Part shown: positions 1-64,000 of the stretch, piece by piece
Position numbering within the stretch: the stretch's first letter is position 1
How the letters are laid out: every line of letters begins with the position of its first letter
Assembly: GCA_030152305.1 (NCBI GenBank)
Contig: JASKOM010000005.1
Coordinates: forward strand, 79,620-143,619
Direction: 5' to 3'
From: Campylobacterota bacterium
GTDB taxonomy: Bacteria > Campylobacterota > Campylobacteria > Campylobacterales > Thiovulaceae
DNA: 64,000 nt
Made by a program: the position numbers and the translations under genes
Notes under the pieces: model-generated
What the model saw: the letters and a program-made list of their open reading frames with translations, nothing else
The model's database searches: none
What the model was told of the DNA's origin: nothing

Positions 1-110
1 TCCTGCAAAATTGTCAAAACATCTTTTGCGACAAACCAAATATTTTCATGTTCATCTTTGAGAGTTCTAATTTCGCTTGTGTCGTTAAATAAAAAAGGTA
101 TGATTTCCAA
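1..110 (-). CDS. Bro-N antirepressor, 5' part only (gene continues past the left edge)
   Basis: Bases 1-120 nearly duplicate 1213-1335. The minus-strand translation (M)EIIPFLFNDTSEIRTLKDEHENIWFVAKDVLTILQ matches the N-terminus of ORF 589..1374. A TAA lies just upstream, so the likely start is TTG at 110. Confidence 0.55.
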   Translation of the reverse strand, partial: MEIIPFLFNDTSEIRTLKDEHENIWFVAKDVLTILQ

Positions 111-205
111 TTGAAATCCTTAATTTGTGATTTATCTGAATTGAGAATAATTTTCCAGACTTCTCTCAATTCGGACAAATATATTGTATCATATTATTGA
201 TTTTT

Positions 206-469
206 TCAATATACTGATCGCCTTAACTCATTAGAAAATAGATTTTTTAAGATACTCTCTGTTTTTTGGCAATCTTGAAGCTGTTCTTTTAATTTATAAA
301 TTTCAATAAACATTTCTATCGATCTTAATGTGTGATTAGAAATTTTGCCTCTACTAATCGATGAATTTAAACTTTCAGGTTTTACACCAATTTTTTCCGC
401 CAACTCTTTTTGAGTGATTCCCAATTCGCGACATGTTTTTTTTACGATATTTTCGGATTCTTCAATCAT
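206..469 (-). CDS. Cro/CI (XRE)-type HTH regulator, cassette 1
   Basis: Conserved N-terminus MIEESENIVKKTCRELGITQKELAE (HTH helices 1-2), followed by a cassette-specific recognition helix and tail. Confidence 0.7.
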   Translation of the reverse strand: MIEESENIVKKTCRELGITQKELAEKIGVKPESLNSSISRGKISNHTLRSIEMFIEIYKLKEQLQDCQKTESILKNLFSNELRRSVY

Positions 470-540
470 AATAACCTTTCGTTTTTTATTTCTTAATATT
501 TTACAAAAAATAAAAAATTGAGTCTATTTTATGCTTTTCG
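470..540 (-). promoter_or_regulatory. Conserved cassette promoter/RBS region (extended -10 TGTAAAAT)
   Basis: The minus strand reads TTTTTGTAAAATATTAAGAAATAAAAAACGAAAGGTTATTATG. TGnTAAAAT lies at 498-505 and AAAGG lies 6 nt before the ATG. The same block recurs with TGTAAAAT at 1669-1676, 2873-2880 and 5243-5250. Confidence 0.5.
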
Positions 541-542
541 TC

Positions 543-579
543 ATCCCGAAGCGATAGCTCCTGTAATTTATTTCGGGAT
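543..579. repeat. CCCGAA/TTCGGG hairpin repeat (8-bp stem ATCCCGAA/TTCGGGAT, 21-nt loop)
   Basis: Inverted repeat read directly. It sits immediately after the antirepressor stop codon. Near-identical copies lie at 1714-1750, 2918-2954 and 52607-52641. Confidence 0.8.
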
Positions 580-588
580 CTAAGTTTA

Positions 589-1374
589 TTAAACTATCGA
601 TTTTATTTTCCATTTAATTTGACTAAATTTACCATTTATCTCAATACCAAAATCACGACCTATTTCTGTTAATTTCCAAATGCCATTTTCTCGAAGTTGA
701 AAACCTTTGTGTTCCAAAATCAAATTAACTTCGACTGGTGATTTATTGATCATTTTGCCTAATTCAGTCGGTAAGAAAAATTGTGAATCTAAATCTATTT
801 CGAAATGTTCAAGAACTGAAAAATTATGAAACTTGCGATAAAACTTGTCAAGTCGGTAAAGTGTTGTCGGCTTTTTTGATTCGAGGATTTCAATTAAACT
901 TGAAGTTTCGAGAACATCATTTTTTAGTTCGATAATTTGTTCAGTTGAGTTTCCAATTTCTGGAAGTTGAAAGTTTTGAGTTTGTGAAATTGAATAGTTT
1001 CCAGTTTTGCGAATTGACGGAAGAACTTCGTGAGTAACCCATTTTTGAAAAGGTTTTGCGATCGGTTTTCGACTTCTAATTATAAGTGAATATAATCCAG
1101 ATTCTGAAACAAATGTCATTTCTTGGACACCTCCAAAGGTCATAATTTTAAATGATCCCCTTTCATCGCTGTCTAAATCTTTTGTAGCTTCGCCAATGTT
1201 TGGATTATTATTATCCTGCAAAATTGTCAAAATATCTTTTGCGACAAACCAAATATTTTCGTGTTCATCTTTGAAAGTTCTAATTTCGCTTGTGTCGTTA
1301 AATAAAAAAGGTATGATTTCCAATTGAAATCCTTGTATTTTATTTGCAGTGGTTCTGGTTCGAAGCTTTACCAC
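589..1374 (-). CDS. Antirepressor: Bro-N domain + constant KilAC/ANT-like C-terminal module
   Basis: The N-terminal half (EIIPFLFNDTSEIRTFKDEHENIWFVAKDILTIL...FQKWVTHEVLPSIRKTGNY) has the Bro-N pattern. The C-terminal half is the array-wide constant module. The real start is probably TTG at 1323, by alignment with paralogs. Confidence 0.8.
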   Translation of the reverse strand: MVKLRTRTTANKIQGFQLEIIPFLFNDTSEIRTFKDEHENIWFVAKDILTILQDNNNPNIGEATKDLDSDERGSFKIMTFGGVQEMTFVSESGLYSLIIRSRKPIAKPFQKWVTHEVLPSIRKTGNYSISQTQNFQLPEIGNSTEQIIELKNDVLETSSLIEILESKKPTTLYRLDKFYRKFHNFSVLEHFEIDLDSQFFLPTELGKMINKSPVEVNLILEHKGFQLRENGIWKLTEIGRDFGIEINGKFSQIKWKIKSIV

Positions 1375-1427
1375 TGCTATAAAGAATTATAGCAAAAATA
1401 ATTATCAAAATTTAACAAAAAAGATAA

Positions 1428-1640
1428 TTAATTTGTCAATTGTTCTTTTATTGCAATGAACTTTTTTTCAATTCTTACGAGTTCAATTAATCTTGAAAAT
1501 ATTTTTGGTGGATCTGTGCGACCGTTTGCCCAATTATTAATACTTTGTCGCGAAACCCCCAACATATCGGCTAATTCAGTTTGAGTGATTCCCAATTCGC
1601 GACATGTTTTTTTTACGATATTTTCGGATTCTTCAATCAT
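1428..1640 (-). CDS. Cro/CI-type HTH regulator, cassette 2
   Basis: Same N-terminus as the other cassette HTH genes, then the variable segment LADMLGVSRQSINNWANGRTDPP... Confidence 0.7.
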   Translation of the reverse strand: MIEESENIVKKTCRELGITQTELADMLGVSRQSINNWANGRTDPPKIFSRLIELVRIEKKFIAIKEQLTN

Positions 1641-1713
1641 AATAACCTTTCGTTTTTTATTTCTTAATATTTTACAAAAAATAAAAAATCGAGTCTATTT
1701 TATGCTTTTCGTC

Positions 1714-1750
1714 ATCCCGAAGCGATAGCTCCTGTAATTTATTTCGGGAT
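1714..1750. repeat. CCCGAA/TTCGGG hairpin repeat copy
   Basis: Identical to 543-579. Confidence 0.8.
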
Positions 1751-1759
1751 CTAAGTTTA

Positions 1760-2518
1760 TTAAACTATCGATTTTATTTTCCATTTAATTTGAACAAACT
1801 TACCATTTATCTCAATTCCAAAATCTCGACCTATTTCTGTTAATTTCCAAATGCCATTTTCTCGAAGTTGAAAACCTTTGTGTTCCAAAATCAAATTAAC
1901 TTCGACTGGTGATTTGTTAATCATTCGACCTAATTCGGTCGGTAAGAAAAATTGCAAATCTAAATCTATTTCGAAATGTTCAAGCAGTGAAAAGTTATGG
2001 AACTTGCGATAAAACTTATCAAGTCGAAATAAATCAATCGGATTGAGATTTCGCAGAATTTCGATTAAGCTTGAAGTTTCTAGAACATCGTTTTTAAGTT
2101 CGATTATCTGTTCAGTTGAATTTCCAATTTCTGGAAGTTGTAGATTTTGAGTTTGTGGCTGAATTGGTTGAGATTTCTGATTTTGTAAAAGCTCTCGCAT
2201 TCTAAAGAATTCAGCAACTAAACGAACTTTGAAATCTAAAACGATGTCGTTATTTCTCATCATTGAAATTAATAAAGTCGCTTGTTGTTCGTTTAAAAAG
2301 TAGGTTTTTTCAGGTCGTCCATCTTTAAGATTTGTTTCAGAAAGTTTATGGATTTCAAATCCAATAACTCCAAAAAGTTCGAATTTATGGCTATTGTCTC
2401 GAATCAAACGGGAAACTGAATGTTCTTTATTTTCTGTTTGTTCAGCGATTACACGATGAGAAATTCGCGGTTCGTTGTCGATGAGTTCGACGATATTTGT
2501 GTTAGAATTTGAGTTCAT
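1760..2518 (-). CDS. Antirepressor: Rha-family (phage pRha-like) N-terminal domain + constant C-terminal module
   Basis: The N-terminus (RISHRVIAEQTENKEHSVSRLIRDN...EKTYFLNEQQATLLISMMRNNDIVLDFKVRLVAEFFRMRE) fits the Rha regulatory-protein pattern. The C-terminus is the constant module. Confidence 0.75.
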   Translation of the reverse strand: MNSNSNTNIVELIDNEPRISHRVIAEQTENKEHSVSRLIRDNSHKFELFGVIGFEIHKLSETNLKDGRPEKTYFLNEQQATLLISMMRNNDIVLDFKVRLVAEFFRMRELLQNQKSQPIQPQTQNLQLPEIGNSTEQIIELKNDVLETSSLIEILRNLNPIDLFRLDKFYRKFHNFSLLEHFEIDLDLQFFLPTELGRMINKSPVEVNLILEHKGFQLRENGIWKLTEIGRDFGIEINGKFVQIKWKIKSIV

Positions 2519-2601
2519 CTATCTCCAATTATTTATCTAAAATAGAAACTGCAATTTCTAAAATAGTTGGAGGAAACTATACCGTAATAATTCCTGTTTA
2601 T

Positions 2602-2844
2602 TTAACTTAAAACAGAAATGTTTCTCTTTTGTGTATTTTTAATAGCCGATAAAATTAAATTGTAACTGTTTTCAATTTCCAGCAATTGAATCAATCTATT
2701 AAAATTTTTTGGAATTTCAACTCGATTATTTGCCCAATTATTAATAGTTTTTTCTGTAATTCCAATTTTTTCCGCCAACTCTTTTTGAGTGATTCCCAAT
2801 TCGCGACATGTTTTTTTTACGATATTTTCTGATTCTTCGATCAT
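2602..2844 (-). CDS. Cro/CI-type HTH regulator, cassette 3
   Basis: Conserved N-terminus, followed by a variable recognition helix and tail. Confidence 0.7.
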   Translation of the reverse strand: MIEESENIVKKTCRELGITQKELAEKIGITEKTINNWANNRVEIPKNFNRLIQLLEIENSYNLILSAIKNTQKRNISVLS

Positions 2845-2917
2845 TTAAACCTTTCGTTTTTGATTTATTAATATTTTACAAAAAATAAAAAATCGAGTCT
2901 ATTTTATGCTTTTCGTC

Positions 2918-2954
2918 ATCCCGAAGCGATAGCTCCTGTAATTTATTTCGGGAG
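2918..2954. repeat. CCCGAA/TTCGGG hairpin repeat copy
   Basis: Same element, with one mismatch at the 3' arm end. Confidence 0.75.
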
Positions 2955-2963
2955 CTAAGTTTA

Positions 2964-3701
2964 TTAAACTATCGATTTTATTTTCCATTTAATTTGAACA
3001 AACTTACCAATAATCTCAATTCCAAAATCTCGACCTATTTCTGTTAATTTCCAAATGCCATTTTCTCGAAGTTGAAAACCTTTGTGTTCCAAAATCAAAT
3101 TAACTTCGACTGGTGATTTGTTAATCATTCGACCTAATTCGGTCGGTAAGAAAAATTGCAAATCTAAATCTATTTCGAAATGTTCAAGCAGTGAAAAGTT
3201 ATGGAACTTGCGATAAAACTTATCAAGTCGAAATAAATCAATCGGATTGAGATTTCGCAGAATTTCGATTAAGCTTGAAGTTTCTAGAACATCGTTTTTT
3301 AGTTCGATAATTTGTTCAGTTGAATTTCCAATTTCTGGAAGTTGAAAGTTTTGTGAAATTGAATAGTTTCCAGTTTTGCGAATTGATGGAAGAACTTCTT
3401 CCATAATCCAATTTTCAATTTTTTCAGCTTCAGGCAAATGCGATTTTATAATTAACCGCCAAACATCGCTTTCAGGTATTAATTTCGTTTGCGGATGTAA
3501 TCCTTCGCCTAATAGCGGAGTTTCACCGCTATTGATTAATACAGCGATAGAAACGGCTTTTTTACAGTGTTGAGCAACAGCATCTCTTTCTCTTTTATAA
3601 GCTAAAAGTTTGGCTATATCGTTTGCGACAAACCATTCACGATCGTCTATTAAGAGAATCCTTACTGAAAAGGTGTTAAAATTTTTCACGATTAAGTTCA
3701 T
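2964..3701 (-). CDS. Antirepressor: second Bro-N variant + constant C-terminal module
   Basis: The N-terminus is FSVRILLIDDREWFVANDIAKLLAYKRERDAVAQHCKK...WIMEEVLPSIRKTGNY. No MIEESEN-type HTH gene lies upstream of this one. Confidence 0.75.
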   Translation of the reverse strand: MNLIVKNFNTFSVRILLIDDREWFVANDIAKLLAYKRERDAVAQHCKKAVSIAVLINSGETPLLGEGLHPQTKLIPESDVWRLIIKSHLPEAEKIENWIMEEVLPSIRKTGNYSISQNFQLPEIGNSTEQIIELKNDVLETSSLIEILRNLNPIDLFRLDKFYRKFHNFSLLEHFEIDLDLQFFLPTELGRMINKSPVEVNLILEHKGFQLRENGIWKLTEIGRDFGIEIIGKFVQIKWKIKSIV

Positions 3702-3849
3702 GTTAATCCTTAATTTTGTTATGAGTAGAGGTAGTGGCTCAACTCATAACTATTCTAACAGCAACATCTTTAATTAAAGCTTAAAATGAATATTTTGTAA
3801 TTACTCGATAATTATAAAATTCTTCAAATATCAAATAAAAGGCTCATAT

Positions 3850-4026
3850 GTGATAGAAAATGAATATATTAAAACAACATGTAATTTAGAAAAAGGAATA
3901 AAACTAGATTCTCAAAAGATTGCTAAAAAAAAGGGCATCAATACATTAACAACTTTGATTCATATTTTATTAGTTGAATACATCGAAAAGAACAAAGAAA
4001 TACTAGAAAAAAAACAAACTTTTTAA
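3850..4026 (+). CDS. Possible 58-aa ribbon-helix-helix (CopG-like) protein, GTG start
   Basis: Hand translation gives VIENEYIKTTCNLEKGIKLDSQKIAKKKGINTLTTLIHILLVEYIEKNKEILEKKQTF. The strand-helix-helix pattern and an AAAAGG box upstream support it. It falls below the ORF-track size cutoff. Confidence 0.3.
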   Translation: MIENEYIKTTCNLEKGIKLDSQKIAKKKGINTLTTLIHILLVEYIEKNKEILEKKQTF

Positions 4027-4164
4027 TTATTTATTCGACCCCGTGTCATTGCCTGTAATGACGAAGTTGTTGTCATCCAGAAGCGAAGATCCCGTAATTT
4101 GTTTTGGGATCTAAATTAATTTGAAAGAAGACCCTGAAACAAGTTCAGGGCGACGAAAAGTTTA

Positions 4165-4896
4165 TTAAACTATCGATTTTATTTTCCATTTAATTTGAAC
4201 AAACTTACCATTTATCTCAATTCCAAAATCACGACCTAAATCTGTTAATTTCCAAATACCATTTTCTTTTATTTGAAAACCTTTGTGTTCCAAAATCAAA
4301 TTAACTTCGACTGGTGATTTATTGATCATTTTGCCTAATTCGGTCGGCAGGAAAAATTGCGACTCGAGGTTTATCTTAAAAGTTTCGAGTGGTGAAAAAT
4401 TATAAAATTCTTTATAAAATTGATCAAGTCGAAATAAATCAATCGGATTGAGATTTCGTAGAATTTCGATTAAGTTTGAAGTTTCAAGAACATCGTTTTT
4501 TAGTTCAATTATCTGTTCTGTTGCATTTCCAATTTCTGGAAGTTGCAAGTTTTGTGAAATTGAATAGTTTCCAGTTTTGCGAATTGATGGAAGAACTTCA
4601 CCAGCGATCCATTTTTGAAAAGGTAAAGCTTTCGGTTTATCTGAACGACCTATAAAAAAATATAATCCTTGTTCTGATAAAACAGCCATGTTTTGGATTC
4701 TATCTTTGCCCATAATCGGTTTATGGTCTCGCCATTCATTAGGCACATTTGCCATTAAATTATTTAATTGATTTATACTAGATTGTGGATATTCTAAGGC
4801 TATTGCTATATCTTTTGCAACAAACCAAATATTATTATCGATTACGATAGTTCGAATTTCTTTTTGTTCATCAAAGAAAAATGGTAGTATTTGCAT
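4165..4896 (-). CDS. Antirepressor: third Bro-N variant + constant C-terminal module
   Basis: The N-terminus is MQILPFFFDEQKEIRTIVIDNNIWFVAKDIAIALEY...FQKWIAGEVLPSIRKTGNY. The C-terminus is the constant module. Confidence 0.8.
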   Translation of the reverse strand: MQILPFFFDEQKEIRTIVIDNNIWFVAKDIAIALEYPQSSINQLNNLMANVPNEWRDHKPIMGKDRIQNMAVLSEQGLYFFIGRSDKPKALPFQKWIAGEVLPSIRKTGNYSISQNLQLPEIGNATEQIIELKNDVLETSNLIEILRNLNPIDLFRLDQFYKEFYNFSPLETFKINLESQFFLPTELGKMINKSPVEVNLILEHKGFQIKENGIWKLTDLGRDFGIEINGKFVQIKWKIKSIV

Positions 4897-4968
4897 ATAA
4901 AACCTATATTTTTATTTTAACGGTAGCGACGACTTGAGAACTTGCCCTACTGTTAAAAAGATTTTAAC

Positions 4969-5214
4969 TTATTGTTTTATAAAAGTCAAATCTCTTGAAT
5001 CGATTTCTAAAAATAGTTTTCTAATCATAAAATATTGTTTTTGAATTAATAAAAGCTCAACGATTTTTTCTAAAATTTTTGGTGGTTGGATTTTATTATT
5101 CGCCCAATAGCTAACACTTTGTTTAGAAACCCCCATGATTTCCGCCAACTCTTTTTGAGTGATTCCCAATTCGCGACATGTTTTTTTTACGATATTTTCG
5201 GATTCTTCAATCAT
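4969..5214 (-). CDS. Cro/CI-type HTH regulator, cassette 4
   Basis: Conserved N-terminus, followed by a variable recognition helix and tail. Confidence 0.7.
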   Translation of the reverse strand: MIEESENIVKKTCRELGITQKELAEIMGVSKQSVSYWANNKIQPPKILEKIVELLLIQKQYFMIRKLFLEIDSRDLTFIKQ

Positions 5215-5333
5215 AATAACCTTTCGTTTTTTATTTCTTAATATTTTACAAAAAATAAAAAATCGAGTCTATTTTATGCTTTTCGTCATGCCAAAGTGAA
5301 AGCCGTCATCCCGAATTTATTTCGGGAGCTAAG

Positions 5334-5351
5334 TCCGTGCCACGACACGGA
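5334..5351 (-). terminator. GC-rich hairpin just after the R-M operon stop (TCCGTG-N6-CACGGA)
   Basis: The 6-bp stem was read directly. No clear U-tract follows. It is adjacent to a short CCCGAA hairpin at 5309-5327. Confidence 0.35.
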
Positions 5352-5359
5352 ACTAATTT

Positions 5360-6400
5360 TTAAAATTTAATTTTTGTAGATGCTATTTTTTGATTTGTGT
5401 ATAAAACAACATTTTTTATAATATTTTTTTGAAGAGCTGAAATCAAAATTTCCATTGTTTCATAATCAGGTTGATTGTTTTTTACTGGAAGTAATAACAA
5501 CTGATCGTTTATAATATTGACATTAAAGCTAGAAGCTCCCCATGAAAAAGAACTAAATGTTTTAGCCATTGATGTAATAAAAAACTGTGCATTTAGCCTA
5601 TTTAATTTGTTATCTTTTGATTTAATTATTTTTATTTTATCTCCAGTAAAATATGGTTGCTCTTGATAAAACATTGTTGCTGTATCTTGCCCAAAAGATA
5701 TAGTGTTTCCATCATTTAAATATTGTTCATTTTCGTTGATGTATCCACGAATTCCATTATTTAAGCTTGTTCTTACTACATATGGATGTCCAGTTTCTGA
5801 AATAGTTACTTTGTTTGCATCAAACCGTTCTTTAGAAGATATTACTTCGAATAAATTACTAACTTTAAATTCTTTCCACTCAAAACTGTAAAAATCTGCT
5901 AAAAGTTTTTCTTCTTGATTTGTTAGTTCGAAACTATTTAAACCAGTTGCAATTAAATAAGCTTTAAGTTCAGCTATTTTTTGAGATTCAAGTTCAGCTA
6001 TAAAACTTTCCATAAATTCAAAATCTATTTCACCGTTTTTTGTTGGGAGTTTGATTTTCTCTTTTGTAATTTTTGCCCAAGAACACATATTTTCATAACC
6101 AAATTTCTTATTCAAAAAATATAACGAATTAGTTAAAAATAAACCTTGTTTTTCTGTCATTTCAAAATTTGGTTTTAATGAAAAAACTCTTGCATGTGTT
6201 ACCATTTTATACTTGAATTTACGGTAAAAAGCATTTCCAAACATATCAATTGTTATTGTGTTTTCGTCAAAGATTTTCGCTTCTACATTAGTCTTACCTA
6301 AAACACCATTTTCAGTTAATCCTGAGGTAATTACATAATAACCAATGCCATTAATATGTTCTTTCTGAATATCAAAGTTACCATTTGAACTTTCAAACAA
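5360..6400 (-). CDS. R-M specificity subunit (HsdS/BcgIB-like, two target-recognition domains)
   Basis: Two TRD-like halves are separated by a helical spacer (FMESFIAELESQKIAELKAYL). The frame stays open upstream to about 6475 and encodes IPLSEKLNNVKWGEFKLGDLFE, the typical S-subunit N-terminus, but has no ATG/GTG there. The ORF-track start is an internal TTG. Confidence 0.7.
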   Translation of the reverse strand: MFESSNGNFDIQKEHINGIGYYVITSGLTENGVLGKTNVEAKIFDENTITIDMFGNAFYRKFKYKMVTHARVFSLKPNFEMTEKQGLFLTNSLYFLNKKFGYENMCSWAKITKEKIKLPTKNGEIDFEFMESFIAELESQKIAELKAYLIATGLNSFELTNQEEKLLADFYSFEWKEFKVSNLFEVISSKERFDANKVTISETGHPYVVRTSLNNGIRGYINENEQYLNDGNTISFGQDTATMFYQEQPYFTGDKIKIIKSKDNKLNRLNAQFFITSMAKTFSSFSWGASSFNVNIINDQLLLLPVKNNQPDYETMEILISALQKNIIKNVVLYTNQKIASTKIKF

Positions 6401-6459
6401 ATCACCAAGTTTAAATTCGCCCCACTTAACATTATTTAATTTTTCGCTAAGTGGGATAT

Positions 6460-8493
6460 TTACTTTCCCTCGTTGTCATCCCGTTGTTTGAGAATTTGTG
6501 AAACTTCCCACGATAAATAATCGCTTATTGTTTTTGTAAAATCTTTTAAAGTTGGTTCGGTGTCAATTGGTGCAGTTTGATTCCAATCAGCTCCATTTTC
6601 TGGATCGATATGACCTTCGTGATATTCTTTATATGAGAATATATTTAATTTATTTTCACCAAAACGAACTAAATTAACAAGTTCTTCATATCGTTCTTTT
6701 GCTCTATCAGAATCTTTGAGATTGCTACTTGCTTTTTTGCGATTTGTTCGTGTGTAACCATCATTTGAAAAATCAATAAATTTAACAATGTCAAAATATT
6801 GATGAGGTTCGCCAACTCTGAAAACATAAATATTCGTTTGAACACTTGATTTACCAATAAATAGATCAACAGGCATTTTTATACTTGCTAATAATGTATG
6901 TTTTTGGAGAATTCTTTTATTATAATCTCGAGCTTTTCCAGAACCAGCAGAATTTTGAATAATTACAGCACCGTAACCTTTATTCATCATATTTAAAGCA
7001 GTTTCAACAAAGTTCATGCCATTTCCATTTGCAGAATATGGAGGATTAAGAACAAGAGCAGTTGCGGGAAACTTTTTATCATTTTGACCAAAACCGTAAT
7101 TGCCTTCAAAATCAGTCAATGAGTTTTTATTTAAAATATTAGAACTTCCATCACCCATTAAGATCATATTCAAAATAGCCAACATATAAACACTTGATAA
7201 TAATTCAATACCTAAAAGCTGTTCAGATTTAATTTTTAGCTCTTTTTGAATTAATTCATCAGGAGACTGAATTTGTAATTCAGCATCATTTAACATTTCA
7301 TTCATTGAAGCAACTAACAAACCAGCTGAACCAGTTGCAAAATCCCAAACATAAGAATCTTTATTAACTCGAGTTAATTTTGCTAAAAGAGTAGCCACAT
7401 AAGTAGGAGTCAAAACAACATCATTTAATTTATCTTGAGAAAAACCTAACCAGCCATACATTTCATTAAAAAGTTTGCCTGTAAAATCAGTTGTCAAACC
7501 TATTTTATAATAAAAGCCTAAATCATCAAATATTTTAATAAATACTCTTTTTAACTGTGTTTCGCCATTTGTTACTTTGTTAATATTTTCAGTCAATAAT
7601 GTATTTGATAATGTTCTAACGATTAAATCTTGTTTATCTCTCGGTAAATTTTTTTCATTTAAAAAATCTACAATTCTGCGAATCATAATATCGCCGTCGC
7701 GATAGCCAATTTCAGTCAAAGATTTTAAATCAGTTTTTTCAAGAGGAGCAACTTTTCCAGCTACTCCAATTGTCGCAATAATCGAACTTGCAACAAGATA
7801 AACACGATCATTTTCACCTAAGCCTTTTTCATTTTGATAAATATCATTATTGAGATTTACTAAACTGATATCGATTTCTCGTTCTTTTTGCTCTTTTATT
7901 TCTTCTTGTTCAGCTTGAGACAAAGTTAATTTTTTTACCTCATCGATAAAATCATCAAAATTTTCTTTTTTTAAAAATGAAAAATCAGAATAATTACCAA
8001 CTTTTTGACCAACACCAAAATTCGATTTTGAAACAAAATAAACAGCTATATCATGTTTAATTTTTTCATTGTCGTCTTTATAACCTGTCATTCCAATAGC
8101 GATAACATTCGTATAACTCGTATAATGCAAAATAGCAGTAGCATAATGAACAGCACCATTTACAGCATAAGAACTTATATTTTTAAAAAGATATTCATTT
8201 TTAGAATTTGAATTTTCTACTTGATTACTTTTGTTTAATTTAACAAGTTTGTCTTTATGACCTTTATATTCAATTAATATTGGATAATAATTTTTATATT
8301 TATCTTGAAGCAATAATTTAACATCAGGTCTATTTCCGCCTTTGCCACCATTTTTTGAAAAGTAATCGTTAAGAGCTTTATCAATTTCACTATTTAATGG
8401 ATTCTGTTCCAACTTGTAATCTAAGTTATAAGACTTTAACCAGCCATTACCTATTTCAGCTATATTTGGTTCTATTGATTGTTTATTTAACAT
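6460..8493 (-). CDS. Fused endonuclease-N6-adenine methyltransferase (type IIB BcgIA-like subunit)
   Basis: Gamma-class MTase motifs occur in the order DFATGSAGLL (motif I) then NPPYS (motif IV). The N-terminal ~300 aa contain a PD-(D/E)xK-like signature (RPDVKLL...ILIEYKG). No HsdR gene is nearby. The 677 and 346 aa sizes resemble BcgI A and B. Confidence 0.65.
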   Translation of the reverse strand: MLNKQSIEPNIAEIGNGWLKSYNLDYKLEQNPLNSEIDKALNDYFSKNGGKGGNRPDVKLLLQDKYKNYYPILIEYKGHKDKLVKLNKSNQVENSNSKNEYLFKNISSYAVNGAVHYATAILHYTSYTNVIAIGMTGYKDDNEKIKHDIAVYFVSKSNFGVGQKVGNYSDFSFLKKENFDDFIDEVKKLTLSQAEQEEIKEQKEREIDISLVNLNNDIYQNEKGLGENDRVYLVASSIIATIGVAGKVAPLEKTDLKSLTEIGYRDGDIMIRRIVDFLNEKNLPRDKQDLIVRTLSNTLLTENINKVTNGETQLKRVFIKIFDDLGFYYKIGLTTDFTGKLFNEMYGWLGFSQDKLNDVVLTPTYVATLLAKLTRVNKDSYVWDFATGSAGLLVASMNEMLNDAELQIQSPDELIQKELKIKSEQLLGIELLSSVYMLAILNMILMGDGSSNILNKNSLTDFEGNYGFGQNDKKFPATALVLNPPYSANGNGMNFVETALNMMNKGYGAVIIQNSAGSGKARDYNKRILQKHTLLASIKMPVDLFIGKSSVQTNIYVFRVGEPHQYFDIVKFIDFSNDGYTRTNRKKASSNLKDSDRAKERYEELVNLVRFGENKLNIFSYKEYHEGHIDPENGADWNQTAPIDTEPTLKDFTKTISDYLSWEVSQILKQRDDNEGK

Positions 8494-8564
8494 TTTTTAT
8501 TTACAGCCTATTGTTTGTTTTTTAGTAATTATACTTATGGGAAATATATTTTAAATTTCACATT

Positions 8565-10811
8565 TCACAACATAACTAATTTTGCACCAGTGCCACCTTG
8601 ATTTGGCGGAGCATCACCGAACCATTTTACACTTGGATGATTTCGTAAGAATTCGATAACTGCTTTTGCAAGAATTCCGCCACCAATTCCGTGAGTTATA
8701 TAAACTTCCGAAAAGCCATTAATCAAAGCATTCGAAATAAATTGATCCATTTCTTCGAGAGCTTCTTCTCGTCGTTTGCCATGTAAATCTAAATAAATAT
8801 CACCACGAACATTTTCACGAATAAAAACATAACTATTTTTATGTCGATCGATATTTATATTTTTTTCTGGAGCTGGAGCGATTTGTTCCCGTTTTAAATC
8901 TATTTTTATTCCGCCAATTTCAATTTGATAAAACTTGCCTTTAATCGTTAATATTTTTCCTCGATTCGATTTATAAACGACCTCATCGCCAACTTTTAAT
9001 TCGCCAGAAATTATTTTTGCTCGTTCGATTTCATTTTCGATACTTTCATTTTGGTCTTTTGGCAATAATTTATTAGCCGTTGTCATATGTCGATGCGAAT
9101 CAGGAACATTTTTAGCTCGAATTGCAGATTTAGCCTCTTCGATTGCACCGCTATAAATATTTTTCAATTCATCTCGTTTAACTTCAATTCCAGATAAAAA
9201 TTTATTTTTTGCTTTGATTAATTCCTGTTCGGTTTCGACGATACTTTCTAATTTTTTATTTAATTCATCTCGTTTTTCGAGAAGTTCTCGTTCGAGATTT
9301 GCCCCTTTTTCGATAAGTTCATTTAATTTTTCTCGATCATCGCCGTATAATTTTCTCGCTTCATTAACAATTGTTGCAGGAATTCCATATCGTTCAGCTG
9401 TTTCAAAGGCATAACTTTTTCCAACAATTCCCTGAAGAAATCTATAAGTTGGCATTCGTTTTTCTTCGTCATAAAGAGCAGCAACAAGTTCAACTTCTGG
9501 ATTTCCGCCTAATAACGAAGCAAGTCTTTTATGATGAGTCGTGATAACTATTTTCGATTCGCGATCCATTAATTTTTCGATTAATATTTTAAAAAGCGAA
9601 GAAGCTTCATCGGCATCAGTTCCAAGTTCTACCTCATCGACACCGATTAATTGGCGATCTTTCGATAATAAATTTGCAAAAGCAACCATTCGACCAGCAA
9701 AAGTCGAAATATCAAAATTGATATTTTGCGGGTCGTCAATCACGGCTTCGATATTTTTAAATTTGCCAATCGTCGAATAATACGAATTAATTTTCATTGG
9801 AATTAAATATTTTGCCAAATAAACAGCTGATAAAATCGATTTTAAAAGCATAGTTTTTCCACCAGCATTAACACCAGTAATTAATAAAACTTTCTTAGAA
9901 AAATCGATTGATAACGGTTTCGGTGAATGCTGAATCGCAGGATGATAAAAATCTTGAATTTTTATAATTTGATCTTTAACTGGCAAAACAAATTCTAAAT
10001 TTCGAGATTTTGCAAAAAATAGACGAGCCTGATAATTATCAAAACGATCAAATTCGCGATCAATAAATTTCAAAAACAAAACAAACGAATTTAATTTTTT
10101 AGAAATTTCTCGACGATAATTTAAATAAATTGCCTCTCGTTCAGCTTCGTAATCGCGAATTTTATTATTTAAATTTGCGATCAAATCAGGTGAAATATAA
10201 AAAAATCCTGAACTACTTCGCCCGATAATATCACCTTTGATAACTGACGAATAACCGCCTTTCATTAAAAGAGCCTCTCGATCATTCAAAAAATGTATTT
10301 GCGAATCGACTAAATATTCAGCGATTCGTTGCGAATGAACAAGCGAATATAAACTCGAACGAATATTTTCTCGTGTTTCAGCAATTCCGATTGAAATCGA
10401 AAACAATCTCGGATCGCTTTCGTCATTAAATTTACCGTCATTATTCAATAAATTATTTAATTCAAGAAAATATGCTGGAATATTTATTTTTTCGATCCAA
10501 TCTTTTGCAATGCCAACAAAATTAACATTTTTTAAATATAAAAAATATCTAACTATTTTTACGATTTCATAAATTTGAGACAAACTTAATAAGCCAAATT
10601 TTTTAACAAGCGAAATCGATTCCCAAATTTCGCTCATCGATTGAGGCGGATTAAAAACGACACCTTCATTTTCAAGCGATTTTATAAAATTCATATGAAA
10701 ATTTAAATCGCCGTCAAAATCTAAATTATTATCTTTTTGTTCTCGTGCGAAAAACTTTCTAAAATCATCAATAAATTTATTTAAGTCTAATTTTTTTTCA
10801 AGATCTAACAT
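8565..10811 (-). CDS. mutS2: Endonuclease MutS2 (MutS domain V ATPase + C-terminal Smr domain)
   Basis: Walker A motif GVNAGGKT. The Smr domain reads LDLHGKRREEALEEMDQFISNA...ITHGIGGGIL. Confidence 0.9.
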   Translation of the reverse strand: MLDLEKKLDLNKFIDDFRKFFAREQKDNNLDFDGDLNFHMNFIKSLENEGVVFNPPQSMSEIWESISLVKKFGLLSLSQIYEIVKIVRYFLYLKNVNFVGIAKDWIEKINIPAYFLELNNLLNNDGKFNDESDPRLFSISIGIAETRENIRSSLYSLVHSQRIAEYLVDSQIHFLNDREALLMKGGYSSVIKGDIIGRSSSGFFYISPDLIANLNNKIRDYEAEREAIYLNYRREISKKLNSFVLFLKFIDREFDRFDNYQARLFFAKSRNLEFVLPVKDQIIKIQDFYHPAIQHSPKPLSIDFSKKVLLITGVNAGGKTMLLKSILSAVYLAKYLIPMKINSYYSTIGKFKNIEAVIDDPQNINFDISTFAGRMVAFANLLSKDRQLIGVDEVELGTDADEASSLFKILIEKLMDRESKIVITTHHKRLASLLGGNPEVELVAALYDEEKRMPTYRFLQGIVGKSYAFETAERYGIPATIVNEARKLYGDDREKLNELIEKGANLERELLEKRDELNKKLESIVETEQELIKAKNKFLSGIEVKRDELKNIYSGAIEEAKSAIRAKNVPDSHRHMTTANKLLPKDQNESIENEIERAKIISGELKVGDEVVYKSNRGKILTIKGKFYQIEIGGIKIDLKREQIAPAPEKNINIDRHKNSYVFIRENVRGDIYLDLHGKRREEALEEMDQFISNALINGFSEVYITHGIGGGILAKAVIEFLRNHPSVKWFGDAPPNQGGTGAKLVML

Positions 10812-10820
10812 AATTTTTAA

Positions 10821-11420
10821 TTACACTCCAATTTTTCGGTCAATAATTGCTCGTTCAATTTTTCTAAAAATATCATTTTCTTTTGACGAAGCATCGATAA
10901 TTAGCATATTTACTCCGAATTCTCGAGGCAAAGATAACAATCTTTTTTGAATCGAAAGAGCATATTCGATTCCTCGTTGTTCAATTTTATCGGGCGATCG
11001 TGCTTTTAATCTGTCCAATAAATCAGCTCGGCTAATTTCAAAAACAACAACAAGATCAGGAAACTTATTTTCGATAACTGCCAAATTCGAATTAATAATA
11101 AAATCCCGCGAAATTTTTGCACTTTCCAAACCGTAAGCAATACCCGAAAAAACGGAACGATCACTAATAATTAACTTGCTCCAATTCAAAGCTGGTTTTA
11201 TAACTTTTTCATAATGTTCGCTTCGATCAGCGAGAAATAATAAAAATTCAGTCATGTCTGCTAATTTTTTGTCGCCATTTAACAAAATTTCTCTGATTTG
11301 AGTTCCAAAAGATGTTCCACCAGGTTCGCGAGTAAAAACAGCATTTAAAAAACGACTTTTTAACAATTCGATTTGTGTTGTTTTGCCAACAAGATCAATA
11401 CCTTCAAGAGCGATATACAT
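10821..11420 (-). CDS. tmk: Thymidylate kinase
   Basis: MYIALEGIDLVGKTTQ P-loop and the DRS motif. Confidence 0.9.
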   Translation of the reverse strand: MYIALEGIDLVGKTTQIELLKSRFLNAVFTREPGGTSFGTQIREILLNGDKKLADMTEFLLFLADRSEHYEKVIKPALNWSKLIISDRSVFSGIAYGLESAKISRDFIINSNLAVIENKFPDLVVVFEISRADLLDRLKARSPDKIEQRGIEYALSIQKRLLSLPREFGVNMLIIDASSKENDIFRKIERAIIDRKIGV

Positions 11421-11421
11421 T

Positions 11422-11775
11422 TTATTTATCTCCTAATAATTTTCTTAAATCTGCACCTTTTGAATTAAACGGTGAAAAATTTAAATTTTCTTTTAATAAT
11501 CTGCCAAGATGACATTCACGACATTTATCGATATGAATATGTTCTGGAATATTTCTCGAAATAGATTCGACTTTATGACATTGAAAACAGTCCGCTCCAC
11601 ATTCGGCTGACCCGATATTTTTCGTATGACATTCTTTGCATAAAAGCATTGGTTGATGTTCGTTATCTAATTTTTCTAATAACTTTGGATGACAACTAAA
11701 ACAGTCGCCATCGCAACTATTTGCCGATGAGGTCGCAAAAACAAATAATAAAATAGCTGAAAATAAATTTGTCAT
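11422..11775 (-). CDS. Small secreted tetrahaem cytochrome c
   Basis: Signal peptide plus four CxxCH motifs (CFSCH, CKECH, CFQCH, CRECH). Confidence 0.7.
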   Translation of the reverse strand: MTNLFSAILLFVFATSSANSCDGDCFSCHPKLLEKLDNEHQPMLLCKECHTKNIGSAECGADCFQCHKVESISRNIPEHIHIDKCRECHLGRLLKENLNFSPFNSKGADLRKLLGDK

Positions 11776-11864
11776 ATAAAAAATCCTGATTAAAAAAACT
11801 TATGATTATTAAATTTTATCGAAAAATATAAATGTTAAAATTTTAAAAAATTAAGGATCTAAAA

Positions 11865-12605
11865 ATGCTATCTGATCTTGACATGATCGATAAAATAGAA
11901 AAGACAGAAAATATTCAAGTTGAAAGCACATTGAATAAACTTCTTTTTAAATTAATAAATTTCGAATGGCGAATTTCTGATCGAACGATCATCGAACATA
12001 CAAAACTTCAAAAAAGAACAGTGATGAGATCAATAAACAATAATATTGAGTTATTAAAATCTTGGGGAACTATAGAAGAAGCTTTTGACTATGTTCAAAC
12101 TATTGACGGAATTGTTAAAGAAAAAACATATTTTTTCACAAAACATCAAGCTTTACAGTTGTTAAGTTATATGAAACGAACAGATCATGTTTTAGATCTT
12201 ATAGTTGATATCTTAAAAGAACAAGAGAGATTAGAGCCAATTGCCAAAATTTTGAAAACAGATCAAGAAGTTGATTACAAAATCGAAGATGAATTAAAAA
12301 GTTATGTAACTCATCTTAGTGAATTAATCGAGATTCTAAAACGACAATATAAACCATTTGGTATTTTTAATGATGCTATAACAAAACAATTAGATAAATA
12401 TCTTTCAGCTCTTGGTGATGAATATTGGAAACCAGCCGAAATTGCAGAAATTACAAATAAAAAAGTTTCGGCTGTGAATAGACTATTAGAATCAAAGGAT
12501 TATCAAATTCAAGAAAATGGTGTTTGGATAATGACAGAAAAAGGTCGTGAATTCGGTGTTGAATTAAACGGTAATTTAAGATGGCTTTTAAGGTCTGTAT
12601 TATAA
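11865..12605 (+). CDS. Orphan, diverged antirepressor paralog (Rha-like N-terminus, KilAC-like C-terminus)
   Basis: EKTYFFTKHQALQLLSYMKRTDHVLD parallels the Rha domain of ORF 1760..2518. The C-terminus (AEIAEITNKKVSAVNRLLESKDYQIQENGVWIMTEKGREFGVELNG) parallels the constant module at low identity. Confidence 0.6.
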   Translation: MLSDLDMIDKIEKTENIQVESTLNKLLFKLINFEWRISDRTIIEHTKLQKRTVMRSINNNIELLKSWGTIEEAFDYVQTIDGIVKEKTYFFTKHQALQLLSYMKRTDHVLDLIVDILKEQERLEPIAKILKTDQEVDYKIEDELKSYVTHLSELIEILKRQYKPFGIFNDAITKQLDKYLSALGDEYWKPAEIAEITNKKVSAVNRLLESKDYQIQENGVWIMTEKGREFGVELNGNLRWLLRSVL

Positions 12606-12609
12606 AAAT

Positions 12610-12651
12610 ACCTCATCGAATAAATAATAAATAAAAATTGCTCGATGAGGT
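12610..12651. terminator. Bidirectional hairpin made of an inverted pair of the ACCTCATCGA motif (10-bp stem, 22-nt loop)
   Basis: ACCTCATCGA at 12610-12619 pairs with TCGATGAGGT at 12642-12651, followed by TTGTGTTTTTT. It lies between convergent genes. Confidence 0.6.
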
Positions 12652-12665
12652 TTGTGTTTTTTGAA

Positions 12666-13178
12666 TTATTTTTTTATAAATAATTCAAAATTATTTATAA
12701 TATCTTCAAAAGAAAAATGATCAGTTAATAAATAATTAAATTTAACACCTGCTGTTTTGCCAGATTGAATATCACTTTCACGATCTCCAACAAGAAGCGA
12801 TTCAGATAAATTTATATTAAACTCTTGAGATGCCTGTAAAATCATTTCAGGTGATGGTTTTCTACATGTGCAATTCTCAACAAAATCTTCATGACATGAA
12901 CAATAATAAACTTTTGTAATTTTTATATTTTGTTTATTAAATTCATTTAACATGAAATCAGTCAAGATTTCAAAATCTTGCTCTGTGTAATATCCGCGAA
13001 TAATTCCTGATTGATTTGTAACAATAAAAATTAAATAATCGTTATTATAAAAATATTTAATAAAATCAAAAACACCATTTATAAATATAAAATCTTCTAT
13101 TTTATGTAAATATCCAGTATCGATATTTATCACACCGTCTCTGTCTAAAAATAAAGCTTTATTTTTAATTACTTTCAA
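12666..13178 (-). CDS. gmhB: D-glycero-beta-D-manno-heptose-1,7-bisphosphate 7-phosphatase (HAD family)
   Basis: FLDRDGVIN, VTNQSGI, CxC...CRKP zinc motif and GDRESD. Confidence 0.8.
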   Translation of the reverse strand: MKVIKNKALFLDRDGVINIDTGYLHKIEDFIFINGVFDFIKYFYNNDYLIFIVTNQSGIIRGYYTEQDFEILTDFMLNEFNKQNIKITKVYYCSCHEDFVENCTCRKPSPEMILQASQEFNINLSESLLVGDRESDIQSGKTAGVKFNYLLTDHFSFEDIINNFELFIKK

Positions 13179-14310
13179 AAGGGCGACCTTCTGTGCAATC
13201 TTTCATATTTTTTATAACTTTTTTAGCTAATTGATCATCGGCAGATAATTCGTTGTCTTCGTTACTTAATAATTCAAGAGTTGTTTTATAATCAATTATT
13301 GATTTATCGCATATACCTAAAGTATGATAAATTTCGGCTCGTTTATTATGTGAAAAATAGTCGCCTTGATTTAAGCCAATTGCTTTTGTGTAATCAGAAA
13401 TTGCTTTATCATAAATAGCAAGTTTTTGATAAGTTTGACCTCGTTTTGTGTAAAAATAAAAAGTATTTGGTTGAACACGAATTATTTTCGAATATTCTTC
13501 GATTGCATTTTGATAATTACCTAATTTATAATGACAATCACCGATTTTATCATATAAATTAATTTTATTTGTGCTTATTCTTAAAGCATGGTCATAATAT
13601 TCAATTGCTTTTTCATATTCTTTTAAATCTTGAAAACAATCTCCAATTTTGTCATATAAATACCATTCTGATTTTTTTATTTGCAAAATAGTATTATAAG
13701 AATCGATAGCATCTTGATGATTGCCTGACAATCTATAAGCATCACCTAATTTATTATGAATAAAAACATTTTGACCATTTAATTTATAACTTTCTTTATA
13801 ATGAACAATTGCAAGATCATATTCTTCAAGTTTTAAACATGTATCACCTATTTCTTCGTGAAGTCGTGGATCACTTTTGCCTAATTCGATAGCTTTAAAA
13901 AAATCGGCAAGTGAATCTTCTAGATAACCTAATTTTGCTTCACATTTGCCTTTTTTAACGAGGATATCAAAATCATTTTTATTAATTTCGTTTGCTTTGC
14001 CATAATCAGCGATTGCATTTGAACATTCACCTTTTTCACGATAGCAGTCGCCTCGTTTGCTGTGAAGTTCATAATTATTTGGGTGATATCTAATAGCCGT
14101 TGTGAAAAATTTAATAGCTAAATCATATTTTTTAGTCATAAAATAAATATCAGCTATTTTTTCATAAAGAGCTATTTGATGACTATCTCGCTCAAGAACT
14201 TCTAAATATTGTTCTATGGCATCTGTTAAATTGCCTGTATGCAAATCTTTATCAGCCGATTCGATAATTTTTTCTACTGACTTCTGAAACAATGAAGAAA
14301 AACTAAACAT
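13165..14310 (-). CDS. TPR-repeat protein
   Basis: Repeated 34-aa A..Y.KA pattern throughout. Confidence 0.7.
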   Translation of the reverse strand: MFSFSSLFQKSVEKIIESADKDLHTGNLTDAIEQYLEVLERDSHQIALYEKIADIYFMTKKYDLAIKFFTTAIRYHPNNYELHSKRGDCYREKGECSNAIADYGKANEINKNDFDILVKKGKCEAKLGYLEDSLADFFKAIELGKSDPRLHEEIGDTCLKLEEYDLAIVHYKESYKLNGQNVFIHNKLGDAYRLSGNHQDAIDSYNTILQIKKSEWYLYDKIGDCFQDLKEYEKAIEYYDHALRISTNKINLYDKIGDCHYKLGNYQNAIEEYSKIIRVQPNTFYFYTKRGQTYQKLAIYDKAISDYTKAIGLNQGDYFSHNKRAEIYHTLGICDKSIIDYKTTLELLSNEDNELSADDQLAKKVIKNMKDCTEGRPFESN

Positions 14311-15141
14311 TTAAATATTTATCCTAAAGAATGAACTTCCACTACCTGAAAACAAAAAACCTTCTTTATCTATTTTATTTAATTCTGGACAAATTATTCT
14401 TGCTGGATTCCAAAGATCATTTGCAAATTCTCGATTGTCTTTTAATTTTATAAAAAGTTCTCTTGAATTAGTATCTTTCCAATCGTTAATATTTTCAAAA
14501 TGAGTAATATTAAAAAAATTGGATCTAAATTCTCGATAAATCGAACCTGTATTGCAATTTATTGTCGGAGTAAAAATTTCAATATCATAATCTACCTCAT
14601 CAAAAGGTTCAACGATTTCACCAATACCGCTAACATTTGCACTATTTATTTCATATAAAAAAAACGGAATATCTGACCCGACTTGTTGAACGATAACTAT
14701 TTTTTCGTGAATATCAAGATTTAAATTTAAATATTCGTTTAACATATTTAAAAATACAGCTCCGTTGGAACTTCCACCACCAAGACCAGCCATAACTGGA
14801 ATATTTTTTATAACTTCAATCGAGTAATAATCAAAAAAATCATTTATTCGTGAAACAAGATTTTGTCTATTTTGCGAATTTAAATAATTAATTAACGATA
14901 AATATATTTTATAAATAATATTTTCTTGAGTTGATAAATTTAAATTTGTTGAAATTGTAAATTCGTTATTTCGATGAGGTTTTTCATAAAAAGATATTTG
15001 ATCATGAATATTTTTAACACGAATAAAACGAGAAAACAAAAGATGATAATTATTTCGAACACCAACAATTTTTAAAAATAAATTAACTTTTGGATATGAA
15101 TTGCGAGAAATTAATTTGTGCAATTTATCGACCTTCGACAT
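14311..15141 (-). CDS. ispE: 4-diphosphocytidyl-2-C-methyl-D-erythritol kinase
   Basis: YPKVNLFLKIVG N-terminus and the GHMP motif PVMAGLGGGSSNGA. Confidence 0.8.
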   Translation of the reverse strand: MSKVDKLHKLISRNSYPKVNLFLKIVGVRNNYHLLFSRFIRVKNIHDQISFYEKPHRNNEFTISTNLNLSTQENIIYKIYLSLINYLNSQNRQNLVSRINDFFDYYSIEVIKNIPVMAGLGGGSSNGAVFLNMLNEYLNLNLDIHEKIVIVQQVGSDIPFFLYEINSANVSGIGEIVEPFDEVDYDIEIFTPTINCNTGSIYREFRSNFFNITHFENINDWKDTNSRELFIKLKDNREFANDLWNPARIICPELNKIDKEGFLFSGSGSSFFRINI

Positions 15142-15868
15142 TTAACAACGATGTATATTTTTTTAGAATTGCAAGAACAATCCAAATAAATAAACTAATT
15201 CCAAAAATAATTTGCCAAAATAAATCTATATTAATAAACTGTTTATGTTGAACAAAATCACCAATGATTTCAAAAATAAACATAACTAAAATGACAGCGA
15301 AAAAACCGTTATATTCTCGTTTTAAAACATTAAGAAACGAAAAATGTAAATTAGATTTTTGATAATTTGAAAATTTTGGAAAAAAAGCGGGAGTATTTTT
15401 TGCCCATTCGATATAACTTGAACCAAATTTATTTTTTAAAAATTGTTCTTCGGCAAATATAATTCGTTCGTAATAAAGCCAGAAAAACAAAATATAAATA
15501 ACTGCAACAAATAAATCATGAACAAAAACAACGATTCCGAACATCATAAAAAAGTTGCCTAAATACAAAGGATTACGAACAATCGAATAAAGTTCAGTCG
15601 TATTAAGAGTTTCGGCAACTTGCCTTTTTACATTTCTACCTGAAGTTCCTGCGGGGGTTTGTCCAACAACTAAAGCCCGAATAAATAAACCAAAAAAACT
15701 AATTAATATCGAAAAAATTTCAAGATATCTATCGGCTGTGTGGCTATTAAAAATATAATGAAAATCATCGAAACCTAATAAAGCTATTACTAAAATAAAT
15801 ATAGGTAAATAACTTCTCCATCGAAATAATAATTCGCCACTATGTTTAAAATGTTCTTCTAATAACAT
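15125..15868 (-). CDS. Integral-membrane methyltransferase (ICMT/PEMT-like family)
   Basis: Multi-TM protein with the VRNPLYLGNFFMMFG...ERIIFAEEQFLKNKFG signature. Confidence 0.6.
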   Translation of the reverse strand: MLLEEHFKHSGELLFRWRSYLPIFILVIALLGFDDFHYIFNSHTADRYLEIFSILISFFGLFIRALVVGQTPAGTSGRNVKRQVAETLNTTELYSIVRNPLYLGNFFMMFGIVVFVHDLFVAVIYILFFWLYYERIIFAEEQFLKNKFGSSYIEWAKNTPAFFPKFSNYQKSNLHFSFLNVLKREYNGFFAVILVMFIFEIIGDFVQHKQFINIDLFWQIIFGISLFIWIVLAILKKYTSLLNVEGR

Positions 15869-15893
15869 ATTTTCTCCTTATAAAAGTATTTAT

Positions 15894-16550
15894 TTATTGA
15901 CAATGTTCTGTAATTTCAGCTGTTGCTTTTTTGTCATCGATGTTTTTTTCTAAATATAATTTTGCTCGTTTGCATATTGCATCAACGAAATTATTATCGA
16001 TTTGTATCGCTTTAGAATAATCATTAATTGCTAAATCAATATATTGAAGATATGAATAAACTCCAGCTCGATTATAATAGGCTTCGGCTAAATCAGGAAA
16101 AATTTCTATTGCTTTTGAATAATCATTAATTGCTGAATCATAATCATGCAAATCGTTATAACCAGCTCCTCGATTATTATATGCATCAGCATCATTTGGA
16201 TTTATTTCAATAGCTTTTGAATAATTTGCGATTGCTTGTTCTAAATCACCAAGATTATGATAAGCCAAACCTAAATTATAATAGGCTTCGGCATTATCAG
16301 GTTTTATCGAAATCGTGTATGTCAAATTAGAAATAGCAACTTTGAAATCGCCATTATCGATATTTTTCAATCCACGATTAAAAGATTCTTGAGCTGAAAG
16401 ATTTTCCTCCAAAAATGAAACTTGTGATAAATTATTTTCCAAGTCGCCAACATATCGATAAAGAACATTTGTATCAGTGATAACTTTTATAGCTATTTCG
16501 TTAAATAATAAAATTAAAATTGGCAAAACCAATGGCAATAATGGATTCAC
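15894..16550 (-). CDS. TPR-repeat protein (N-terminal membrane anchor)
   Basis: Repeated AEAYYN.G.AY...A..DYSKAIEI units. Confidence 0.7.
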   Translation of the reverse strand: MNPLLPLVLPILILLFNEIAIKVITDTNVLYRYVGDLENNLSQVSFLEENLSAQESFNRGLKNIDNGDFKVAISNLTYTISIKPDNAEAYYNLGLAYHNLGDLEQAIANYSKAIEINPNDADAYNNRGAGYNDLHDYDSAINDYSKAIEIFPDLAEAYYNRAGVYSYLQYIDLAINDYSKAIQIDNNFVDAICKRAKLYLEKNIDDKKATAEITEHCQ

Positions 16551-16553
16551 TGT

Positions 16554-16823
16554 TTATCTTCTAACTCGATTCATACCTTTTAATTTTTTGATTAATTGAT
16601 ATTCTTCGAGAATTTGTTCTTTATTTTTCAAATGTTGATCACGATCTGGAAACGATTCACCGTCTAATTCAGCACTATATTCCATTTGAGGCAAATTTAT
16701 ATTTTTATCAAGAACATAATTTAATACCTCATCGTTTTCGTTTGATAATTTATTTGTATTGTTATTCAATTGTTGAAAGTTCTTCGGATTCATTTTTATC
16801 TTTATCTCCAGTTGTATGTTCAA
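16554..16823 (-). CDS. Hypothetical small protein (start uncertain, overlaps the lon 3' end)
   Basis: ORF only. Met11 at 16793 would reduce the overlap. Confidence 0.3.
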   Translation of the reverse strand: MNIQLEIKIKMNPKNFQQLNNNTNKLSNENDEVLNYVLDKNINLPQMEYSAELDGESFPDRDQHLKNKEQILEEYQLIKKLKGMNRVRR

Positions 16824-19296
16824 TATTTTTATTTAAGTCAAACATATGTTTTAAAACTTCTTCGATTCGAGAAACAGGAATAATTTTAATATCATCGATA
16901 ATTTCAGCAGGAATATCTTCAAGATCTCTTTCATAATTTTTCTTTGGAATTAAAAAATATTTAATACCGCTTCGATGACCAGCGATTATTTTTTCTTTTA
17001 AACCGCCAATTGGCATAACATTACCGTGAAGTGAAATTTCACCAGTCATCGCGGTATCGCCCCGAACTGCTTTATCAGTCAAAGCTGAAGCAATTGCCGT
17101 TGTAATCGTGATTCCCGCACTTGGACCATCTTTTGGTGTTGCACCATCAGGAACATGAATATGAAGATCAAAATAATTATAAATATTCTTAGATTTTTTA
17201 TTTAATTTATCAGATGAGGTTTCTATATTTTCTTCATCTTTCTCTTTTTCGTTATTAACTTTTGGCAATTTCGAAGAAACTAAATAGCTATTTTCAAAAA
17301 GAGTTTTGACAACACTAAAAGCAATTGTTCCAGATTCTTTCATGACTTCGCCGAGTTTTCCAGTTAATTTTATTCCGCCTTTGCCTTCTGTTTTCATGAC
17401 TTCAATTTTTAAAACATCGCCACCAACTGGAGTCCAAGCTAAACCATAAACGACACCAATTTTTGGAGTTAAATCAACTTTTTCAAGATTAAACACAGTT
17501 TTATTTAAAAGCTCTTTTAAATTTTTTGCTGTAATACTAACTTTTCCGATGGAACTATTTTCAAGAATTTTTCTTGCACTTTTTCGAATAATAGTTGAAA
17601 TTTGTCGTCGTAAATTTCGAACACCAGCCTCTCGAGTGTATAACGAAATCGTATCTTCGATAGCTTTTTTAGAAATAATAAGTTCATTATTTTTCAAGCC
17701 ATGTTTTTTTAACTCTTGCGGAATAAGATATTTTTTCGCGATTTGATATTTTTCCATTGGAGTATAGCTACTCAAATAAATAAATTCCATTCGATCTCTT
17801 AACGGAGCTGGTATTATCGAAATATCATTAGCCGTTGCAATAAACATAACTTTCGAAATATCGATATCAAAATTTAAATAATAGTCTCGAAATTTAACAT
17901 TTTGTTCAGGATCAAGAATTTCTAGCATTGCCGAAGTTGGATCGCCTCGTTGCGAACGACCTATTTTATCAATTTCGTCAAGAACAACAATAGGATTCAT
18001 CTCTTTCGCTTCGATTAAACCAGCAATAATTCGCCCTGGCATTGCACCAACATAAGTTCGTCGATGACCTCGCAATTCATTAACATCTTCAAGACCACCA
18101 AGAGCAATTCTGACTAATTTTCTTTTTGTAGCTGTTGCAATCGAATTAGCGAGAGAAGTTTTGCCAACCCCTGGAGGACCATAAAAACATAAAATAACAC
18201 CTTTATTTTGACTGTCTTTAACTCCGCGAAGTTCTAATAATTCACGAACAGCGAAATATTCCAATATGCGATCTTTTGGTTTTTTCAAAGAAAAATGATC
18301 TATATTTAATTGATTTTCGACTTCAGCAATAGATAATTTATGTTTTGATTCTTTGCCAAAAGGAATTTCAAGAACCCATTCGACATAAGTTTGAATCATG
18401 TTTGCATCGGCACTATCGGGATGAGCTTTTGAAAGTCTTTTTATTTGCTTATTAATTTCTTTATAAGCATCTTCAGATAAAAACTCTTTTTTAGATTCTA
18501 ACTTTTTGCGATATTCTTCAATTTCTTCATCTCGTTGAACATCAATGCCAAGTTCTTTTTGAATCTGTTTCATTTGTTCTTTTAAAAAATGTTCTTTATT
18601 ATGTTGAGCAATATTATTTTGAACTTTATTTTTTATATCTCGTTGAATTTTTGCTGTTTCAAGTTCGTTATCTATTTTTTCTAATAACGAAAAAAGTCTT
18701 GTTTCGATATCCGTTTCGATATATAAATCATATGCTTGATCAAGAGAAAGCGATAAAGAACTTGTTATTAAATCAGCAGATCTATCAAGTTCGCTACTAT
18801 CAAGACTATTTATCATTTCTGGTGGAAATTTTGGACTCATTTTTAAAAGTTCGGCTATTTTTTCTTTTGCAATTGATAATAATGCTCTACTTTTTATATC
18901 AGAAATATAATTAGTTTCGATATGTTGAAATTCAGCCATAAAAAAACTAAAATCATGAGTAGTATTTAATTGTGAAATTACATTAATAATTTTAACTTTT
19001 TTTAGTCCTTGAAATAAAATTTTCACTCGACCATCAGGTAAAACAGTTTTTCGCATTATTCCACCAAGAACACCAGCTTGATATATTCTGTTTATTGGAA
19101 TTTCATTAGAATCAGCATTAACTTTAATAGGAGTTACGATAATAGGCAATGAATGTTCAAGAACATATTCAATAGTTTTAATATTTTCTTGATTAGATAT
19201 AAATAAAGGTGAAATCATAAACGGATATAAAAAATGATCCATTTCTGAAATGATTGGCACAATTTTTGGCAATTCATTAAAGTTAATTGTTTGCAA
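16762..19296 (-). CDS. lon: ATP-dependent Lon protease
   Basis: GPPGVGKTS Walker A, DEIDK Walker B, protease catalytic motif PKDGPSAG. Apparent TTG start. Confidence 0.92.
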
Positions 19297-19447
19297 ATGT
19301 ATTCCTATTTTATAAAAATATTTATTGTAATCTTATCGAAAAGATTAATAAATAATAAATTAGCTTATTAAAAAATAGTTAGATTGAATATAAAAATTTG
19401 AGAGACTCTCCAAATTGGAGAATCGTAAGAAGTATAAAATTTGTAGA

Positions 19448-19837
19448 TTATCTTTTTGAAAATTGAGGACTTCGTCTTGCTTTTCGTTTGCCGTATTTTT
19501 TTCGTTCAACAATTCTTGAGTCTCGAGTTAAAAGACCTGCAGGTTTTAGAACTTGTCTAAATGCGGCATCATATGTATTTAAAGCTTTTGAAATTCCATG
19601 TCTAACAGCATCGGCTTGACCTGAAAATCCACCACCTGATACATCAACATTAATATCAACACTTTTAATTTGTTCAGTTAAAGCTAAAGGCTGAAGAACT
19701 CGTTTCTTTTTCGCCTCAAGACCGCCTAACCAAGCATCAAGTGAGAATCCATTGATTGTAATTTTGCCTGTGCCTGGTTGTAACCAAACTTTAGCTACAG
19801 CACTTTTTCTTTTTCCAGTTGCATAAATTTTTCTCAT
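19448..19837 (-). CDS. rpsI: 30S ribosomal protein S9
   Basis: The C-terminus ([26 protein letters not shown]) is diagnostic. Confidence 0.95.
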
Positions 19838-19848
19838 ATCAAATATCC

Positions 19849-20280
19849 TTATTTGCCACTATTTACTTGAGCAGTATGTGGGTGTTCAGCACCTTTATAA
19901 ACTTTAAGTTTTTTCAACATTTCTCTAGCAAGATTTGTTTTTGGTAACATACCTCGTGTAGCTACTTTGAATAATTTTTCTGGATTTGACTGAAATAATT
20001 TTTCAAGTGTTTCTGTTTTAACACTTCCAAAATATCCAGAATGTCTGTGATATTTTTTATTTTCCATTTTATTATTTCCGTTAAATACAGCTTTTTCTGC
20101 ATTAATAACAATTACATAATCGCCACAATCAACATGTGGTGTGTAATATGGCTTATGTTTTCCTCTTAAAAGAGTAGCAACTTGAGTTACGATTCGACCA
20201 AAAGTTTGACCTTCTGCATCAAGAACGATCCACTCTCGTTTTACTTCTTCTTTTTTTATACTCTTTGTGAATTTTTCCAT
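19849..20280 (-). CDS. rplM: 50S ribosomal protein L13
   Basis: [45 protein letters not shown]. Confidence 0.95.
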
Positions 20281-20374
20281 CGATCAAAAAGTCCTCTTAA
20301 AAATTTTAGTTCTCGAATTATATTATCTTATAGCTTATATTTAACTTAAATTAAGTTTTATATAAGTTAAAAAA

Positions 20375-21724
20375 TTATATATCAATTATAAATGTTTTGT
20401 AATTTGTATATAAAACATTAGCACCGTTTTGAATACGAACAAATTTTCTACGAGTTGCATCGATTAATAATTTATCACCATGAGAAAAACTTGATTTCGA
20501 AACAGAAAGTTTTGCCAATAATTTAGCTGATTCATATAAAATATGTTCGCTAATTTCACGGCGATCAGTATTAATAATCATATGAGCTGATGGACGGTCT
20601 TTTAAATGCAACCACCAATCATTTGCCTTGCTTCGTTCCAATAAATTTATATTTCCTTTTTCATTTCGTCCGAGCATAATTTTATAGCCTTCAATCCAAA
20701 AAATCTCAATTGGCTCATCTTGTTGAACGGCTTCGCGAGTTTTTTCACTTTCTCGACCAGTTAAAATAGCAATTTCTTCTAAACTTTTTGAATTATCAAT
20801 TGCAAATAATAATTGCTCAAAAAAATCTAATTTGCGATTAATCGAATTAATTTCTATTGATAAATTTTCGCTTTTTTTTCTAAGCCGTCTTGCATTGTGA
20901 AAAAATATTTTTGCCATATGCGAATTATCTTTTGCTTCGGTAGGTCGTTTAAAACTAATTGGCAAACCGTTAAAATCAACTGTTTCAATAATCGAATTAT
21001 ATTCATCAATCATATAAAAATTAGCTAAAACTATTTCACCATATTTATTAAACTCGTCAGCTCTTGCCGAAACAGTTTCTTTACTTTCAAATTCTGCAAG
21101 ATGTTTTTTTAAACGATCTCTTTTTTCTTCAATAATTTTTTTAGCACGATTTTTTTCTCTTGTTAAATTTATATTTAATAAATTAAAATAATTTTCAAGT
21201 AAAAAATTATCGATATTTTCAATTTGTTGATCGGGTATTAAAAAATTAAAGTTTGGAGCTGGAGGATTTTCTAATTTTTCACCAACTTTTACATATCTAA
21301 CAGACTGAAATTCAGAAACATGATTTAATGCTTCTATAATTATATTATCTTCGTTTAATATAATTATATTTGTATGTTTTCCTGTAAATTCAAACTGAAT
21401 AGATGAGTTTGTGATTTTATATTTATTCATTAATTGAACATCAATTTTAATAATTTTATCGTTATTTATTATTTCTATTTTTGATATTTTTGCTTTGTTT
21501 AATCTATTTGATAGCTGAATATCAAAAGGACGATTAAACTGATTTTGTCGAAGATCGTTATCTTTTTTATATATAAGACTCTCGCCTCGTTTCATATAAA
21601 AATATATATTATTTTTATAATCAAATTCTATTTTTAATGTAAATTGGTCAATTCTATAAATTGATTCTATTTTTTTGAATTTTTGTAGATATTTGACAAT
21701 TTCTAATAATTGCCAGTATTTCAT
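20375..21724 (-). CDS. NFACT-family protein (FbpA-like N-domain + DUF814/NFACT-R)
   Basis: The C-terminal WWLHLKDRPSAHMII motif is typical of NFACT-R. Confidence 0.65.
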   Translation of the reverse strand: MKYWQLLEIVKYLQKFKKIESIYRIDQFTLKIEFDYKNNIYFYMKRGESLIYKKDNDLRQNQFNRPFDIQLSNRLNKAKISKIEIINNDKIIKIDVQLMNKYKITNSSIQFEFTGKHTNIIILNEDNIIIEALNHVSEFQSVRYVKVGEKLENPPAPNFNFLIPDQQIENIDNFLLENYFNLLNINLTREKNRAKKIIEEKRDRLKKHLAEFESKETVSARADEFNKYGEIVLANFYMIDEYNSIIETVDFNGLPISFKRPTEAKDNSHMAKIFFHNARRLRKKSENLSIEINSINRKLDFFEQLLFAIDNSKSLEEIAILTGRESEKTREAVQQDEPIEIFWIEGYKIMLGRNEKGNINLLERSKANDWWLHLKDRPSAHMIINTDRREISEHILYESAKLLAKLSVSKSSFSHGDKLLIDATRRKFVRIQNGANVLYTNYKTFIIDI

Positions 21725-21817
21725 ATTTAAATTTAACTTTTTATTTTAATTTTGTTGTTTGAGAAGATAATATTTTGGGAGATCCCCCGAAAACGGGAGA
21801 CAAAAAAGAATAGTTAA

Positions 21818-22474
21818 TTATTTTATAACTTTAATTTCGATTCGTCGATTTTTATCACTTTTTTTATGTTTTGCATCTACGAAATTTGATTCACCATGTC
21901 CAACTGCTGTAATTCTTGAAGCTTCAACACCTTGTTTAACAAGGTAGCTTTTAACAAGGTTAGCTCGTTGTTTAGAAAGTTGAAGATTTCGTTTTTCTTT
22001 ACCGATTGCATCTGTATATGAATTAATTTCGATATTAACATTTTGGTGTTGTTTAAGAACAGAAGCTAATTTGTCAAGAGCAGCTTTCTTTTTCTTTGTT
22101 AATTCAACTTTACCAATTCTGATTTTATCGCTTTTAATATCTTCAGCACCGTCAAGTTCTGATAAAGCCGCTGATGCTTCTTGAACTAAATTATCAACAG
22201 CAGAATCTATTTCTGTGTTTTGAACAGGTTGTGATTGCATTTGTTCATCTTGTTCAGCTTTTAATCGAGCCGCTTCTTCAGCTGCTTTTCGAGCTTCTTC
22301 TTCAGCTGCTAATCGAGCCGCTTCTTCAGCTGCTTTTCGTTCAGCTTCAGCTTTTTCTTTAGCCATTTGTGCCTGTTTTGCAACTTCCGCAGCCTCTAAA
22401 TCTGCTTTATTCGAGCAACCGCTCATAAATAGGATAGCAAGTGCTGTTGCTATAAATGAAAAATTCTTGATCAA
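21818..22474 (-). CDS. OmpA-family lipoprotein
   Basis: Lipobox FMSGCS, Ala/Glu-rich linker, and an OmpA-C domain (NSYTDAIGKEKRNLQLSKQRANLVKSYL...NRRIEIKV). Confidence 0.8.
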   Translation of the reverse strand: MIKNFSFIATALAILFMSGCSNKADLEAAEVAKQAQMAKEKAEAERKAAEEAARLAAEEEARKAAEEAARLKAEQDEQMQSQPVQNTEIDSAVDNLVQEASAALSELDGAEDIKSDKIRIGKVELTKKKKAALDKLASVLKQHQNVNIEINSYTDAIGKEKRNLQLSKQRANLVKSYLVKQGVEASRITAVGHGESNFVDAKHKKSDKNRRIEIKVIK

Positions 22475-22484
22475 CTGATCACTC

Positions 22485-23480
22485 CTAAATAAATTTTACA
22501 GTGCCATCGCCACTGATCATTTTACCTATCATATAGCCATCACTGTTTGATAGAATTGTATCAACATTTTTCTTAGAAACCAATAAGATCATTCCAATTC
22601 CCATATTAAAAGTTTTGAACATCTCATTTTCATCAACATATTGACTCATAAATTTAAAAATTGGAAGCTGTTTAATTTTCTCTTTTTCAATTTCAGCAGT
22701 TAAATTTTCTGGAAATACTCGTGGTAAATTTCCTTCGATTCCGCCACCTGTTATATGAGCAAGAGCATTAATTTCATTTTTAAATTTTTTAAATTCTTTA
22801 ACATAAATTCTAGTTGGAGTTAAAAGAGTATCTATTAAAGTGCCGTTTTCGAATTTATCATCAAATTTCATGCCTAATTTCGAGAAAAATAATTTTCTAA
22901 CTAATGAATAACCGTTTGAATGAATTCCGCTACTTGGAAGAGCAACGATTACATCGCCTTCATTTACATATTTTGTTCGATCGATTTCATTTTTTTCAGC
23001 GATTCCAACAGAAAAACCAGCTAAATCAAAATCACCTTCTGAATACATACTTGGCATTTCAGCAGTTTCACCACCGATTAAACTACATTCACCTTCGACA
23101 CAACCTTCAGCGATGCCTTTTATGACTTCTTTTGCATTTGCTACTTCAAGTTTTCCAGTTGCATAATAATCTAAAAAGAACATTGGAGTAGCAAAATTAC
23201 AAATTAAATCATTAACACACATTGCGACTAAATCTTTACCAACTGTGTCAAAACGATTTGAATCAATTGCTAATTTTAATTTCGTTCCAACTCCATCAGT
23301 TGATGCTAATAAAACTGGTTCTTTATAACCAGTTGGAAGTGCATAAGCTCCTGAATAAGAACCTATTCCACCAAGAACATTTTTATCAAAAGTCTTTGCG
23401 ACAAATGGTTTAATTTGTTCAACTAAATCATCACCAGCATCGATATCGACACCTGCATCTTTATAACTTATTTTGCTCAA
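22485..23480 (-). CDS. purM: Phosphoribosylformylglycinamidine cyclo-ligase (AIR synthetase)
   Basis: YKDAGVDIDAG N-terminus and full-length PurM pattern. Confidence 0.9.
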   Translation of the reverse strand: MSKISYKDAGVDIDAGDDLVEQIKPFVAKTFDKNVLGGIGSYSGAYALPTGYKEPVLLASTDGVGTKLKLAIDSNRFDTVGKDLVAMCVNDLICNFATPMFFLDYYATGKLEVANAKEVIKGIAEGCVEGECSLIGGETAEMPSMYSEGDFDLAGFSVGIAEKNEIDRTKYVNEGDVIVALPSSGIHSNGYSLVRKLFFSKLGMKFDDKFENGTLIDTLLTPTRIYVKEFKKFKNEINALAHITGGGIEGNLPRVFPENLTAEIEKEKIKQLPIFKFMSQYVDENEMFKTFNMGIGMILLVSKKNVDTILSNSDGYMIGKMISGDGTVKFI

Positions 23481-23498
23481 AATTTTCCTTATAATTTA

Positions 23499-23807
23499 TT
23501 AATTAGCCCCGAAAAATTCGAGAGCTTCTTTAACTTGTTCCAAACCTTTTTGAGTTAATAAACCATTTTCAAATAGCTTTTTATCTCGCAAAATTTTCAA
23601 AGTATTTTTCGATTCTTTTATATTTTTAAAAGCACCTATTTCTGCTAATTCAACTAAAAGATCATTAATAGAACGATCAGAAGATTTTCTATAAAGAGCT
23701 AATAATAAAACTCGCTCTAAAAGAATTTCTTCTGAATTATTATCTATTTTTAATTTTTTGTTACCGTGATTAGACGATATCATTCTCGATCTGTTTTTCT
23801 CGTTCAT
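23499..23807 (-). CDS. Hypothetical protein (start uncertain)
   Basis: ORF only. It overlaps the upstream chemoreceptor gene by 38 nt if the annotated start is used. Confidence 0.35.
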
Positions 23808-24897
23808 CCATAACTTTATTTAAAGTTTCGAATACTAATGATGTTGAACCTTCAAGTTCTCTTGCAAGAGATGCAAATTGTTTATTTGGTTTATGCTCTT
23901 TTGTTAATTCAGCGATTTTATCGAGAATATCATGTAATTGTCGATGAGGTGATTCTAATCTTGAGAATGAACTTGATCGTGAAAACTCTTTTCGAGTAAC
24001 ATCGTTATTCATCCAACTTCCAAGTGTGCAGTGATTATAAGCTTCAATATGTTTCATATGTGAATGACCATACATAGCTTGATATGCAAATATTTTATAT
24101 TGAACATGTTCGATTTTAACAAGATTTGAAACAATATGGTTTCTTACCATGTTTTGAGTTTCTGAAATTTCTGTTGCATAATTAATTGCTGTTGCAAGAA
24201 TAGCATCAAGCCCTTGAACTTTATCAGTAGCTGTGTTCATATTTTGTAACATACTTTCTGATTTAGTTGTAATATCTTGAATTTCTTGTTGAATAGCTTG
24301 AATAACAATAGAAATTTCACCGATAGCTTTTTGAGTTCGGTCGGCAAGTTTTCGAACCTCATCGGCAACAACTGCAAAACCTCTACCATGTTCGCCAGCT
24401 CGTGCTGCTTCGATAGCTGCATTAAGTGCTAATAAATTAGTTTGTTCAGCGATATCTTTAATTAGTGAAATAATCGAGTTAATTTCTGTTGCTCGGCTAG
24501 AAAGACTTTCGATAGAACTATTTGAATCGTTTGATAATTCAACAAGACCAGACATATTACTTGTAATTTGTTCAATACTTTCACTTGCATCAATAGCACT
24601 GTCTTTAATAGAAAGCGATTCTTTAAGAACTTTAGTAGCCATTTCAGCACTTTCGCTTAGTCTATCTTTCATATCTGCAAAAGATTCATTTAAATTAAAA
24701 TTTTGATCTTCAACAAGAGAAGCGATCATATCTTGAAAAGTTTCACCTTTTGTATTGATTCTTTTTTCTAATCTTTCATTTTCGCCTCGAAGTTTTGAAA
24801 TTTCATCTTCGCTACTTCTAAGTTTATGTTTTAAGCCTTCATTTTCACGAATTAATTCTTCGTAATTAGAACCACCACCTGATCCAAAAAATCCCAT
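23770..24897 (-). CDS. Soluble methyl-accepting chemotaxis protein with C-terminal CZB zinc-binding domain (TlpD-like)
   Basis: No TM segment. MCP signalling core ([31 protein letters not shown]). CZB signature H...C.LGSWM...H...H. Confidence 0.8.
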
Positions 24898-25103
24898 GTA
24901 ATTTTTCCTTTTTTTGAATTAAAATAATAAGAGCAAATCTTAGTTCGTGTTAAAAATCGTAAGACTTTGCATTCCAATATTTTACCGAAATAAGCAATAA
25001 AGCCTATGAGTCAAAGCTATTGGCAAAATAGACTTTGTTAGATGTGTGGTATACTTTTTTATAATAATATTTTCAAATTTTTATTATTTAGGTGGATTAG
25101 TGT

Positions 25104-25973
25104 ATGAAAATAAAAAATAGACTGTTTATATTAGCAGTAATTATTAATTTTATTGGTTGTGGTTCGAACACATCAACTACATTTCAAGAAAATCAAGAAA
25201 ATGAACAAAACAAAACTCAAAATCAAGAGATAAATCAAACAAATCCAACGACAGATAATCAAAATAACAGTGATCTTAATCAATCAGATCAAATTAATAA
25301 TAATCTTGATGATAAAGTTGAAAATGAAAATCAAGAAGATCAATTAAAACTTTTGAATTTATTAAAAATTTCTGAATTAAAAATTGACAACACAGAAATA
25401 ATAATACAAAACGGAAATTTCAGAGAGATAAATATTTCTTCAATGAATAAATTAACTTTTCGTATCGATGAAATAAATTTATCTACATCGACTTTAACAA
25501 AACCGATAATTATTAGAATTGATGAAATAAATGAACTTAATGATACAAAATTTATTTTATCTTTTGAAAATATTATATATGCTAATAATAATTTATCGCT
25601 AGAAAATTTAAAACAATTAAATATGTTTGTTAAAAACGGAAATCAAAATTTATCATCAAATATTGGTATTTCAGACACTGAACGAAATAATATTATTAGT
25701 TATGATGGAATCATATTATCATTAGATGTATATAAAGCAATTGAACTTATTGCAAACAAATTAGGTAATGATATTTCTGCAACTGATTTTTTTAAAAACG
25801 GAAATAAATTTAATGCGACAGTTGGTTTTGCAGGATTTAAAAATATAAATAATTGTATAGATGTTAGTGAAATATTTTATAAAGGTTTTTCAAATGACTT
25901 TTTATCGGACATTAAAAATAAAGTTGAACAAAATAACACAACAGGATTTTTTGGATTAATTAATTTAATTTAA
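25104..25973 (+). CDS. Lipoprotein with Asn/Gln-rich low-complexity N-region
   Basis: Lipobox FIGCGS. Confidence 0.55.
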   Translation: MKIKNRLFILAVIINFIGCGSNTSTTFQENQENEQNKTQNQEINQTNPTTDNQNNSDLNQSDQINNNLDDKVENENQEDQLKLLNLLKISELKIDNTEIIIQNGNFREINISSMNKLTFRIDEINLSTSTLTKPIIIRIDEINELNDTKFILSFENIIYANNNLSLENLKQLNMFVKNGNQNLSSNIGISDTERNNIISYDGIILSLDVYKAIELIANKLGNDISATDFFKNGNKFNATVGFAGFKNINNCIDVSEIFYKGFSNDFLSDIKNKVEQNNTTGFFGLINLI

Positions 25974-26009
25974 CTAAATTATAAAAAAATATAAACAAAG
26001 GGCTTTTAT

Positions 26010-26975
26010 TTGAGTTTTAACGAAATAAAAAAAGATACAAATTTTAATATATTTGCAATTATCGGAGCAACAGCTTCAGGCAAAAGTAAAATCGCAATCG
26101 GTCTTGCTGAAAAATTAAATGCAAATATTTTATCTCTTGATTCGTTGGCGATTTATCGCGAAATAGATATCGCTTCGGCTAAGCCAACTAAAAACGAACT
26201 AGAACAAATTAAACATTTTGGAATCGATATTTTAAATCCTGATCAAAAATTTGATGCTCAATATTTTATAAAAATTTATAAAAATGCCATCGAAATTAGC
26301 CGACAAGAAAATAAAAAATTAATTATCGTCGGTGGAACAAGTTTTTATTTAAAAAGCTTATTGGTCGGTTTTTCGGAAGTGCCTGAAATCCATCAAAATA
26401 TAATTTCAGAACGAAATAATTTAATGGCGAATCTTGATGAAGCTTATAATTTTTTATATATTCACGATAAAAATTATGCTGAAAAAATCGGTAATAGCGA
26501 TAGTTATCGAATCGAAAAAGCAATTGATATTTTATTATCGACTGGGTTTTCTCCGACTGAATGGTTTTTAAAAAATCCGCCGAAACCTGTTATAAATTTT
26601 GATTTGCCAATTTTTAATTTAATCGCTCCACGGGAAAATATTCGCGAACGAATTAAATATCGAACGGCTGACATGATTAAAAACGGACTTATCGATGAGG
26701 TCGAAAATTTATTAAAAAAATATGGTCTTGAAATTCAGCCAATGAAAGCAATTGGCATAAAAGAGACTCTCCAATTTATAAATGGAGAGATAAAAAAAAT
26801 CGATGAATTGGAAAATTTAATTTCGATTCATACGGGGCAACTTGCAAAACGGCAAGAAACTTTTAATCGAACTCAATTTAAAAATTATCAAATAAAAGAT
26901 ATTTCTATTTTAAATTATATGCTCGAGTCATCTCTATTAGAATCTCATCTCGAGAAATTTTTTGAATATCATTAA
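26010..26975 (+). CDS. miaA: tRNA dimethylallyltransferase
   Basis: P-loop GATASGKS and full MiaA pattern. TTG start. Confidence 0.85.
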   Translation: MSFNEIKKDTNFNIFAIIGATASGKSKIAIGLAEKLNANILSLDSLAIYREIDIASAKPTKNELEQIKHFGIDILNPDQKFDAQYFIKIYKNAIEISRQENKKLIIVGGTSFYLKSLLVGFSEVPEIHQNIISERNNLMANLDEAYNFLYIHDKNYAEKIGNSDSYRIEKAIDILLSTGFSPTEWFLKNPPKPVINFDLPIFNLIAPRENIRERIKYRTADMIKNGLIDEVENLLKKYGLEIQPMKAIGIKETLQFINGEIKKIDELENLISIHTGQLAKRQETFNRTQFKNYQIKDISILNYMLESSLLESHLEKFFEYH

Positions 26976-27708
26976 TAAAAAGTAAATTCGCTCGAACACC
27001 TTGATAAACTAACATCATTGAACCGTCGCGAATTTCCAAACCCATTTCTTCGGCTAATTTTAAGAAAGCCGTTTTTTTATAAATTACATCAACGGCATAT
27101 TTAGCATTATTAAATATTTTTATTAAAATCTCTCGATTTATTGGCAAATCGTCGTTATTTTGCAAACCAGCCGAAGACACATTAACGACTAAATCATAAT
27201 AATTATTTGGCTGAAAATCTGACCAATCATATAATTTAATATTAAAATTTTTAAAATTATTTAATCTTTCACGACTTCGATTAACGATTTCAACTTCGTA
27301 ATTTTTATTTAAAAAACCAACTGTTAAAGCTCTTGCTGTTCCACCTGCACCGATAATTAAAACTTTTTTAATATTTTTAAAATCTTCGATCGAATCGAGA
27401 AATCCGTCAATATCTGTGTTATAACCAATTATTTTATCGCCTTCAGAAACAAGACAATTTACAGCTCCGATTTCTTTTGCTGAACCACGAACCTCATCGC
27501 AAATTTTAAAAGCAATTTCTTTATGAGGCACGGTAACACTTGCACCTGATAAATTTAATTCGTGATATTTTTCTTTTAATTTATATCCGTCAATTAATAA
27601 AGTTCTGTTAAAACGGGCATTTAAATTATATTTTAAAAAAATAGAATTATGAATAATCGGAGATTTTGAATGAGAAACTGGATCGCCAAATATCGTAAAT
27701 AATTTCAT
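26905..27708 (-). CDS. aroE: Shikimate dehydrogenase
   Basis: SKSPIIHN, NVTVPHK-like and GAGGTARA motifs. Confidence 0.85.
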   Translation of the reverse strand: MKLFTIFGDPVSHSKSPIIHNSIFLKYNLNARFNRTLLIDGYKLKEKYHELNLSGASVTVPHKEIAFKICDEVRGSAKEIGAVNCLVSEGDKIIGYNTDIDGFLDSIEDFKNIKKVLIIGAGGTARALTVGFLNKNYEVEIVNRSRERLNNFKNFNIKLYDWSDFQPNNYYDLVVNVSSAGLQNNDDLPINREILIKIFNNAKYAVDVIYKKTAFLKLAEEMGLEIRDGSMMLVYQGVRANLLFINDIQKISRDEILIEMTRAYNLK

Positions 27709-27725
27709 AATTAAAATTTATTATT

Positions 27726-29006
<1,281 letters not shown>

Positions 29007-29072
29007 TTATATCCATAACTTCTTATATTTGAGATTAGATTTTATGTAGATTATATCAGAAAGGAAATTTTT

Positions 29073-29501
29073 ATGGAAATTAGCAAAGCCCATGATTTTA
29101 TGGTTTCAGCACTCGATAACAGAGCAATTCGTCAAAAAATGATCTCTAGTAATCTGTCTAATATTGATACTCCGTTTTATCGTCCGCGAGATATTGCCTT
29201 TGAGAAAGTTCTTAGCGATGAGGTAAGTAAAACTTTTGATAACGAAAATAATAACGACGAGTTATATTTAGCAAAAACAACTGGAACACATTTAAATGGC
29301 GAAAGTGATTATCCTGAAAGATCAACAATGTTTTTTAGAGATGGACACGGATCAAGAAACGACGGAAATTCCGTTGATTTAGATGTTGAAACAACAGAAA
29401 TGGGAAAAAACTCAATGATGTTCAAAGCACTTACAACTTCATTACGAAAAGAATCGAACATATTTAGAGCTGTTATTGCTGGTTCTGAAAAAATTAGCTA
29501 A
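29073..29501 (+). CDS. flgB: Flagellar basal-body rod protein FlgB
   Basis: ISSNLSNIDTPFYRPRD rod-protein N-motif. Confidence 0.85.
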   Translation: MEISKAHDFMVSALDNRAIRQKMISSNLSNIDTPFYRPRDIAFEKVLSDEVSKTFDNENNNDELYLAKTTGTHLNGESDYPERSTMFFRDGHGSRNDGNSVDLDVETTEMGKNSMMFKALTTSLRKESNIFRAVIAGSEKIS

Positions 29502-30058
29502 TGTTTGTTTCGTTTCAAAATGATAAAACGATAAATGATATTAATCAAGAAGAATTATTAAATTTAAATATTAATATTAATGAAATAGTTGATTTGAATT
29601 TAAGAAACACAACGATTATTAATCTTGAAGGTTATTTTCCAGAATTAGCTATTTTAGATTTAAGAGATAGTTTTAATTTACAATTTGTAAATATTAATGC
29701 TCCAAAATTAAAAAGAATATTTTTAAGAAATTCAGTTGTTAAAAATTTAAATATAAAAAGTGAAATGCTTTATGATTTAAGTCTTAAAAAAGTTTTATAT
29801 TTATCGCAATTGGATTTAAACACTCCAAAGCTTGAATATGTGGAATTCGACACAGACGAACTAACAAATGAAATATTAGATAAATTATTAAATTTAGCAT
29901 CAATTAAAGCAGTTAATAATATTTATAATAAACAAATTCCAAAAGAGATCAAAATATTTAAATTATTTGAACATGAAATAAAATCAGGACACAAAGTTAC
30001 TGATTGTTCATGTTCGCTTTGTCAAATGGTTAAAAGTTCTGGTTTAATTTATCGTTAA
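29501..30058 (+). CDS. Leucine-rich-repeat protein, start overlapping the flgB stop (TAATG)
   Basis: Repeated L..L.L..-type units (LNLRNTTIINLEG, LAILDLRDSFNLQFVNI, LKRIFLRNSVVKNLNI...). C-terminal CSCSLC cluster. Confidence 0.5.
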   Translation: MFVSFQNDKTINDINQEELLNLNININEIVDLNLRNTTIINLEGYFPELAILDLRDSFNLQFVNINAPKLKRIFLRNSVVKNLNIKSEMLYDLSLKKVLYLSQLDLNTPKLEYVEFDTDELTNEILDKLLNLASIKAVNNIYNKQIPKEIKIFKLFEHEIKSGHKVTDCSCSLCQMVKSSGLIYR

Positions 30059-30122
30059 ATATAAAATAATATCCACCACTTTAAATTTATTAATATATTT
30101 TTAAAGTGGTTAAATAAATAGT

Positions 30123-30995
30123 TTATTTGCTCATAATTTCACGAACAGCTTTGCCAATATCCGCAGGTGAAACAACAACTTTAACACCAGCCGATGATAA
30201 AGCATTCATTTTTTCTTCCGCAGTTCCAGCTGAACCTGAAATAATCGCACCAGCATGACCCATTCGTTTTCCTTTTGGAGCAGTTTGACCAGCAATAAAT
30301 GCAACAACAGGTTTTGTAATATTATTTTTAATAAATTCGGCAGCTTGAATTTCAAGATCGCCACCGATTTCACCAATCATAACAATTCCATCAGTTTCAG
30401 AATCATCTTGAAACATTTGTAAAAGCTGTTTATACGAAAGTCCAATAATTGGATCTCCACCGATTCCAACAGCTGTCGAAATTCCAAAACCTTCTTGAAC
30501 GATTTGATTTGCTGATTCATAAGTCAAAGTTCCAGATTTCGAAATAAGACCGATTCGACCTTTTTTAAAAATAAAGCCTGGCATAATCCCGATTTTGCAT
30601 TCTTCAGCTGTGATAATTCCAGGGCAATTTGGTCCAATTGTCATCATATTTTTTTTAGTTGCATAAGCTTTTGCTAAGCCCATATCTCGAACTGGAGCAC
30701 CTTCGGTAATAATAACCGCAAGTTCAATACCAGCATCAGCGGCTTCCATAACGGCATCAGCAACAAAAGCAGGTGGAACAAAAATCATCGAAACAGTTGC
30801 ACCAGTTTTATTAACAGCTTCATAAACTGTGTTAAAAACAGGTTGATTTAAATATTCTGTGCCACCTTTTCCTGGTGTAACACCTCCGACAATTTTTGTG
30901 CCGTAGTCAAGACATTGACTAGCATGAAAAGTTCCCTCTTTTCCAGTGAAACCTTGAACGATAACTTTCGTATCTTTATTTACTAAAATACTCAT
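30123..30995 (-). CDS. sucD: Succinyl-CoA synthetase alpha subunit
   Basis: [24 protein letters not shown]. The ORF-track start at 31025 adds 10 residues read from the repeat element, so Met at 30995 is preferred. Confidence 0.9.
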
Positions 30996-31004
30996 TTTTA
31001 TATT

Positions 31005-31086
31005 CCAATCTATTTTACTTAACAATTGCTACATTTATGTATCAATTGCTAACTGCGAGTTTTGACTCGGGGAGATCTCCCAAAGC
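31005..31086 (-). repeat. Partial (3' half), inverted copy C of the ~196-bp repeat family
   Basis: The reverse complement reads GCTTTGGGAGATCTCCC-CGAGTCAAAACTCG-CAGTTAGCAATTG-ATACATAAATGTAGC-AATTGTTAAGTAAAATAGATTGG. It aligns with 37273-37355 and 52308-52390. Confidence 0.8.
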
Positions 31087-31224
31087 TTTCAACACTATGT
31101 TAAAAGCACCTAATTTTTGAATAACATATGAAATTACAACTGCTGGTCGTGCTTTATAAATATTTGAACTAGCAAACGGAAATTTAACGACGATAACATA
31201 ATATTTATTATAAATATTTGTCAT
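31042..31224 (-). pseudogene. Truncated MazF/PemK-like toxin (first ~46 aa only)
   Basis: YYVIVVKFPFASSNIYKARPAVVIS matches the PemK N-terminal beta-strands and K.RP motif. From residue ~47 the ORF reads into repeat copy C (ALGDLPESKLAVSN). Confidence 0.5.
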
Positions 31225-31420
31225 AAATAGTATCTTCTTCGTTGTTCCAAATTTTTTCTAAAGTATTTTCAGAAAGTCTATTAAACTCAACATCTTCATT
31301 TTTTACATTTTGTTCTTTCATAAACTTTGTAAAAAAATAGATCTCTTTTAAAATATCTTCAGATAAACTTTCAATTTCCATATGTAAAAAATCTCTTAAT
31401 TCTAAAGCACTCACAATCAA
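31208..31420 (-). CDS. Putative antitoxin (DUF2281-like)
   Basis: The pattern L..EIESLSEDILKEIYFFTKFMK...LSENTLEKIWNNEEDTIYDKYL is typical of small MazE-type/DUF2281 antitoxins. It overlaps the toxin remnant by 17 nt. Confidence 0.5.
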   Translation of the reverse strand: MIVSALELRDFLHMEIESLSEDILKEIYFFTKFMKEQNVKNEDVEFNRLSENTLEKIWNNEEDTIYDKYL

Positions 31421-31426
31421 ATTCCT

Positions 31427-32083
31427 TTATTTTTGCTCACAATATAAATTTTTAACAGCAATTAAATTTTTATAAATTTTCTTCAAATCTATTAATTTAA
31501 AACTATCAAAACTTTCCGAAATCGCATATTTATAACTTAAATTTTCAACTTTTTCTAAAACGATAAACTGCCAAATTGATCCATAAATAAAAGCACCTCG
31601 CATTAAATTATTATTTTTATTCAATTCGATAGCAACCATCATTTCGGCGAGAATTTGACCAATTGGATTACTTGCTTTAAAACTTTTTTTAAATGCTTGA
31701 ATAAAGAAAAAAGGATTTTTTGGTTCAAATTCACCACTTGCAACGATAAAATCAGTTGTGCCATTAAAAATAACACCGTTAATATTTGCCTTTATTTGTC
31801 GTTCATACCAATCTTTATAGCCATTGCCAACAAAAGATAATTCATTTAATATTAACGATATAAATTTCATTTTTATTTCTTCTTCACTAAATTCACCAAC
31901 TCGAAAACGATTTTCAGCTTCCAATTTTTTTAAAGTTTTTTCTAAAAAAATATTTTCATGTTCGGATAAATTATAATTAAAATCGAACCAATCATTAAAA
32001 TAAGACAAATTATTTATTAATTTTAAATTAACAATTTTTTCTAAATCAGAAATATTTACAGAAGAAAAATTAAGTTTTTTCAC
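31427..32083 (-). CDS. Hypothetical protein, possible degenerate PD-(D/E)xK fold
   Basis: GTTDFIVASG...FFIQAFKK resembles the HsdR-N/restriction-endonuclease-like core, but with Q in place of E. Weak evidence. Confidence 0.4.
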   Translation of the reverse strand: MKKLNFSSVNISDLEKIVNLKLINNLSYFNDWFDFNYNLSEHENIFLEKTLKKLEAENRFRVGEFSEEEIKMKFISLILNELSFVGNGYKDWYERQIKANINGVIFNGTTDFIVASGEFEPKNPFFFIQAFKKSFKASNPIGQILAEMMVAIELNKNNNLMRGAFIYGSIWQFIVLEKVENLSYKYAISESFDSFKLIDLKKIYKNLIAVKNLYCEQK

Positions 32084-32092
32084 AGGATTAAA

Positions 32093-33259
32093 TTATTTAT
32101 TTGCTAAAGCAACCGCTTTTTTAGCACCATCAACAAGATTATCAGCAGAAATAATATTTGGAATATTTGCATTTCTTAGAATTTCAGCCGCTTCGATTGC
32201 ATTTGTTCCGTCAAGTCGAACGATAACAGGAACATTAACTTGTGTAATTTTTGTTGCTTCAAGAATTCCATTTGCAACTCGATCACATCGAACGATTCCA
32301 CCGAAAATATTTACAAAAATGGCTTTAACATTTTGATCTTTTAAAATAATTTCAAAACCTTTTGCGACTGTTTGAGGATTTGCTCCACCGCCGACATCTA
32401 AGAAATTCGCAGGTTGTCCGCCTTCGTGTTTAATAATATCCATTGTTGCCATAGCAAGACCAGCACCATTAACCATACAACCGACATTTCCGTCAAGTTT
32501 TACATAACTTAAATTACTTGCTTTTGCTTCAATTTCAGTTGGATGTTCTTCTGATAAATCTCGCATTTTTTCGATTGATGGATGTCTATAAAGAGCATTA
32601 TCATCAAAACCTACTTTACCGTCAAGAGCTAAAAATTCGCCTTTACCATTTTTAATTAATGGATTAATTTCGATCATATCAACATCTTTATCGATATAAA
32701 CTTTATATAAAGCTGAAGCGAATTTTGTGAAATATTTCATTTCGTCACCAGAAAGACCAAGACCGAAAGCTAAATTTCTACCATGAAAACCTTGAAAACC
32801 GATAATTGGATCAATAGCAACTTTAACGATTTTTTCAGGATGATTTTTTGCAACTTCTTCGATTTCCATACCGCCTTCAGTTGAAGCCATCATAACTGGC
32901 ATTTCTTTAGCTCTATCAAGAACGATGCCTAAATAATATTCTTTTTTAATATCAGCACCTTCTTCGATATAAACTTTTTGAACTAATTTACCTTCTGGAC
33001 CTGTTTGATGAGTAACAAGTTGCATACCAAGAATTTTACTTGTCCAAGTTTTTACCTCATCGAGAGAACGAGCAAGTTTAACACCACCGCCTAAACCTCT
33101 ACCACCAGCATGAATTTGAGCTTTAACAACCCAAATATTACCGCCTAATTCTTCAGCATTTTTAACAGCTTCATCAACAGAAAAAGCTACTTTGCCTCGA
33201 GGAGTTGGAACTCCATAATGTTTAAAAAGCTCTTTTGCTTGATATTCGTGAATATTCAT
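32093..33259 (-). CDS. sucC: Succinyl-CoA synthetase beta subunit
   Basis: MNIHEYQAKELF N-terminus and full ATP-grasp pattern. Confidence 0.95.
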   Translation of the reverse strand: MNIHEYQAKELFKHYGVPTPRGKVAFSVDEAVKNAEELGGNIWVVKAQIHAGGRGLGGGVKLARSLDEVKTWTSKILGMQLVTHQTGPEGKLVQKVYIEEGADIKKEYYLGIVLDRAKEMPVMMASTEGGMEIEEVAKNHPEKIVKVAIDPIIGFQGFHGRNLAFGLGLSGDEMKYFTKFASALYKVYIDKDVDMIEINPLIKNGKGEFLALDGKVGFDDNALYRHPSIEKMRDLSEEHPTEIEAKASNLSYVKLDGNVGCMVNGAGLAMATMDIIKHEGGQPANFLDVGGGANPQTVAKGFEIILKDQNVKAIFVNIFGGIVRCDRVANGILEATKITQVNVPVIVRLDGTNAIEAAEILRNANIPNIISADNLVDGAKKAVALANK

Positions 33260-33472
33260 AAAACTTTTTCCTTCTACATCTTGAATAATTAAGATTATAA
33301 AATATAATTTTTATGATTTTATCAAAAAGCGAATTCAAATATTTTTATTTTGTGAAAAATTTTCATATCGTGTAGATTTTAGCAACATGTAATTACAAAA
33401 TTGCATAACTTTATTTTATTATTTAATTGTGCGATATTTATTTATCTTATAAATAACTAAAGAGAAACTCAA

Positions 33473-35119
33473 ATGAATATATCAGAAATTACAAAAAAGA
33501 GCATTCAGACAATTGCAAAAAATGGAGATCCAATAACTCCGATTTTATTTTTTGATACATTTTGTGGTGAAGCAAGAAGAAATAAAGTAGCCGTTGAAGA
33601 CTGTGATATTATCAAAAATTTTATTGATAAATTAGATACAGATTTACAAATAGAAGTTAGAAAATATCATATTAGAACTATTAAAGAATTTTTAAGTTAT
33701 CTTGTTTCAGCATTAAATAGATTAAATGGAAATCATTTGGCTGTTCGTTATACATCGTTATTAGAATTAACAAAAAAAATGACTGAAGCTATTGCAATGA
33801 TTGATAATAAAGAACTTGAAGATTTATCAGGTCGAACAAACGGTTTATTAAATAGAACTCATTCGCCAGACAATTTAGATGATATAAAACGAGAATGGGC
33901 TAGATTTTCTACAACATATCGAAAAGATCGCAATCGCGAAAAATTATCAAAATATATACCGATTGATAAAAATGATGATTTAGATTCGATTATTGATAAA
34001 ATATTACCTGTCTTAGAAGATGGAACAAAACAAAAAGAATCTATTTCTCATAATCAGCGAGTTGTTGATCTTGTTTTTTATAGCATGAATCCTTCTTTGG
34101 TTTCTAACGAAAATAAAGAAATCGAAAATTTATATCGCAAAGTTCGAACAACTCCAACTTTGATTTATAATCGAGAAGTTCAAGACGAAATCGAAAAGTT
34201 TTATCATAAACGAATCGACTTGGATAGATCTGAAGAGGTTGCTTTGCTTTCTCGAACTGGAAATATTATCGGTTCTCTTGTTGATATTGAAACTCCAAAA
34301 GAACAAGAAACTTCATTTAATAAAATTGAAACTATTGATGAGGTTGAACATGATTTATCTGAAATCACAAAAGAAATTTCTTTACAAACTGAAAACGAAG
34401 CTGTAAAAGATACTGGTTTCTTTTCTAAGTTTGCATCAAAATTAGATAATGTCAAAAATAGAGCATCGTCGTTATTTGCTCGAGTTAAACGATATTCTGA
34501 CAAAATTGCTGAAGCGAAAAATCAATTTGAAAATATCAAAGATGAGGTGTCAAAAAAAAGAGCTGAAGCTGATTTAGATATTTTGACAAAAACGAAATCA
34601 AAAAAAAGTTTTGAAAAAGATATGAATGATTTAGAAGCAAAATATATATCAAAAAATGAAAATTATTCGTTAATTGTTGTTGATATCGATCGCTTTTTTG
34701 AAATAACAAAAAAATATGGCAACGATGCGGGAGATTTAATAATTAAATATTTTTCAAAAATCTTGAAAGAATATATCGCAAAAGGTGATAGTGTTGCTCG
34801 ATACGGTGATGATAATTTTGTAATTTTATTGCCAAATAAAAGTCTTAACGAAGCAATGATATTTACAAATAAATTTAAAGAAAAAATAAAACATACAAAG
34901 TTTGTTTATAAAGATGAACGAGTTTATATTTCGTTTAGTGCTGGAATCGCAGATAGATTTGGGTCGGAAAATACAACGGCAACAATGGATATTGCAAAAG
35001 CAAGAGTAAAAGAAGCAAAAGATGGCGGTCGAGATCGAATTATTCCAGATCCGACTGCCCAACTTAATTTAACAACTGATAATCAAAATGTAATAAAAGA
35101 TTCGACTATCGTTGTTTAA
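33473..35119 (+). CDS. GGDEF-domain protein with degenerate active site (YGDDNF)
   Basis: C-terminal VVDIDRFFEITKKYGNDAGD...ARYGDDNFVILLP. Confidence 0.75.
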   Translation: MNISEITKKSIQTIAKNGDPITPILFFDTFCGEARRNKVAVEDCDIIKNFIDKLDTDLQIEVRKYHIRTIKEFLSYLVSALNRLNGNHLAVRYTSLLELTKKMTEAIAMIDNKELEDLSGRTNGLLNRTHSPDNLDDIKREWARFSTTYRKDRNREKLSKYIPIDKNDDLDSIIDKILPVLEDGTKQKESISHNQRVVDLVFYSMNPSLVSNENKEIENLYRKVRTTPTLIYNREVQDEIEKFYHKRIDLDRSEEVALLSRTGNIIGSLVDIETPKEQETSFNKIETIDEVEHDLSEITKEISLQTENEAVKDTGFFSKFASKLDNVKNRASSLFARVKRYSDKIAEAKNQFENIKDEVSKKRAEADLDILTKTKSKKSFEKDMNDLEAKYISKNENYSLIVVDIDRFFEITKKYGNDAGDLIIKYFSKILKEYIAKGDSVARYGDDNFVILLPNKSLNEAMIFTNKFKEKIKHTKFVYKDERVYISFSAGIADRFGSENTTATMDIAKARVKEAKDGGRDRIIPDPTAQLNLTTDNQNVIKDSTIVV

Positions 35120-35198
35120 AAGTTTGATAAAGTATAAAAATTACAATTAATGTAATTATCGTTTGTTCCATAAGTTTGCCCGATCTATTTTAATTTAT

Positions 35199-36944
35199 TT
35201 AGAATTTTTTGCTGTTGACATCATTTAATATTGTTTTTGAAATGCCCTCAATTTCAACAACAGTTGAAGAAAATTTATTTGCTGTTAATAAATTCGCTGA
35301 AGCAGTTCGATCGATTTCAATCATTTTTTTATTAATTTCTGATATTTTTAGACTTTGTTCAGATAAGATTTTTCCAATCTGAACAATACCATCGTTTAAT
35401 ATTTCGATATTATGATTAATATTTATTAAACTGTTTTGAGTTGTTTCAGCTAAACTTCGAACCTCATCGCTAACAACTTTAAAACCTAAACCAAATTCAC
35501 CAGCTCGTGAAGCTTCAATAGCCGTATTAAGTGCCAATAAACTAGTTTGATCAGAAATTTCATTAATAGCCGAAACAATATTTTTAATATTAAATGACTG
35601 TTTAATAACATGTTTCGTTTGTTCAGCTGTGTCATGAATAACTGTTGCGATTTCATTCATAGATTGAGTGCCAGATTTGATATCTTTTGCCTGTTGTTGA
35701 GTTGCATTAATTAATTTAATCATGCCTTCGTTTAAATCACTAGCTTTAATTTTAAGAGATTCACTATTATTTTTAGAAGTTATGAGCATTCGAGAAATTT
35801 CAGTTCCCAATAAATTAACTGCAAGTGATATTTCAGCTTGTTGATCAAGAGTTCGTTTTGTAAAATCTTGATTTTTGTAATTTGTTAAAACAGTTAAAAG
35901 ATTTGGAACATTTCTTGCAATGTGAGTTTCGAGATATTCACCTAATTCATCCAAAAGATGTTTAAGCTCTTTTAAACTTTGGGTATCAGAACTTTTGGTA
36001 ACTTTAGCTGAAAAATTACCATGATTTAATTCATGAATAAATTTTGCAACATTATCAACGAATTCATCATCATTTTTTATAGATTCTTGAATTTTCTGAA
36101 TATTAACATTAATAGTTTTTGCCATATCTTCGAATTCATCACCAGAATTAATATGAATCGTATCAACACTGTTTGTTTCTCGATTAAAATATGAAAAGAA
36201 AGAAGATAAACCTTGTTTAATAGCATTGGTGTTTTTAATAATTTGATTTGAAGCAATTAATAAAATTATAATAAGTACAGACATTAAAACTATCAAGATA
36301 ATTTTTAAAGTTGTAAAGTTAGTTTGAATCATAGATTCTAGATTATTTAAAGGAACTGTAACACCAACAGCACCTCGGAAATCGCCAACTTTCCAATCAT
36401 CTTTTGGACTTAAACCGTGACTATTATGACAATTTACACAACCTTGAGCCATAACATCGGCAACAGCATATCTCAAAGTTGTTTTGCCTTGCATTTCAAG
36501 AATTTCATAATAAGGTTTTTTTGGTTCTTTTGCGAGAGCAACAAGAGATCTTTTTTCGAAAGTGTCAAGTTTAAGAGTTTTATTTTTAAAAGGAAATTCA
36601 CTATAAAGTCGCAAACTTACACCTTCTAATCTTTTTGCAACATTATCACCGATCATTCCGACGAAAGTTGCAGCAGCAGGAACAGCACCGTGAAGAGTTT
36701 CCCAATCAGCATGATCATAACCGCCATTTTGCTGAATTTTTGGCATGATTTTTCCAGCATAAATTTTACGAGTTTCAGATGCTTGAGAAACCATGATATC
36801 AGCCATCTGAATTCCACTTTGTTCTAAGATTTTATCTTTTGTAGAAACTAAAATAGTTAAAATAGAAGAAACAACAACAATTCCACCAACAATAACAGGA
36901 ACTGTGATTTTTAATTTTATGCTTACATTTTTAAATAAACTCAT
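35199..36944 (-). CDS. Methyl-accepting chemotaxis protein with periplasmic haem-c (Tll0287/DUF3365-like) sensor
   Basis: TM1, periplasmic domain with a single CVNCH site and [15 protein letters not shown]2, HAMP-like region, then the MCP core ([31 protein letters not shown]). Confidence 0.8.
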
Positions 36945-37131
36945 TTTTTATCCTAAATAACAACATGAAACTTGGCTAATATTAATTTATATTATAAATT
37001 ACATAATTATTAATTGACATTAGCGAAATATCTAGATGTCTAATGTTATCTAAACACAAACTTAAATAATCTTAAATGAGAATCCATATAAAAGAATAGA
37101 GTGAAAAATAGATATATTTGATGGTTTTGAG

Positions 37132-37163
37132 AACCTCATCGATAAAATAATTTCGATGAGGTT
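37132..37163. terminator. Hairpin made of an inverted pair of the ACCTCATCGA motif (11-bp stem, 10-nt loop)
   Basis: AACCTCATCGA at 37132-37142 pairs with TCGATGAGGTT at 37153-37163. It lies in the intergenic space between two minus-strand units. Confidence 0.5.
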
Positions 37164-37355
37164 AGTTGTTTACTTGTAACAAATATGCTACAATAACTTA
37201 CATATACCGATGTCTGTAGCCGAAAACCAAGGGCAGATATATGGTAAAAAGCGCCTTGAGTGACCCTCGAGGCTTTGGGAGATCTCCCTGGATTAACAGT
37301 CCACAGTTAGCAATTGTTACAGAAATATAGAGATTGTTAAGTAAAATAGATCGGT
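37160..37355 (+). repeat. ~196-bp repeat family, full copy A (possible structured RNA or MITE-like element)
   Basis: About 96% identical to 52195-52390 (7 substitutions by hand alignment). It contains the 12-nt palindrome GGGAGATCTCCC, several short hairpins, and 5'/3' segments that can pair (TTGTAACAA..TGCTA with TAGCA.TTGTTACA). Confidence 0.85.
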
Positions 37356-37366
37356 GATGGACAGAT

Positions 37367-39028
37367 TTATCTTATAGGATTAAGCGAAAAGTTGTTTATT
37401 AATTCAAAGTGATTAGTTTTATTATATTCAGTATTGACTAATTCTCGATTATTCCAGAATACTTTAACAGTTTTGTTTTTGTCAAGAGTCCAATTTAACT
37501 TAAGAGATTCACCTGGTTCATAATATCGATCAAGTGCTAAAAAAACACCGCCAATTTCTCTAAAAAGATATTTTGCTTCACCGTCAGAACCGTAATATAA
37601 AAATAGATCGATACGATTTTGATATTCAGAAAAATGATAATTATAAATTCCTTTTGAATTTGGAGCAGTATCATTTGGAATAAACTTATCGAAACTGTTA
37701 TCTTTTCGAATCCAAATCGAGTCAGCCATAATGTCTGAAAGTTTAATTTTTGTTAAACCTTCTCGTTCTTGATTATAACTATGCATTGAAGCACCTTGTG
37801 AAACAGCATTATTTTTAGAAAAATCTATAAATTCTACTTGTGTATTTTGAAAAAATTTACTCAAGACTTCTTTGACAAGATAAAACTTAGAACTGCCACC
37901 AGTAAAAATAAAAAGATCGATATCTTGTCTATTAATTTTGTGATTAATTAAACTATCTTTTAACGGTTTGATTAAATTACCTTGATCCGATAATAGATTT
38001 GTAAGTATTTTATTTTTTAATAATTTATCAGTTATTTCTAAATCGTTTATATATCTTCCATTAAGCAATTCAAAATTAACAGTTGTGTTAAATCTTTCTT
38101 TCATTCGTGGATTATTTAAACGATCAATAATTCCATTATTAAAATCTATTTTGAACTTTTCAGCCATATATACAGCTTTTGCAATCATTTTTGCCTGATC
38201 TTCGTCGTTTAATTGATCAATGTTTTGATTACCTGGAGTTTCATTGAACTGATCTAAAAAATAAGAAGCAATAGCTTGATCGATATTATCACCGCCGAAA
38301 TCCATTCGTTTTGATCTTCCAATAATGTTTATATCAAAATCATTTTCATCAATATCAAAATGAACATTTGCAATAGAAATATCTAATGTTCCACCGCCGA
38401 TGTCATAAACAACAACTTTTTTAGCTTGTTCAAAATATAAATTATCGAATTTATTAGATTCATTGCCAATTGTATTAATAAAATTTAGTAAAACAGCTGT
38501 TGGCTCATCTAAAATCATCGGATTTGAAAAACCTGCAATTTCCATTGCATGAATTGTTGCATTTCGTTCATCGCTGTTAAATGCCGCTGGAATTGTTACA
38601 GTAACTTTATTAAAATTATTTGTGTTAAATCTTTCAACAAGAGAGTTATAAACTGTTTTTAATAATATTGCTGAAAGTTCTGTCATTCCATATGATTTAA
38701 TATCAGAATTATTAGAAAGTTTTGGAACATCGATTACGGCAATTGTTCCCATTCGTGTTTTAACAGAACGAATTGTTTGTAACGGATATGTGCCATTTCC
38801 ATATAAATATTTTGCATAAGCTCCAGTATAAATTTTTCGATTATCTCGATCAATATAAATACTTGATTGAAGACCTTTTGAATTTCTATCAAATTCAAAG
38901 TTTTCATTCATTTGATAAATATTAATTGTTGTTAATTTATCAAGAGGATTTTCCCTGTTGTTTAAAATTTCAATCACTGAAACTGTTGTTTCGGTTGTGC
39001 CTAAATCGATGCCTACATATAAAGCCAT
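37367..39028 (-). CDS. Hsp70/DnaK-like ATPase paralog 4 (last gene of the operon)
   Basis: VGIDLGTTETT, LDEPTAVLL, VYDIGGGTLDIS, FTGGSSKF, followed by a ~140-aa beta-rich C-terminus. Confidence 0.8.
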   Translation of the reverse strand: MALYVGIDLGTTETTVSVIEILNNRENPLDKLTTINIYQMNENFEFDRNSKGLQSSIYIDRDNRKIYTGAYAKYLYGNGTYPLQTIRSVKTRMGTIAVIDVPKLSNNSDIKSYGMTELSAILLKTVYNSLVERFNTNNFNKVTVTIPAAFNSDERNATIHAMEIAGFSNPMILDEPTAVLLNFINTIGNESNKFDNLYFEQAKKVVVYDIGGGTLDISIANVHFDIDENDFDINIIGRSKRMDFGGDNIDQAIASYFLDQFNETPGNQNIDQLNDEDQAKMIAKAVYMAEKFKIDFNNGIIDRLNNPRMKERFNTTVNFELLNGRYINDLEITDKLLKNKILTNLLSDQGNLIKPLKDSLINHKINRQDIDLFIFTGGSSKFYLVKEVLSKFFQNTQVEFIDFSKNNAVSQGASMHSYNQEREGLTKIKLSDIMADSIWIRKDNSFDKFIPNDTAPNSKGIYNYHFSEYQNRIDLFLYYGSDGEAKYLFREIGGVFLALDRYYEPGESLKLNWTLDKNKTVKVFWNNRELVNTEYNKTNHFELINNFSLNPIR

Positions 39029-39040
39029 TTATTTTCCTGC

Positions 39041-40693
39041 TTAATTATCTTGATTGTTTTGAGTTGCAACAGTTTCAGCTTTTTGAGTTTCAACTATTTT
39101 TTCTAATTTTGCATGAATAACAACTGTGCCATCAACAGAAATAGCTGGAGAAAGAACTTTAAATTTATCAAAACTTAATTCGCCTTTAATAAAACGAGCA
39201 AAATCATTTTGGTTATTTGCATTGATTTCAATTACCTCATCTTTTGCAAATTTTTCAGTAATTATTTCACCAAACATTGATTGAACAGTTAAAAAGCTTG
39301 ATTCAAATTGCACTGCCAACTGTTTAGCTATTTTGATTTGAGCCTGTTTTTTGCCTTCAGCAATTCCGTTTTGTTTAGCTTGATTAAGTTTTTCAGCATG
39401 ATTTTTTGCATCTACTTTAGCTTGTTCAAGGTCAGCTTTTTCTTGAATATATTTTTGAGAAATATAAGCTAAATGTTCCAAACCATCAACCATATATTTA
39501 TGAAGATCAACAATTGCTTTTTCTTCAACAGGAATATGTAAATCTGCTTGTTGTTTTGAATTAAGATTATCAAGTTTTTTGTTGATTAACTTCAATTCTT
39601 CTGTTTGTTTTGTAAGAGTTGCAGGTAGCATTTCTAAATCTTGAATAAGCGGTTGAGAAAGTTTTTTATTAATTTCATCAACTGGAGTTTTAAGATCGTC
39701 AATTACAACATCAGTAAATTTAATTAATTTCTGATCTATTTTGTTTATTCCTTCTTGAATTGAACCTTTAATATTTTCATGAAAGTTTTTTGTTTTTTCA
39801 GCAAGATCTTTAGCTTGTTGTTCAACACTTTTTTCAGCACTTGTAACTTTACTGCTTATCATGTCGATGTCATATTTTGCAGGCAAACTTCTCACCGATG
39901 AGGTGTTGTTTTCTATTATTTTTACTGAAGTTTTCAAACTGGATATATCATTTTCAAGATTTCTTGTTGTTGAACTTTTAATAACTGTTAAGTCTGTTTT
40001 AACAGATTCAAGAGATTTTTTTATCTCTGTTAGAACTGAAATATCGAATGTTGCTTTCATTTTGTCCTCTTCTGTTTTTTTATTGTTTGATTGATCGCTG
40101 ACCTCATCGTTATTTTTATTTGATGAAGAAAGTGCATTTTGCGAACCGCTACTTTGTGCTGAATTGTTGTTTGATGGAATATTTGATTCAACTACCAACC
40201 AACCTTGACAAGCTGTTTGTGCTTCTTTGTTTGAACCTCTTTGAACATTTAATTTTTGTTTTTCACAAATGTTTTTTAACAGTTCGTCAATTTCTGTATT
40301 TTTCAAATAACAACGAATTCTAATTCCAGCTAAAGCTGTCCAAAAACCATCTTTTAAAGAATCACTAGGATAGATATCTTTTGCTACAGTTTTTAAAACA
40401 TTAATAACAGCTTCAATTACATCTTTTTGATTTTTTTTATCTGTAAGACAAGATTGGTTTTTATCAAGTCCATTGTTTGCTGTTTCCAACTTTTGTAAAA
40501 GTTGGTTATTATTTTGTATTCCCACTTTTTTACCCTTTCCATTTTTATTTGGTTTATTGTTTGGTTTATTTTCTTGTTTCTTTGGAGGCTTAACAGCACT
40601 AACTTTTTGTTCAGTCCCCTGTTTTGCAGGATTAAAAACTAAATTTTTTACAGTATTTACAAAATCTGTGATTATTGACATTTTAATTATCAA
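39041..40693 (-). CDS. Lys/Asn/Gln-rich coiled-coil protein, C-terminus possibly GrpE-like
   Basis: Basic low-complexity N-region, long heptad-like central region, and a C-terminal end (FKVLSPAISVDGTVVIHAKLEK) that resembles the GrpE beta-domain tail. Confidence 0.5.
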   Translation of the reverse strand: MIIKMSIITDFVNTVKNLVFNPAKQGTEQKVSAVKPPKKQENKPNNKPNKNGKGKKVGIQNNNQLLQKLETANNGLDKNQSCLTDKKNQKDVIEAVINVLKTVAKDIYPSDSLKDGFWTALAGIRIRCYLKNTEIDELLKNICEKQKLNVQRGSNKEAQTACQGWLVVESNIPSNNNSAQSSGSQNALSSSNKNNDEVSDQSNNKKTEEDKMKATFDISVLTEIKKSLESVKTDLTVIKSSTTRNLENDISSLKTSVKIIENNTSSVRSLPAKYDIDMISSKVTSAEKSVEQQAKDLAEKTKNFHENIKGSIQEGINKIDQKLIKFTDVVIDDLKTPVDEINKKLSQPLIQDLEMLPATLTKQTEELKLINKKLDNLNSKQQADLHIPVEEKAIVDLHKYMVDGLEHLAYISQKYIQEKADLEQAKVDAKNHAEKLNQAKQNGIAEGKKQAQIKIAKQLAVQFESSFLTVQSMFGEIITEKFAKDEVIEINANNQNDFARFIKGELSFDKFKVLSPAISVDGTVVIHAKLEKIVETQKAETVATQNNQDN

Positions 40694-42200
40694 TTACTGA
40701 AGTCATTTCAGCTGTTTGTATTAACAGATCTTGTTCGTTATAAAACTTAACTTCTATTTGATTTTGTAAACTTTCTCTAGATATTGATATTCTCACACGA
40801 TTATTTGTCAAATTTTGTGTATTAAATATTACTTTGCCAATTTTTGTGCAATTATCGATTTGCGAAGAATCACCTTCATAAATATAAATTGTTAAATTCG
40901 TATTATTTTGATTATTTGCAAAATAATAATCTTGTTTTGATGATTCGATACCGTAATCATGATTTTTTGACAAAATAGGTTTAAACGATGTGCCTTGAGC
41001 GATACCGATACTTTTGCTAGTTTTTTTAATAACTTTAAATGTAACATTGCCTCCCTTTGTCATTCCAGCAACAATACCAGCACCGTGTCCAACTAGTTCG
41101 TTTAAATTAGGTCTCGATTCAGGCTCTTTGCCAAAAAATTTATGAAGCAATTTTTTAATTGCAGGAATTGCACTTGAACCACCAGCTAAAATAACTCGAT
41201 CAATATCTTTAGGTTCAATAGTTAAATTATTATCAGAATAAAAAAGTTGTTCGAGCGAGTTTTGAATTCGACCTAAAACATTATGAACTCTTAATAATTT
41301 TTCTAAGTCGTTTCTATTAAAAGTAAAATCTAAAGTTTTTTCTTTGCCATTAACAACAAAAACCTCAAAAATTTCGTATTCGTCATCTGTTGAAAGCAAT
41401 TCTTTAGTTTGACGAGCAAGTGTATAAAGAGTTAATTTAAATTTCGCTCTTTCGTTTTCATTTGAAAAATCTTGCCAATTTACATTTAATTTTTTTCGAA
41501 ATTCTTCAGTAATTAAAAAATCGATGTCATTTCCACCCAAGTTTTCAACACCGTCAGTATTTAAAACTTCGAGTGTTACATTTGTTTGATTGTTTTTGAA
41601 ATTAATTAAAGTTGTATCAAGAGTTCCACCACCAAAATCAAAAACAACGATATTTTCTTGATGATTATTAGTTTGTATTGTTTGATTTAGCATTCCAAAA
41701 GAGATCGCCGCTGAAACAGGTTCTTCAATAAGACCGATAACAGTCAAACCAGCATTTTCAGCTGATTGAACGATAAGTTTGCGATAATTTTCAGAATAAG
41801 AATAAGGAACAGTTATAACAACACCATCAATTTTACGATTTTCGTTAGATTCAACTTTATTTTTGATAGATGAAAAAATCATTGTTGCAAGTTCTATTGG
41901 TTTAACTCTACGATTATTTAAATTTTTAACAGTGTAAAAAGTATCGTTAGTAACAATAAATCTTTTTATATCTTTAAAAAAATTTAAAGGATCAGCTGAT
42001 CCTCTTGTTGTTGCCGTATTTCCTATAATATTATTTTTGTCATTTTCAATATATATAACATTTTCAAATATATTTGAACCTCCAAATTGTCCTAAATTAG
42101 CAACAGGAACAGCATTATTTCTTACAAAATCATATTTTGTTACAAACATTGTTGATGTGCCGAAATCAATACCTAAATACAACATTTTTAATTTTTCCAA
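40683..42200 (-). CDS. Hsp70/DnaK-like ATPase paralog 3
   Basis: LGIDFGTSTMF, IEEPVSAAISFG, VFDFGGGTLDTT, LAGGSSAIPAIKK. Confidence 0.8.
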   Translation of the reverse strand: MEKLKMLYLGIDFGTSTMFVTKYDFVRNNAVPVANLGQFGGSNIFENVIYIENDKNNIIGNTATTRGSADPLNFFKDIKRFIVTNDTFYTVKNLNNRRVKPIELATMIFSSIKNKVESNENRKIDGVVITVPYSYSENYRKLIVQSAENAGLTVIGLIEEPVSAAISFGMLNQTIQTNNHQENIVVFDFGGGTLDTTLINFKNNQTNVTLEVLNTDGVENLGGNDIDFLITEEFRKKLNVNWQDFSNENERAKFKLTLYTLARQTKELLSTDDEYEIFEVFVVNGKEKTLDFTFNRNDLEKLLRVHNVLGRIQNSLEQLFYSDNNLTIEPKDIDRVILAGGSSAIPAIKKLLHKFFGKEPESRPNLNELVGHGAGIVAGMTKGGNVTFKVIKKTSKSIGIAQGTSFKPILSKNHDYGIESSKQDYYFANNQNNTNLTIYIYEGDSSQIDNCTKIGKVIFNTQNLTNNRVRISISRESLQNQIEVKFYNEQDLLIQTAEMTSVIDN

Positions 42201-42985
42201 ACAGTAACATGTGCAGGAACAACAATATATTTATCGCTAAATATATAAGCTAATGATGAAATATCTTTAATTGTGTCTTTTTTAGATTGATCGTTAGTTT
42301 CGCAATCATTACAATCTTGAGGTGCAACTAACGACCAAAGTTCGTCACTATTTAAACTAGTCCCAATTTTTATATGATCACAAGTATAAATACCCAAACT
42401 AGAAATAAATCTATTAAAAATCTTTAAAACCTCATCATAAACAGTATGATATTTTCTACCGTTATCAACAACTCTAATCACATTTTCGATAATATCTTTT
42501 AAGATTTTTTGCAAGACTTTATAAAAATATTGTTCTTTAATATTGTCGATATTCCAAGTAGGATTTTCATCAAGAGTCTTTAAAAATCTTGAACTATATG
42601 TTTTTAATTGCCCTTGTCGATTTTTTACAAGATTTAAAAGTGTTTCAAGGCTATTTTTATCATTTTCAGAAATGCTTACTGCATCAATAAGATAGCCCAT
42701 ATCATGAATAAAGTCTTTATTTATTTCTGTTAGATCTTCGTTTATGTCTGCGATTGCTTTTTTTGAATTTATTTTTTCAAAAATTGGCTCTAATTTTTTG
42801 ACAACTTTAAACATATCTTTCGAATTTATAACAACAGTTTTGTTATTTTCTTGAGCTTTTGTGATATGTTCAATATAAATTCTTTTGTAATATGACTCAA
42901 GATGAGTTTTGAGTTCAGCATTAAATTCATAAATATTAAAAGTTTCTGGATTATAAGAGCTTTGCATTGGTTGATAACTATACAT
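42188..42985 (-). CDS. GrpE-like nucleotide-exchange-factor homolog (tentative)
   Basis: Helical N-part, then a C-terminus (LGIYTCDHIKIGTSLNSDELWSLV...IKDISSLAYIFSDKYIVVPAHVTVWK) that parallels the GrpE pattern G.e.i...G..FDP..H.A......v..v...GY.l.dRvlRPA.V.V.K. Confidence 0.5.
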   Translation of the reverse strand: MYSYQPMQSSYNPETFNIYEFNAELKTHLESYYKRIYIEHITKAQENNKTVVINSKDMFKVVKKLEPIFEKINSKKAIADINEDLTEINKDFIHDMGYLIDAVSISENDKNSLETLLNLVKNRQGQLKTYSSRFLKTLDENPTWNIDNIKEQYFYKVLQKILKDIIENVIRVVDNGRKYHTVYDEVLKIFNRFISSLGIYTCDHIKIGTSLNSDELWSLVAPQDCNDCETNDQSKKDTIKDISSLAYIFSDKYIVVPAHVTVWKN

Positions 42986-44954
42986 TAGAAGAAGCCTTTT
43001 TAGCTGTTAGATTTCTTGAATTAATTTGTTTGCTAGAACGACTATCAAAAACTTTTACATCAACTTCAAGAATATCTTCTCGAGTTAATTCAAAAGTTAC
43101 TTGAATTTGTAATTCACCTTTTTGATGAGGTGGCAAACCTTCAATTTTAATAACATCAACTGAAGAAATACCAGAATCATAAGTATTAATTGCTTTTGAG
43201 TTTTTGGTGCGATTAAATACCATAATATCTACGACATCTTGATTATCTCTCAAAGTTGTATATTCTCGAGTTTCTCTTATAGGCAATTCGCTATCAGCAG
43301 GTATTAAAACATCAAATTTATAATTTTGTAAGCTGACACCAAAATCATGTAAAGCACGATCATTATAAGTTGGTTTAATATTTATAAGTTGATCATTGCC
43401 CCATTCACTCATTGCTTCGATAACAGCTCCAACAGAAATTACAGTTGATGTATCAATGTTAGAAATAGGTTGTTTATTAAAAAGATCATTAACACTTTTT
43501 TTAACAGCTGGAATATTAGAAGTTCCACCTGCTAAAATAATTTCATCGATGTTATTAACTGTTAAATTATTGTTACTTAGTATTCTGTTTATAACAGTAG
43601 TCGCTTTTCTTCTGATATCAGAAAATAAATTATCAAATTTATGTCTTGTAAGTTTTATATTAAAACTATATGCTTCACCGTTTGGTAACATAAGCCCAGC
43701 TAGATTTATTTCACTATCGTTAGCATCAGAAAGTTCTTTTTTTGCTCTTTCACATTCATTAAAAATCTCTTCATTCATAGAATCAGGACTGAACATATCT
43801 AAATCCAGATTGTCATTAAGAATTTCTTCATAAATATATTCAACAACTTTATTAGTAATATCAACACCACCTAATTTTGAATCACCATCCGAAGCGATAA
43901 TTTTTACATTGTTGTTCTTTAGTTCTAAAATAGAAACATCAAATGTTCCACCGCCAAAATCATAAACGAGCATTGTTGAATTCGAATCTTTGTTTGCTAT
44001 ACCATAAGCGACACCAACAGCAATTGGTTCTTTTTGAATTCGCACCTCATCGAAACCTGCATCTAGACCTGCATTTTTAACAGATTCAATTTGAGTTTGA
44101 TTAAAAGTTGCTGGAACAGTAATAACAGCTTTGGTAACAGGTTCTCCAATTACTTTATAAGCTTCATCTCGTAAATATCCTAAAAGAAATGATGATGCTT
44201 CAATAGGCGAAATATAAATAGTTTGATTGTTAGATTTTTGTCTAATTTGTGCAATATCAAAATCAATAAGAGATAAAGCTGTTATGCCAAGAGTTTTAGC
44301 TTTCCATAATAAATTTTTATCAGATGATACAAGAATAGCTGGTTCTCCATCTTTTAAAGCTTGATAAGCGATACTTAATATTCGATTATCATTTGTATCA
44401 TCGCTAAAATCAGAAGGCAAAATATCAATTTCGCTATTTTTATATTTAATAACAGATGAAGAAGATTGAATGTTGCTTATTGCTCGTTTAACAGGAAGTT
44501 CAATATCTTGTCTCCATCGACTTTGTTCAACAAGTTCATCAACAACTGTAAAAGGCAAACAAGCAACTTCGTTATTTTTTAATTTACTAAGAATATCTGG
44601 TTCATCTATAAAAATATTTGTATCGAATATATAACAAATCATTTCAGAATCTTCATTTTCTGCTTCTGCTGATTGTGTTTCAAAGTTTATTGGATATTTT
44701 TGTTGTGTGCCTAAAGCTCGTTTAAACTCTTTTAGCATTCTTTTAGGATTAACAATTCCTCTTCTTAAAGCTTGTTCGCCAAAAAATAATTTATTTTTTG
44801 TTTCGAAAAATATAACAGATGGAATAAGAAACGAATTTCTAATATTTATTTGATGGATCAGTCCATTTTAAAAAAACGAAACTACCGAATTTGAAGTTCC
44901 AAGGTCAATCCCGACGAAAGATCCTTTGACTTGTTCTAATATTGCTTCAGGCAT
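42978..44954 (-). pseudogene. Hsp70-like ATPase paralog 2 with a PhoH-type PIN domain inserted in the NBD; in-frame TAA at codon 29
   Basis: The hand-translated upstream part is MPEAILEQVKGSFVGIDLGTSNSVVSFF*NGLIHQINIRNSFLIPSVIFFETKNKLFFGEQALRRGIVNPKRMLKEFKRALGT, in frame with ORF 42978..44738. The stop is at 44868-44870. The PIN domain reads YIFDTNIFIDEPD...VVDELVE...NDNRILSIA...LVSSDKNLLWKAKTLGI. The rest of the NBD follows (AVITVPATFN, QKEPIAVGVAYG, YDFGGGTFDVS, LAGGTSNIPAV). Confidence 0.7.
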
Positions 44955-45067
44955 ATTTTTTTATCCTTTATGTTAATTTATATTTTATATACGATGAGGT
45001 ATTAAATGCTTAAATGCTGAATTCGATGAAATTATAAAATCCAGCATTGACAAAAAATAGCTAAAAA

Positions 45068-47066
45068 TTAGGCTTTTTGAATCGAGCTAATAATCGTTTT
45101 AAAAATGTCAGCTAATTTATCAATAGAATCTATTTTGTAATAATCACCAGAACTTGCCATTCCAGATAAAAGAGATTCATTGACACCATTGCCAACTCCA
45201 ATAGTTGCAAGTCTAATACCAGAATTTTTCATTTTGTAACTTTCACTTAAAGCTGGAGCTTCGGAAGAACCGCCATCTGTAACTAATATAGCCAAAGATG
45301 AATTTCGAATATATCTCGTATTAAATAAATTATTATGAGAGATTTTAATTGCATCGGCAATATCAAGTCCCACCTCGACAACTTAAACGATTAATAGCAC
45401 TTAAAATTTGGTTTTTATCATTTGTGAAATTTGACAAAATAACAGCCGAACTTTCAAATTCAACGAGAGCTAATTTATGAACATTAAGATCTATTAAATT
45501 CGAAACAAGATATGAACATGCTTGTTGTGCTTTTTCAAGAGGATAACCGCACATACTTCCAGAAACATCGATCATAACAACAATGTCAAAAGATTCAACG
45601 ACAGGAGTAATTTTCTTTCTTGAACCTTTATCGATTTCAATTTTTTCACTTTTTGTTGAATTTGTTCGAATATCTCGAGCCGTTACTTTTAGAATTCTAT
45701 TTTTATCAAATTCAAAAGTAACTTCAATTTTTGGCACACCTCGAGTAGCATGTTCAATATTGGTCAAAGCAAAACCGCCGTAGAAATCATTATTATTTAC
45801 ATTGTCAAGATCTTCGCCTTCAAAAACATTGATATCAATAAATTTTTGATAATTAGATGTTGTTGTATAAGTTTCTGTATATGAAATAGGATAGTGCTGA
45901 TTTTTTTTCAAAATAGGAGAAAACTTATCGTTAATTAATTCGATTCCAAGAGAATGAGAAATAATATCGTTGATTTTAACTTGCATTGTGTTGTCATTAC
46001 TTGCAACGATTGCCGCACCCATAGCAACTAATGTATCTAACGGTTTATCTGAATATGGAGTTTTGCCAAAATAATTTGTTACAAATTCTTGAATTTTTGG
46101 AATTTTTGCTGTTCCACCAACAAGAATAATTTTATCGATGTCATTTTTATTAATAGAATTTTTATTCAAAGATCTATCAACAATTCGTTCTATTTTGTTA
46201 AAAATTTGATTAGAAATATTTTCAAAATCAGCTCGATTTAATGTCAGTTGAAAAGAATAATTACCAAATAAATTTGGAATTTCGACATCAAAAGATAAAC
46301 TTTCAGAAAGAGCTTTTTTAGCTTCTTCAGCTTGATTTAAAAGACTATAAACAGCTTTGTTATATTCATCTTGCGATAAGCCAGATTTGTCAAAAGTTGA
46401 TAAATTAATAGCTTTATTCCGTCGAATATGAGATAAAAAATGTTCATATATAATTTGATCAAAATCATCTCCGCCAAGTTTGGCATCGCCATCAATCATA
46501 ATAGTATTATAATTTTTATCTTTAACTTCTAATACACTAACATCAAAAGTTCCACCGCCAATATCAAAAACAAATAATTTTTGATTAACTTTATCATCAA
46601 AAGCATAAGCAACAGCCGCAGACATTGGTTCAGTGATAATTTGTTTAACAATTAACCCAGCTTTTTCACCTGCTTTTTTTGTTTCTTCAATTTGATTTGA
46701 TTTAAAATAAGCTGGGACTGTAATAACTGCCTCAATTTCAGTAAAACCGTCTTTATTTAAAGCTTTAACAAATGCTTTTAAAATTTCTGTTGCAACATCA
46801 GTCGGTGAATATTTTTTATTATTAATATTCCAATATTTATTATTATCACCCATAAAAGCTTTTGAAGATTTAATAAAATTTTCAGGTTTTGTTACAGCTC
46901 GATTTTTAGCTTGACGACCAACACTAATATTATTTTTATCATCAATAAAAATTACTGACGATAAACTTTCAACACCTTGAAACCTAACGAATTTTAACTG
47001 ACCATTTTCCATATAAGCCAACACTGAATTTGTGGTTCCTAAATCAATACCTACAGCGATTTTCAA
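45068..47066 (-). pseudogene. Hsp70-like ATPase paralog 1 fused to a C-terminal vWA domain, split by a 1-nt frameshift near 45363-45373
   Basis: ORF 45363..47066 has VGIDLGTTNSV, ITEPMSAAVAYA, VFDIGGGTFDVS and LVGGTAKIPKI, then a vWA start (VVMIDVSGSM...RLSCRGGT*). ORF 45068..45373 continues the vWA domain (DIADAIK...LAILVTDGGS...). Removing one T from ACTTGAT restores ..CRGGTDIADAIK.. Confidence 0.7.
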
Positions 47067-47069
47067 AGC

Positions 47070-48494
47070 CTATCTCCTTTCTAATTTTTCTAATTTATCT
47101 AATTGCGATGTTGCTATTAAAAAAGCTCTAACTTTTGAATTAAACATATGACGAACTAACATGATTGTGCCTATGTTTTCTTTGCATTCATCAGTTAGTT
47201 TATTTTCTCTGCCTTCAATTAATGCCAAATGATTCGCAAGAAATAAACTCATTGTTTCAGCTTGTTTATAATAATCTTCATTAAAACATACATTTTTTAT
47301 AATTTCATTAACTAATTTGTTTGAAGTTTTTGATAATTGTGAATCAACATATGCTAAAAGTCCATTATTATTTAAAGCATTATTGCTATTTTTTACCTCA
47401 TCCAAAAATTCATCAATAGAATCAAAACCGTTAGATTCAGATGTCCAATGTTCAATTTTGTCAAACACTTTTTCCATTCCAGCATTTAATCGAAGATGGA
47501 ATTGTTTTATTTGTGCGACGAATCTTTGAGCTATTTCTTTATTTTTAAATGTTGGCGGTTCAAACATGTGAAGAATAAAAATACTAGCTGAATTGTGTTG
47601 TTTATAAACTTGTCTAAATAAATTTACCATTTCTTGTTCAAAGTTTGGCAATTTATAAAACCTACTTAAAACTCGTTTAATTAAATATTTAGTTTTTTCA
47701 TCAGTGTAACGAGGGTTATTATTTATATAATTAACAAGATGATTAAAACCAGTTTGACCTAAATCAATTAAAGCAAATTCAAGTAATCGATTAGAATTAT
47801 TATCGACTTGAATATTAGCTAGAAACCATTTAGCAACTTCGTTTTCACCGTATTTAACGATCATTTGTGCAACAACAGGTTTTAAAAAATCAGTGTTATG
47901 ATTTTTGATGTAATTTAATAAATTTTCATCATTAAATAAATATTGACTTATTTCGTTTGTAATTTTTAAGAAATTTTCTTTAGAAATTAAATCTAATAAA
48001 TATCTTTGCAGACATATTGATCTTCGGAATAATTTTTGATCATTATTTAAAGCCATTTTGCTACATTCAGCAACAGGCAATTTTGGTAATCGAATTTTTT
48101 CGATAGTTTCTTTGAATAATATACTTGAAAATATTTTGTCTTCAGAAACATCTTTTGTAATTTCTAATATTTGTTCATTGTCAAGAGAGTTTAATAATGA
48201 CTTTGTTAAATCTATGATGTCATTTCTTTTTGACTTTGATTTCTGTAAGTTGATCAGCCAATTATTTTTAATAATCGTATGAACCAAAGTAATTGTTCCA
48301 AGTTTGGATCTATAAATATTTAAATTTTGTGTTTCGTTGTTTTCAATAGCTTGTTTTACTTTTTCAATATCTTCTTTTGATATATAAAAAGATTGATTTT
48401 TTTGAAATCTTTTATCAATCGCTTTTTCCATCATTTTTAATGATTCTGACATTTTATTTGTTCCTATCTCTTGACTTGCAACCGTAATAATCAA
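47070..48494 (-). CDS. Unknown all-helical protein, first gene of the Hsp70 operon
   Basis: ORF with no motif I recognise. The probable start is Met15 (MSESLKMMEK, 48452). Confidence 0.6.
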   Translation of the reverse strand: MIITVASQEIGTNKMSESLKMMEKAIDKRFQKNQSFYISKEDIEKVKQAIENNETQNLNIYRSKLGTITLVHTIIKNNWLINLQKSKSKRNDIIDLTKSLLNSLDNEQILEITKDVSEDKIFSSILFKETIEKIRLPKLPVAECSKMALNNDQKLFRRSICLQRYLLDLISKENFLKITNEISQYLFNDENLLNYIKNHNTDFLKPVVAQMIVKYGENEVAKWFLANIQVDNNSNRLLEFALIDLGQTGFNHLVNYINNNPRYTDEKTKYLIKRVLSRFYKLPNFEQEMVNLFRQVYKQHNSASIFILHMFEPPTFKNKEIAQRFVAQIKQFHLRLNAGMEKVFDKIEHWTSESNGFDSIDEFLDEVKNSNNALNNNGLLAYVDSQLSKTSNKLVNEIIKNVCFNEDYYKQAETMSLFLANHLALIEGRENKLTDECKENIGTIMLVRHMFNSKVRAFLIATSQLDKLEKLERR

Positions 48495-48713
48495 AATATG
48501 ATCTAGTTATTAATCAAGACTGCATCTCTTAATATCTTGCTATAAAATAGCCTGATTTTTATTTTATTGATATTTTAATGATACACATCGATAAACTTTA
48601 TCTAAAAAAACATAGTTTTGAATTTTGTTTAATAATCGATAAATTATAAAATCGAAATTTTTTTCATGTTAATATTTTGTGGTTTTAATCTAAAAAATAT
48701 AAAAGAGAAAAAA

Positions 48714-50081
48714 ATGGAAATCGATTTTGAAAAAATAGGAAAATATTCCAAAGCTGGACCAAGATATACAAGTTATCCAACTGCTGTTGAATTTAAAGAA
48801 AATAAAGAAGTTACAGAACGATATTTTAAAGAATTAGAAGAAAGTTCTGATCAGTTGTCGCTATATTTTCATCTGCCGTTTTGCCGAAGTGCATGTTATT
48901 TTTGCGGTTGCAATGTCGTTTATACTTCTCGCCCTGAAAAACGAACTCGATATATAGATTATTTAAAAATTGAAATGAATTTGCTTTCAAAACATGTTAA
49001 AAACAATCGCGAAGTCGTTCAAATTCATTTTGGTGGCGGAACTCCAACTTTTTTTACTGATCAAGAGCTTGAAGAAATTATTCTCGAAATTAAAAAATAT
49101 TTCCCAAATATTTCAAAACAGGCTGAAATTAGCTGTGAAATTGATCCGCGATATCTTGATGAAGCTCAAATTCGAGTTTTGACAAAACATGGCTTTAATC
49201 GAATTAGTTTCGGAGTTCAAGATTTTGATCACAAAGTTCAAGAAGCTGTTCATCGAATTCAACCTTTTTCAGTTGTTGAAGCAAGTGTAAATTTAGCTCG
49301 AAAATATGGCATAAATTCAATAAATGTTGATTTAATTTACGGTTTGCCATATCAAACTGCTGATAGTTTCGAACGAACTATTAATCTTGCTTTAAAATTA
49401 AATCCTGATCGTTTTGCTGTTTTTAATTATGCTCATGTTCCATGGCTCATGAAAACAATGCGAAAAATCGATGAAGGCACTCTTCCGCAACCGTCCGAAA
49501 AAGCAAAAATTCTCAAAAAAACGATTGATCAATTAACTGGACATGGCTATAAAATGATCGGAATGGATCATTTTGCAAAAGAAAACGATGAATTATTTCT
49601 TGCGATTGACAAAGGCGAACTTCATAGAAATTTTCAAGGTTACACAACAAAAGGAGGCACTCAACTTTTGGGAATCGGCTTAACTTCAATCGGAAATGGC
49701 AAAGGCTATTACATTCAGAACTTTAAAGAGATGGATTTATACGAACAAAGTCTTGAAAAAGGTCAATTGCCAATTTTCCGCGGTTTTGCTCTTTCGATTG
49801 ATGACCAAATGCGACGAGATATTATTATGGAGCTTATGAGTAATTTCAAATTTGATATAGCTAGATTTAATAATAAATATTGTGTCGATTTTCACAGCCT
49901 TTTTCAGTTCGAACTTGATAATTTGCGAAAATTCGAAATTGATGAATTATTAACGATTTCATATTCTAAAATTGAAGTTAATTTCACTGGTTCGCTTGTT
50001 ATTCGAAATATCGCAATGACTTTTGACAGTTATATGCAAAATCATGCCCATTCAAACAAAGTTTTTAGCAAAACTGTTTAA
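48714..50081 (+). CDS. hemN: Oxygen-independent coproporphyrinogen III oxidase (radical SAM)
   Basis: RYTSYPTA, CRSACYFCGC and full HemN pattern. Met at 48714 is preferred to the ORF-track start at 48666. Confidence 0.88.
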   Translation: MEIDFEKIGKYSKAGPRYTSYPTAVEFKENKEVTERYFKELEESSDQLSLYFHLPFCRSACYFCGCNVVYTSRPEKRTRYIDYLKIEMNLLSKHVKNNREVVQIHFGGGTPTFFTDQELEEIILEIKKYFPNISKQAEISCEIDPRYLDEAQIRVLTKHGFNRISFGVQDFDHKVQEAVHRIQPFSVVEASVNLARKYGINSINVDLIYGLPYQTADSFERTINLALKLNPDRFAVFNYAHVPWLMKTMRKIDEGTLPQPSEKAKILKKTIDQLTGHGYKMIGMDHFAKENDELFLAIDKGELHRNFQGYTTKGGTQLLGIGLTSIGNGKGYYIQNFKEMDLYEQSLEKGQLPIFRGFALSIDDQMRRDIIMELMSNFKFDIARFNNKYCVDFHSLFQFELDNLRKFEIDELLTISYSKIEVNFTGSLVIRNIAMTFDSYMQNHAHSNKVFSKTV

Positions 50082-50109
50082 TTAAATTTTATTAAAAAGG
50101 TCGGAAATT

Positions 50110-50925
50110 TTGAAAAAAATAGCAATAAGCTCAATTCTTTTCTCTTCACTCTCGTTTTCAGCTTTCGCTTTGAATCTTTCTCCAACGATTGAATCGATTA
50201 TCGGAGCTGATAATTATCGAAAAAATTTGCCATTAATTAATAAATTATTTGCCGATGAAACTCAATTTTTGGTTAATGGCAAAGCCGATCCTGTTTTAAT
50301 TTCAAGCCGACTTAAAAAAAATGGACTTTTAAAATTTGATCTTGGGAAATCACAAACGATTCAGGCAAATTTTTACAGTGTCGGAAATTCAAGTATGTTT
50401 TTAAAAATATTAACTGATTCTTTGCAAGAATTAGGTTATGTTAAATATCACATTCTCGAGGCTTCAATGGATTCTGGAAATGTTTTATTGCAAATTGAAC
50501 TCAAATCAGATTCGTTAATTGATCCAGAGAATTTATATGAATCGATAAAAAAACACAATTGTTCAATAACTTCGATTCGACAAGATGATAAATTAAAATG
50601 GAATTACGAAATCGATACCTCATCGGCAGTTCTCGACACGATCAAACTTAATAAAAATCAGAATATTCAATTGCCAACACCAACTTCTGATTATTGGCTT
50701 TCAATCGAAACAAACGGAATAATCGAATTAATTAGTTCAGCAAATAATTGGCATCCGTTTATTTCGTTTTATGACAAAAAATTAAATCTATTAAATAGCT
50801 TTAGAATTAATGACAAAAAAAATGAACTATCGTTAAAAGTTCCAAAAACAGTAACATATATTAGAATATCAGATATATATAACATCAATAATATTAAAAA
50901 TGGTTTGAAAGTGAGATTTAAATAA
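50110..50925 (+). CDS. Secreted hypothetical protein
   Basis: TTG start and signal peptide MKKIAISSILFSSLSFSAFA. Confidence 0.5.
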   Translation: MKKIAISSILFSSLSFSAFALNLSPTIESIIGADNYRKNLPLINKLFADETQFLVNGKADPVLISSRLKKNGLLKFDLGKSQTIQANFYSVGNSSMFLKILTDSLQELGYVKYHILEASMDSGNVLLQIELKSDSLIDPENLYESIKKHNCSITSIRQDDKLKWNYEIDTSSAVLDTIKLNKNQNIQLPTPTSDYWLSIETNGIIELISSANNWHPFISFYDKKLNLLNSFRINDKKNELSLKVPKTVTYIRISDIYNINNIKNGLKVRFK

Positions 50926-50927
50926 AA

Positions 50928-51848
50928 ATGTCAAAACGAAAAGCAACGATTTTATTAAATATGGGCGGAGCAAATAATCCAAATGAAGTAGCTGTTTTTT
51001 TAAAAAACATGTTTAACGATCCATATATTATTAAAGCTCCAAAGTTAATTCGCAAAATGATCGCAAATTTAATCGTTTGGCGACGAGCTGAATATTCGAA
51101 AAATAATTTATTGCAAATAGGTGATAAATCGCCAATCGTAACTAACACGAAGAAATTATTAAAAAAATTAAATCGTGCTGGTCGTTTTGAGGCAATTATG
51201 CGATACACACCGCCGTTTGCAAATGAAATTCTCGAGAAATTGCGAAAAGATAAAATCGAACATTTGACACTTTTGCCAATGTATCCGCAATATTCGACAA
51301 CAACGACTTTGTCTTCTTTCAAAGATGTTTTTGACACTCTCGAAAAAATGAACTGGAGTGAAATTTCATTAACGACAATAAAGCCATATTATCTCGACAA
51401 TCGCTATTTGCGAATAATTACAAATTCGATAAATAATGTTATTCCTGATCCTGAAAATTGGAATTTAATATTTTCGGCTCATTCGCTTCCGCAAAAAATT
51501 ATCGATTCTGGAGATCCTTATTTATCGCAAATTGAATCTCAAGTTTCGACACTTAAAAATATGCTCAATAAATTTAAATCTGTTCATTTGGCTTTTCAGT
51601 CAAAAATTGGACCTTTAAAATGGCTTGAACCGTCATTAAATTCTAAATTATCAGAATTCCAAAATGAAAAAGTTGTTATTTATCCAATATCTTTTACTCT
51701 TGATAATCTCGAAACTGATTTTGAGTTAAGTATCGAATATCGTCATATTGCTAAAGAGCTTGGCATTAATGAATATGTCGTTATCAAAACTCCAAACGAT
51801 TCTGAAGATTTTGTCAAATTTTTAATCGAATTATCGAATGAAAATTGA
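50928..51848 (+). CDS. hemH: Ferrochelatase
   Basis: ILLNMGGANNPNEVAVFLKNMFNDPYII, PMYPQYSTTT and FSAHSLP. Confidence 0.88.
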   Translation: MSKRKATILLNMGGANNPNEVAVFLKNMFNDPYIIKAPKLIRKMIANLIVWRRAEYSKNNLLQIGDKSPIVTNTKKLLKKLNRAGRFEAIMRYTPPFANEILEKLRKDKIEHLTLLPMYPQYSTTTTLSSFKDVFDTLEKMNWSEISLTTIKPYYLDNRYLRIITNSINNVIPDPENWNLIFSAHSLPQKIIDSGDPYLSQIESQVSTLKNMLNKFKSVHLAFQSKIGPLKWLEPSLNSKLSEFQNEKVVIYPISFTLDNLETDFELSIEYRHIAKELGINEYVVIKTPNDSEDFVKFLIELSNEN

Positions 51849-52200
51849 TATTTCTAATTTATGGTCAGACCGCCAATTAGCTGGTGGTTTGCCTGACAAA
51901 AAAGATTACAAAAAAAATATCGATGGCGATGAGGTCGCAAAAGCAAAAACAGAAATTCTGAAACCTCATCAACATCAATTATATTTTCGTAAAGAAAAAA
52001 GATCAGGCAAAACGGTTACAGTTGTTGCTGAATTTTATTTAAATAAAAGTGAATTAGAAGATTTGCATAAAAGTTTAAAAAAGAGTTTATCAACAGGCGG
52101 AACAATTCGAAACAGTGAATTAGAATTTCAGGGTGAATTTGAAGAAAAATTAAGAAACTTATTGGAAAAACAGGGCTTTAAATTTAAAAAGAAAGGTTAG
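51838..52200 (+). CDS. yciH: SUI1/YciH translation-initiation-factor-like protein
   Basis: RKEKRSGKTVTVV...LKKSLSTGGTI...EFQGEF. Its stop codon (TAG 52198-52200) lies inside repeat copy B. Confidence 0.75.
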   Translation: MKIDISNLWSDRQLAGGLPDKKDYKKNIDGDEVAKAKTEILKPHQHQLYFRKEKRSGKTVTVVAEFYLNKSELEDLHKSLKKSLSTGGTIRNSELEFQGEFEEKLRNLLEKQGFKFKKKG

Positions 52201-52390
52201 TTGTTTACTTGTAACAAATATGCTACAATAACCTACATATACCGATGTCTGTAGCCGAAAACCAAGGGCAGATATATGGTAAAAAGCGCCTTGAGTAACC
52301 CTCGAGGCTTTGGGAGATCTCCCTGGATTAATAGTCCGCAGTTAGCAACTGTTACAGAAATGTAGAGATTGTTAAGTAACATAGATCGGT
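52195..52390 (+). repeat. ~196-bp repeat family, full copy B
   Basis: Direct repeat of 37160-37355. Confidence 0.85.
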
Positions 52391-52476
52391 TAAATAAAAA
52401 TGATCCTCTTGCAAAATTTCGTAAATGAAACTACAAAATCGTTAATTTATATGAATTATGCAAGAGGTTGATTTTC

Positions 52477-52561
52477 ATTCTTCGATTTGTTTAAGAAAAA
52501 TAGTTCCGTTATCTTCGAAGTCAAAAGTTAAAGTAACTGTATAATTGTTGTCTATTCGCAA
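52477..52561 (-). repeat. 85-bp duplicate of the 3' end of lipoprotein gene 55345..55926
   Basis: Matches 55347-55431 along its whole length, with no mismatch seen by hand alignment. Together the two copies bracket about 2.8 kb of accessory DNA. Confidence 0.85.
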
Positions 52562-52606
52562 ATTTAATATTTTTGGCTTGATCATCATCTCAAAGCAAAA
52601 CAAGTC

Positions 52607-52641
52607 ATCCCGAAGCGATAGCTCCTGTAATTTATTTCGGG
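52607..52641. repeat. CCCGAA/TTCGGG hairpin repeat copy
   Basis: GTCATCCCGAAGCGATAGCTCCTGTAATTTATTTCGGG, as in the 1-5 kb array. Confidence 0.75.
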
Positions 52642-52669
52642 CTCTTTTCTTTTTTCACGGAACTACGAA

Positions 52670-53413
52670 TTACAAAACCGTTCGCATTTTCCATTTAATT
52701 TGAATAAACTTGCCGTTTATCTCAATTCCAAAATCGCGACCAGATTCTGTTAATTTCCAAATTTTATTTTCTCGAATTTGAAAACCTTTGTGAGCTAATA
52801 TCAAATTAATTTCAACAGGCGATTTGTTAATCATTTTGCCAAGTTCGGTCGGCAGGAAAAATTGATTTTCGAGATCAATTTTGAATTTATCGAGAATCGA
52901 ATATCTAAAATTTGCTAAAAAATATTGCTCAAGTCGAAATAAATCAATCGGATTTGTATTTCGTAAATTTGCGAGTAAGTTTGTTGTTGCTATGAAGTTG
53001 TTATCGAGTTCGATAATTTTTTGTGTTGAATTTTCAATTTCTGGAAGTTGTAAGTTTTGAGTTTGTGGTTGAATAGTTTGCGATTTTAGGATTTCTTCAA
53101 TTGTCATATCGCACCAAACTGCAAAATCTGGAGAAAGCCAACGAGCAAAAGCAACTATTAAACTTTGATGAATCCATGTTCCTTGTTCATTAGGATTTCC
53201 ACCTTTACGAATTACCACTAAGCTGTCAATAGGCATTTTAGCCCATCGTGAAACTGCATTGATATATTCTTGAGTTTCTTTTGTTCTAAGCCAATCTTTT
53301 GGGACTTTGTTAAATTGTTTGGCTGTTAAAGAGGCATTTAAAAATAATTTTGTGTCATGTTATTGAGAATATATAATGTGAAAATCGTTATAACCTTTAG
53401 ATATAATTTCCAT
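52670..53413 (-). pseudogene. Antirepressor: KilA-N domain + constant-type C-terminal module, with an in-frame TAA at codon 18
   Basis: Hand translation from ATG 53413 gives MEIISKGYNDFHIIYSQ*HDTKLFLNASLTAKQFNKVPKDWLRTKETQEYINAVSRWAKMPIDSLVVIRKGGNPNEQGTWIHQSLIVAFARWLSPDFAVW (KilA-N pattern). The stop is at 53360-53362. The C-terminus is homologous to the array constant module. Confidence 0.7.
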
Positions 53414-53502
53414 AGATTAATCCCTTTGATGTAAAAAGTTTGTTGCAATAGAATTATATATCTTTTGGGGATTAATTACAATTATATTGTAGATATAAAG
53501 TA

Positions 53503-53835
53503 TTAATATGTCATGGCAAAAACACTTTCATTAAATTTTTTAAAATTATTAATTATTTGCTGTTGATGATTAAATTTAATCATTAAGTCAAAAAATACTT
53601 TTGCATAATCTGGCAATTCTCCTGTTGAACTCCAATTTCTGATAGTTTGTGCTTTAAATTTTGTTCTTTCCGCCAATTCTTTTTGAGTAATGCCCAATTC
53701 TCGACAAGTTTTTTTAACTAAGTTTTCTTCTTTGTCTTTTTCGGTTTTCTCGACTTCGCTCAAGTTTAGTCCTTTTTGATTAATTTGATTTTTCGTAATT
53801 TTAATATTTTTGGTTTGATCATCATCCCGAAACAA
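53503..53835 (-). CDS. Cro/CI-type HTH regulator, cassette 6 (N-terminus uncertain)
   Basis: Contains ENLVKKTCRELGITQKELAE, then a variable helix and tail. The first ~40 codons read through repeat DNA. Confidence 0.55.
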   Translation of the reverse strand: MFRDDDQTKNIKITKNQINQKGLNLSEVEKTEKDKEENLVKKTCRELGITQKELAERTKFKAQTIRNWSSTGELPDYAKVFFDLMIKFNHQQQIINNFKKFNESVFAMTY

Positions 53836-53912
53836 AACATCCCGAACTCGTTTCAGGATCTAATTAATTTGAAATATTTGAATTGCTATTTTTGTGTGAA
53901 GTTTAATATAAG

Positions 53913-54098
53913 TTATGAGGAGTGTTTAGCACTCGGTTTTTCTTCCTGCTGTCTTCTAGTTAATATTACTTCCACTTCTTCTACTGTGATCAATTCCAAA
54001 AATTTTATTATATTTTTTCTATAATCATTTCGTTTTTTCCAGTCGTATAAAGTTGAATTTGGAATAATAAACTTCTCTTTAATTTCGTGATCTTTCAT
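53913..54098 (-). CDS. Small putative DNA-binding protein
   Basis: The IPNSTLYDWKKRN motif resembles small HTH/excisionase-like regulators. Weak evidence. Confidence 0.35.
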   Translation of the reverse strand: MKDHEIKEKFIIPNSTLYDWKKRNDYRKNIIKFLELITVEEVEVILTRRQQEEKPSAKHSS

Positions 54099-54207
54099 AA
54101 AATACCTTATTGCATAATCTTTCGATATTTTATCCGAAAATCAGATACTTGACTATTGTCCGAATTTCGGATAAAATTTTGAGTGAATTTTAAATTAAAG
54201 GAACTAA

Positions 54208-55243
54208 ATGATAAATGGATTATCTTTATTCTCAAATGTAGGCATAGGAGAAACATATTTTAAAGAAGTTGGCATCAATATAGTTGTTGCTAATGAGCTG
54301 ATACCTAAAAGAGCAGAATTTTATAAACACATACACAATGAAACAAATATGATTCAAGGAGATATAACCAATGAACATATTTTTAATACTGTTATAGATC
54401 AAGCAAAAAAAATTAAAGTGCGAATTTTTAGTTGCTACTCCTCCTTGTCAATCATTTTCTGTTGCTGGTAAAATGCAAAAAGATGATCCTCGAAGTTTAT
54501 TAATAATCCAAGTGGTTAGAGCAATAAAAGAATTACAGCCTGAATATGCAATTATTGAAAATGTTATAGGAATGCCAAAAGCTGAAATAAATGTAGATGG
54601 TGAATTAATAGTAATCGCTGAATATATCAAAAGAGAGTTAAAGGCTTATTTTATTAACTCTCAAAATGTTGATTTTGCTGATTACGGAATTCCACAACAT
54701 AGAAAACGAAACATTACATTATTATCTAAATCTCAAAAATGGGAATTTCCTATAAAAGAAAAACATGTAACAGTAAAAGAGGCAATTGATCATTTACCAT
54801 CTTTAGAATCATGTGAAAAATCTGATATTAAATGGCATGTTGCAAAAAAACATAATGACGACCATATTTTATGGTTAAAACATACCCCAACAGGTAAAAC
54901 AGCATTTGACAATATTGTTCATTATCCAAAAAAAGATGGCAGAAAAATTAAAGGTTTTTCAACGACATATAAAAGAATGGATGCTGATAAACCAGCACCA
55001 ACTATAACAATGGCAAATGGTTCTATTTCAAGTCAAAATAATGTTCATTATGGAAGATTAAAGCAAGATGGAACATATTCAGATGCAAGAGTTTTAACAA
55101 TTAGAGAGCTACTTATTTTAACTACTTTGCCCGAAGACTGGAATATTCCAGATTGGGCAACTGATAATTTAATCCGTGAAGTAATTGGAGAAGCTGTTCC
55201 GCCACTGTTTTTTAAAAAGGTTTTAGCAAAACTAATAAATTAA
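54208..55243 (+). pseudogene. DNA (cytosine-5) methyltransferase, frameshifted in an A8 tract (54405-54412)
   Basis: Frame 1 gives motif I (LSLFSNVGIGE). Frame 2 gives LVATPPCQSFSVAG (motif IV), then AIIENV (motif VI). With A7 the protein would read ..IDQAKKLKCEFLVATPPCQSFS.. Confidence 0.8.
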
Positions 55244-55303
55244 CAACCTGCTTTATTAAATTGAAGCCCATGATAGGCTTCACCTTTCCCGAATTCATTT
55301 CGG

Positions 55304-55340
55304 GATCTAATTAATTTGAAATATTTGAATTGTTATTTTT
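55304..55340. repeat. 37-bp direct repeat GATCTAATTAATTTGAAATATTTGAATTG(C/T)TATTTTT (other copy 53857-53893)
   Basis: Read directly. Each copy follows a CCCGAA-type hairpin. The pair brackets the small-HTH + methyltransferase module. Confidence 0.8.
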
Positions 55341-55344
55341 AGTT

Positions 55345-55926
55345 TTATTCTTCGATTTGTTTAAGAAAAATAGTTCCGTTATCTTCGAAGTCAAAAGTTA
55401 AAGTAACTGTATAATTGTTGTCTATTCGCAAGTCTAAATTTTCTTGCAAATCTTGATCATAAACTTTAAATTCTAATTCGTTGTAAGCAAGATATTTATC
55501 ATTTGAAGTTTTTGTAATTAAAGGCTCTTCCTTAAAATTAAATACTCCATCAATAATTGTATGTGTTCTGAAAGTTAAAGTAAAAGGTTCAAAATGTTGC
55601 TCTTTTGAAATAATTTCATCTAATGTAAATTCATCTCCGTCTTCAGAATGTGGGGTTACTTGTCCAGTAACTTTATATTTATAGCCCCATTGATACGGTA
55701 AGTTTTCTATTGAATAAGCATGAATAGATTGATCAACAAATTTGTATGCAAATTTATATCTATCTTTACTTTCCATTAACCAAGCCATCATTGGTATTCG
55801 ATAATAATCAATTATGTATTCACTTTGACTTATAACAGAGTTGTTGACATCTGTTGTTGGATTGTTTTCATTGCCACATCCTCCAAAAAGGAGGAATGTT
55901 GCTATTAAAAATAGCCGTTTGATCAT
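55345..55926 (-). CDS. Lipoprotein
   Basis: Lipobox LFGGCGN. It directly abuts the protease gene stop. Confidence 0.6.
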   Translation of the reverse strand: MIKRLFLIATFLLFGGCGNENNPTTDVNNSVISQSEYIIDYYRIPMMAWLMESKDRYKFAYKFVDQSIHAYSIENLPYQWGYKYKVTGQVTPHSEDGDEFTLDEIISKEQHFEPFTLTFRTHTIIDGVFNFKEEPLITKTSNDKYLAYNELEFKVYDQDLQENLDLRIDNNYTVTLTFDFEDNGTIFLKQIEE

Positions 55927-57258
55927 TTATTGAACTTTTACAATAGATATATATTTAATGGAATTATTACCGTCGATAATATCATCGGCTATAATCTCTT
56001 CAACCTCTGAAATATCTTCTACAACTGGTTGAACTGGTACAGACAAAGATTTTACTCTTCTAATATTTATATCTGTATTTGTTGTGCCAGATATAATTTT
56101 TTGAGATTCAGTATTGTCTCCAGAAAAATAGTTACGATTTTTCTTATCCTCATCATCTGTATGAATATACCCACTAGCTAAACTTTTTGAAAAACCACTT
56201 CCAGCAAATACTCCATATTGAATACCTAAAGTTGGAAACGATGTCATTGAACTGCTTTGATTTGTTGAATCAAATAGACAAAAATGCATATACGTATTAC
56301 CGTCATTAACATTTGGAGATGCATTAGCTGACATATAATTTTTATTTTGTGTATTTTCATTATCGAACTTTCGTATTAAAGTTTTTGAACCATTAGGACA
56401 AACCTTACCTAATTTCAAAACAGCATACGGCTCTTTAGGATATAAAGGTTTAAATTGTGCTCCTTTAACTTTACAGAATTTAAAAGTAGTATTGCTTGAA
56501 GATTCAATAGCTCCAATCCAGCCATTTTGACTATTTTTATTGCGACTATCTTCATCATCCATATGTATAGTTACTAACTCGCTATTTGATGGACAGCTAC
56601 TTGTAGCTGGAATAACTCCTATATGTGAGTTATACATTTGATTAATAGTTTCTATATCTCCTTGACTTAAATCAAAGAACTTTTGACCGTACTTGCCATT
56701 TCTTTCAGGATGGCAATAATGCATTATTGACATAACATCATAAGATCCAACTGTAGTATCCCCATAAGTGCCACTTTTAGCACATGTGCTAGATGTATCA
56801 TCTCTGTTTTGTTCATGAGCTATTCCTAGTGCATGTCCAAATTCATGAACAGCACTATTTCTGATACATGTTTCTTCGCTTCCTTGACATTGATCCTTTC
56901 TAAAATTATTAAAGGTAAAATTTAATATTAATCCAGGATTATTATCCAATGTTTGAGTCCCTAAACCTGTTGTTACAGGATTTTCATCAGCTATCTGAAT
57001 CCTAATATCAGCTCCATTTTTATCACAATCTTTCCAACCTATAAAATCAATTACAGAGTTGGCTTCCCAACTTTTTTCAACGGTATCTTTAACCCAACTT
57101 TTTTCAGTTGTAAATCCTGTTGTGTTCCAACAAACAGAAATTTGATTTTTATTCCATAATGCTGTTGATATATAAAACCCTTTTAAGGTTTGCTCACCCG
57201 CAGACAATTCACTAATGCTTAAAAGCGATAAAACCGCTAAGCTAGTTTTTATTTTCAT
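55927..57258 (-). CDS. Secreted astacin-like (M12A) zinc metalloprotease
   Basis: Signal peptide, the extended zinc motif HEFGHALGIAHEQNRDD, and the Met-turn SIMHY. Confidence 0.75.
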   Translation of the reverse strand: MKIKTSLAVLSLLSISELSAGEQTLKGFYISTALWNKNQISVCWNTTGFTTEKSWVKDTVEKSWEANSVIDFIGWKDCDKNGADIRIQIADENPVTTGLGTQTLDNNPGLILNFTFNNFRKDQCQGSEETCIRNSAVHEFGHALGIAHEQNRDDTSSTCAKSGTYGDTTVGSYDVMSIMHYCHPERNGKYGQKFFDLSQGDIETINQMYNSHIGVIPATSSCPSNSELVTIHMDDEDSRNKNSQNGWIGAIESSSNTTFKFCKVKGAQFKPLYPKEPYAVLKLGKVCPNGSKTLIRKFDNENTQNKNYMSANASPNVNDGNTYMHFCLFDSTNQSSSMTSFPTLGIQYGVFAGSGFSKSLASGYIHTDDEDKKNRNYFSGDNTESQKIISGTTNTDINIRRVKSLSVPVQPVVEDISEVEEIIADDIIDGNNSIKYISIVKVQ

Positions 57259-57312
57259 AAAACCTCCATAAATTAATTGTTTATGTTAATTAAACAGCTT
57301 GAAAGTATATTA

Positions 57313-57322
57313 CCCCCCCCCC
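57313..57322. promoter_or_regulatory. C10 (G10 on the coding strand) homopolymeric tract about 55 bp upstream of the protease start
   Basis: Read directly as TTACCCCCCCCCCTTAAG. It is the only long G/C run in the window. Confidence 0.6.
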
Positions 57323-57454
57323 TTAAGAATAGTTTAAGTTAGACAAATAAAATATTATGTTTTTCATAAGTTATAGAAATATTGTTATATTTTGCATGTT
57401 AAGATAATGTTTTTATGTTAATTATGTTTATATTTTATTTATCTTTATAAGTTC

Positions 57455-58252
57455 TCACACGGCAATAAAATTAGGATTATGTAAATCTTCTTTATTATAA
57501 ATAACCCTTTTTAATTTATCCGAACGATTTATATATTCGATTGGTTCAATTTCGTTTTCATATCGATAAATATCTCGTCCAGTTTCTAATAAAATTATAT
57601 GTGCTGAAGCCGTGTCCCATTCCATTGTTGGAGCAATTCGTGGATATAAATCTCGTTTGCCTTCCGCCAAAAGACATAGTTTTAAACTGCTTCCCCGCGA
57701 TGAAAGAGAAACTTGTTGAAATTCGTGTTCTAAATTTTTAATAAATTCTTCTGTTTTTTTATTCCACCAAGTTCGACTTGTTACGATTTTTAATTTTTCT
57801 CGTCCAAATTTTGAACATTTAGGAAGTTTGACACCGTTTTTATATGCTCCAAAACCTTTTTTTGCATAATAAGTTTCGCCACTAATTGGAATATTTACAA
57901 CTCCAAATATAGGTTCGCCGTGATAAATTAAAGCAATATTTACAGTAAATTCTCCAATTTGTTTAACGAATTCGCGAGTGCCATCAAGAGGATCAACAAG
58001 CCAGAAATATTCCCAATTTTTGCGAATTTCATAACTTGCGATATTGCCTTCTTCAGACAATATGGGTATATCAGGATATAATTTTTTTAGATTATTAAAT
58101 ATAAATTCATGAGCGGTTCGATCAGCATCAGTAATTGGCGAACCGTCATTTTTTGTATCAACTTTAAATTGCGAGTAATAAAATTTCATGATTTTACCAC
58201 CAGCAATTTCAGCTATATTTATAATTTCCTCAACTTTAATTGAGGCTAACAT
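57455..58252 (-). CDS. cysQ: 3'(2'),5'-bisphosphate nucleotidase / inositol-monophosphatase family
   Basis: WLVDPLDGTREF and WDTASAH motifs. Confidence 0.75.
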   Translation of the reverse strand: MLASIKVEEIINIAEIAGGKIMKFYYSQFKVDTKNDGSPITDADRTAHEFIFNNLKKLYPDIPILSEEGNIASYEIRKNWEYFWLVDPLDGTREFVKQIGEFTVNIALIYHGEPIFGVVNIPISGETYYAKKGFGAYKNGVKLPKCSKFGREKLKIVTSRTWWNKKTEEFIKNLEHEFQQVSLSSRGSSLKLCLLAEGKRDLYPRIAPTMEWDTASAHIILLETGRDIYRYENEIEPIEYINRSDKLKRVIYNKEDLHNPNFIAV

Positions 58253-58942
58253 CTATTTAATTCTTTCTATCATCGAAACAATAAAATCAGCACTTTGTTT
58301 AGCCGAAGAGATTAAAAACGAATCGAAATCGAAACCTGCGACCTCATCAGCCGAATCACTAATTGCTCTCAAAACAAAAAACGGAATTCCGAGCGATTCG
58401 CAAACAACAGCAACAGATCCACCTTCCATTTCGATAGCATCGGCATCAAAATGTTTTTTTATCCAATCTTTTCGATTTTTGTCAGCAATAAATTGATCAC
58501 CAGTTGCGATAATTCCAGTAAATAAATTTACATTTAAATCTTTTGCGACCTCATCAGCGATTTTATTTAAATTTTCATCGCTATAAATAAATCTTGAACC
58601 TTCAGGAACATAACCAAATGGATGACCAAAAGTCGAAATATCTAAATCGTGTTGGCACAACGAAGAAGCTCGAATTAAATCACCGATTTTCAAATTTGGA
58701 TTTAAGCCACCTGCAACACCGCTAAATAATAATTTTTCGATGCCAAATTTTTCGATCATAACTGAAGCCGTTAATGACGAAAAAACTTTACCAATTTTGC
58801 TATAAGCAATTACAACATCGTTATCAGCGATTTTTCCGAAATAATAAATATTTTTGCCATATTGAACAAATTTATCAGCATTTGCTAATTTTAAAATTGG
58901 TTCGATTTCTTCTCGCATTGCACCTAATATGCCTATTTTCAT
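58253..58942 (-). CDS. mtnN: 5'-methylthioadenosine/S-adenosylhomocysteine nucleosidase
   Basis: MKIGILGAMREEI, GVAGGL and EMEGGSVA. Confidence 0.85.
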   Translation of the reverse strand: MKIGILGAMREEIEPILKLANADKFVQYGKNIYYFGKIADNDVVIAYSKIGKVFSSLTASVMIEKFGIEKLLFSGVAGGLNPNLKIGDLIRASSLCQHDLDISTFGHPFGYVPEGSRFIYSDENLNKIADEVAKDLNVNLFTGIIATGDQFIADKNRKDWIKKHFDADAIEMEGGSVAVVCESLGIPFFVLRAISDSADEVAGFDFDSFLISSAKQSADFIVSMIERIK

Positions 58943-61425
58943 TGTCTCACCTCTGGGATATTTTCAGCTATTTTAACATTGAAATCAAAAAAATCAGAAT
59001 AGAAAAGTTCATTGTCGAACTTTTTAAATAAGACAGATCCAGCTTCGAAATTCTTAGCTTCTAAATATAATAAGCCTAAAGCATATCGAGTTTCGAGATT
59101 CATTCGGTTGCTTAATCGTGCAAGTTCAAACAATGCAACGGCATTCGCATAATGTTTAGAAGCAATTGCCGAAGTTCCAGCTAAAAACATTGTTCTTGAA
59201 TCTTTTACACCGAAATCATCGATTAATTTATTATAAAGCTGATAAGCATCTTCGAATTTTTGATTCATAAAATATGTGTATGCAAGTGCCTGAATTACAC
59301 CTTCGCGGTTATTTTTTTCAGTCATGTAATGTCGTTTTAAACGATTTTCGAGATCTTGCAAACTGCCTGTTAATAAAGCAAATTTGATCCACATTTCTTG
59401 AGCAATTCTTGCACCATAATAAAAATCATAAATTGGAACTGAACGACTTTGAAAATATGAAATTGTCTCTTTTGAGAATTTTTTTACATCACCATTACCG
59501 TAATTCGAATATAAAAAAAGCATATGTGGAAGAAGTTCATTTGGAAGTTTGCTAACGATCATTCTTGCGATTTTTTTATTTTCGTCGGCATTTTTGCCAT
59601 TTTTTTCTAGGATATTCGTAATAATATAAGAAAATCCTAAATTAAAAATATCGGTTTTATCGGTGCTGTCTAATTCGTTAAACCAATCTTGCATTCCACC
59701 GTAGCTATTATTATGAAAATGCAAAATTGCTTCATATAAACTTTTATCTTTGCTCTCTGGTTCTACTGTTAAATTTTCTCGAAGAACTTCACCTAATTTT
59801 TCGTTATCTTCACCGATGAGGTCGCCAGTCATGATTGCAAAAACACCAGATAAATAATCTCGAGAATTTAAATGAAAACTCTTTTTAAAATGTTCGTGAC
59901 TATTTTTAAAATCGCCTAATTGTGCATAACTTAAGCCTAAATTATAATGCAAAACGGCATGTTTCGGATTATTTAATTCGACTTCTTTTAATATTTTATT
60001 GCCGATTCGAAGTCGTCTATTTAATATTTCACGAACTGCAAGAACAATATTTTTATTAACATCAGAACTTTTTGCACCTTCGATTAAATAGCCAGTTGCT
60101 TCGTCATTATCGCCAACAGAAATATTTGCACTTCCTTTTCGAATCATATTAATACTTTGTTTTGCATCAAATATTTTATATGGAGCAAAATAAAATAATA
60201 GTTGATAATTAACAGGCTTAGAAAACTGCAACTCTTTTTGAAACTGTCGTTGAGCTTTTTGAACATCAAAAACACTTTCTTGAATGGACGGTAAAACGGC
60301 ATATGAATTATTTAATTTATCTTTATATTTGGACCATAAATTACCCAAAAGTCTGCCAGTTTCACCAACTGCACCATCTTTAAGAGCAATCAACGAATCA
60401 GCATATTTTAATTTCATTAAATCAGGATTATCATCTTCGAATTTTCTTAATTCTAATGCTCTAGCTATCGAATCTCGAGCCTGTTTTAATTCGCCCATAT
60501 TTGCATAAATTAAACCTAAATTTCCAACATCGCTATTATCGATAGTTCGTTCAAGAGCTGAAGCACTGCCGACATAATTTTCAAATAATAAATTAACTCG
60601 ACTTTCCATCATGTTTTGTTCTTCTGGAAAATAATTAGAACTTCGATGTTTTAACGGTGAAAAAGTTTCGAAATAATTACCACGATAAAATTGAATTAAT
60701 GAATAATAATAGCTATATAACGGAGAATCGAGTTCGTTTGGCAAATGCTGATAAGCGAGATCTAAATAGGCTTTTTCACTAGCTGTATCGTTTAATTCTT
60801 TGCTACAAACGGCTGCATTAATTGCACTTGGAGTAATATGTTCATGATTTTGTATCGCTTTGTCAAAAGCTTCAATTGCTTCTTGAAATTGACCTTTTTT
60901 TGCTCGAGCAACTCCTAAATTATAATAAGACAAAGATGCATTATATGTCGCAATTCGACCGTAAATTTTTAAAGCTTCGTTTTTTGCACCTTCGCTATAT
61001 AATAAATTTGCCTTTTTAACAAGTTCTTCAACTTGAGATTCTTTTAATGGTTGCGGAGCCTGTCGTTTAAAATTAAAATCTTTAAACTCTTCGATCTGAT
61101 GTTGTTCGACTTCAACAGTTTGTAAATCATCATCTCGATTAAAAAAAATTAATAAAATTAATAAAATTAATAAAACAGCAACCGCTGAAATACCAGAAAG
61201 AGCATAATTAGTAAATTTGTCTTTATTAGTTTCGTAATGTTTAAGAAGTTTTTCTTTATGTTCTTGAATAAGAACTTTTGGATTTGGAATCGAAATATTT
61301 AAACTATCTTTTAAATTTTTTCGTCTTTGTTTTTCTTGAATTTCCTTTTCGGATAATTCGCCTTCTTTTAAAACGATTTGTTCGTCAATATCGTTTATCG
61401 CTTGTTCAATGTTTTTTTGTGCCAT
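58939..61425 (-). CDS. Large membrane-anchored TPR-repeat protein
   Basis: One TM segment (AVAVLLILLILLIFF) and multiple TPR-like units. Confidence 0.65.
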   Translation of the reverse strand: MAQKNIEQAINDIDEQIVLKEGELSEKEIQEKQRRKNLKDSLNISIPNPKVLIQEHKEKLLKHYETNKDKFTNYALSGISAVAVLLILLILLIFFNRDDDLQTVEVEQHQIEEFKDFNFKRQAPQPLKESQVEELVKKANLLYSEGAKNEALKIYGRIATYNASLSYYNLGVARAKKGQFQEAIEAFDKAIQNHEHITPSAINAAVCSKELNDTASEKAYLDLAYQHLPNELDSPLYSYYYSLIQFYRGNYFETFSPLKHRSSNYFPEEQNMMESRVNLLFENYVGSASALERTIDNSDVGNLGLIYANMGELKQARDSIARALELRKFEDDNPDLMKLKYADSLIALKDGAVGETGRLLGNLWSKYKDKLNNSYAVLPSIQESVFDVQKAQRQFQKELQFSKPVNYQLLFYFAPYKIFDAKQSINMIRKGSANISVGDNDEATGYLIEGAKSSDVNKNIVLAVREILNRRLRIGNKILKEVELNNPKHAVLHYNLGLSYAQLGDFKNSHEHFKKSFHLNSRDYLSGVFAIMTGDLIGEDNEKLGEVLRENLTVEPESKDKSLYEAILHFHNNSYGGMQDWFNELDSTDKTDIFNLGFSYIITNILEKNGKNADENKKIARMIVSKLPNELLPHMLFLYSNYGNGDVKKFSKETISYFQSRSVPIYDFYYGARIAQEMWIKFALLTGSLQDLENRLKRHYMTEKNNREGVIQALAYTYFMNQKFEDAYQLYNKLIDDFGVKDSRTMFLAGTSAIASKHYANAVALFELARLSNRMNLETRYALGLLYLEAKNFEAGSVLFKKFDNELFYSDFFDFNVKIAENIPEVRQ

Positions 61426-61575
61426 TATTTGTTATCTTTCAAAAATATAAAATTTGACATATTATCGATAGTTCAACTAAACTAAACAAAGAAAATATGA
61501 AGATTCTGTATGAAATTAGATTTCAACAAAGAGTTTATGTTTCACCTGTAATATATATAAATTTTTTAGAAAAAG

Positions 61576-62058
61576 TTAAAATATTTTGTCAGAAATCACA
61601 TCATCAATATTGACGAATTGTTCACAGTTTTTTCCTTGAAGTTCGATACAAATATTTTGCCATTCATTCGAATGACTATTTTCATTATCTGTAAAATCAC
61701 TTTTTGCTAATATAACGGCATGAGCAAATTCGTGAGGTAACACAGTTGATAAAATATATTCGAAGCTTTCTCTAAACATTTTTCTATTTAAAATAATATA
61801 TATATCGCCACGATTATATATCGTAACACCATATAAATTATCTGGCAAGTTTTCTATTTTAACTGGAACAGGCAAATAAATATCATAACTCGATAAGGTT
61901 CGGCTTATAAGTTCATCTCGTTTTTGATCTATTGCCAACCTCATCGATTTGTCAAGAGGAAAATTATTAAACTCCCAAGTTATATATAAATTATGAATTA
62001 TAAAAATAGTTCCACTTATAATCATAAATAAAAAAATAAATTTTAATTGTTGTTTCAT
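61576..62058 (-). CDS. Putative zinc metallopeptidase (HExxH, SprT-like)
   Basis: N-terminal TM segment, then PHEFAHAVI...HSNEWQ. Confidence 0.45.
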   Translation of the reverse strand: MKQQLKFIFLFMIISGTIFIIHNLYITWEFNNFPLDKSMRLAIDQKRDELISRTLSSYDIYLPVPVKIENLPDNLYGVTIYNRGDIYIILNRKMFRESFEYILSTVLPHEFAHAVILAKSDFTDNENSHSNEWQNICIELQGKNCEQFVNIDDVISDKIF

Positions 62059-62082
62059 GTGTTTATTTAATATTTATAAAAA

Positions 62083-63924
62083 TTAATTTGTAACAACACA
62101 ATTTTTACCAGATGATTTAGCATCTTGAAGATTTTTTTCACATCTAATTAATAAATCATCTTCTTCTTCAAGTTTATGATATTCAGTAACACCAAAACTT
62201 GCTGTAATTGATATTTCTTTAAAGAAACTATGTTGTTCGATAATAATTCTTAATTTTTCAGCTAATTTTGTAGCACCTAAAATATTTTCGTTTGTAATAA
62301 CAATAAAATCATTACCGCTATATTTATAAATAACATCGCTTTTTCTAATTTGAGAATCGATTAAAATAGTTAATTCGATTAAAACACGATCACCAGTCAT
62401 ATCGCCGTAACGATCATTAATTGATCCGAAATCATCGATATTAAATAAAATTAAAGACAAAGTATTATTTTTATAAATTATACTTTTGACATCAGTTTCA
62501 AATTTAGTTCGATTAAAAATGCCAGTTAATTTATCTCGATATTGAACAGCATTTTTTGAAGTGTCGCTAAAAATCATTTTCATAGTAATATCCGTAAAAA
62601 CGATAAAGTCTATTCTGTAATCTTTAAAATTAATTTGAGAAAGTTCAAACACTCGAATTTCATTTGTTTTAACATTTTGCATTTTAACTTTTTGACCACT
62701 TAATTTTAATTTATTTAATAGCTGTTCATATGATTCATTATTTTTATATAAATAATCTTTTTCTTCGATGAAAAAATCAAAAATCGAAACAACATGATTA
62801 TTATTTTTAATATCTCTCGAAGAATTAACACCGATAAAATCGAGAAACTTTCTATTAAAATCTTGAATCTGACCTTTTTTTAATAAAATAATCATATCCG
62901 TGTGATTATGAAAAATATTATTAATTAAATTCTTTTCACTTCTTCTCATGTTTAAAAATACAAAATAAATCAAAGCATTTGTAACGAAACTAAAAAATAA
63001 GAAATATAAAAGTTTATTTCTTTGTTCAACTTCAATAAAATTATCTTTATTTATATTAACTAAATAGCCAATTTGATCGCCATGAATATTTTTAACGGGT
63101 AAAAAGTTAATAACTTTTTCTTCATTTTCAAAGGATAGAGAAACAGAAAAGGATTTCATTGATGATAAATTATTATTAATAATATTTATAGTATCAGCAG
63201 GTAACTTATCCATATAGGCAATATTTTCAGCTTTTTCATAGCAAAATTTATCGTTAAAATTTAATTGATTATAATATTCGTCAAAGTCAAATAATTTAGC
63301 TTTTATAATATCGTTACGAAAAATGAAACTGTAATTACCTCCAAATGTTTGTTCGAAAGCAAATTCAACAGCTTTAAGTGTAAAACTAATTTCAACACTG
63401 CCAATAAAATTATTATTTAACATTAATGGATAAACATTTCGAAAGCCACTAAAAATTAGACCTTCTTCAAAACCGTGATAACTTTTAAAAGTTTTATTTA
63501 CAGAACCTATTGAATATCGAACATCACCTAAATAATCACCAAATTTATTTTTTTTATGCATTCGTAAAAAACTTTTGCTATCTTTTGTATGAAAATGCAA
63601 TTGTCTAACTTCGTTAAGGCTCATTCGTCTATAAGAATCATCTAATTTTTGAATTAGAATATTTCTAGCAATAGCTGTTTGATTTGGGTCTTCATAATTT
63701 AATTCAGCGACCAAAGATAATATTTCTGGTTTATTAACAACTTCATGAAAATAAATATTGCTTTTTTCTCGTAAATCTCTGGTTATCGTGTTATATTGAA
63801 ATTGAATTGATTCTCGTTTATGTTCCAAATAAAGAGAAACATCATCGTTATAAGTCTTATAATTTGCAAAGCCTATAAAAATCATAACTGCAAAATATAT
63901 AGCAAATTCTGTTTTTCGAAGCAT
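62083..63924 (-). CDS. Sensor GGDEF-domain protein with degenerate active site (YSGNDF)
   Basis: Two TM segments flank a Cache-like periplasmic region (tentative). C-terminal DKLTGIFNR...LFNIDDFGSINDRYGDMTGD...YSGNDFVIT. Confidence 0.7.
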   Translation of the reverse strand: MLRKTEFAIYFAVMIFIGFANYKTYNDDVSLYLEHKRESIQFQYNTITRDLREKSNIYFHEVVNKPEILSLVAELNYEDPNQTAIARNILIQKLDDSYRRMSLNEVRQLHFHTKDSKSFLRMHKKNKFGDYLGDVRYSIGSVNKTFKSYHGFEEGLIFSGFRNVYPLMLNNNFIGSVEISFTLKAVEFAFEQTFGGNYSFIFRNDIIKAKLFDFDEYYNQLNFNDKFCYEKAENIAYMDKLPADTINIINNNLSSMKSFSVSLSFENEEKVINFLPVKNIHGDQIGYLVNINKDNFIEVEQRNKLLYFLFFSFVTNALIYFVFLNMRRSEKNLINNIFHNHTDMIILLKKGQIQDFNRKFLDFIGVNSSRDIKNNNHVVSIFDFFIEEKDYLYKNNESYEQLLNKLKLSGQKVKMQNVKTNEIRVFELSQINFKDYRIDFIVFTDITMKMIFSDTSKNAVQYRDKLTGIFNRTKFETDVKSIIYKNNTLSLILFNIDDFGSINDRYGDMTGDRVLIELTILIDSQIRKSDVIYKYSGNDFIVITNENILGATKLAEKLRIIIEQHSFFKEISITASFGVTEYHKLEEEDDLLIRCEKNLQDAKSSGKNCVVTN

Positions 63925-64000
63925 CTTTTTTTAAACTCCTTTCAAGCTTATTATTTTTTAAAAAAAATATTTTCGGGCAAAAGAGGTGCTTCACCCCTTT

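Follow-up and report, generated by a model that had tools for sequence, protein, structure and literature searches.

A chromosomal tandem array of mosaic HTH and antirepressor-type gene pairs in a Thiovulum-related member of the Campylobacterota

What kind of locus strings five antirepressor-type genes together on one strand, each with a small gene beside it, and should it be regarded as part of a phage, as a defence repertoire or as something else? The question is raised by one end of the window, by which we mean the whole 64,000-nucleotide stretch of contig JASKOM010000005.1 that was analysed. Positions 1-5345 of the minus strand carry five antirepressor-type (Ant) genes in head-to-tail two-gene units, repeated in tandem with a period of 1171-1204 nt, which confirms the minus-strand cassettes described in an earlier note on this DNA. 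All Ant genes have a C-terminal domain (CTD) of ~125 aa in common, and their N-domains are of Bro-N type in Ant1, Ant3 and Ant4 and of Rha type in Ant2, that of Ant0 being almost the same as in Ant1; Pfam recovers the three Bro-N versions (589-1374, 2964-3701, 4165-4896) and the one Rha domain (Phage_pRha, 1760-2518) that had been noticed. A co-directional Xre HTH gene was thought to accompany every antirepressor; it does so in four of the five units, whereas in the Ant3 unit its place is taken by a divergent gene for a 58-aa RHH-like protein (3850-4026). Reading frames are intact throughout the array, and the features are as follows.

1-110, minus: Ant0, Bro-N type, truncated at the window edge so that its 5' part is left; TTG start at 110; 98% identity of 1-121 with 1214-1334
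111-205, minus: HTH0-to-Ant0 spacer; unit-specific inverted repeat 138-146 / 164-172 (2/300 shuffles reach the observed score)
206-469, minus: HTH0, 87-aa Xre-type regulator (Pfam HTH_3, E 1.3e-5); N-terminal 25 aa conserved, recognition-helix region divergent
470-588, minus: conserved boundary block; inverted repeat ATCCCGAA/TTCGGGAT (543-579), promoter-like TAGACT-17-TAAAAT (526-498), ribosome-binding site
589-1323, minus: Ant1, Bro-N (E 1.3e-21) plus CTD; frame open to GTG 1374
1324-1427, minus: HTH1-to-Ant1 spacer; unit-specific inverted repeat GCAGTGGT-N16-ACCACTGC (1346-1377; 0/300 shuffles), and a TGCTATAAT-like motif
1428-1640, minus: HTH1, 70-aa Xre-type regulator (HTH_3, E 6e-11)
1641-1759, minus: conserved boundary block; hairpin and promoter-like site 1697-1669
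1760-2518, minus: Ant2, Rha-type N-domain (Phage_pRha, E 1.1e-13) plus CTD
2519-2601, minus: HTH2-to-Ant2 spacer; inverted repeat at chance level (195/300 shuffles)
2602-2844, minus: HTH2, 80-aa Xre-type regulator (HTH_3, E 1.3e-8)
2845-2963, minus: conserved boundary block; hairpin and promoter-like site 2901-2873
2964-3701, minus: Ant3 (P0001), Bro-N (Pfam) plus CTD; AF2 model
3702-3849, no strand assigned: divergent control region of Ant3 and ORF58; inverted repeat GTTATGAGTAGAG-N7-CTCAACTCATAAC (3718-3750; 3/300 shuffles)
3850-4026, plus: ORF58, small conserved RHH-like protein, divergent from Ant3 in place of the HTH partner
4027-4164, minus: Ant4 3' region; terminator-like hairpin 4151-4131 (z -3.4) and degenerate boundary element 4109-4096
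4165-4896, minus: Ant4, Bro-N (E 3.5e-19) plus CTD
4897-4968, minus: HTH4-to-Ant4 spacer; unit-specific inverted repeat TTTTAACGGTAG-N20-CTACTGTTAAAA (4915-4958; 5/300 shuffles)
4969-5214, minus: HTH4, 81-aa Xre-type regulator (HTH_3, E 1.1e-9), first gene of the array
5215-5345, minus: boundary block furthest upstream, with CCCGAA-ATAAA-TTCGGG as a tight hairpin and promoter-like site 5271-5243
5360-8493, minus: BcgI-like type IIB/IIG restriction-modification (R-M) pair (Pfam), a neighbour outside the cassettes, co-oriented and directly upstream
11865-12605, plus: solitary, diverged member of the family; N-domain weakly Rha-like, CTD at 35-37% identity
52670-53413, minus: Ant6, KilA-N plus CTD, full length; start 53413, in-frame TAA at codon 17
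53503-53835, minus: HTH6, Xre partner of Ant6; homology to the other HTHs from near residue 36

A distance of 15 nt separates the array start from the stop codon of the specificity gene in the R-M pair (5360-6400, Specificity_II 257 bits), whose partner is a REase-MTase (6460-8493, PADLOC REase_MTase_IIG 782 bits); to the right of the array lie this pair and the genes for MutS2, Tmk, Lon and PurA. Judged by the translation of the cut Ant0, which matches P0022, an intact 244-aa protein of the same 168,297-bp contig, the array extends beyond the left window edge; further paralogues, P0015 and P0016, lie on this contig. By comparison with P0022, Ant1 probably starts at TTG 1323 and not at GTG 1374. 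The sixth cassette claimed at 52670-53835 is indeed of KilA-N type, but its Ant gene is interrupted by the in-frame stop, which would make it a pseudogene or else point to a sequencing error, and the true start of HTH6 is probably inside the listed frame. The diverged orphan pointed out at 11865 is a Rha-like protein with the same CTD; no small partner gene was seen for it.

How the units are related can be judged from their DNA identity. The intergenic block together with HTH codons 1 to ~25 (MIEESENIVKKTCRELGITQKELAE) is common to the units at 89-95%, in agreement with the earlier claim of a conserved block reaching to about codon 25, while the remainder of the HTH gene is 47-62% and the Ant N-domain 45-68% identical between units. 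To call the conserved blocks near-identical was an overstatement: CTD blocks are 82-99% identical, with 98.7% reached only by units 2 and 3, and CTD pairs show dS of 0.23-0.66 (most 0.41-0.66) at dN/dS of 0.14-0.20. Most copies, at dS of about 0.4-0.7, are therefore old, and purifying selection acts on them. Between units the non-coding boundary block stays 94-100% identical which, set against the CTD dS, fits local conversion or constraint acting on top of purifying selection. Exact-match tracts between units measure 53-287 bp (287 bp in units 2 and 3), which is long enough for homologous recombination of the kind that had been proposed, but mostly old copies do not look actively homogenised.

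Units 0 and 1 have a common Ant N-domain (from the ribosome-binding site onwards 121 nt of DNA are 98% identical), and their HTH 3' parts and spacers differ all the same; HTH part and N-domain thus assort independently, and the variable block, previously taken for one linked unit, is two modules. P0001 and P0012 are 23% identical in their N-domains and 98% in their CTDs, P0006 and P0022 are 83% identical in their N-domains and 61% in their CTD first halves, and among 40 paralogues there are pairs with unrelated N-domains and 91-100% identical CTD first halves as well as the reverse. These comparisons support the suggestion that N-domains have been swapped onto a common C-domain in an antirepressor-type architecture.

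A CCCGAA/TTCGGG inverted repeat follows each Ant stop codon (at 52604-52645 for Ant6), and to this extent the hairpin of the earlier description stands, but as a hairpin it is weak: folding z is -1.7 to -2.4 for the copies of the array and +0.9 for the one that follows Ant6, and there is no U-tract. Promoter-like sites were not enriched over shuffles; unit-specific inverted repeats exceed shuffles in four of the five spacers (300 shuffles each). We also observed a methyltransferase pseudogene flanked on both sides by copies of the boundary element.

In the AF2 model of Ant3 a disordered linker connects Bro-N to two long helices, after which comes a winged-helix-like end, and on this predicted architecture both ends of the Ant-like protein look DNA-binding. 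Pfam does not recognise the CTD, and no catalytic or killing domain was found. The HTH N-terminus is conserved across species. ORF58 has no Pfam match, and the top Foldseek matches of its AF2 model are almost all RHH proteins, but at E of at least 0.48; nine members of its family were found, and in other genomes (L001, L002-5, L006, L007, L018 and L025) homologues of it again precede Ant genes in divergent orientation.

The CTD is globally rare (125 clusters at 50% identity among 1.84 billion proteins) and unevenly distributed among the relatives, with at least three copies in T. stygium, at least six in Thiovulum sp. ES and about 43 here, eight of which lie on this contig and all of which fall on eight NCBI contigs that we infer, from contig sizes and a single PurA, to be one genome. 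Thiovulum sp. ES has similar arrays amid housekeeping genes; one of the same block layout, interleaved with an RHH-PemK toxin-antitoxin pair, is situated between nuo genes and terD/trx/lytB, and array sites are non-syntenic between species. Tandem HTH-Ant-HTH junctions also occur in metagenome contigs L011, L019 and L022 (the related metagenome contigs are all 1-4 kb), and solitary copies stand amid housekeeping genes in relatives, including 24 contigs of one of them. No relative of the family was detected among the 2.9 million contigs of IMG/VR, nor was one found on plasmids, and GC is flat at about 0.30 across array and chromosome. The chromosomal rather than prophage setting that had been proposed is supported by the right flank, by the position of the ES array, by the single copies amid housekeeping genes in relatives and by the IMG/VR result. 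A phage ancestry of the family is suggested by its nearest phage relatives, the antirepressors of Liberibacter phages SC1/SC2 (29% identity, full-length), by the resemblance of the CTD to a Rha-like regulator of Geobacillus virus E2, and by the N-domains of distant CTD carriers, which are Bro-N, AntA, KilA-N, P22_AR_N, Rha or ORF6N.

Taking these data together, we consider it somewhat better than an even bet that autonomous two-gene modules of the known Xre-Bro type are arrayed here in tandem on the chromosome, as part of a large lineage-specific expansion in one Thiovulum-related sulfur bacterium of the Campylobacterota, and have been made mosaic by homologous recombination; the array is probably not a prophage. 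Each unit is a complete operon of boundary element (inverted repeat, promoter-like site and ribosome-binding site), HTH gene, spacer and Ant gene. The Xre HTH protein of 70-87 aa keeps its first two helices and varies in the recognition-helix region, and the spacer travels with it, usually bringing a private inverted repeat. The ~245-aa Ant-like protein joins an interchangeable DNA-binding N-domain (Bro-N, Rha or KilA-N, with AntA in more distant carriers of the same CTD) through a flexible linker to the conserved CTD, predicted as two long helices and a winged-helix-like end, and a divergent RHH-like 58-aa protein is its alternative partner. We propose that the small protein acts on the private inverted repeat to repress its own unit, in the way that ant of P22 immI is repressed by Arc and Mnt, and may also neutralise the Ant-like protein, a putative effector that would be either DNA-binding or repressor-binding. 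Both the array and its mosaicism would result from recombination at the conserved 5' and 3' unit ends, by unequal crossing-over and by gene conversion, the latter presumably most active around the promoter and the HTH 5' block, and the modules may be semi-selfish, toxin-antitoxin-like or phage-conflict elements that gather in variable regions beside R-M and toxin-antitoxin genes.

An anti-phage repertoire appears unlikely to us. It would consist of host-domesticated sensors or effectors, each N-domain being directed at one particular invader (phage or other element), whose DNA or regulator it would recognise, with exclusion, premature induction or abortive infection as the outcome and with the HTH/RHH protein silencing the unit until infection; co-location with R-M genes would then reflect a defence island. 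The diversified DNA-binding N-domains on a constant C-domain, the toxin-antitoxin pair in the ES array, the chromosomal family absent from viral contigs and the purifying selection, by which the copies would be in use, all speak for it, and an R-M or methyltransferase gene directly adjoins in 4 of 9 contexts. The other 5 have no defence gene nearby, though, any mobile module landing in variable regions would be equally expected beside R-M genes, there is no catalytic or killing domain, PADLOC gave no significant defence-system match on the array, and no phage is known for this host; the 'heteroimmune' character, the 'immunity/anti-immunity library' and the decoy or defence role of the earlier note were interpretation, and of that note as a whole the observation was real, with corrections, and the interpretation is partly supported. 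We find it quite unlikely that the copies are domesticated host regulators, i.e. expanded cellular transcription factors or nucleoid-associated proteins with two DNA-binding ends and their own small co-regulator and without any conflict role. Solitary copies stably conserved amid housekeeping genes, low dN/dS, the DNA-binding look of both protein ends and the HTH N-terminus kept across species would agree with such a role, but copy number varies greatly between related genomes, array sites lack synteny, and arrays, mosaicism, a pseudogenised copy and toxin-antitoxin/R-M association are typical of mobile or conflict genes.

It is very unlikely that the cassettes belong to a larger element (a prophage, a satellite or an integrative island) as its immunity or early region, with integrase and structural genes left of the window. 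The array does run off the left edge and phage relatives of all components are annotated as antirepressors or Rha regulators, but we know of no phage with five or more tandem ant cassettes (SC2 has a single homologous gene), the comparable array of ES has housekeeping genes on both sides, the roughly 43 copies are dispersed over eight contigs with neither an IMG/VR relative nor a shift in GC, and P0015 and P0016 suggest more cassettes rather than phage genes. Finally, a Logan short-read assembly of the same sample (SRR24719468) ends ~100 nt past the S gene, exactly at the array start, so cassette order and some N-domain/CTD junctions could be assembly chimeras; the short related contigs and the 287-bp exact tract in units 2 and 3 add to this concern. 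We nevertheless regard it as highly improbable that real cassettes owe their order, number or junctions to reads mis-joined across repeats of ~600 bp in a metagenome-assembled genome: tandem junctions appear independently in Thiovulum ES and in several metagenome contigs, unique variable sequence flanks each repeat on both sides in every unit, and all array reading frames are intact.

The array of autonomous modules that we favour is best compared with the Xre-Bro (repressor-antirepressor) pair, which is listed as a toxin-antitoxin-like mobile two-gene module by Makarova, Wolf and Koonin 2009 (PMC2701414). The likeness is in a Bro-N antirepressor-type gene immediately preceded by a small Xre HTH gene, and in patchy distribution, expanded copy number and toxin-antitoxin and R-M neighbours. 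The same paper places the pair in phages, not in bacterial genomes, with Ant/KilA-C C-domains (PMC2701414), so that filing a chromosomal expansion under Xre-Bro stretches the description. The present array is chromosomal and tandem with 40 or more copies, its CTD is outside Pfam, its N-domains are also Rha or KilA-N, and some partners are divergent and RHH-like.

In the immI region of Salmonella phage P22, ant is controlled by very small repressors, Arc being co-transcribed upstream and Mnt divergent. The co-directional HTH and the divergent ORF58 occupy the positions of Arc and Mnt, respectively, with inverted repeats in the control regions; immI is a single copy in a phage with both repressors RHH, whereas the units here are repeated and mosaic, and P22 Ant has P22_AR_N/C domains and the C2 repressor as its target. 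The Liberibacter SC1/SC2 antirepressors are the only full-length phage matches (97% of the protein, 29% identity), in which Bro-N comes first and the C-terminal region after it can be aligned to the winged-helix portion of the CTD, but besides the low identity the SC2 gene is a single one amid replication genes, and no small HTH is annotated beside it. Chromosomal integrons, rich in toxin-antitoxin cassettes, also have head-to-tail small units bounded by an imperfect inverted repeat, and the toxin-antitoxin pair interleaved in the ES array and the methyltransferase pseudogene between boundary elements are further points of likeness. No integrase is present in the annotated part of the window, however, inspection of the boundary element by eye showed no attC core sites (RYYYAAC/GTTRRRY), every unit comes with a promoter-like site, and homology between units extends into coding sequences. 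The domain-shuffled KilA-N/Bro-N/Rha regulators of DNA viruses, reportedly described by Iyer, Koonin and Aravind in 2002, and the baculovirus bro families resemble the present family in swappable DNA-binding N-domains and in being multicopy and recombining. In the baculovirus families, however, Bro-N is constant and the C-terminus varies, while here the C-terminus is constant, the N-domain varies, and the genes are not viral but belong to a bacterial chromosome, where they are paired with a small regulator.

The left edge of the window (1-5345, minus strand) is occupied by a tandem array of head-to-tail units with a period of 1171-1204 nt, as recognised by ORF listing and repeat finding, each combining a small regulator gene with a gene for an antirepressor-type protein (Ant). 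The earlier note had described such an array with Bro-N and Rha N-domains, and Pfam bears this out for Ant1, Ant3 and Ant4 (Bro-N, E 1e-19 to 1e-21) and for Ant2 (Phage_pRha, 1e-13); in Ant6, which belongs to a separate cassette 6, a KilA-N domain is found (1.5e-11). Its statement that every cassette pairs an HTH gene with an Ant gene holds for four units and fails for that of Ant3, which has no HTH and carries a divergent 58-aa gene, ORF58, in its place. The array reads as follows.

5345-5215, minus strand: boundary block upstream of HTH4
5214-4969, minus strand: HTH4, small Xre-type gene (Pfam HTH_3)
4896-4165, minus strand: Ant4 (Pfam Bro-N)
Between Ant4 and ORF58: terminator-like hairpin and degenerate boundary element
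3850-4026, plus strand (opposite to the array): ORF58, partner of Ant3
3701-2964, minus strand: Ant3 (Pfam Bro-N); a boundary block follows, then HTH2
2844-2602, minus strand: HTH2 (Pfam HTH_3)
2518-1760, minus strand: Ant2 (Pfam Phage_pRha); a boundary block follows, then HTH1
1640-1428, minus strand: HTH1 (Pfam HTH_3)
1323-589, minus strand: Ant1 (Pfam Bro-N); a boundary block follows, then HTH0
469-206, minus strand: HTH0 (Pfam HTH_3)
110-1, minus strand: first 36 codons of Ant0, cut at the window edge

Ant0 corresponds to P0022, an intact 244-aa protein of the same contig, and two more paralogues (P0015 and P0016) lie on this contig outside the window, so that at least five Ant genes are present here and the array extends leftwards.

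DNA identity between the units is 89-95% over the boundary block with HTH codons 1-28 (94-100% in the non-coding part) and 82-99% over the shared C-terminal domain of Ant (CTD, the last 381 nt); it is 47-62% over the remainder of the HTH gene and 45-68% over the Ant N-domain. The blocks thought to be near-identical are conserved, though less closely than that, and the CTD reaches 98.7% in units 2 and 3 only. Most CTD pairs show dS of 0.41-0.66 and dN/dS of 0.14-0.20, which indicates that most copies are old and under purifying selection rather than recent duplicates. Towards the CTD 3' end dS drops (0.23-0.32 over the last 64 codons), and the boundary block with the HTH 5' end is much more similar between units than the CTD synonymous sites are, a pattern suggestive of gene conversion whose tracts centre on the boundary and HTH 5' block, or else of strong constraint on that block. 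The proposed library of exchangeable cassettes fits the mosaicism and the length of identical tracts common to the units (53-287 bp), but synonymous divergence is high, which speaks against rapid exchange still going on. The variable block, which had been taken for a single unit, did not stand as such: units 0 and 1 have a common Ant N-domain, with identity beginning exactly at the ribosome-binding site, and unrelated HTH 3' halves and spacers, on which grounds we rejected a jointly inherited block made of the variable HTH part plus the Ant N-domain. Judged from this sequence comparison, the variable block is composed of two modules.

All boundary blocks share the inverted repeat ATCCCGAA...TTCGGGAT together with a promoter-like sequence, TAGACT-17-TAAAAT, which is conserved and lies some 30 nt ahead of the HTH start. 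The same boundary element recurs after the stop codon of the solitary Ant6. The boundary hairpin was rejected as an intrinsic terminator, being without a U-tract and having a z of only about -2; the terminator-like site at 4151-4131 is an exception, separate from the boundary hairpins. Each HTH-to-Ant spacer, as well as the divergent ORF58/Ant3 region, has an inverted repeat of its own, and four of the five beat shuffles (at most 5/300). Since the spacer moves together with the HTH variable half, we infer that these repeats are candidate private operators, or possibly RNA hairpins.

Near cassette 6, an element of about 46 nt with the boundary hairpin, CAATTCAAATATTTCAAATTAATTAGATCCyGAAAyGArTTCGGGA, occurs in two direct copies (window ~53840-53900 and 55287-55330, minus strand). 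They bracket 53913-55243, adjoining the cassette, and between them lie a 61-aa HTH-like ORF (53913-54098) and a frameshifted m5C methyltransferase (54208-54471 and 54473-55243). Ant6 itself (KilA-N, 52670-53413, minus strand) is full length, yet its codon 17 is an in-frame TAA, either because the gene is a pseudogene or through a sequencing error; of this gene the ORF finder returned the 188-aa downstream part only.

The Ant N-domains are of the antirepressor type, and PHROG anti-repressor families match as well. In the AlphaFold model of Ant3 (mean pLDDT 87, input alignment of 65 sequences) the Bro-N domain (residues 1-110) is connected by a disordered stretch (117-125) to a pair of long helices (127-167), after which comes a helix-helix-hairpin module at the C-terminus that looks winged-helix-like (186-239). 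Foldseek against PDB gave weak matches for both parts, namely Mbp1, Ski-DHD and a baculovirus N-domain for the N-terminal one, and MarR, CAP and Z-alpha winged helices and DdrC for the rest, and structural matches of the full-length model in BFVD are due to Bro-N alone. By sequence, the CTD found no match in Pfam, PHROG, PADLOC, PDB (profile search) or plasmids, and its profile collects 125 clusters at 50% identity among 1.84 billion proteins. Distant CTD relatives align to the winged-helix part only and carry Bro-N, AntA, KilA-N, P22_AR_N, Rha or ORF6N as N-domains; one of them shows a sub-threshold match to ANT/KilAC (PF03374, E 0.0015). The sole full-length phage relatives are Bro-N antirepressors of Liberibacter phages SC1/SC2, 29% identical over 97% of the protein (CTD against the SC2 C-terminus in hhalign: E 3.4e-4, 38% probability), and a Rha-like regulator of Geobacillus virus E2 matches the CTD weakly. 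Among 40 paralogues, N-domains unrelated to one another can sit on CTDs whose first halves are 91-100% identical, and the converse combination occurs too.

ORF58 belongs to a family of nine members with a beta-alpha-alpha sequence pattern. In Foldseek, the proteins ranked nearest to its model are nearly without exception RHH proteins (NikR, CopG, Arc, ParD), none of them a significant match (E >= 0.48). Its homologues lie divergently upstream of Ant in Ca. Thiovulum stygium, in Thiovulum sp. ES, in another genus and in several metagenome contigs, and such a divergent RHH-like gene replaces HTH, besides the one unit here, in single cassettes at three homologous loci in other contigs (L001, L002, L025).

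About 43 Ant copies on eight NCBI contigs (about 1.65 Mb in total), which presumably make up one genome, are found among the best 120 homologues listed. Homologues with organism names come from Thiovulum sp. ES and from one locus in Ca. T. stygium, the latter being the sole match of a genome-collection scan; the PurA of the window has its closest Campylobacterota contigs at 84%, then at about 75%, and the named Thiovulaceae and Sulfuricurvum at about 66%. Between nuo genes and terD/trx/lytB, Thiovulum sp. ES (AKKQ01000006, locus L026) carries three cassettes in an array whose repeats are laid out in the same way, and a canonical RHH-PemK/MazF toxin-antitoxin pair (L026 7394-7949) is inserted between HTH-Ant cassettes 2 and 3. 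Upstream of cassettes 1 and 3 of that array stands another, distinct repeat with a hairpin, GCTAAAAAATTTAGC. Single cassettes occur elsewhere, one adjoining a type ISP R-M enzyme and one at a contig end, and in T. stygium a Rha-type copy, accompanied by an ORF58-like gene, lies beside an N6/N4 methyltransferase.

Directly upstream of the array in the window there is a BcgI-like type IIB/IIG R-M pair (5360-8493, minus strand). It consists of a fusion of nuclease and methyltransferase (677 aa) and a specificity subunit with two domains (346 aa), is co-oriented with the cassettes and ends 15 nt before them. A DNA methyltransferase or R-M gene stands directly beside an Ant cassette in four of nine genomic contexts from three organisms (window 5360-8493 and 54208-55243, L001 7340-9037, L025 6482-9604), which by an informal estimate is far more than expected from random placement; if upheld, this adjacency would suggest a regulatory or mobility link between the modules and restriction systems. 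Four diverged Hsp70-like paralogues are clustered at 37367-48494 (minus strand), one fused to a PIN_4 domain (42978-44738) and one to a VWA domain, apparently split over ORFs 45068-45373 and 45363-47066, with unannotated proteins of 265-550 aa interspersed; this cluster might act in conflict or defence. The diverged Ant orphan (11865-12605, plus strand) is separated from Tmk by a gene unrelated to the cassettes, which encodes a secreted-looking 117-aa protein with four CXXCH-type motifs (multihaem cytochrome c; 11422-11775, minus strand).

Taking these data together, we find it reasonably probable that the array is made of autonomous phage-derived modules, in which the small partner would repress its own module, which homologous recombination between the conserved ends would amplify and shuffle into mosaics, and which would accumulate in variable regions. 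That we see merely the edge of a prophage, as the antirepressor-type domains might suggest, is highly unlikely: the Ant family has no relatives in IMG/VR or on plasmids, and housekeeping genes flank the right side of the window and six other loci (L001, L002, L025-L027, L029). The window beyond the array is ordinary chromosome (MutS2, Tmk, Lon, PurM, PurA, MiaA, SucCD, chemoreceptors, GGDEF proteins) with a flat GC content that does not shift at the array and with no tRNA genes, and the earlier observation that integrase, recombinase and structural phage genes are lacking is upheld in the approximately 40 of 59 ORFs of at least 100 aa that Pfam annotated (5.3-64 kb); neither lysis genes nor att repeats were found in this annotated part. 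Extremely improbable is an artefactual cassette order produced by the assembly. The Ant family does break assemblies systematically: in the source sample, the short-read contig (Logan SRR24719468_207) ends about 100 nt past the S gene, at the first boundary block (window ~5260), and the metagenome matches all lie on contigs of 1-4 kb, several with tandem junctions.

Domesticated regulators are an unlikely explanation too. They would fit the single Ant copies that relatives have, stably placed among housekeeping genes; against them, the copy number is about 43 here versus at least 6 in Thiovulum sp. ES and at least 3 in Ca. T. stygium, and the insertion sites are not the same between species. 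It would be quite unlikely, in our opinion, that the boundary element and the winged-helix CTD form a recognition pair promoting capture and reshuffling of units, that is, an integrase-less cassette system which also takes in other genes. It is hinted at by the methyltransferase bracketed by two boundary-element copies beside cassette 6, by the R-M genes at the cassette sites and by the toxin-antitoxin pair within the ES array and, if true, would mean that combinatorial arrays of regulator/effector pairs are built by recombination. In a milder version, the array may be a diversified anti-phage recognition repertoire; a defence repertoire as such is unlikely, and the heteroimmunity suggested in the earlier note is conjectural.

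Antirepressor-type proteins, with Bro-N, KilA-N or Rha joined to a C-terminal module, are very common and poorly understood products of phages and mobile elements, and their genes usually occur singly. The array of self-repressed modules that we favour gives a good experimental handle on them, as a natural combinatorial series in which N-domains of at least four kinds share a constant C-domain and each comes with a private small regulator and inverted repeat, so that the partner logic becomes directly testable (HTH versus repeat, targets of each Ant end). It also represents a phage regulatory module grown to about 2% of the genes in a genome of about 1.7 Mb of an uncultured large sulfur bacterium, and the family explains the poor assembly of these genomes at such loci.

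Among known systems, integron arrays have an IntI tyrosine recombinase with attI alongside, attC sites with R''/L''-L'/R' cores and mostly promoterless cassettes, whereas each unit here has a promoter-like site, and the gene upstream of the array is the R-M specificity subunit. We rejected an integron, since the annotated window ORFs include no integrase and inspection by eye found no GTTRRRY core of attC in the boundary element. An hsdS shufflon depends on inverted repeats within alternative S-gene copies and on a site-specific recombinase; a phase-variable one was rejected here, given that only direct repeats occur, placed in HTH/Ant genes outside the S gene, that this S gene is single, and that no recombinase is present among the annotated ORFs. 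In P22 immI-type control, RHH repressors (Arc/Mnt) beside ant act at operators in the ant control region, and the unit layout here would appear to mirror arc-ant/mnt. The literature searched held nothing relevant on antirepressor arrays in Thiovulum or on tandem antirepressor families. Closest is the Xre-Bro pair listed among toxin-antitoxin-like modules by Makarova et al. (PMC2701414); a co-oriented pair of small Xre HTH and Ant is likewise found in four of the five units here, in cassette 6, in three units of the ES array, in L027 and in several metagenome contigs, and the copy numbers and differing sites speak for non-uniform distribution, lineage-specific expansion and mobility. The literature searched seems to contain no report of an Xre-Bro pair multiplied into tens of copies on a chromosome, of tandem arrays of it (seen in two genomes, the present one and that of Thiovulum sp. 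ES), or of variation with this reversed polarity, where the N-domains are swapped and the C-domain stays constant. With a function that is putative, the feature is real, made of known parts and, set beside these systems, unusual in scale and organisation.

Follow-up and report, generated by a model that had tools for sequence, protein, structure and literature searches.

The window analysed here, a 64,000-nt stretch of Campylobacterota DNA, raises the question of why one 8-mer, ACCTCATC, recurs so often along it and what process could have placed it there. The answer that we favour, with moderate confidence and from sequence comparison, is that its extended form, ACCTCATCR, which stands about once per 1.7 kb in the genes of Thiovulum-type sulfur bacteria in defiance of their codon preferences, may be a DNA uptake signal of the DUS/USS kind that belongs to the Thiovulum lineage and its nearest uncultured relatives and was spread by transformation drive. 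To our knowledge, sequence-specific DNA uptake has been demonstrated in two families only, the Neisseriaceae and the Pasteurellaceae; whether such uptake is an exception or a widespread means of confining recombination to the species has long been asked.

Results

Abundance and form of the word

The window contains 37 copies of ACCTCATC, 21 on the plus and 16 on the minus strand (Table 1); dinucleotide shuffling predicts 0.67 copies (sd 0.79, maximum 3), and an order-3 Markov model predicts 1.0 (z = 35). The initial annotation had estimated about one chance copy and reported at least 36 copies; all the coordinates it listed are correct, and it overlooked the minus-strand copy at 43124. Extension to the 9-mer ACCTCATCG, which it had put at two thirds of the copies, is seen in 25 of the 37. 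We write the nine-base word as ACCTCATCR (reverse complement YGATGAGGT). Its edges are sharp: the shorter CCTCATC is found 38 times, just once more than ACCTCATC.

Position 9 is a purine, and the flanks show weak preferences for A at +12 and C at −2; the surrounding sequences are otherwise unrelated. Helically phased, AT-rich segments were not seen in the flanks. Spacing within the window is random (CV 0.99) with no clustering, approximately 86% of the copies are intragenic, and coding density equals intergenic density. The proteins that host copies are mutually unrelated, and no Rfam family was matched. A REP- or MITE-type repeat was rejected on the lack of shared sequence beyond position 9, save for the weak biases noted above.

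Table 1. Copies of the word and inverted-pair hairpins in the window
Position	Strand	9-mer	Location	Reading frame or remark
6801–6808	−		N6-MTase/VRR-NUC gene (6460–8493, minus)	sense ACCTCATC; E-P-H-Q
7937–7945	+	yes	N6-MTase/VRR-NUC gene (6460–8493, minus)	sense GAT-GAG-GTn; D-E-V
8980–8988	+	yes	mutS2 (8565–10811, minus)	D-E-V
9631–9639	+	yes	mutS2 (8565–10811, minus)	D-E-V
11726–11733	−	yes (with base 11725)	117-aa ORF	T-S-S
12609–12652			hairpin 1	inverted pair; stem 10–11 bp, loop ~22 nt
12610–12618	+	yes	intergenic	hairpin 1, left arm
12643–12651	−	yes	intergenic	hairpin 1, right arm
14594–14601	+		GHMP-kinase gene (14311–15141, minus)	D-E-V
14973–14980	−	yes	GHMP-kinase gene (14311–15141, minus)	K-P-H-R
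16726–16734	+	yes	79-aa called gene (16554–16793, minus), just downstream of lon	D-E-V frame
17213–17220	−		lon (16762–19296, minus)	T-S-S; in lineage-specific variable insert
23943–23950	−	yes	MCP/CZB gene (23770–24897, minus)	S-P-H-R
24356–24364	+	yes	MCP/CZB gene (23770–24897, minus)	D-E-V
26694–26701	−	yes	miaA-like IPPT (26010–26975, plus)	D-E-V
27491–27499	+	yes	shikimate dehydrogenase (26905–27708, minus)	D-E-V
29217–29224	−	yes	flagellar rod gene (29073–29501, plus)	D-E-V
33054–33062	+	yes	sucC-like ATP-grasp/CoA ligase (32093–33259, minus)	D-E-V
34337–34344	−		GGDEF gene (33473–35119, plus)	D-E-V
34541–34548	−		GGDEF gene (33473–35119, plus)	second copy; D-E-V
35461–35469	+	yes	MCP gene (35199–36944, minus)	D-E-V
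37132–37163			hairpin 2	inverted pair; stem 11 bp, loop 10 nt
37133–37141	+	yes	intergenic	hairpin 2, left arm
37154–37162	−	yes	intergenic	hairpin 2, right arm
39234–39241	+		550-aa ORF (39041–40693, minus)	D-E-V
39897–39904	−	yes	550-aa ORF (39041–40693, minus)	T-S-S
40101–40109	+	yes	550-aa ORF (39041–40693, minus)	D-E-V
42429–42436	+		265-aa ORF (42188–42985, minus)	D-E-V
43124–43131	−		Hsp70-like gene (42978–44738, minus)	P-P-H-Q; overlooked at first
44044–44052	+	yes	Hsp70-like gene (42978–44738, minus)	D-E-V
44993–45000	−	yes	intergenic (between 44738 and 45068)	no hairpin
47395–47402	+		474-aa ORF (47070–48494, minus)	D-E-V
50617–50625	+	yes	271-aa ORF (50110–50925, plus)	T-S-S
51928–51935	−	yes	SUI1 (51838–52200, plus)	D-E-V
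51963–51970	+		SUI1 (51838–52200, plus)	K-P-H-Q; divergent inverted pair with 51928 in gene
58341–58348	+		PNP_UDP_1 phosphorylase gene (58253–58942, minus)	D-E-V
58548–58555	+		PNP_UDP_1 phosphorylase gene (58253–58942, minus)	second copy; D-E-V
59815–59822	−	yes	TPR protein gene (58939–61425, minus)	D-L-I
61938–61946	+	yes	SprT-like gene (61576–62058, minus)	S-M-R-L

Enrichment at the level of duplex DNA

The reading frames of the 37 copies fall into 21 that encode D-E-V (16726 in the 79-aa called gene, and 20 in ORFs of 100 aa or more), 11 in other frames (four TSS, five PH[QR], one DLI, and one MRL), and five that are intergenic. The first and last of these counts agree with the initial annotation, whose 10 other-frame copies become 11 with the addition of 43124. 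Glutamate is encoded by GAA in 91% and by GAG in 8–9% of cases in the window, a dominance of GAA that had also been recognised, yet within ORFs of 100 aa or more every one of the 20 D-E-V tripeptides has GAG and is spelled GATGAGGT.

The excess remains when protein sequences are kept constant. In a codon null in which proteins were kept fixed and every codon was redrawn from the usage outside the motif, sense GATGAGGT was expected 1.36 ± 1.14 times in the window and is observed 22 times, and sense ACCTCATC was expected 0.97 ± 0.90 times and is observed 10 times. Enrichment of both orientations with proteins fixed indicates that the target is duplex DNA rather than mRNA or peptide. Across the clade of related genomes described below, D-E-V occurs 61 times compared to 11.4 expected from residue frequencies, an approximately 5-fold excess, and the motif encodes 54 of these 61; the outgroup figures are 19 occurrences compared to 11.7 expected, 5 of the 19 being motif-encoded.

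These data refute codon usage, a recurrent peptide motif, a mobile MITE or REP element, and faulty assembly as sources of the word. That more than half of the copies encode D-E-V would fit a codon or peptide origin, but the codon-aware nulls fall short by more than 10-fold in both orientations. The unrelated host proteins and the lack of an Rfam match argue against a peptide or repeat origin, as do the unrelated flanks against a mobile one, and assemblies of separate origin (NCBI, JGI, ENA, and Logan) carry the word.

Hairpins at inverted pairs

The initial annotation had proposed terminator hairpins, and two intergenic inverted pairs do form hairpins, the first of which has the shape of a terminator. 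Hairpin 1 is flanked by convergent genes (11865–12605, plus; 12666–13178, minus), carries U-rich tails on both strands, and folds with −14.2 and −14.8 kcal/mol (z = −3.5 and −6.0), making it a plausible bidirectional terminator. Hairpin 2 folds with −17.9 and −16.0 kcal/mol, and a clear U tail was not seen there, which leaves the terminator proposal only partly confirmed. A simple terminator scan called neither hairpin. Directly downstream of hairpin 2 lies a duplicated element of approximately 195 bp.

Strand polarity and accessory DNA

GC skew is uniformly negative in the window and, together with gene orientation, points to one replichore. Within it, the strand split is 21:16 rather than the 21:15 counted originally, and the accompanying statement that strong polarity is absent holds more widely: pooled over six clade loci and scored against the sign of GC skew, the split is 50:51. 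A Chi-like skew of 75:25 is rejected for both the window (P = 0.012) and the pooled loci (P = 1e-7). This result bears directly on whether the word could be a Chi-like AddAB/RecBCD recombination hotspot or a KOPS-like translocase guide. Such a role would suit an over-represented 8-mer, which matches Chi and KOPS of E. coli in length; Campylobacterota encode AddAB, and we know of no Chi sequence in the phylum. With no co-orientation with replication, a density higher than that of Chi, and inverted pairs at gene ends that make no sense for a polar signal, we regard it as very unlikely. A polar signal of the Chi/KOPS type was rejected, and the recombination option of the initial annotation was dropped along with it.

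The phage-like regions 1–5345 and 52201–57258 (10.4 kb) contain no copies, in line with what had been stated for a cassette array and a mosaic. Under uniform placement, P = 0.0014 for regions that were picked after the fact; a 6.7-kb motif-free gap also occurs in core genes, and each accessory gap alone is within random expectation.

Conservation, dialects, and turnover among relatives

Among 8-mers, the word ranks first in every relative whose Lon protein is at least 63% identical (63–76%), in genomes from independent projects with GC contents of 28 to 38%, including the closed Ca. Thiovulum stygium chromosome (CP091137.1). Its density is 0.45–1.04/kb in the 11 loci of this clade (0.65/kb overall, about one per 1.5–2 kb) and 0.053/kb, a background level, in 1.43 Mb drawn mostly from other Campylobacterota. 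The clade values lie within the range of DUS and USS. Within this conserved pattern there are dialects: some lineages have G at position 9 and others have A (P = 3e-5), and the L034 lineage carries an additional CC on the 5′ side (P = 0.003–0.005). Individual sites turn over. A lon site at a conserved IPDEV peptide is common to four species, the same peptide being spelled with GAT GAA GTC in the lon of one outgroup, and private lon sites are found in a variable insert, one in the window and one in the relative L027.

Between two Ca. T. stygium strains (97.45% identity), 15 of 15 sites are identical (P = 0.045 under neutrality), so that the sites are conserved no less than their background. Together with the sharpness of the word and a core that is unchanged across a deep clade, this identity would be consistent with a site to which some abundant chromosomal protein binds, each copy being kept by selection in cis because it serves to organise or segregate the nucleoid or marks self DNA in defence or repair. 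Such a role is quite improbable in our view, given the random, unclustered spacing, the equal coding and intergenic densities, and the absence of copies from the highly conserved fusA, rpsG, rpsL, rplM, and rpsI. The parS, matS, SlmA, and Noc sites are few, clustered, or palindromic, and KOPS is polar. Turnover between species and the position of sites in the least constrained parts of proteins fit drive better than site-by-site function. Separately, a protein-binding function might matter in the large, possibly polyploid cells of Thiovulum.

One-mismatch variants occur at 0.51/kb in the clade versus 0.76/kb in outgroups (79 observed versus 118 expected at the outgroup rate, P = 9e-5), and all eight positions are all-or-none. 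Active conversion would yield near-matches below the outgroup rate, and both features would suit an internal DNA process like the one proposed for cyanobacterial HIP1, in which a lineage-specific methyltransferase or other reader, combined with biased mismatch repair or gene conversion, turns near-matches into the exact word with no role in uptake. In the same direction point the absence of GATGAAGT from the window (3.7 expected), the methyltransferase genes common in the loci analysed, and the abundant words that other Campylobacterales lineages have of their own, some of them palindromes typical of methyltransferase sites (TACATGTA, CGATCGCA). Among environmental Campylobacterales, the hyper-abundant dispersed word is CTGCGTTTR in a Sulfurimonas lineage, TGCGTGAGR in another lineage, and TACATGTA in a third.

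Several observations nevertheless make an internal process unlikely. A contiguous asymmetric site of 8–9 bp is long for known methyltransferase specificities. Vsr-type repair acts on T:G mismatches at methylated C only and hence cannot sharpen all eight positions; C-to-T one-off variants are depleted no more than other one-off variants, and in E. coli such repair moves word counts only modestly, not approximately 20-fold. HIP1-type periodic spacing is absent. Finally, an internal process should reach resident prophage-like DNA, which is free of copies, although recent arrival would explain that absence too.

Discussion

A proposed model of biased DNA uptake

The initial annotation had described a self-DNA signature, possibly for uptake or recombination, and its uptake option survived the computational tests. 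If ACCTCATCR is an uptake signal, double-stranded DNA would be imported through retractile type IV pili and a ComEA/ComEC/DprA pathway, and a surface or periplasmic DNA receptor would favour fragments with the 9-mer, reading either the bare sequence, as does the ComP pilin in Neisseria, or a methyl mark, as with CtsM in Campylobacter jejuni. Word-bearing alleles would be imported and recombined more often than word-less alleles, and the word would consequently spread by molecular drive to about one copy per 1.5–2 kb, in either orientation and at any place that the protein can accommodate. This would happen chiefly through the change of GAT-GAA-GTn to GAT-GAG-GTn and through newly made D-E-V tripeptides, and recently acquired DNA would be without the word. 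We infer that uptake bias is the force behind the enrichment, the dialects, and the turnover of sites.

Components of the proposed machinery are on record. Type IV pilus genes are reported in six of six Thiovulum genomes, PilT, ComEA, and DprA appear in the annotation tables of Thiovulum genomes, and those of strain ES list ComEC and ComFC/CtsW (PMC9938260). In L034, a member of the clade, a PilT/PilU pilus-retraction ATPase scores 456 bits against a cut-off of 319.

More generally, if Campylobacterota supplied a third, independent case, in which the word differs and the reader presumably does too, comparative tests of signal origin (drive versus selection) and of receptor–word co-evolution would become possible. 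More tentatively, and somewhat doubtfully, this could be the first DNA uptake signal outside the Neisseriaceae and Pasteurellaceae and, given the hyper-abundant words of other environmental Campylobacterales lineages, perhaps one of several, with sequence-tagged uptake of self DNA common and fast-diversifying in the phylum and the specificity of a receptor family switching between lineages. We know of no pure culture of Thiovulum. The parallel Sulfurimonas-type words are of practical interest: members of that genus have been cultured, and any of them that bear the word may lend themselves to uptake assays. The dense type IV pili of Thiovulum deserve re-examination, as they may serve DNA exchange within veils, and the word offers a simple marker for the binning and host assignment of Thiovulum-type metagenome DNA.

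Comparison with known systems

Chi (GCTGGTGG) and KOPS (GGGNAGGG) are likewise over-represented chromosomal 8-mers, but both are strongly co-oriented with replication, unlike the Thiovulum word. Cyanobacterial HIP1 (GCGATCGC) is a hyper-abundant 8-mer that is enriched 15–300-fold, overrides codon choice as the Thiovulum word does, and is similarly shared by a large clade (PMC5861425). It is palindromic and quasi-periodic and is known as a methyltransferase target, whereas the Thiovulum word is asymmetric and randomly spaced; an iterated palindrome of the HIP1 type was thus not matched.

The two USS types of the Pasteurellaceae (AAGTGCGGT and ACAAGCGGT) resemble ACCTCATCR in being mainly intragenic, in occupying tolerated frames and variable protein segments, in shifting tripeptide frequencies, and in that molecular drive from uptake bias can explain the word. 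USS and the Thiovulum word also have in common that copies with one mismatch are far less frequent than perfect ones; one-mismatch words are still over-represented in H. influenzae and N. gonorrhoeae, though 82–92-fold less than the perfect word (PMC1939737). One-mismatch copies in the Thiovulum clade are without any excess, a discrepancy that is mild because the perfect word is only approximately 20-fold enriched and a one-mismatch residue would be hard to see. In addition, the all-or-none positions look more like enzyme recognition than the graded specificity measured for USS, the helically phased AT-rich flanks of USS have no counterpart around ACCTCATCR, and the spelling of D-E-V has reached saturation, each occurrence in the window being encoded by the motif.

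The DUS of the Neisseriaceae has the core GCCGTCTGAA, a 12-mer form (AT-DUS), and family dialects, and its reader is the minor type IV pilin ComP. Shared with it are a family-wide core with lineage dialects (compare PMC3630211), a short asymmetric word at about one copy per 1–2 kb in both orientations with no replichore polarity, inverted pairs at gene ends, and a host with type IV pili and competence genes, here from published Thiovulum annotations and the PilT/PilU of L034. The Thiovulum word differs in its unrelated sequence, its shorter core (8 + R), its phylum, and its mostly genic location in the window.

In the same phylum, Campylobacter jejuni reportedly discriminates transforming DNA in a manner dependent on CtsM and RAATTY methylation, a finding attributed to Beauchamp et al. 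in PNAS, 2017. There, a self-recognition mark is used at the DNA-uptake step, which suggests that the Thiovulum reader could recognise a methylated word rather than the bare sequence. RAATTY, a degenerate 6-mer palindrome, is frequent as a result of base composition, whereas ACCTCATCR is a rare asymmetric 9-mer that has been built up approximately 20-fold.

Abundance and shape of the word

The 8-mer ACCTCATC occurs 37 times in the window, counting both strands (21 plus, 16 minus), compared with 0.67 copies (maximum 3) in dinucleotide-preserving shuffles and 1.0 under an order-3 Markov model (z = 35); no second 8-mer comes near it in over-representation under that model. These expectations agree with the figure of about one copy in the initial annotation, whose listed coordinates are all correct but whose tally had overlooked one minus-strand copy (43124). 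The edges of the word are sharp: CCTCATC is found 38 times, and 37 of the 40 occurrences of ATGAGG fall within the word. G follows in 25 of the 37 copies, the two thirds previously said to extend to a 9-mer. Across 100 sites pooled from six loci of the clade (the window and relatives with Lon proteins at least 63% identical to its own), position 9 is G in 54, A in 34, T in 10, and C in 2; since this position is a purine, the functional word is ACCTCATCR. Weaker flank biases are seen in the same sites at +12 (A, 61%) and −2 (C, 36%), and outside these positions codon periodicity alone is visible.

Placement, polarity, and hairpins

Thirty-two copies are genic and five intergenic, and word density is similar in coding and non-coding DNA of the window. 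Spacing is random (CV 0.99, which excludes even spacing), and a largest gap of 6.7 kb is within expectation. GC skew is negative throughout and 83% of coding DNA lies on the minus strand, which indicates that the window lies within one replichore; the 21:16 split is observed despite this. After orientation by GC-skew sign, the six clade loci together give 50:51, in keeping with the lack of strong polarity described earlier. A polar chromosomal signal such as Chi or KOPS is therefore rejected (P = 1e-7 against a Chi-like 75:25) and is considered very improbable.

Three pairs of copies lie less than 50 bp apart, all inverted, where about one close pair is expected (P = 0.085). Two of these are intergenic, so that the initial annotation was right about five intergenic copies including two inverted pairs; its reading of the pairs as terminators is plausible for one of them, in which U-rich tails flank the stem, and less so for the other, which has none. 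Hairpin 1 is plausibly a bidirectional terminator. A consensus terminator scan called neither hairpin because their loops exceed its rule, and no Rfam family matches the window.

The word is absent from 1-5345, which holds four tandem Bro-N/Rha genes, and from the accessory island at 52201-57258 (P = 0.0014 for both under uniform placement, the regions having been delimited post hoc), as had been noted for a cassette array (1-5345) and a mosaic at 52400-57400.

Coordinates of features in the window and in related loci
Locus	Coordinates	Feature	Description
Window	1-6400	Tandem units	Four, 1.17-1.2 kb, each with a Bro-N or Rha-type (phage antirepressor-like) gene; 3' halves and spacers common to all (86-99% identical), 5' parts variable
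Window	5360-6400	Type I S-subunit gene	Adjoins tandem units
Window	6460-8493	N6-methylase/VRR-NUC gene	Adjoins tandem units
Window	12610-12651	Hairpin 1	10-11 bp stem; convergent genes either side; U-rich tails in both directions
Window	31070	Palindrome	Related to that of the ~195 bp element
Window	37132-37163	Hairpin 2	Folds well; no U tail
Window	37161-37350	~195 bp element, copy after hairpin 2	Non-coding; promoter-like start (TTGTTTACTTGT...TGCTACAAT) and palindrome GGGAGATCTCCC
Window	37367-47066	Gene cluster	Four Hsp70/actin-fold ATPase genes, VWA domain, several large ORFs without family match
Window	52201-52395	~195 bp element, near-identical copy	At start of accessory island, past SUI1
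Window	52201-57258	Accessory island	KilA-N protein, HTH protein, C5 cytosine methylase (matches only profile positions 83-323), ApeC/astacin-like metalloprotease
L170 (CP091137.1)	10001-12561	Split lon	587-aa and 207-aa ORFs; intact 860-aa gene in close relative L027
L075 (outgroup)	13194-13318	Perfect 9-bp tandem repeat	TGAGTTTCT, 14 copies, metagenome contig end
L059 (outgroup)	13352-13457	Perfect 9-bp tandem repeat	CTGGAACTT, at least 11 copies, metagenome contig end

The tandem units have the look of a cassette or shuffling array associated with a restriction-modification locus, and the C5 cytosine methylase of the island, judged by its profile match, is probably truncated. Possible identities of the ~195 bp element, which has no Rfam match, are a small RNA gene and a repeat at the island boundary. 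The ATPase cluster, possibly a conflict or defence system, contains nine copies of the word and is therefore probably long resident.

Codon and protein level

GAA accounts for 91% of Glu codons in the genome of the window, a dominance already remarked on, yet D-E-V is spelled GAT-GAG-GTn in 20 of 20 tripeptides (56 ORFs of at least 100 aa). The tripeptides DEI, DEL, DEA, EEV, and NEV nearly always use GAA. Synonymous-codon shuffling inside genes yields 4.3 ± 1.8 copies against 31 observed. A stricter null, in which all protein sequences were kept and each codon was redrawn according to codon usage elsewhere than in the motif, predicts 1.36 ± 1.14 sense copies of GATGAGGT and 0.97 ± 0.90 of ACCTCATC, compared with 22 and 10 observed; the enrichment thus persists in a codon-aware comparison. 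Enrichment of both orientations within genes indicates that the target is duplex DNA, not mRNA or peptide, and a Shine-Dalgarno-like GAGGU pause in mRNA is ruled out by the equal enrichment of the antisense orientation. Codon usage or a favored peptide as the source is rejected by the two nulls, a mobile repeat by flanks that are unrelated beyond position 9, and an artefact by recurrence of the word in independent assemblies; origins of this kind can be practically discounted.

The effect extends to protein sequence. D-E-V is about 5-fold in excess of residue-frequency expectation in the window (20 versus 4.3). Across the clade it occurs 61 times versus 11.4 expected, with 54 of the 61 encoded by the motif, and in the outgroups (other loci fetched via Lon) 19 times versus 11.7, with 5 of the 19 so encoded. 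The force behind the word is strong enough to alter proteins.

Taxonomic range

The proteins of the window are of the type of a deep Campylobacterota lineage. Relatives were retrieved through their Lon proteins, and the contig with the window's Lon was read from the Logan assembly of SRR24719468. The most over-represented 8-mer is ACCTCATC or an overlapping 9-mer in all five relatives, whose Lon proteins are 76% (L027), 69% (L028), 67% (L031), 65% (L033), and 63% (L034) identical to that of the window. Clade loci, with GC contents of 28-38% and drawn from NCBI, JGI, ENA, and Logan assemblies, carry 0.45-1.04 copies per kb. A member of the 76% Lon cluster is borne by CP091137.1 (GCA_021582295.1), the closed 1.72-Mb genome of Candidatus Thiovulum stygium (PMC9938260), with 15 copies in 21.8 kb. 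Its lon gene is split, either as a real pseudogene or through a homopolymer error of the Nanopore-based assembly. Extrapolation gives about 1,000-1,500 copies of the word per genome.

A genome-collection scan with Lon returned relatives at most 63% identical, which were taken as outgroups; the nearest relatives beyond the clade are Sulfurimonas and other MAGs with Lon 55-63% identical, plus one at 59%. A metagenome scan with the clade Lon alignment gave, among the matches listed, at least 80 loci (1.04 Mb, Lon 56-60%), all outgroups and none a further clade member, which provided a good negative control. Outgroups, metagenome loci, and Lon relatives from other phyla all stand at background (0.048-0.053/kb), which makes the word characteristic of the Thiovulum lineage together with its closest uncultured relatives. 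A viral scan for the inverted pair produced 52 matches, mostly moderate- or high-GC contigs with at most four additional copies, as chance would produce; the scan gave no phage bearing the clade signature.

Dialects, turnover, and one-mismatch variants

Position 9 shows dialects, G being favored in the window, L027, L033, and L034, and A in L028 and L031 (P = 3e-5); L034 has an additional CC preference at −2 and −1 (P = 0.003-0.005). Between two Ca. T. stygium strains (97.45% identity) 15 of 15 aligned sites are intact, a marginal result (P = 0.045 under neutrality), and the only changes close by are two A/G substitutions at position 9. Strain pairs at 99.3-99.97% identity were too alike for a site-conservation test. 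Alignment of lon codons shows one site, at a conserved IPDEV peptide, that is common to four clade species, whereas an outgroup encodes this peptide as GAT GAA GTC; the peptide is lost from lon of the window and L027, each of which has one private site inside a lineage-specific insert. The highly conserved genes fusA, rpsG, rpsL, rplM, and rpsI lack the word. It follows that sites arise where proteins tolerate them, and turn over. Such turnover, like the random placement, argues against a binding site maintained by selection at each position, which we consider improbable.

One-mismatch variants are not enriched (clade 0.51/kb versus 0.76/kb in low-GC outgroups). The clade holds 79 versus 118 expected (P = 9e-5), and GATGAAGT is absent from the window versus 3.7 copies expected. 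Singly mismatched words remain over-represented in H. influenzae and N. gonorrhoeae, though 92- and 82-fold less than perfect ones (PMC1939737); because perfect-word enrichment here is only 13-35-fold, a comparable residue would be invisible. The mild depletion is compatible with draining into perfect sites and equally with an internal conversion process. The latter bears on a word maintained internally, as proposed for the cyanobacterial palindrome HIP1; such maintenance would account for the sharp, all-or-none character of the word and for the depletion of one-mismatch variants. However, the word is asymmetric and long, lacks periodicity, and shows no specific depletion of C-to-T variants of the kind that Vsr-type repair would predict; an explanation of this type is unlikely, though it carries some weight.

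Abundant words in other lineages

Some outgroup lineages, mostly Campylobacterales, have dispersed, lineage-specific words of their own, at 0.3-0.8/kb versus 0.01-0.03/kb elsewhere.

Abundant 8-mers of outgroup loci
Word	Loci	Density (per kb)	Elsewhere (per kb)
CTGCGTTT	L002, L007, L092, L115 (Sulfurimonas-type)	0.58-0.76	0.009
TGCGTGAG	L089, L077	0.44-0.67	0.022
TACATGTA (palindrome)	L042, L056, L062, L090, L116	0.33-0.79	0.018
CGATCGCA	L003	0.58	0.029
GCGGAGAC	L013 (Spirochaetales MAG)		

The asymmetric words occur in both orientations, inspection of L002, L089, and L062 showed unrelated flanks, and a purine follows CTGCGTTT in 43 of 49 copies, as with ACCTCATC. No such 8-mer was present in 53 of 77 loci of at least 10 kb. 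These words may represent the same phenomenon with different sequences; if so, environmental Campylobacterales commonly tag their DNA in a lineage-specific way. The apparent motifs of L075 and L059 were set aside as 9-bp tandem repeats at contig ends, and that of L098 as partly a repeat array. The L075 and L059 repeats, which k-mer screens can mistake for abundant 8-mers, are either artefacts or coding repeats at which the assembly broke off.

A candidate DNA uptake signal

The clade member L034 encodes a PilT/PilU retraction ATPase. Complete type IV pilus gene sets are reported for all six Thiovulum genomes described, and many surface filaments of Thiovulum have been argued to be pili; in the accompanying annotation tables, PilT, ComEA, and DprA appear for Thiovulum genomes and ComEC plus ComFC/CtsW for strain ES (PMC9938260). 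Competence machinery in this lineage is plausible. The same paper makes no mention of competence, and since neither "motif" nor "oligonucleotide" appears in its text, it apparently does not report the word (PMC9938260). Full-text literature searches turned up neither this word nor an uptake sequence described for Campylobacterota, in line with the initial annotation, which knew of none described.

We infer a bias in DNA uptake, and give roughly even chances to the word being a DNA uptake signal spread by transformation-driven molecular drive. It could be read by a pilin-type receptor or, alternatively, by a protein recognizing a methyl mark on the word, for which Campylobacter jejuni CtsM offers an analogy. 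On sequence evidence, it is rated a candidate uptake-signal-type genome word, new in phylum and in sequence. It has no copy in the two phage-like regions, delimited post hoc, and is at times paired at gene ends. Like the DNA uptake sequences of Neisseriaceae and the uptake signal sequences of Pasteurellaceae, it is a duplex-level word that shows no polarity and occurs in either orientation, roughly once per 1.5-2 kb; it lies mainly in tolerated reading frames, where it shifts tripeptide usage; and it is kept across a clade, with dialects.

Follow-up and report, generated by a model that had tools for sequence, protein, structure and literature searches.

A sequence repeated in the window, i.e. 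the whole 64,000-nt stretch of Campylobacterota DNA that was analysed, raises the question of what kind of genetic element it represents. A first-pass annotation had described it as a structured RNA or a MITE-like element that marks or creates junctions of accessory DNA. The findings are best explained by an element family that is new but of a well-known kind, and neither by a new RNA class nor by a marker of accessory junctions. The repeats probably constitute a low-copy family of small, non-coding, non-autonomous, MITE-like mobile elements in a Thiovulum-like bacterium. The analysis provides a verified insertion polymorphism and defined ends for a small mobile element not described before, and with these a strain-level marker.

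Host and Related Sequences

The host is a large sulfur bacterium that has not been cultured, and little work has, to our knowledge, been done on its mobile DNA. The proteins encoded next to the two full-length copies of the repeat are found only in one NCBI contig (168 kb) and in the Logan assembly of run SRR24719468. The sucD protein of the window is 91%–92% identical to that of Candidatus Thiovulum stygium (CP091137.1, GCA_021582295.1; PMC9938260), and the matches that follow are from Sulfuricurvum and other Campylobacterales. Thus the host is a Thiovulum-like member of the Campylobacterota. The paper on the Ca. T. stygium genome makes no mention of transposons, mobile elements or insertions (PMC9938260).

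Three further contigs are referred to below: L004, an ENA contig, L005, a JGI 3300009455 contig, and L003, which is from the same JGI sample as L005. The yciH protein of the window shares a 90% cluster with proteins of L004 and L005.

Copies of the Repeat

A repeat search of the window shows a 197-nt direct pair at 96% identity, at positions 37159–37355 and 52194–52390 (termed copies A and B), and an inverted match to both of these at 31005–31057, within a third copy (C). By direct count A and B differ by exactly seven substitutions, the number given in the first-pass annotation, and six of the seven are transitions.

Copy A is a full-length element of 188 bp on the plus strand (positions 37165–37352), with the flanks GGTTA (37160–37164) and GGTGA (37353–37357). 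An alternative parse, TTAG...GATCGG, places it at 37162–37354. Copy B is also a full-length 188-bp element on the plus strand (52200–52387) and is found between perfect direct copies of GGTTA (52195–52199 and 52388–52392). Copy C, on the minus strand (31005–31114), shares its 3′ part with A and B. It had been described as an 82-bp partial copy, but is instead a short form of ~110 nt with its own left end. A second short-form copy is present at positions 23–131 of L003, upstream of a different gene than C. It is the only true match in 241 million metagenome records (JGI metagenome scan). The known members of the family are then two full copies (A, B) and two short ones (C, L003), dispersed over two strains, and a right-end module of ~110 nt is common to all four.

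The 21-nt motif at the right end has three occurrences, with 0.00 expected. The 12-nt palindrome GGGAGATCTCCC is present in three exact copies and in one with a single mismatch, the expectation being 0.31 at two or fewer mismatches. The G+C content of the element is 39%–40%, that of the window 29%. The flanks of A and B are unrelated and the similarity ends sharply at the element boundaries.

The Logan contig that carries the Hsp70-like gene cluster begins inside copy A and ends inside copy B. Short-read assemblers commonly break at repeats, and the element accounts for assembly breaks in Thiovulum metagenomes. That a short-read assembly breaks inside both copies supports the reading as a mobile element.

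A possible relic, TTTGGGAGATCCCCCGAAAACGGGAG, is found on the plus strand at positions 21771–21800 and contains the palindrome with one mismatch. It is situated between OmpA-family and NFACT genes, and it matches the element sequence TTTGGGAGATCTCCCCGA at 17 of 18 positions. The place of hairpin H4 (described below) holds yet another, GC-rich hairpin, CCCG-AAAA-CGGG. The sequence scores only weakly with nhmmer and with the covariance model. This sequence may be what is left of an element, or may have supplied one of its modules.

Insertion of Copy B

Site B is the sole site with a verified empty allele. L004 displays 98.4% identity to the window at positions 50934–52199 and the identity resumes at 52388, with BLAST pieces that overlap by exactly 5 nt. 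The site is empty in both L004 and L005 (flanks 98.4% identical). GGTTA follows yciH once in the relative, and the corresponding place in the window reads GGTTA-[188 bp]-GGTTA. The empty site reads AAAGGTTAAGA and the filled site AAAGGTTAG[...]GATCGGTTAAAT; in a longer view, the relative has ...AAAGAAAGGTTAAGAAAAATGAGC... and the window ...AAAGAAAGGTTAG[element]GATCGGTTAAATAAAAATGATC... The insertion adds 193 bp, i.e. 188 bp plus 5 bp, and the first base of copy B converts the yciH stop codon from TAA to TAG.

Since a near-identical strain has the site empty with base-precise junctions, B is a clean and recent insertion. This shows an insertion in the strain of the window; it should be noted that a precise excision in the relative would look identical. 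The site is dispensable, being empty in a conspecific strain. The proposal that the repeat is MITE-like and mobile is thus borne out by the empty site in a 98.4%-identical strain. The proposal of the first-pass annotation that the repeat marks or creates junctions of accessory DNA finds no support here, and the related statement that B borders a KilA/methylase mosaic is wrong. Copy B was simply inserted between two core genes, and ~187 bp of native sequence intervene between it and the mosaic.

The KilA-N/methylase block of 2.87 kb (positions 52578–55447) is a separate insertion with its own 110-bp direct duplication (52468–52577 and 55338–55447, 92% identical). Its genes code for a KilA-N protein, an HTH protein and a C5 cytosine methylase, the last split into two open reading frames (54208–54471 and 54473–55243). 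The block interrupts the 3′ end of a conserved gene of 193–203 aa, and neither of the two conspecific contigs (L004, L005) contains it.

Positions 1–5400 and 52600–53840 hold a tandem array, with four to five units of ~1.2 kb. In each unit a small Xre-type HTH gene is accompanied by a gene of the Bro-N, Rha or KilA-N domain type, the C-terminal part of which varies. A 42-nt hairpin motif, GTCATCCCGAAGCGATAGCTCCTGTAATTTATTTCGGGATCT, recurs in the units at positions 540, 1711, 2915 and 52604. The array adjoins a type I restriction-modification system (hsdS 5360–6400, hsdM 6460–8493) and looks like a diversifying anti-repressor or defence-associated array.

Location of Copy A

Copy A is found between the stop codon of an Hsp70-like gene and a hairpin at positions 37125–37162, upstream of an MCP gene. 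The Hsp70-like gene is the last of its operon (37367–39028, minus strand), and its stop codon is 14 nt from the right end of A. The earlier statement that A lies directly after the last gene of the Hsp70 operon needs a correction: the element and the Hsp70-like genes are on opposite strands, and the element is antisense to both adjacent genes.

The hairpin directly left of A is a perfect 11-bp hairpin, AACCTCATCGA ... TCGATGAGGTT, and its 3′ arm overlaps the GGTTA flank. It looks like a terminator-type hairpin of the Hsp70-like operon, without a clear T-run. Copy A is thus found between the stop codon of the operon and its apparent terminator-type hairpin. No empty site for A was obtained, as close homologues of the flanking MCP and Hsp70-like genes are absent. 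The best homologues of these are 58% and 49% identical, respectively, and the 90% clusters of the flanking proteins contain the source genome alone.

The region at 37367–48494 (minus strand) has four Hsp70/MreB-fold paralogues interspersed with VWA, PIN-fused and unannotated genes. Close homologues of the cluster are absent from 5.8 billion proteins, and its last gene is 49% identical to its best match. It could be a lineage-specific Hsp70-like NTPase system, possibly with a role in defence.

The Short Form and a Truncated Toxin Gene

Copy C and the L003 copy are 89% identical over ~110 nt, which extends beyond the 82 nt that they have in common with A and B. ATTAGGTGC marks the shared point at which the similarity begins, and upstream of it the two sequences are unrelated. 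The left end of copy C is TTAGGTGCTT. Its first hairpin, GCTTTTAACA-TAG-TGTTGAAAGC, replaces the one found in A and B, and beyond this hairpin C consists of the shared right-end module. The short form is thus a distinct subfamily with its own left tip.

Copy C ends 8 nt before the ATG of sucD and so lies directly upstream of this gene, as had been described. The L003 copy is 15 nt upstream of a gene of 190 aa. Copy C was also said to truncate a mazF-like gene, and this agrees with the alignments: a 60-aa open reading frame (31042–31224, minus strand) has a PemK/MazF-family N-terminus in its first ~35 residues, the rest being read-through into C, and homology to several family members ends at about residue 33–38. 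The 60-aa open reading frame itself has no Pfam or PDB match. P0192, a full-length homologue of 114 aa, matches PF02452 (E = 1.8e-13). Upstream of the toxin remnant is a small antitoxin-like open reading frame (31208–31420, minus strand) with a weak match to DUF2281 (E = 0.025, below the Pfam cut-off).

The antitoxin-like open reading frame, the toxin remnant and copy C form a block of ~414 bp that is missing in Ca. T. stygium and related contigs. In Ca. T. stygium and three other related contigs, 56 nt separate a 217-aa gene from sucD, with no remnant and no element. The absence of the whole block from these relatives supports mobility. The sequence GGAAT flanks the 414-bp block on both sides (31421–31425 and 31002–31006). 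It is not relied on as a target duplication, since both copies coincide with ribosome-binding sites, which makes such a match commoner than naive odds would have it.

Most database relatives of the toxin at 31042–31224 (P0187–P0194) are truncated or internally deleted, with 46–102 aa versus 114 aa. Their sequences suggest that this PemK/MazF-like toxin family may undergo frequent decay in related bacteria. One truncated PemK homologue, L020, was considered as an additional insertion site and was rejected; it shows a simple frameshift and no element.

Predicted Secondary Structure

The full-length element is predicted to fold into a multi-branched structure (−51.1 kcal/mol, z −2.4), with its two ends paired to close it. 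The hairpins named in the first-pass annotation are all present in the sequence and are recovered by folding. The minimum-energy fold of copy A includes the end pairing proposed there, TGTAACAA...TGCTA with TAGCA.TTGTTACA.

The right-end module of A (positions 37253–37340, plus strand) displays four consecutive hairpins, H2–H5, and the same architecture is predicted independently in all four copies. An additional hairpin on the plus strand, H1 (37205–37246), comes from the minimum-energy fold and is found in the full-length form only, where A and B alone can be compared. H2 (37253–37273) is variable: GCCTTGAG-5-CTCGAGGC in A and B, and GCTTTTAACA-3-TGTTRAARGC in C and L003. H3 (37277–37288; GGGA-GATC-TCCC) is invariant. 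H4 (37289–37303) is again variable, with TGGAT..GTCCR in A and B and CGAGT..ACTCG in C and L003; three of its pairs are changed on both sides between the two forms. H5 (37307–37340) is formed by UUAGCAAUU/GAUUGUUAA and an upper stem, and its loop is GAAA, UAAA or GAGA.

The module has energies of −28.6 to −31.5 kcal/mol on the top strand (z −2.0 to −4.2) and of −19.9 to −23.8 kcal/mol on the other strand. The top strand thus folds better by 5–11 kcal/mol. There is one invariant G.U pair, and ~8 independent G.U events are found versus two A.C events. H3–H5 are recovered unguided by RNAalifold. On the proposed structure 94.6% of cells pair, versus 35%–46% with slid partners. In a control of 500 shuffles, 15 reach the observed covariation score and 19 the observed percentage paired. 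The covariation amounts to about one event, because there are four sequences from two lineages only.

The modelled hairpins appear to be conserved as structures whose sequences have been replaced and still pair, a conservation that is not statistically proven. This is in keeping with what had been noted by eye, as H2 and H4 differ in sequence between the subfamilies and pair in both. The same hairpins form with DNA parameters, so the folding fits RNA and single-stranded DNA alike and does not distinguish between them.

A scan of the whole window against Rfam 15 gave no match at gathering score. The best sub-threshold matches are at chance level (E = 0.6–7, with scores far under the gathering thresholds). 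A terminator scan shows no terminator after the element.

Coding Potential and Search for a Partner

A coding role for the repeat was rejected. The sole open reading frame shared by the full-length copies (29 codons) has three non-synonymous and two synonymous changes, which is no sign of purifying selection, and the frame is lost in C. Concatenated six-frame translations of the repeat gave nothing at E ≤ 10 against 5.8 billion proteins. The lack of a coding signal and of an Rfam family, together with the higher G+C content and the subterminal motifs described below, supports the reading as a mobile element.

The window contains core genes, the Hsp70-like cluster, the type I restriction-modification system and the Bro-N/Rha/KilA-N and HTH arrays. 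No transposase or recombinase family is present among the 39 window open reading frames with Pfam information (of ~62), and the ~8 kb past the right edge of the window contain no parent element, transposase or recombinase. Searches of the window and 163 kb of related loci with nhmmer and the module covariance model yielded no autonomous partner and no further copy. When one genome per species was scanned for the exact pattern, the only match was a chance one in an actinobacterial coding region. Three viral-contig scans found no copy, nor did blastn against plasmids and phages.

Termini and Mode of Insertion

All four copies start with TTAG and end with GATYGG. The tips of the full-length element are TTAGTTGTTTAC... 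on the left and ...TTGTTAAGTAAAATAGATCGG on the right. Counted from TTA, the left tips of A and B (TTAGTTGTTTAC) and of the short form (TTAGGTGCTTTT) are identical at 9 of 12 positions. The tips themselves are not inverted repeats; the inverted match is subterminal and imperfect. It involves a left motif, TTTACTTGTAACAA (37169–37182, plus strand), which is inverted with respect to TTGTTA-AGTAAA (37334–37345) and to TTGTTACA (37314–37321). The match of TTTACTTGTAACAA with TTGTTA-AGTAAA is 13 of 14 with one indel, at 4–7 nt from the tips.

Two direct 12-mers, TAGCAATTGTTA and TAGAGATTGTTA (37308–37339, plus strand), are 20 bp apart and also form both arms of H5. By their arrangement, these and the inverted TTTACTTGTAACAA are plausible candidates for protein-binding repeats. 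A candidate outward promoter was read by eye at 37166–37194 on the plus strand (TTGTTT, 17 nt, TGcTACAAT with an extended −10 motif); a consensus promoter scan did not call it.

The flanks match at 5 of 5 positions at B (GGTTA/GGTTA) and at 4 of 5 at A (GGTTA/GGTGA), and C and L003 show no target duplication under any parse. Mobility is supported by the GGTTA/GGTGA flanks of A together with the unrelated surroundings of A and B, and likewise by the fourth copy, which is in a different gene context on a contig found with the conspecific strain.

Two modes of insertion are considered, and the weights given to them are shares within the mobile-element explanation. Cut-and-paste or copy-and-paste transposition, in which the target is cut with a 5-bp stagger at sites that begin with GG, is tentatively preferred. 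The element would then be GTTG...GATC, with a preference for GG-initial targets. A DDE-type transposase would yield a 5-bp target duplication. Against this are the short copies, which have no duplication at all, and the presence of TTA before the element in all four copies. The flank pattern can equally be read as TTAG...GG termini inserted at a GG|TTA target. A circular intermediate with abutted ends (..GATCGG|TTAG..) that recombines with a junction-like target is a possible, though somewhat unlikely, course of events. A GG crossover is at odds with the three extra identical bases at B (chance probability ~0.026) and with the short copies, which are without the left GG. Neither model works without an additional assumption, be it a target preference or adjacent deletions.

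The element would be moved in trans by an enzyme encoded elsewhere in the genome, and the TTGTTA-type repeats and the invariant 12-bp palindrome are the likely protein-recognition sites. Once inserted, the module would join neighbouring transcripts, as 3′ UTR in the case of yciH and as 5′ leader in those of sucD and the 190-aa gene in L003. As a matter of speculation, it may act in these transcripts as an RNA stabiliser, a processing site or a promoter donor.

Alternative Explanations

The copies could be by-products of segmental duplication or homologous recombination and not be mobile, or could be similar by chance; this is hardly tenable. Such an origin would agree with the low copy number and with the position of A and B as direct repeats 15 kb apart. 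It does not agree with the sharp ends of the similarity and the unrelated flanks, with the additional copies in unrelated contexts, or with a chance expectation of 0.00. The conspecific strain, moreover, keeps the ferrochelatase–yciH side without B and with base-precise junctions. The empty B site excludes a segmental duplication as the origin of A and B, and a composite transposon with A and B as its ends is excluded by the intact ferrochelatase–yciH side in the strain that lacks B. It is improbable, to a lesser degree, that the module serves first of all as a functional RNA, whether a small RNA or a cis-regulatory or stabilising element, and that its spread is secondary to selection for this function. 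A functional RNA would account for the four-hairpin architecture predicted on the top strand in every copy, for H2 and H4 changing sequence and still pairing (H4 with three pairs changed on both sides), for the invariant G.U pair and most variable wobbles, which pair on the top strand only, and for the GAAA, UAAA or GAGA loop of H5. Three of the four copies also have the same orientation as the gene next to them. A mechanism that acts purely on double-stranded DNA would have no need of the strand bias of the hairpins, and this bias counts against a mobile element, as do a copy number far below that of typical MITEs, the lack of a parent element in the DNA searched, the subterminal and imperfect inverted repeats, and the short copies without a target duplication. 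Yet the covariation is essentially one event in four sequences of two lineages and exceeds the shuffle control only moderately, and the hairpins form with DNA parameters as well. Copy A is antisense to both of its neighbours, no terminator is found 3′ of the element, no Rfam family matches, and the site is empty, and so dispensable, in a conspecific strain.

The element may also be a derivative of an IS607-like or other circular-intermediate element, with the extent TTAG...GATYGG, a 2-bp GG crossover and no duplication; this is unlikely. The first description of IS607 was from Helicobacter pylori, which is of the same phylum as the host. IS607 inserts at GG, has GG at both termini, generates no duplication and has helically phased subterminal repeats in place of terminal inverted repeats (PMC6188088, PMC4058570). 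The serine transposases of the family use a circular intermediate and a GG crossover (PMC4058570, PMC6188088). In line with this, every one of the four copies has the TTAG start and the GATYGG end, the full-length and short forms agree at 9 of 12 positions of the left tip counted from TTA, and GG is found in the left flank of A and B and at the exchange point of the empty site (GAGG|..GATCGG| at A, AAAGG|..GATCGG| at B, AAAGG|TTAA when empty). Against it, B has five identical bases on each side and not only a 2-bp core (p ~0.026 for the three extra matches), A has four of five, and the left flanks of the short copies, AAAAA and ACTTA, are without GG. There is no tnpA or tnpB among the 39 window open reading frames with Pfam information, and no Rfam match, IS605-type RNA families included. 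If the element is nevertheless of this kind, the extra TTA identity at B would be due to chance or to a preference for junction-like targets, and the module could be a TnpB guide RNA scaffold. IS607 guide RNAs are ~150 nt long, multi-stem, on the top strand, and cross the right end (PMC10711439). More generally, the module might be a functional top-strand RNA carried on a mobile element, i.e. a guide-RNA-like scaffold or a portable RNA-stability or translation module, which is distinctly unlikely. The 3′ end of a guide-scaffold RNA would extend into flanking DNA, as it does in TnpB/IS607 right-end RNAs, and the functional module would be an undescribed RNA class with an undescribed partner protein in this lineage.

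A MITE-like mobile element remains the preferred reading. Two of its properties are somewhat unusual. Hairpins are swapped wholesale between the subfamilies with pairing kept on one strand, which makes the element a suitable case in which to ask if an RNA role is the reason that such elements are retained. The other property is the GG/TTAG junction pattern, which leans to an IS607-type mechanism. If a GG crossover is correct, the element would be a miniature IS607-family derivative, possibly a guide-RNA scaffold without its nuclease.

Relation to Known Elements

Integron attC sites and cassettes without open reading frames are similar in that structure is kept over sequence. A toxin-antitoxin remnant and the B junctions (G|TTAG.../...G|TTAA) are further points of likeness. 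The core sites of attC are RYYYAAC ... G|TTRRRY. G|TTRRRY is not matched at the junctions of A (G|TGATGG), C (G|AATATA) and L003 (G|AGCATA) and there is no inverse core site, and on this ground an integron origin was rejected. No integrase gene or cassette array is present among the open reading frames examined.

The PATEs of IS200/IS605 and the REP/BIME sequences resemble the element in their subterminal hairpins, strand-asymmetric structure and mosaic hairpin swapping. Elements of the PATE/REP type insert 3′ of a fixed motif of 4–5 nt without duplication and have conserved cleavage sites at both ends. This class was rejected, as B has a duplication and the 5 nt after GATC vary (GGTTA, GGTGA, GGAAT and GGAGC).

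The comparison with IS607 was made by the description of IS607 ends. The element resembles IS607 in that GG is found at the two junctions as well as in the empty target, that true terminal inverted repeats are lacking, that the subterminal repeats are short and phased, and that the right end has a structured module of ~110 nt on the top strand; the IS607 family is also native to the phylum of the host. Unlike IS607, the element has 5-bp and not 2-bp identity at B, its short copies are without the left GG, and no tnpA or tnpB was found.

MITEs and intergenic repeats, e.g. the Correia elements of Neisseria, RUP, BOX and SPRITE of pneumococci and ERIC of enterobacteria, offer the remaining comparison. 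The flanking repeat of Correia and RUP is TA. The present element differs from MITEs, Correia and RUP in its very low copy number, in inverted repeats that are subterminal and imperfect, and in its GG-initial 5-bp flanks in place of TA. As in these families, it is short and non-coding (188 bp or ~110 nt, under the ~500 bp of MITEs and within the 100–200 bp of the group) and is intergenic, at gene ends. It displays presence/absence polymorphism between strains with base-precise junctions at B, and it shares with the same group its hairpins, predicted co-transcription with neighbouring genes and probable mobilisation in trans.
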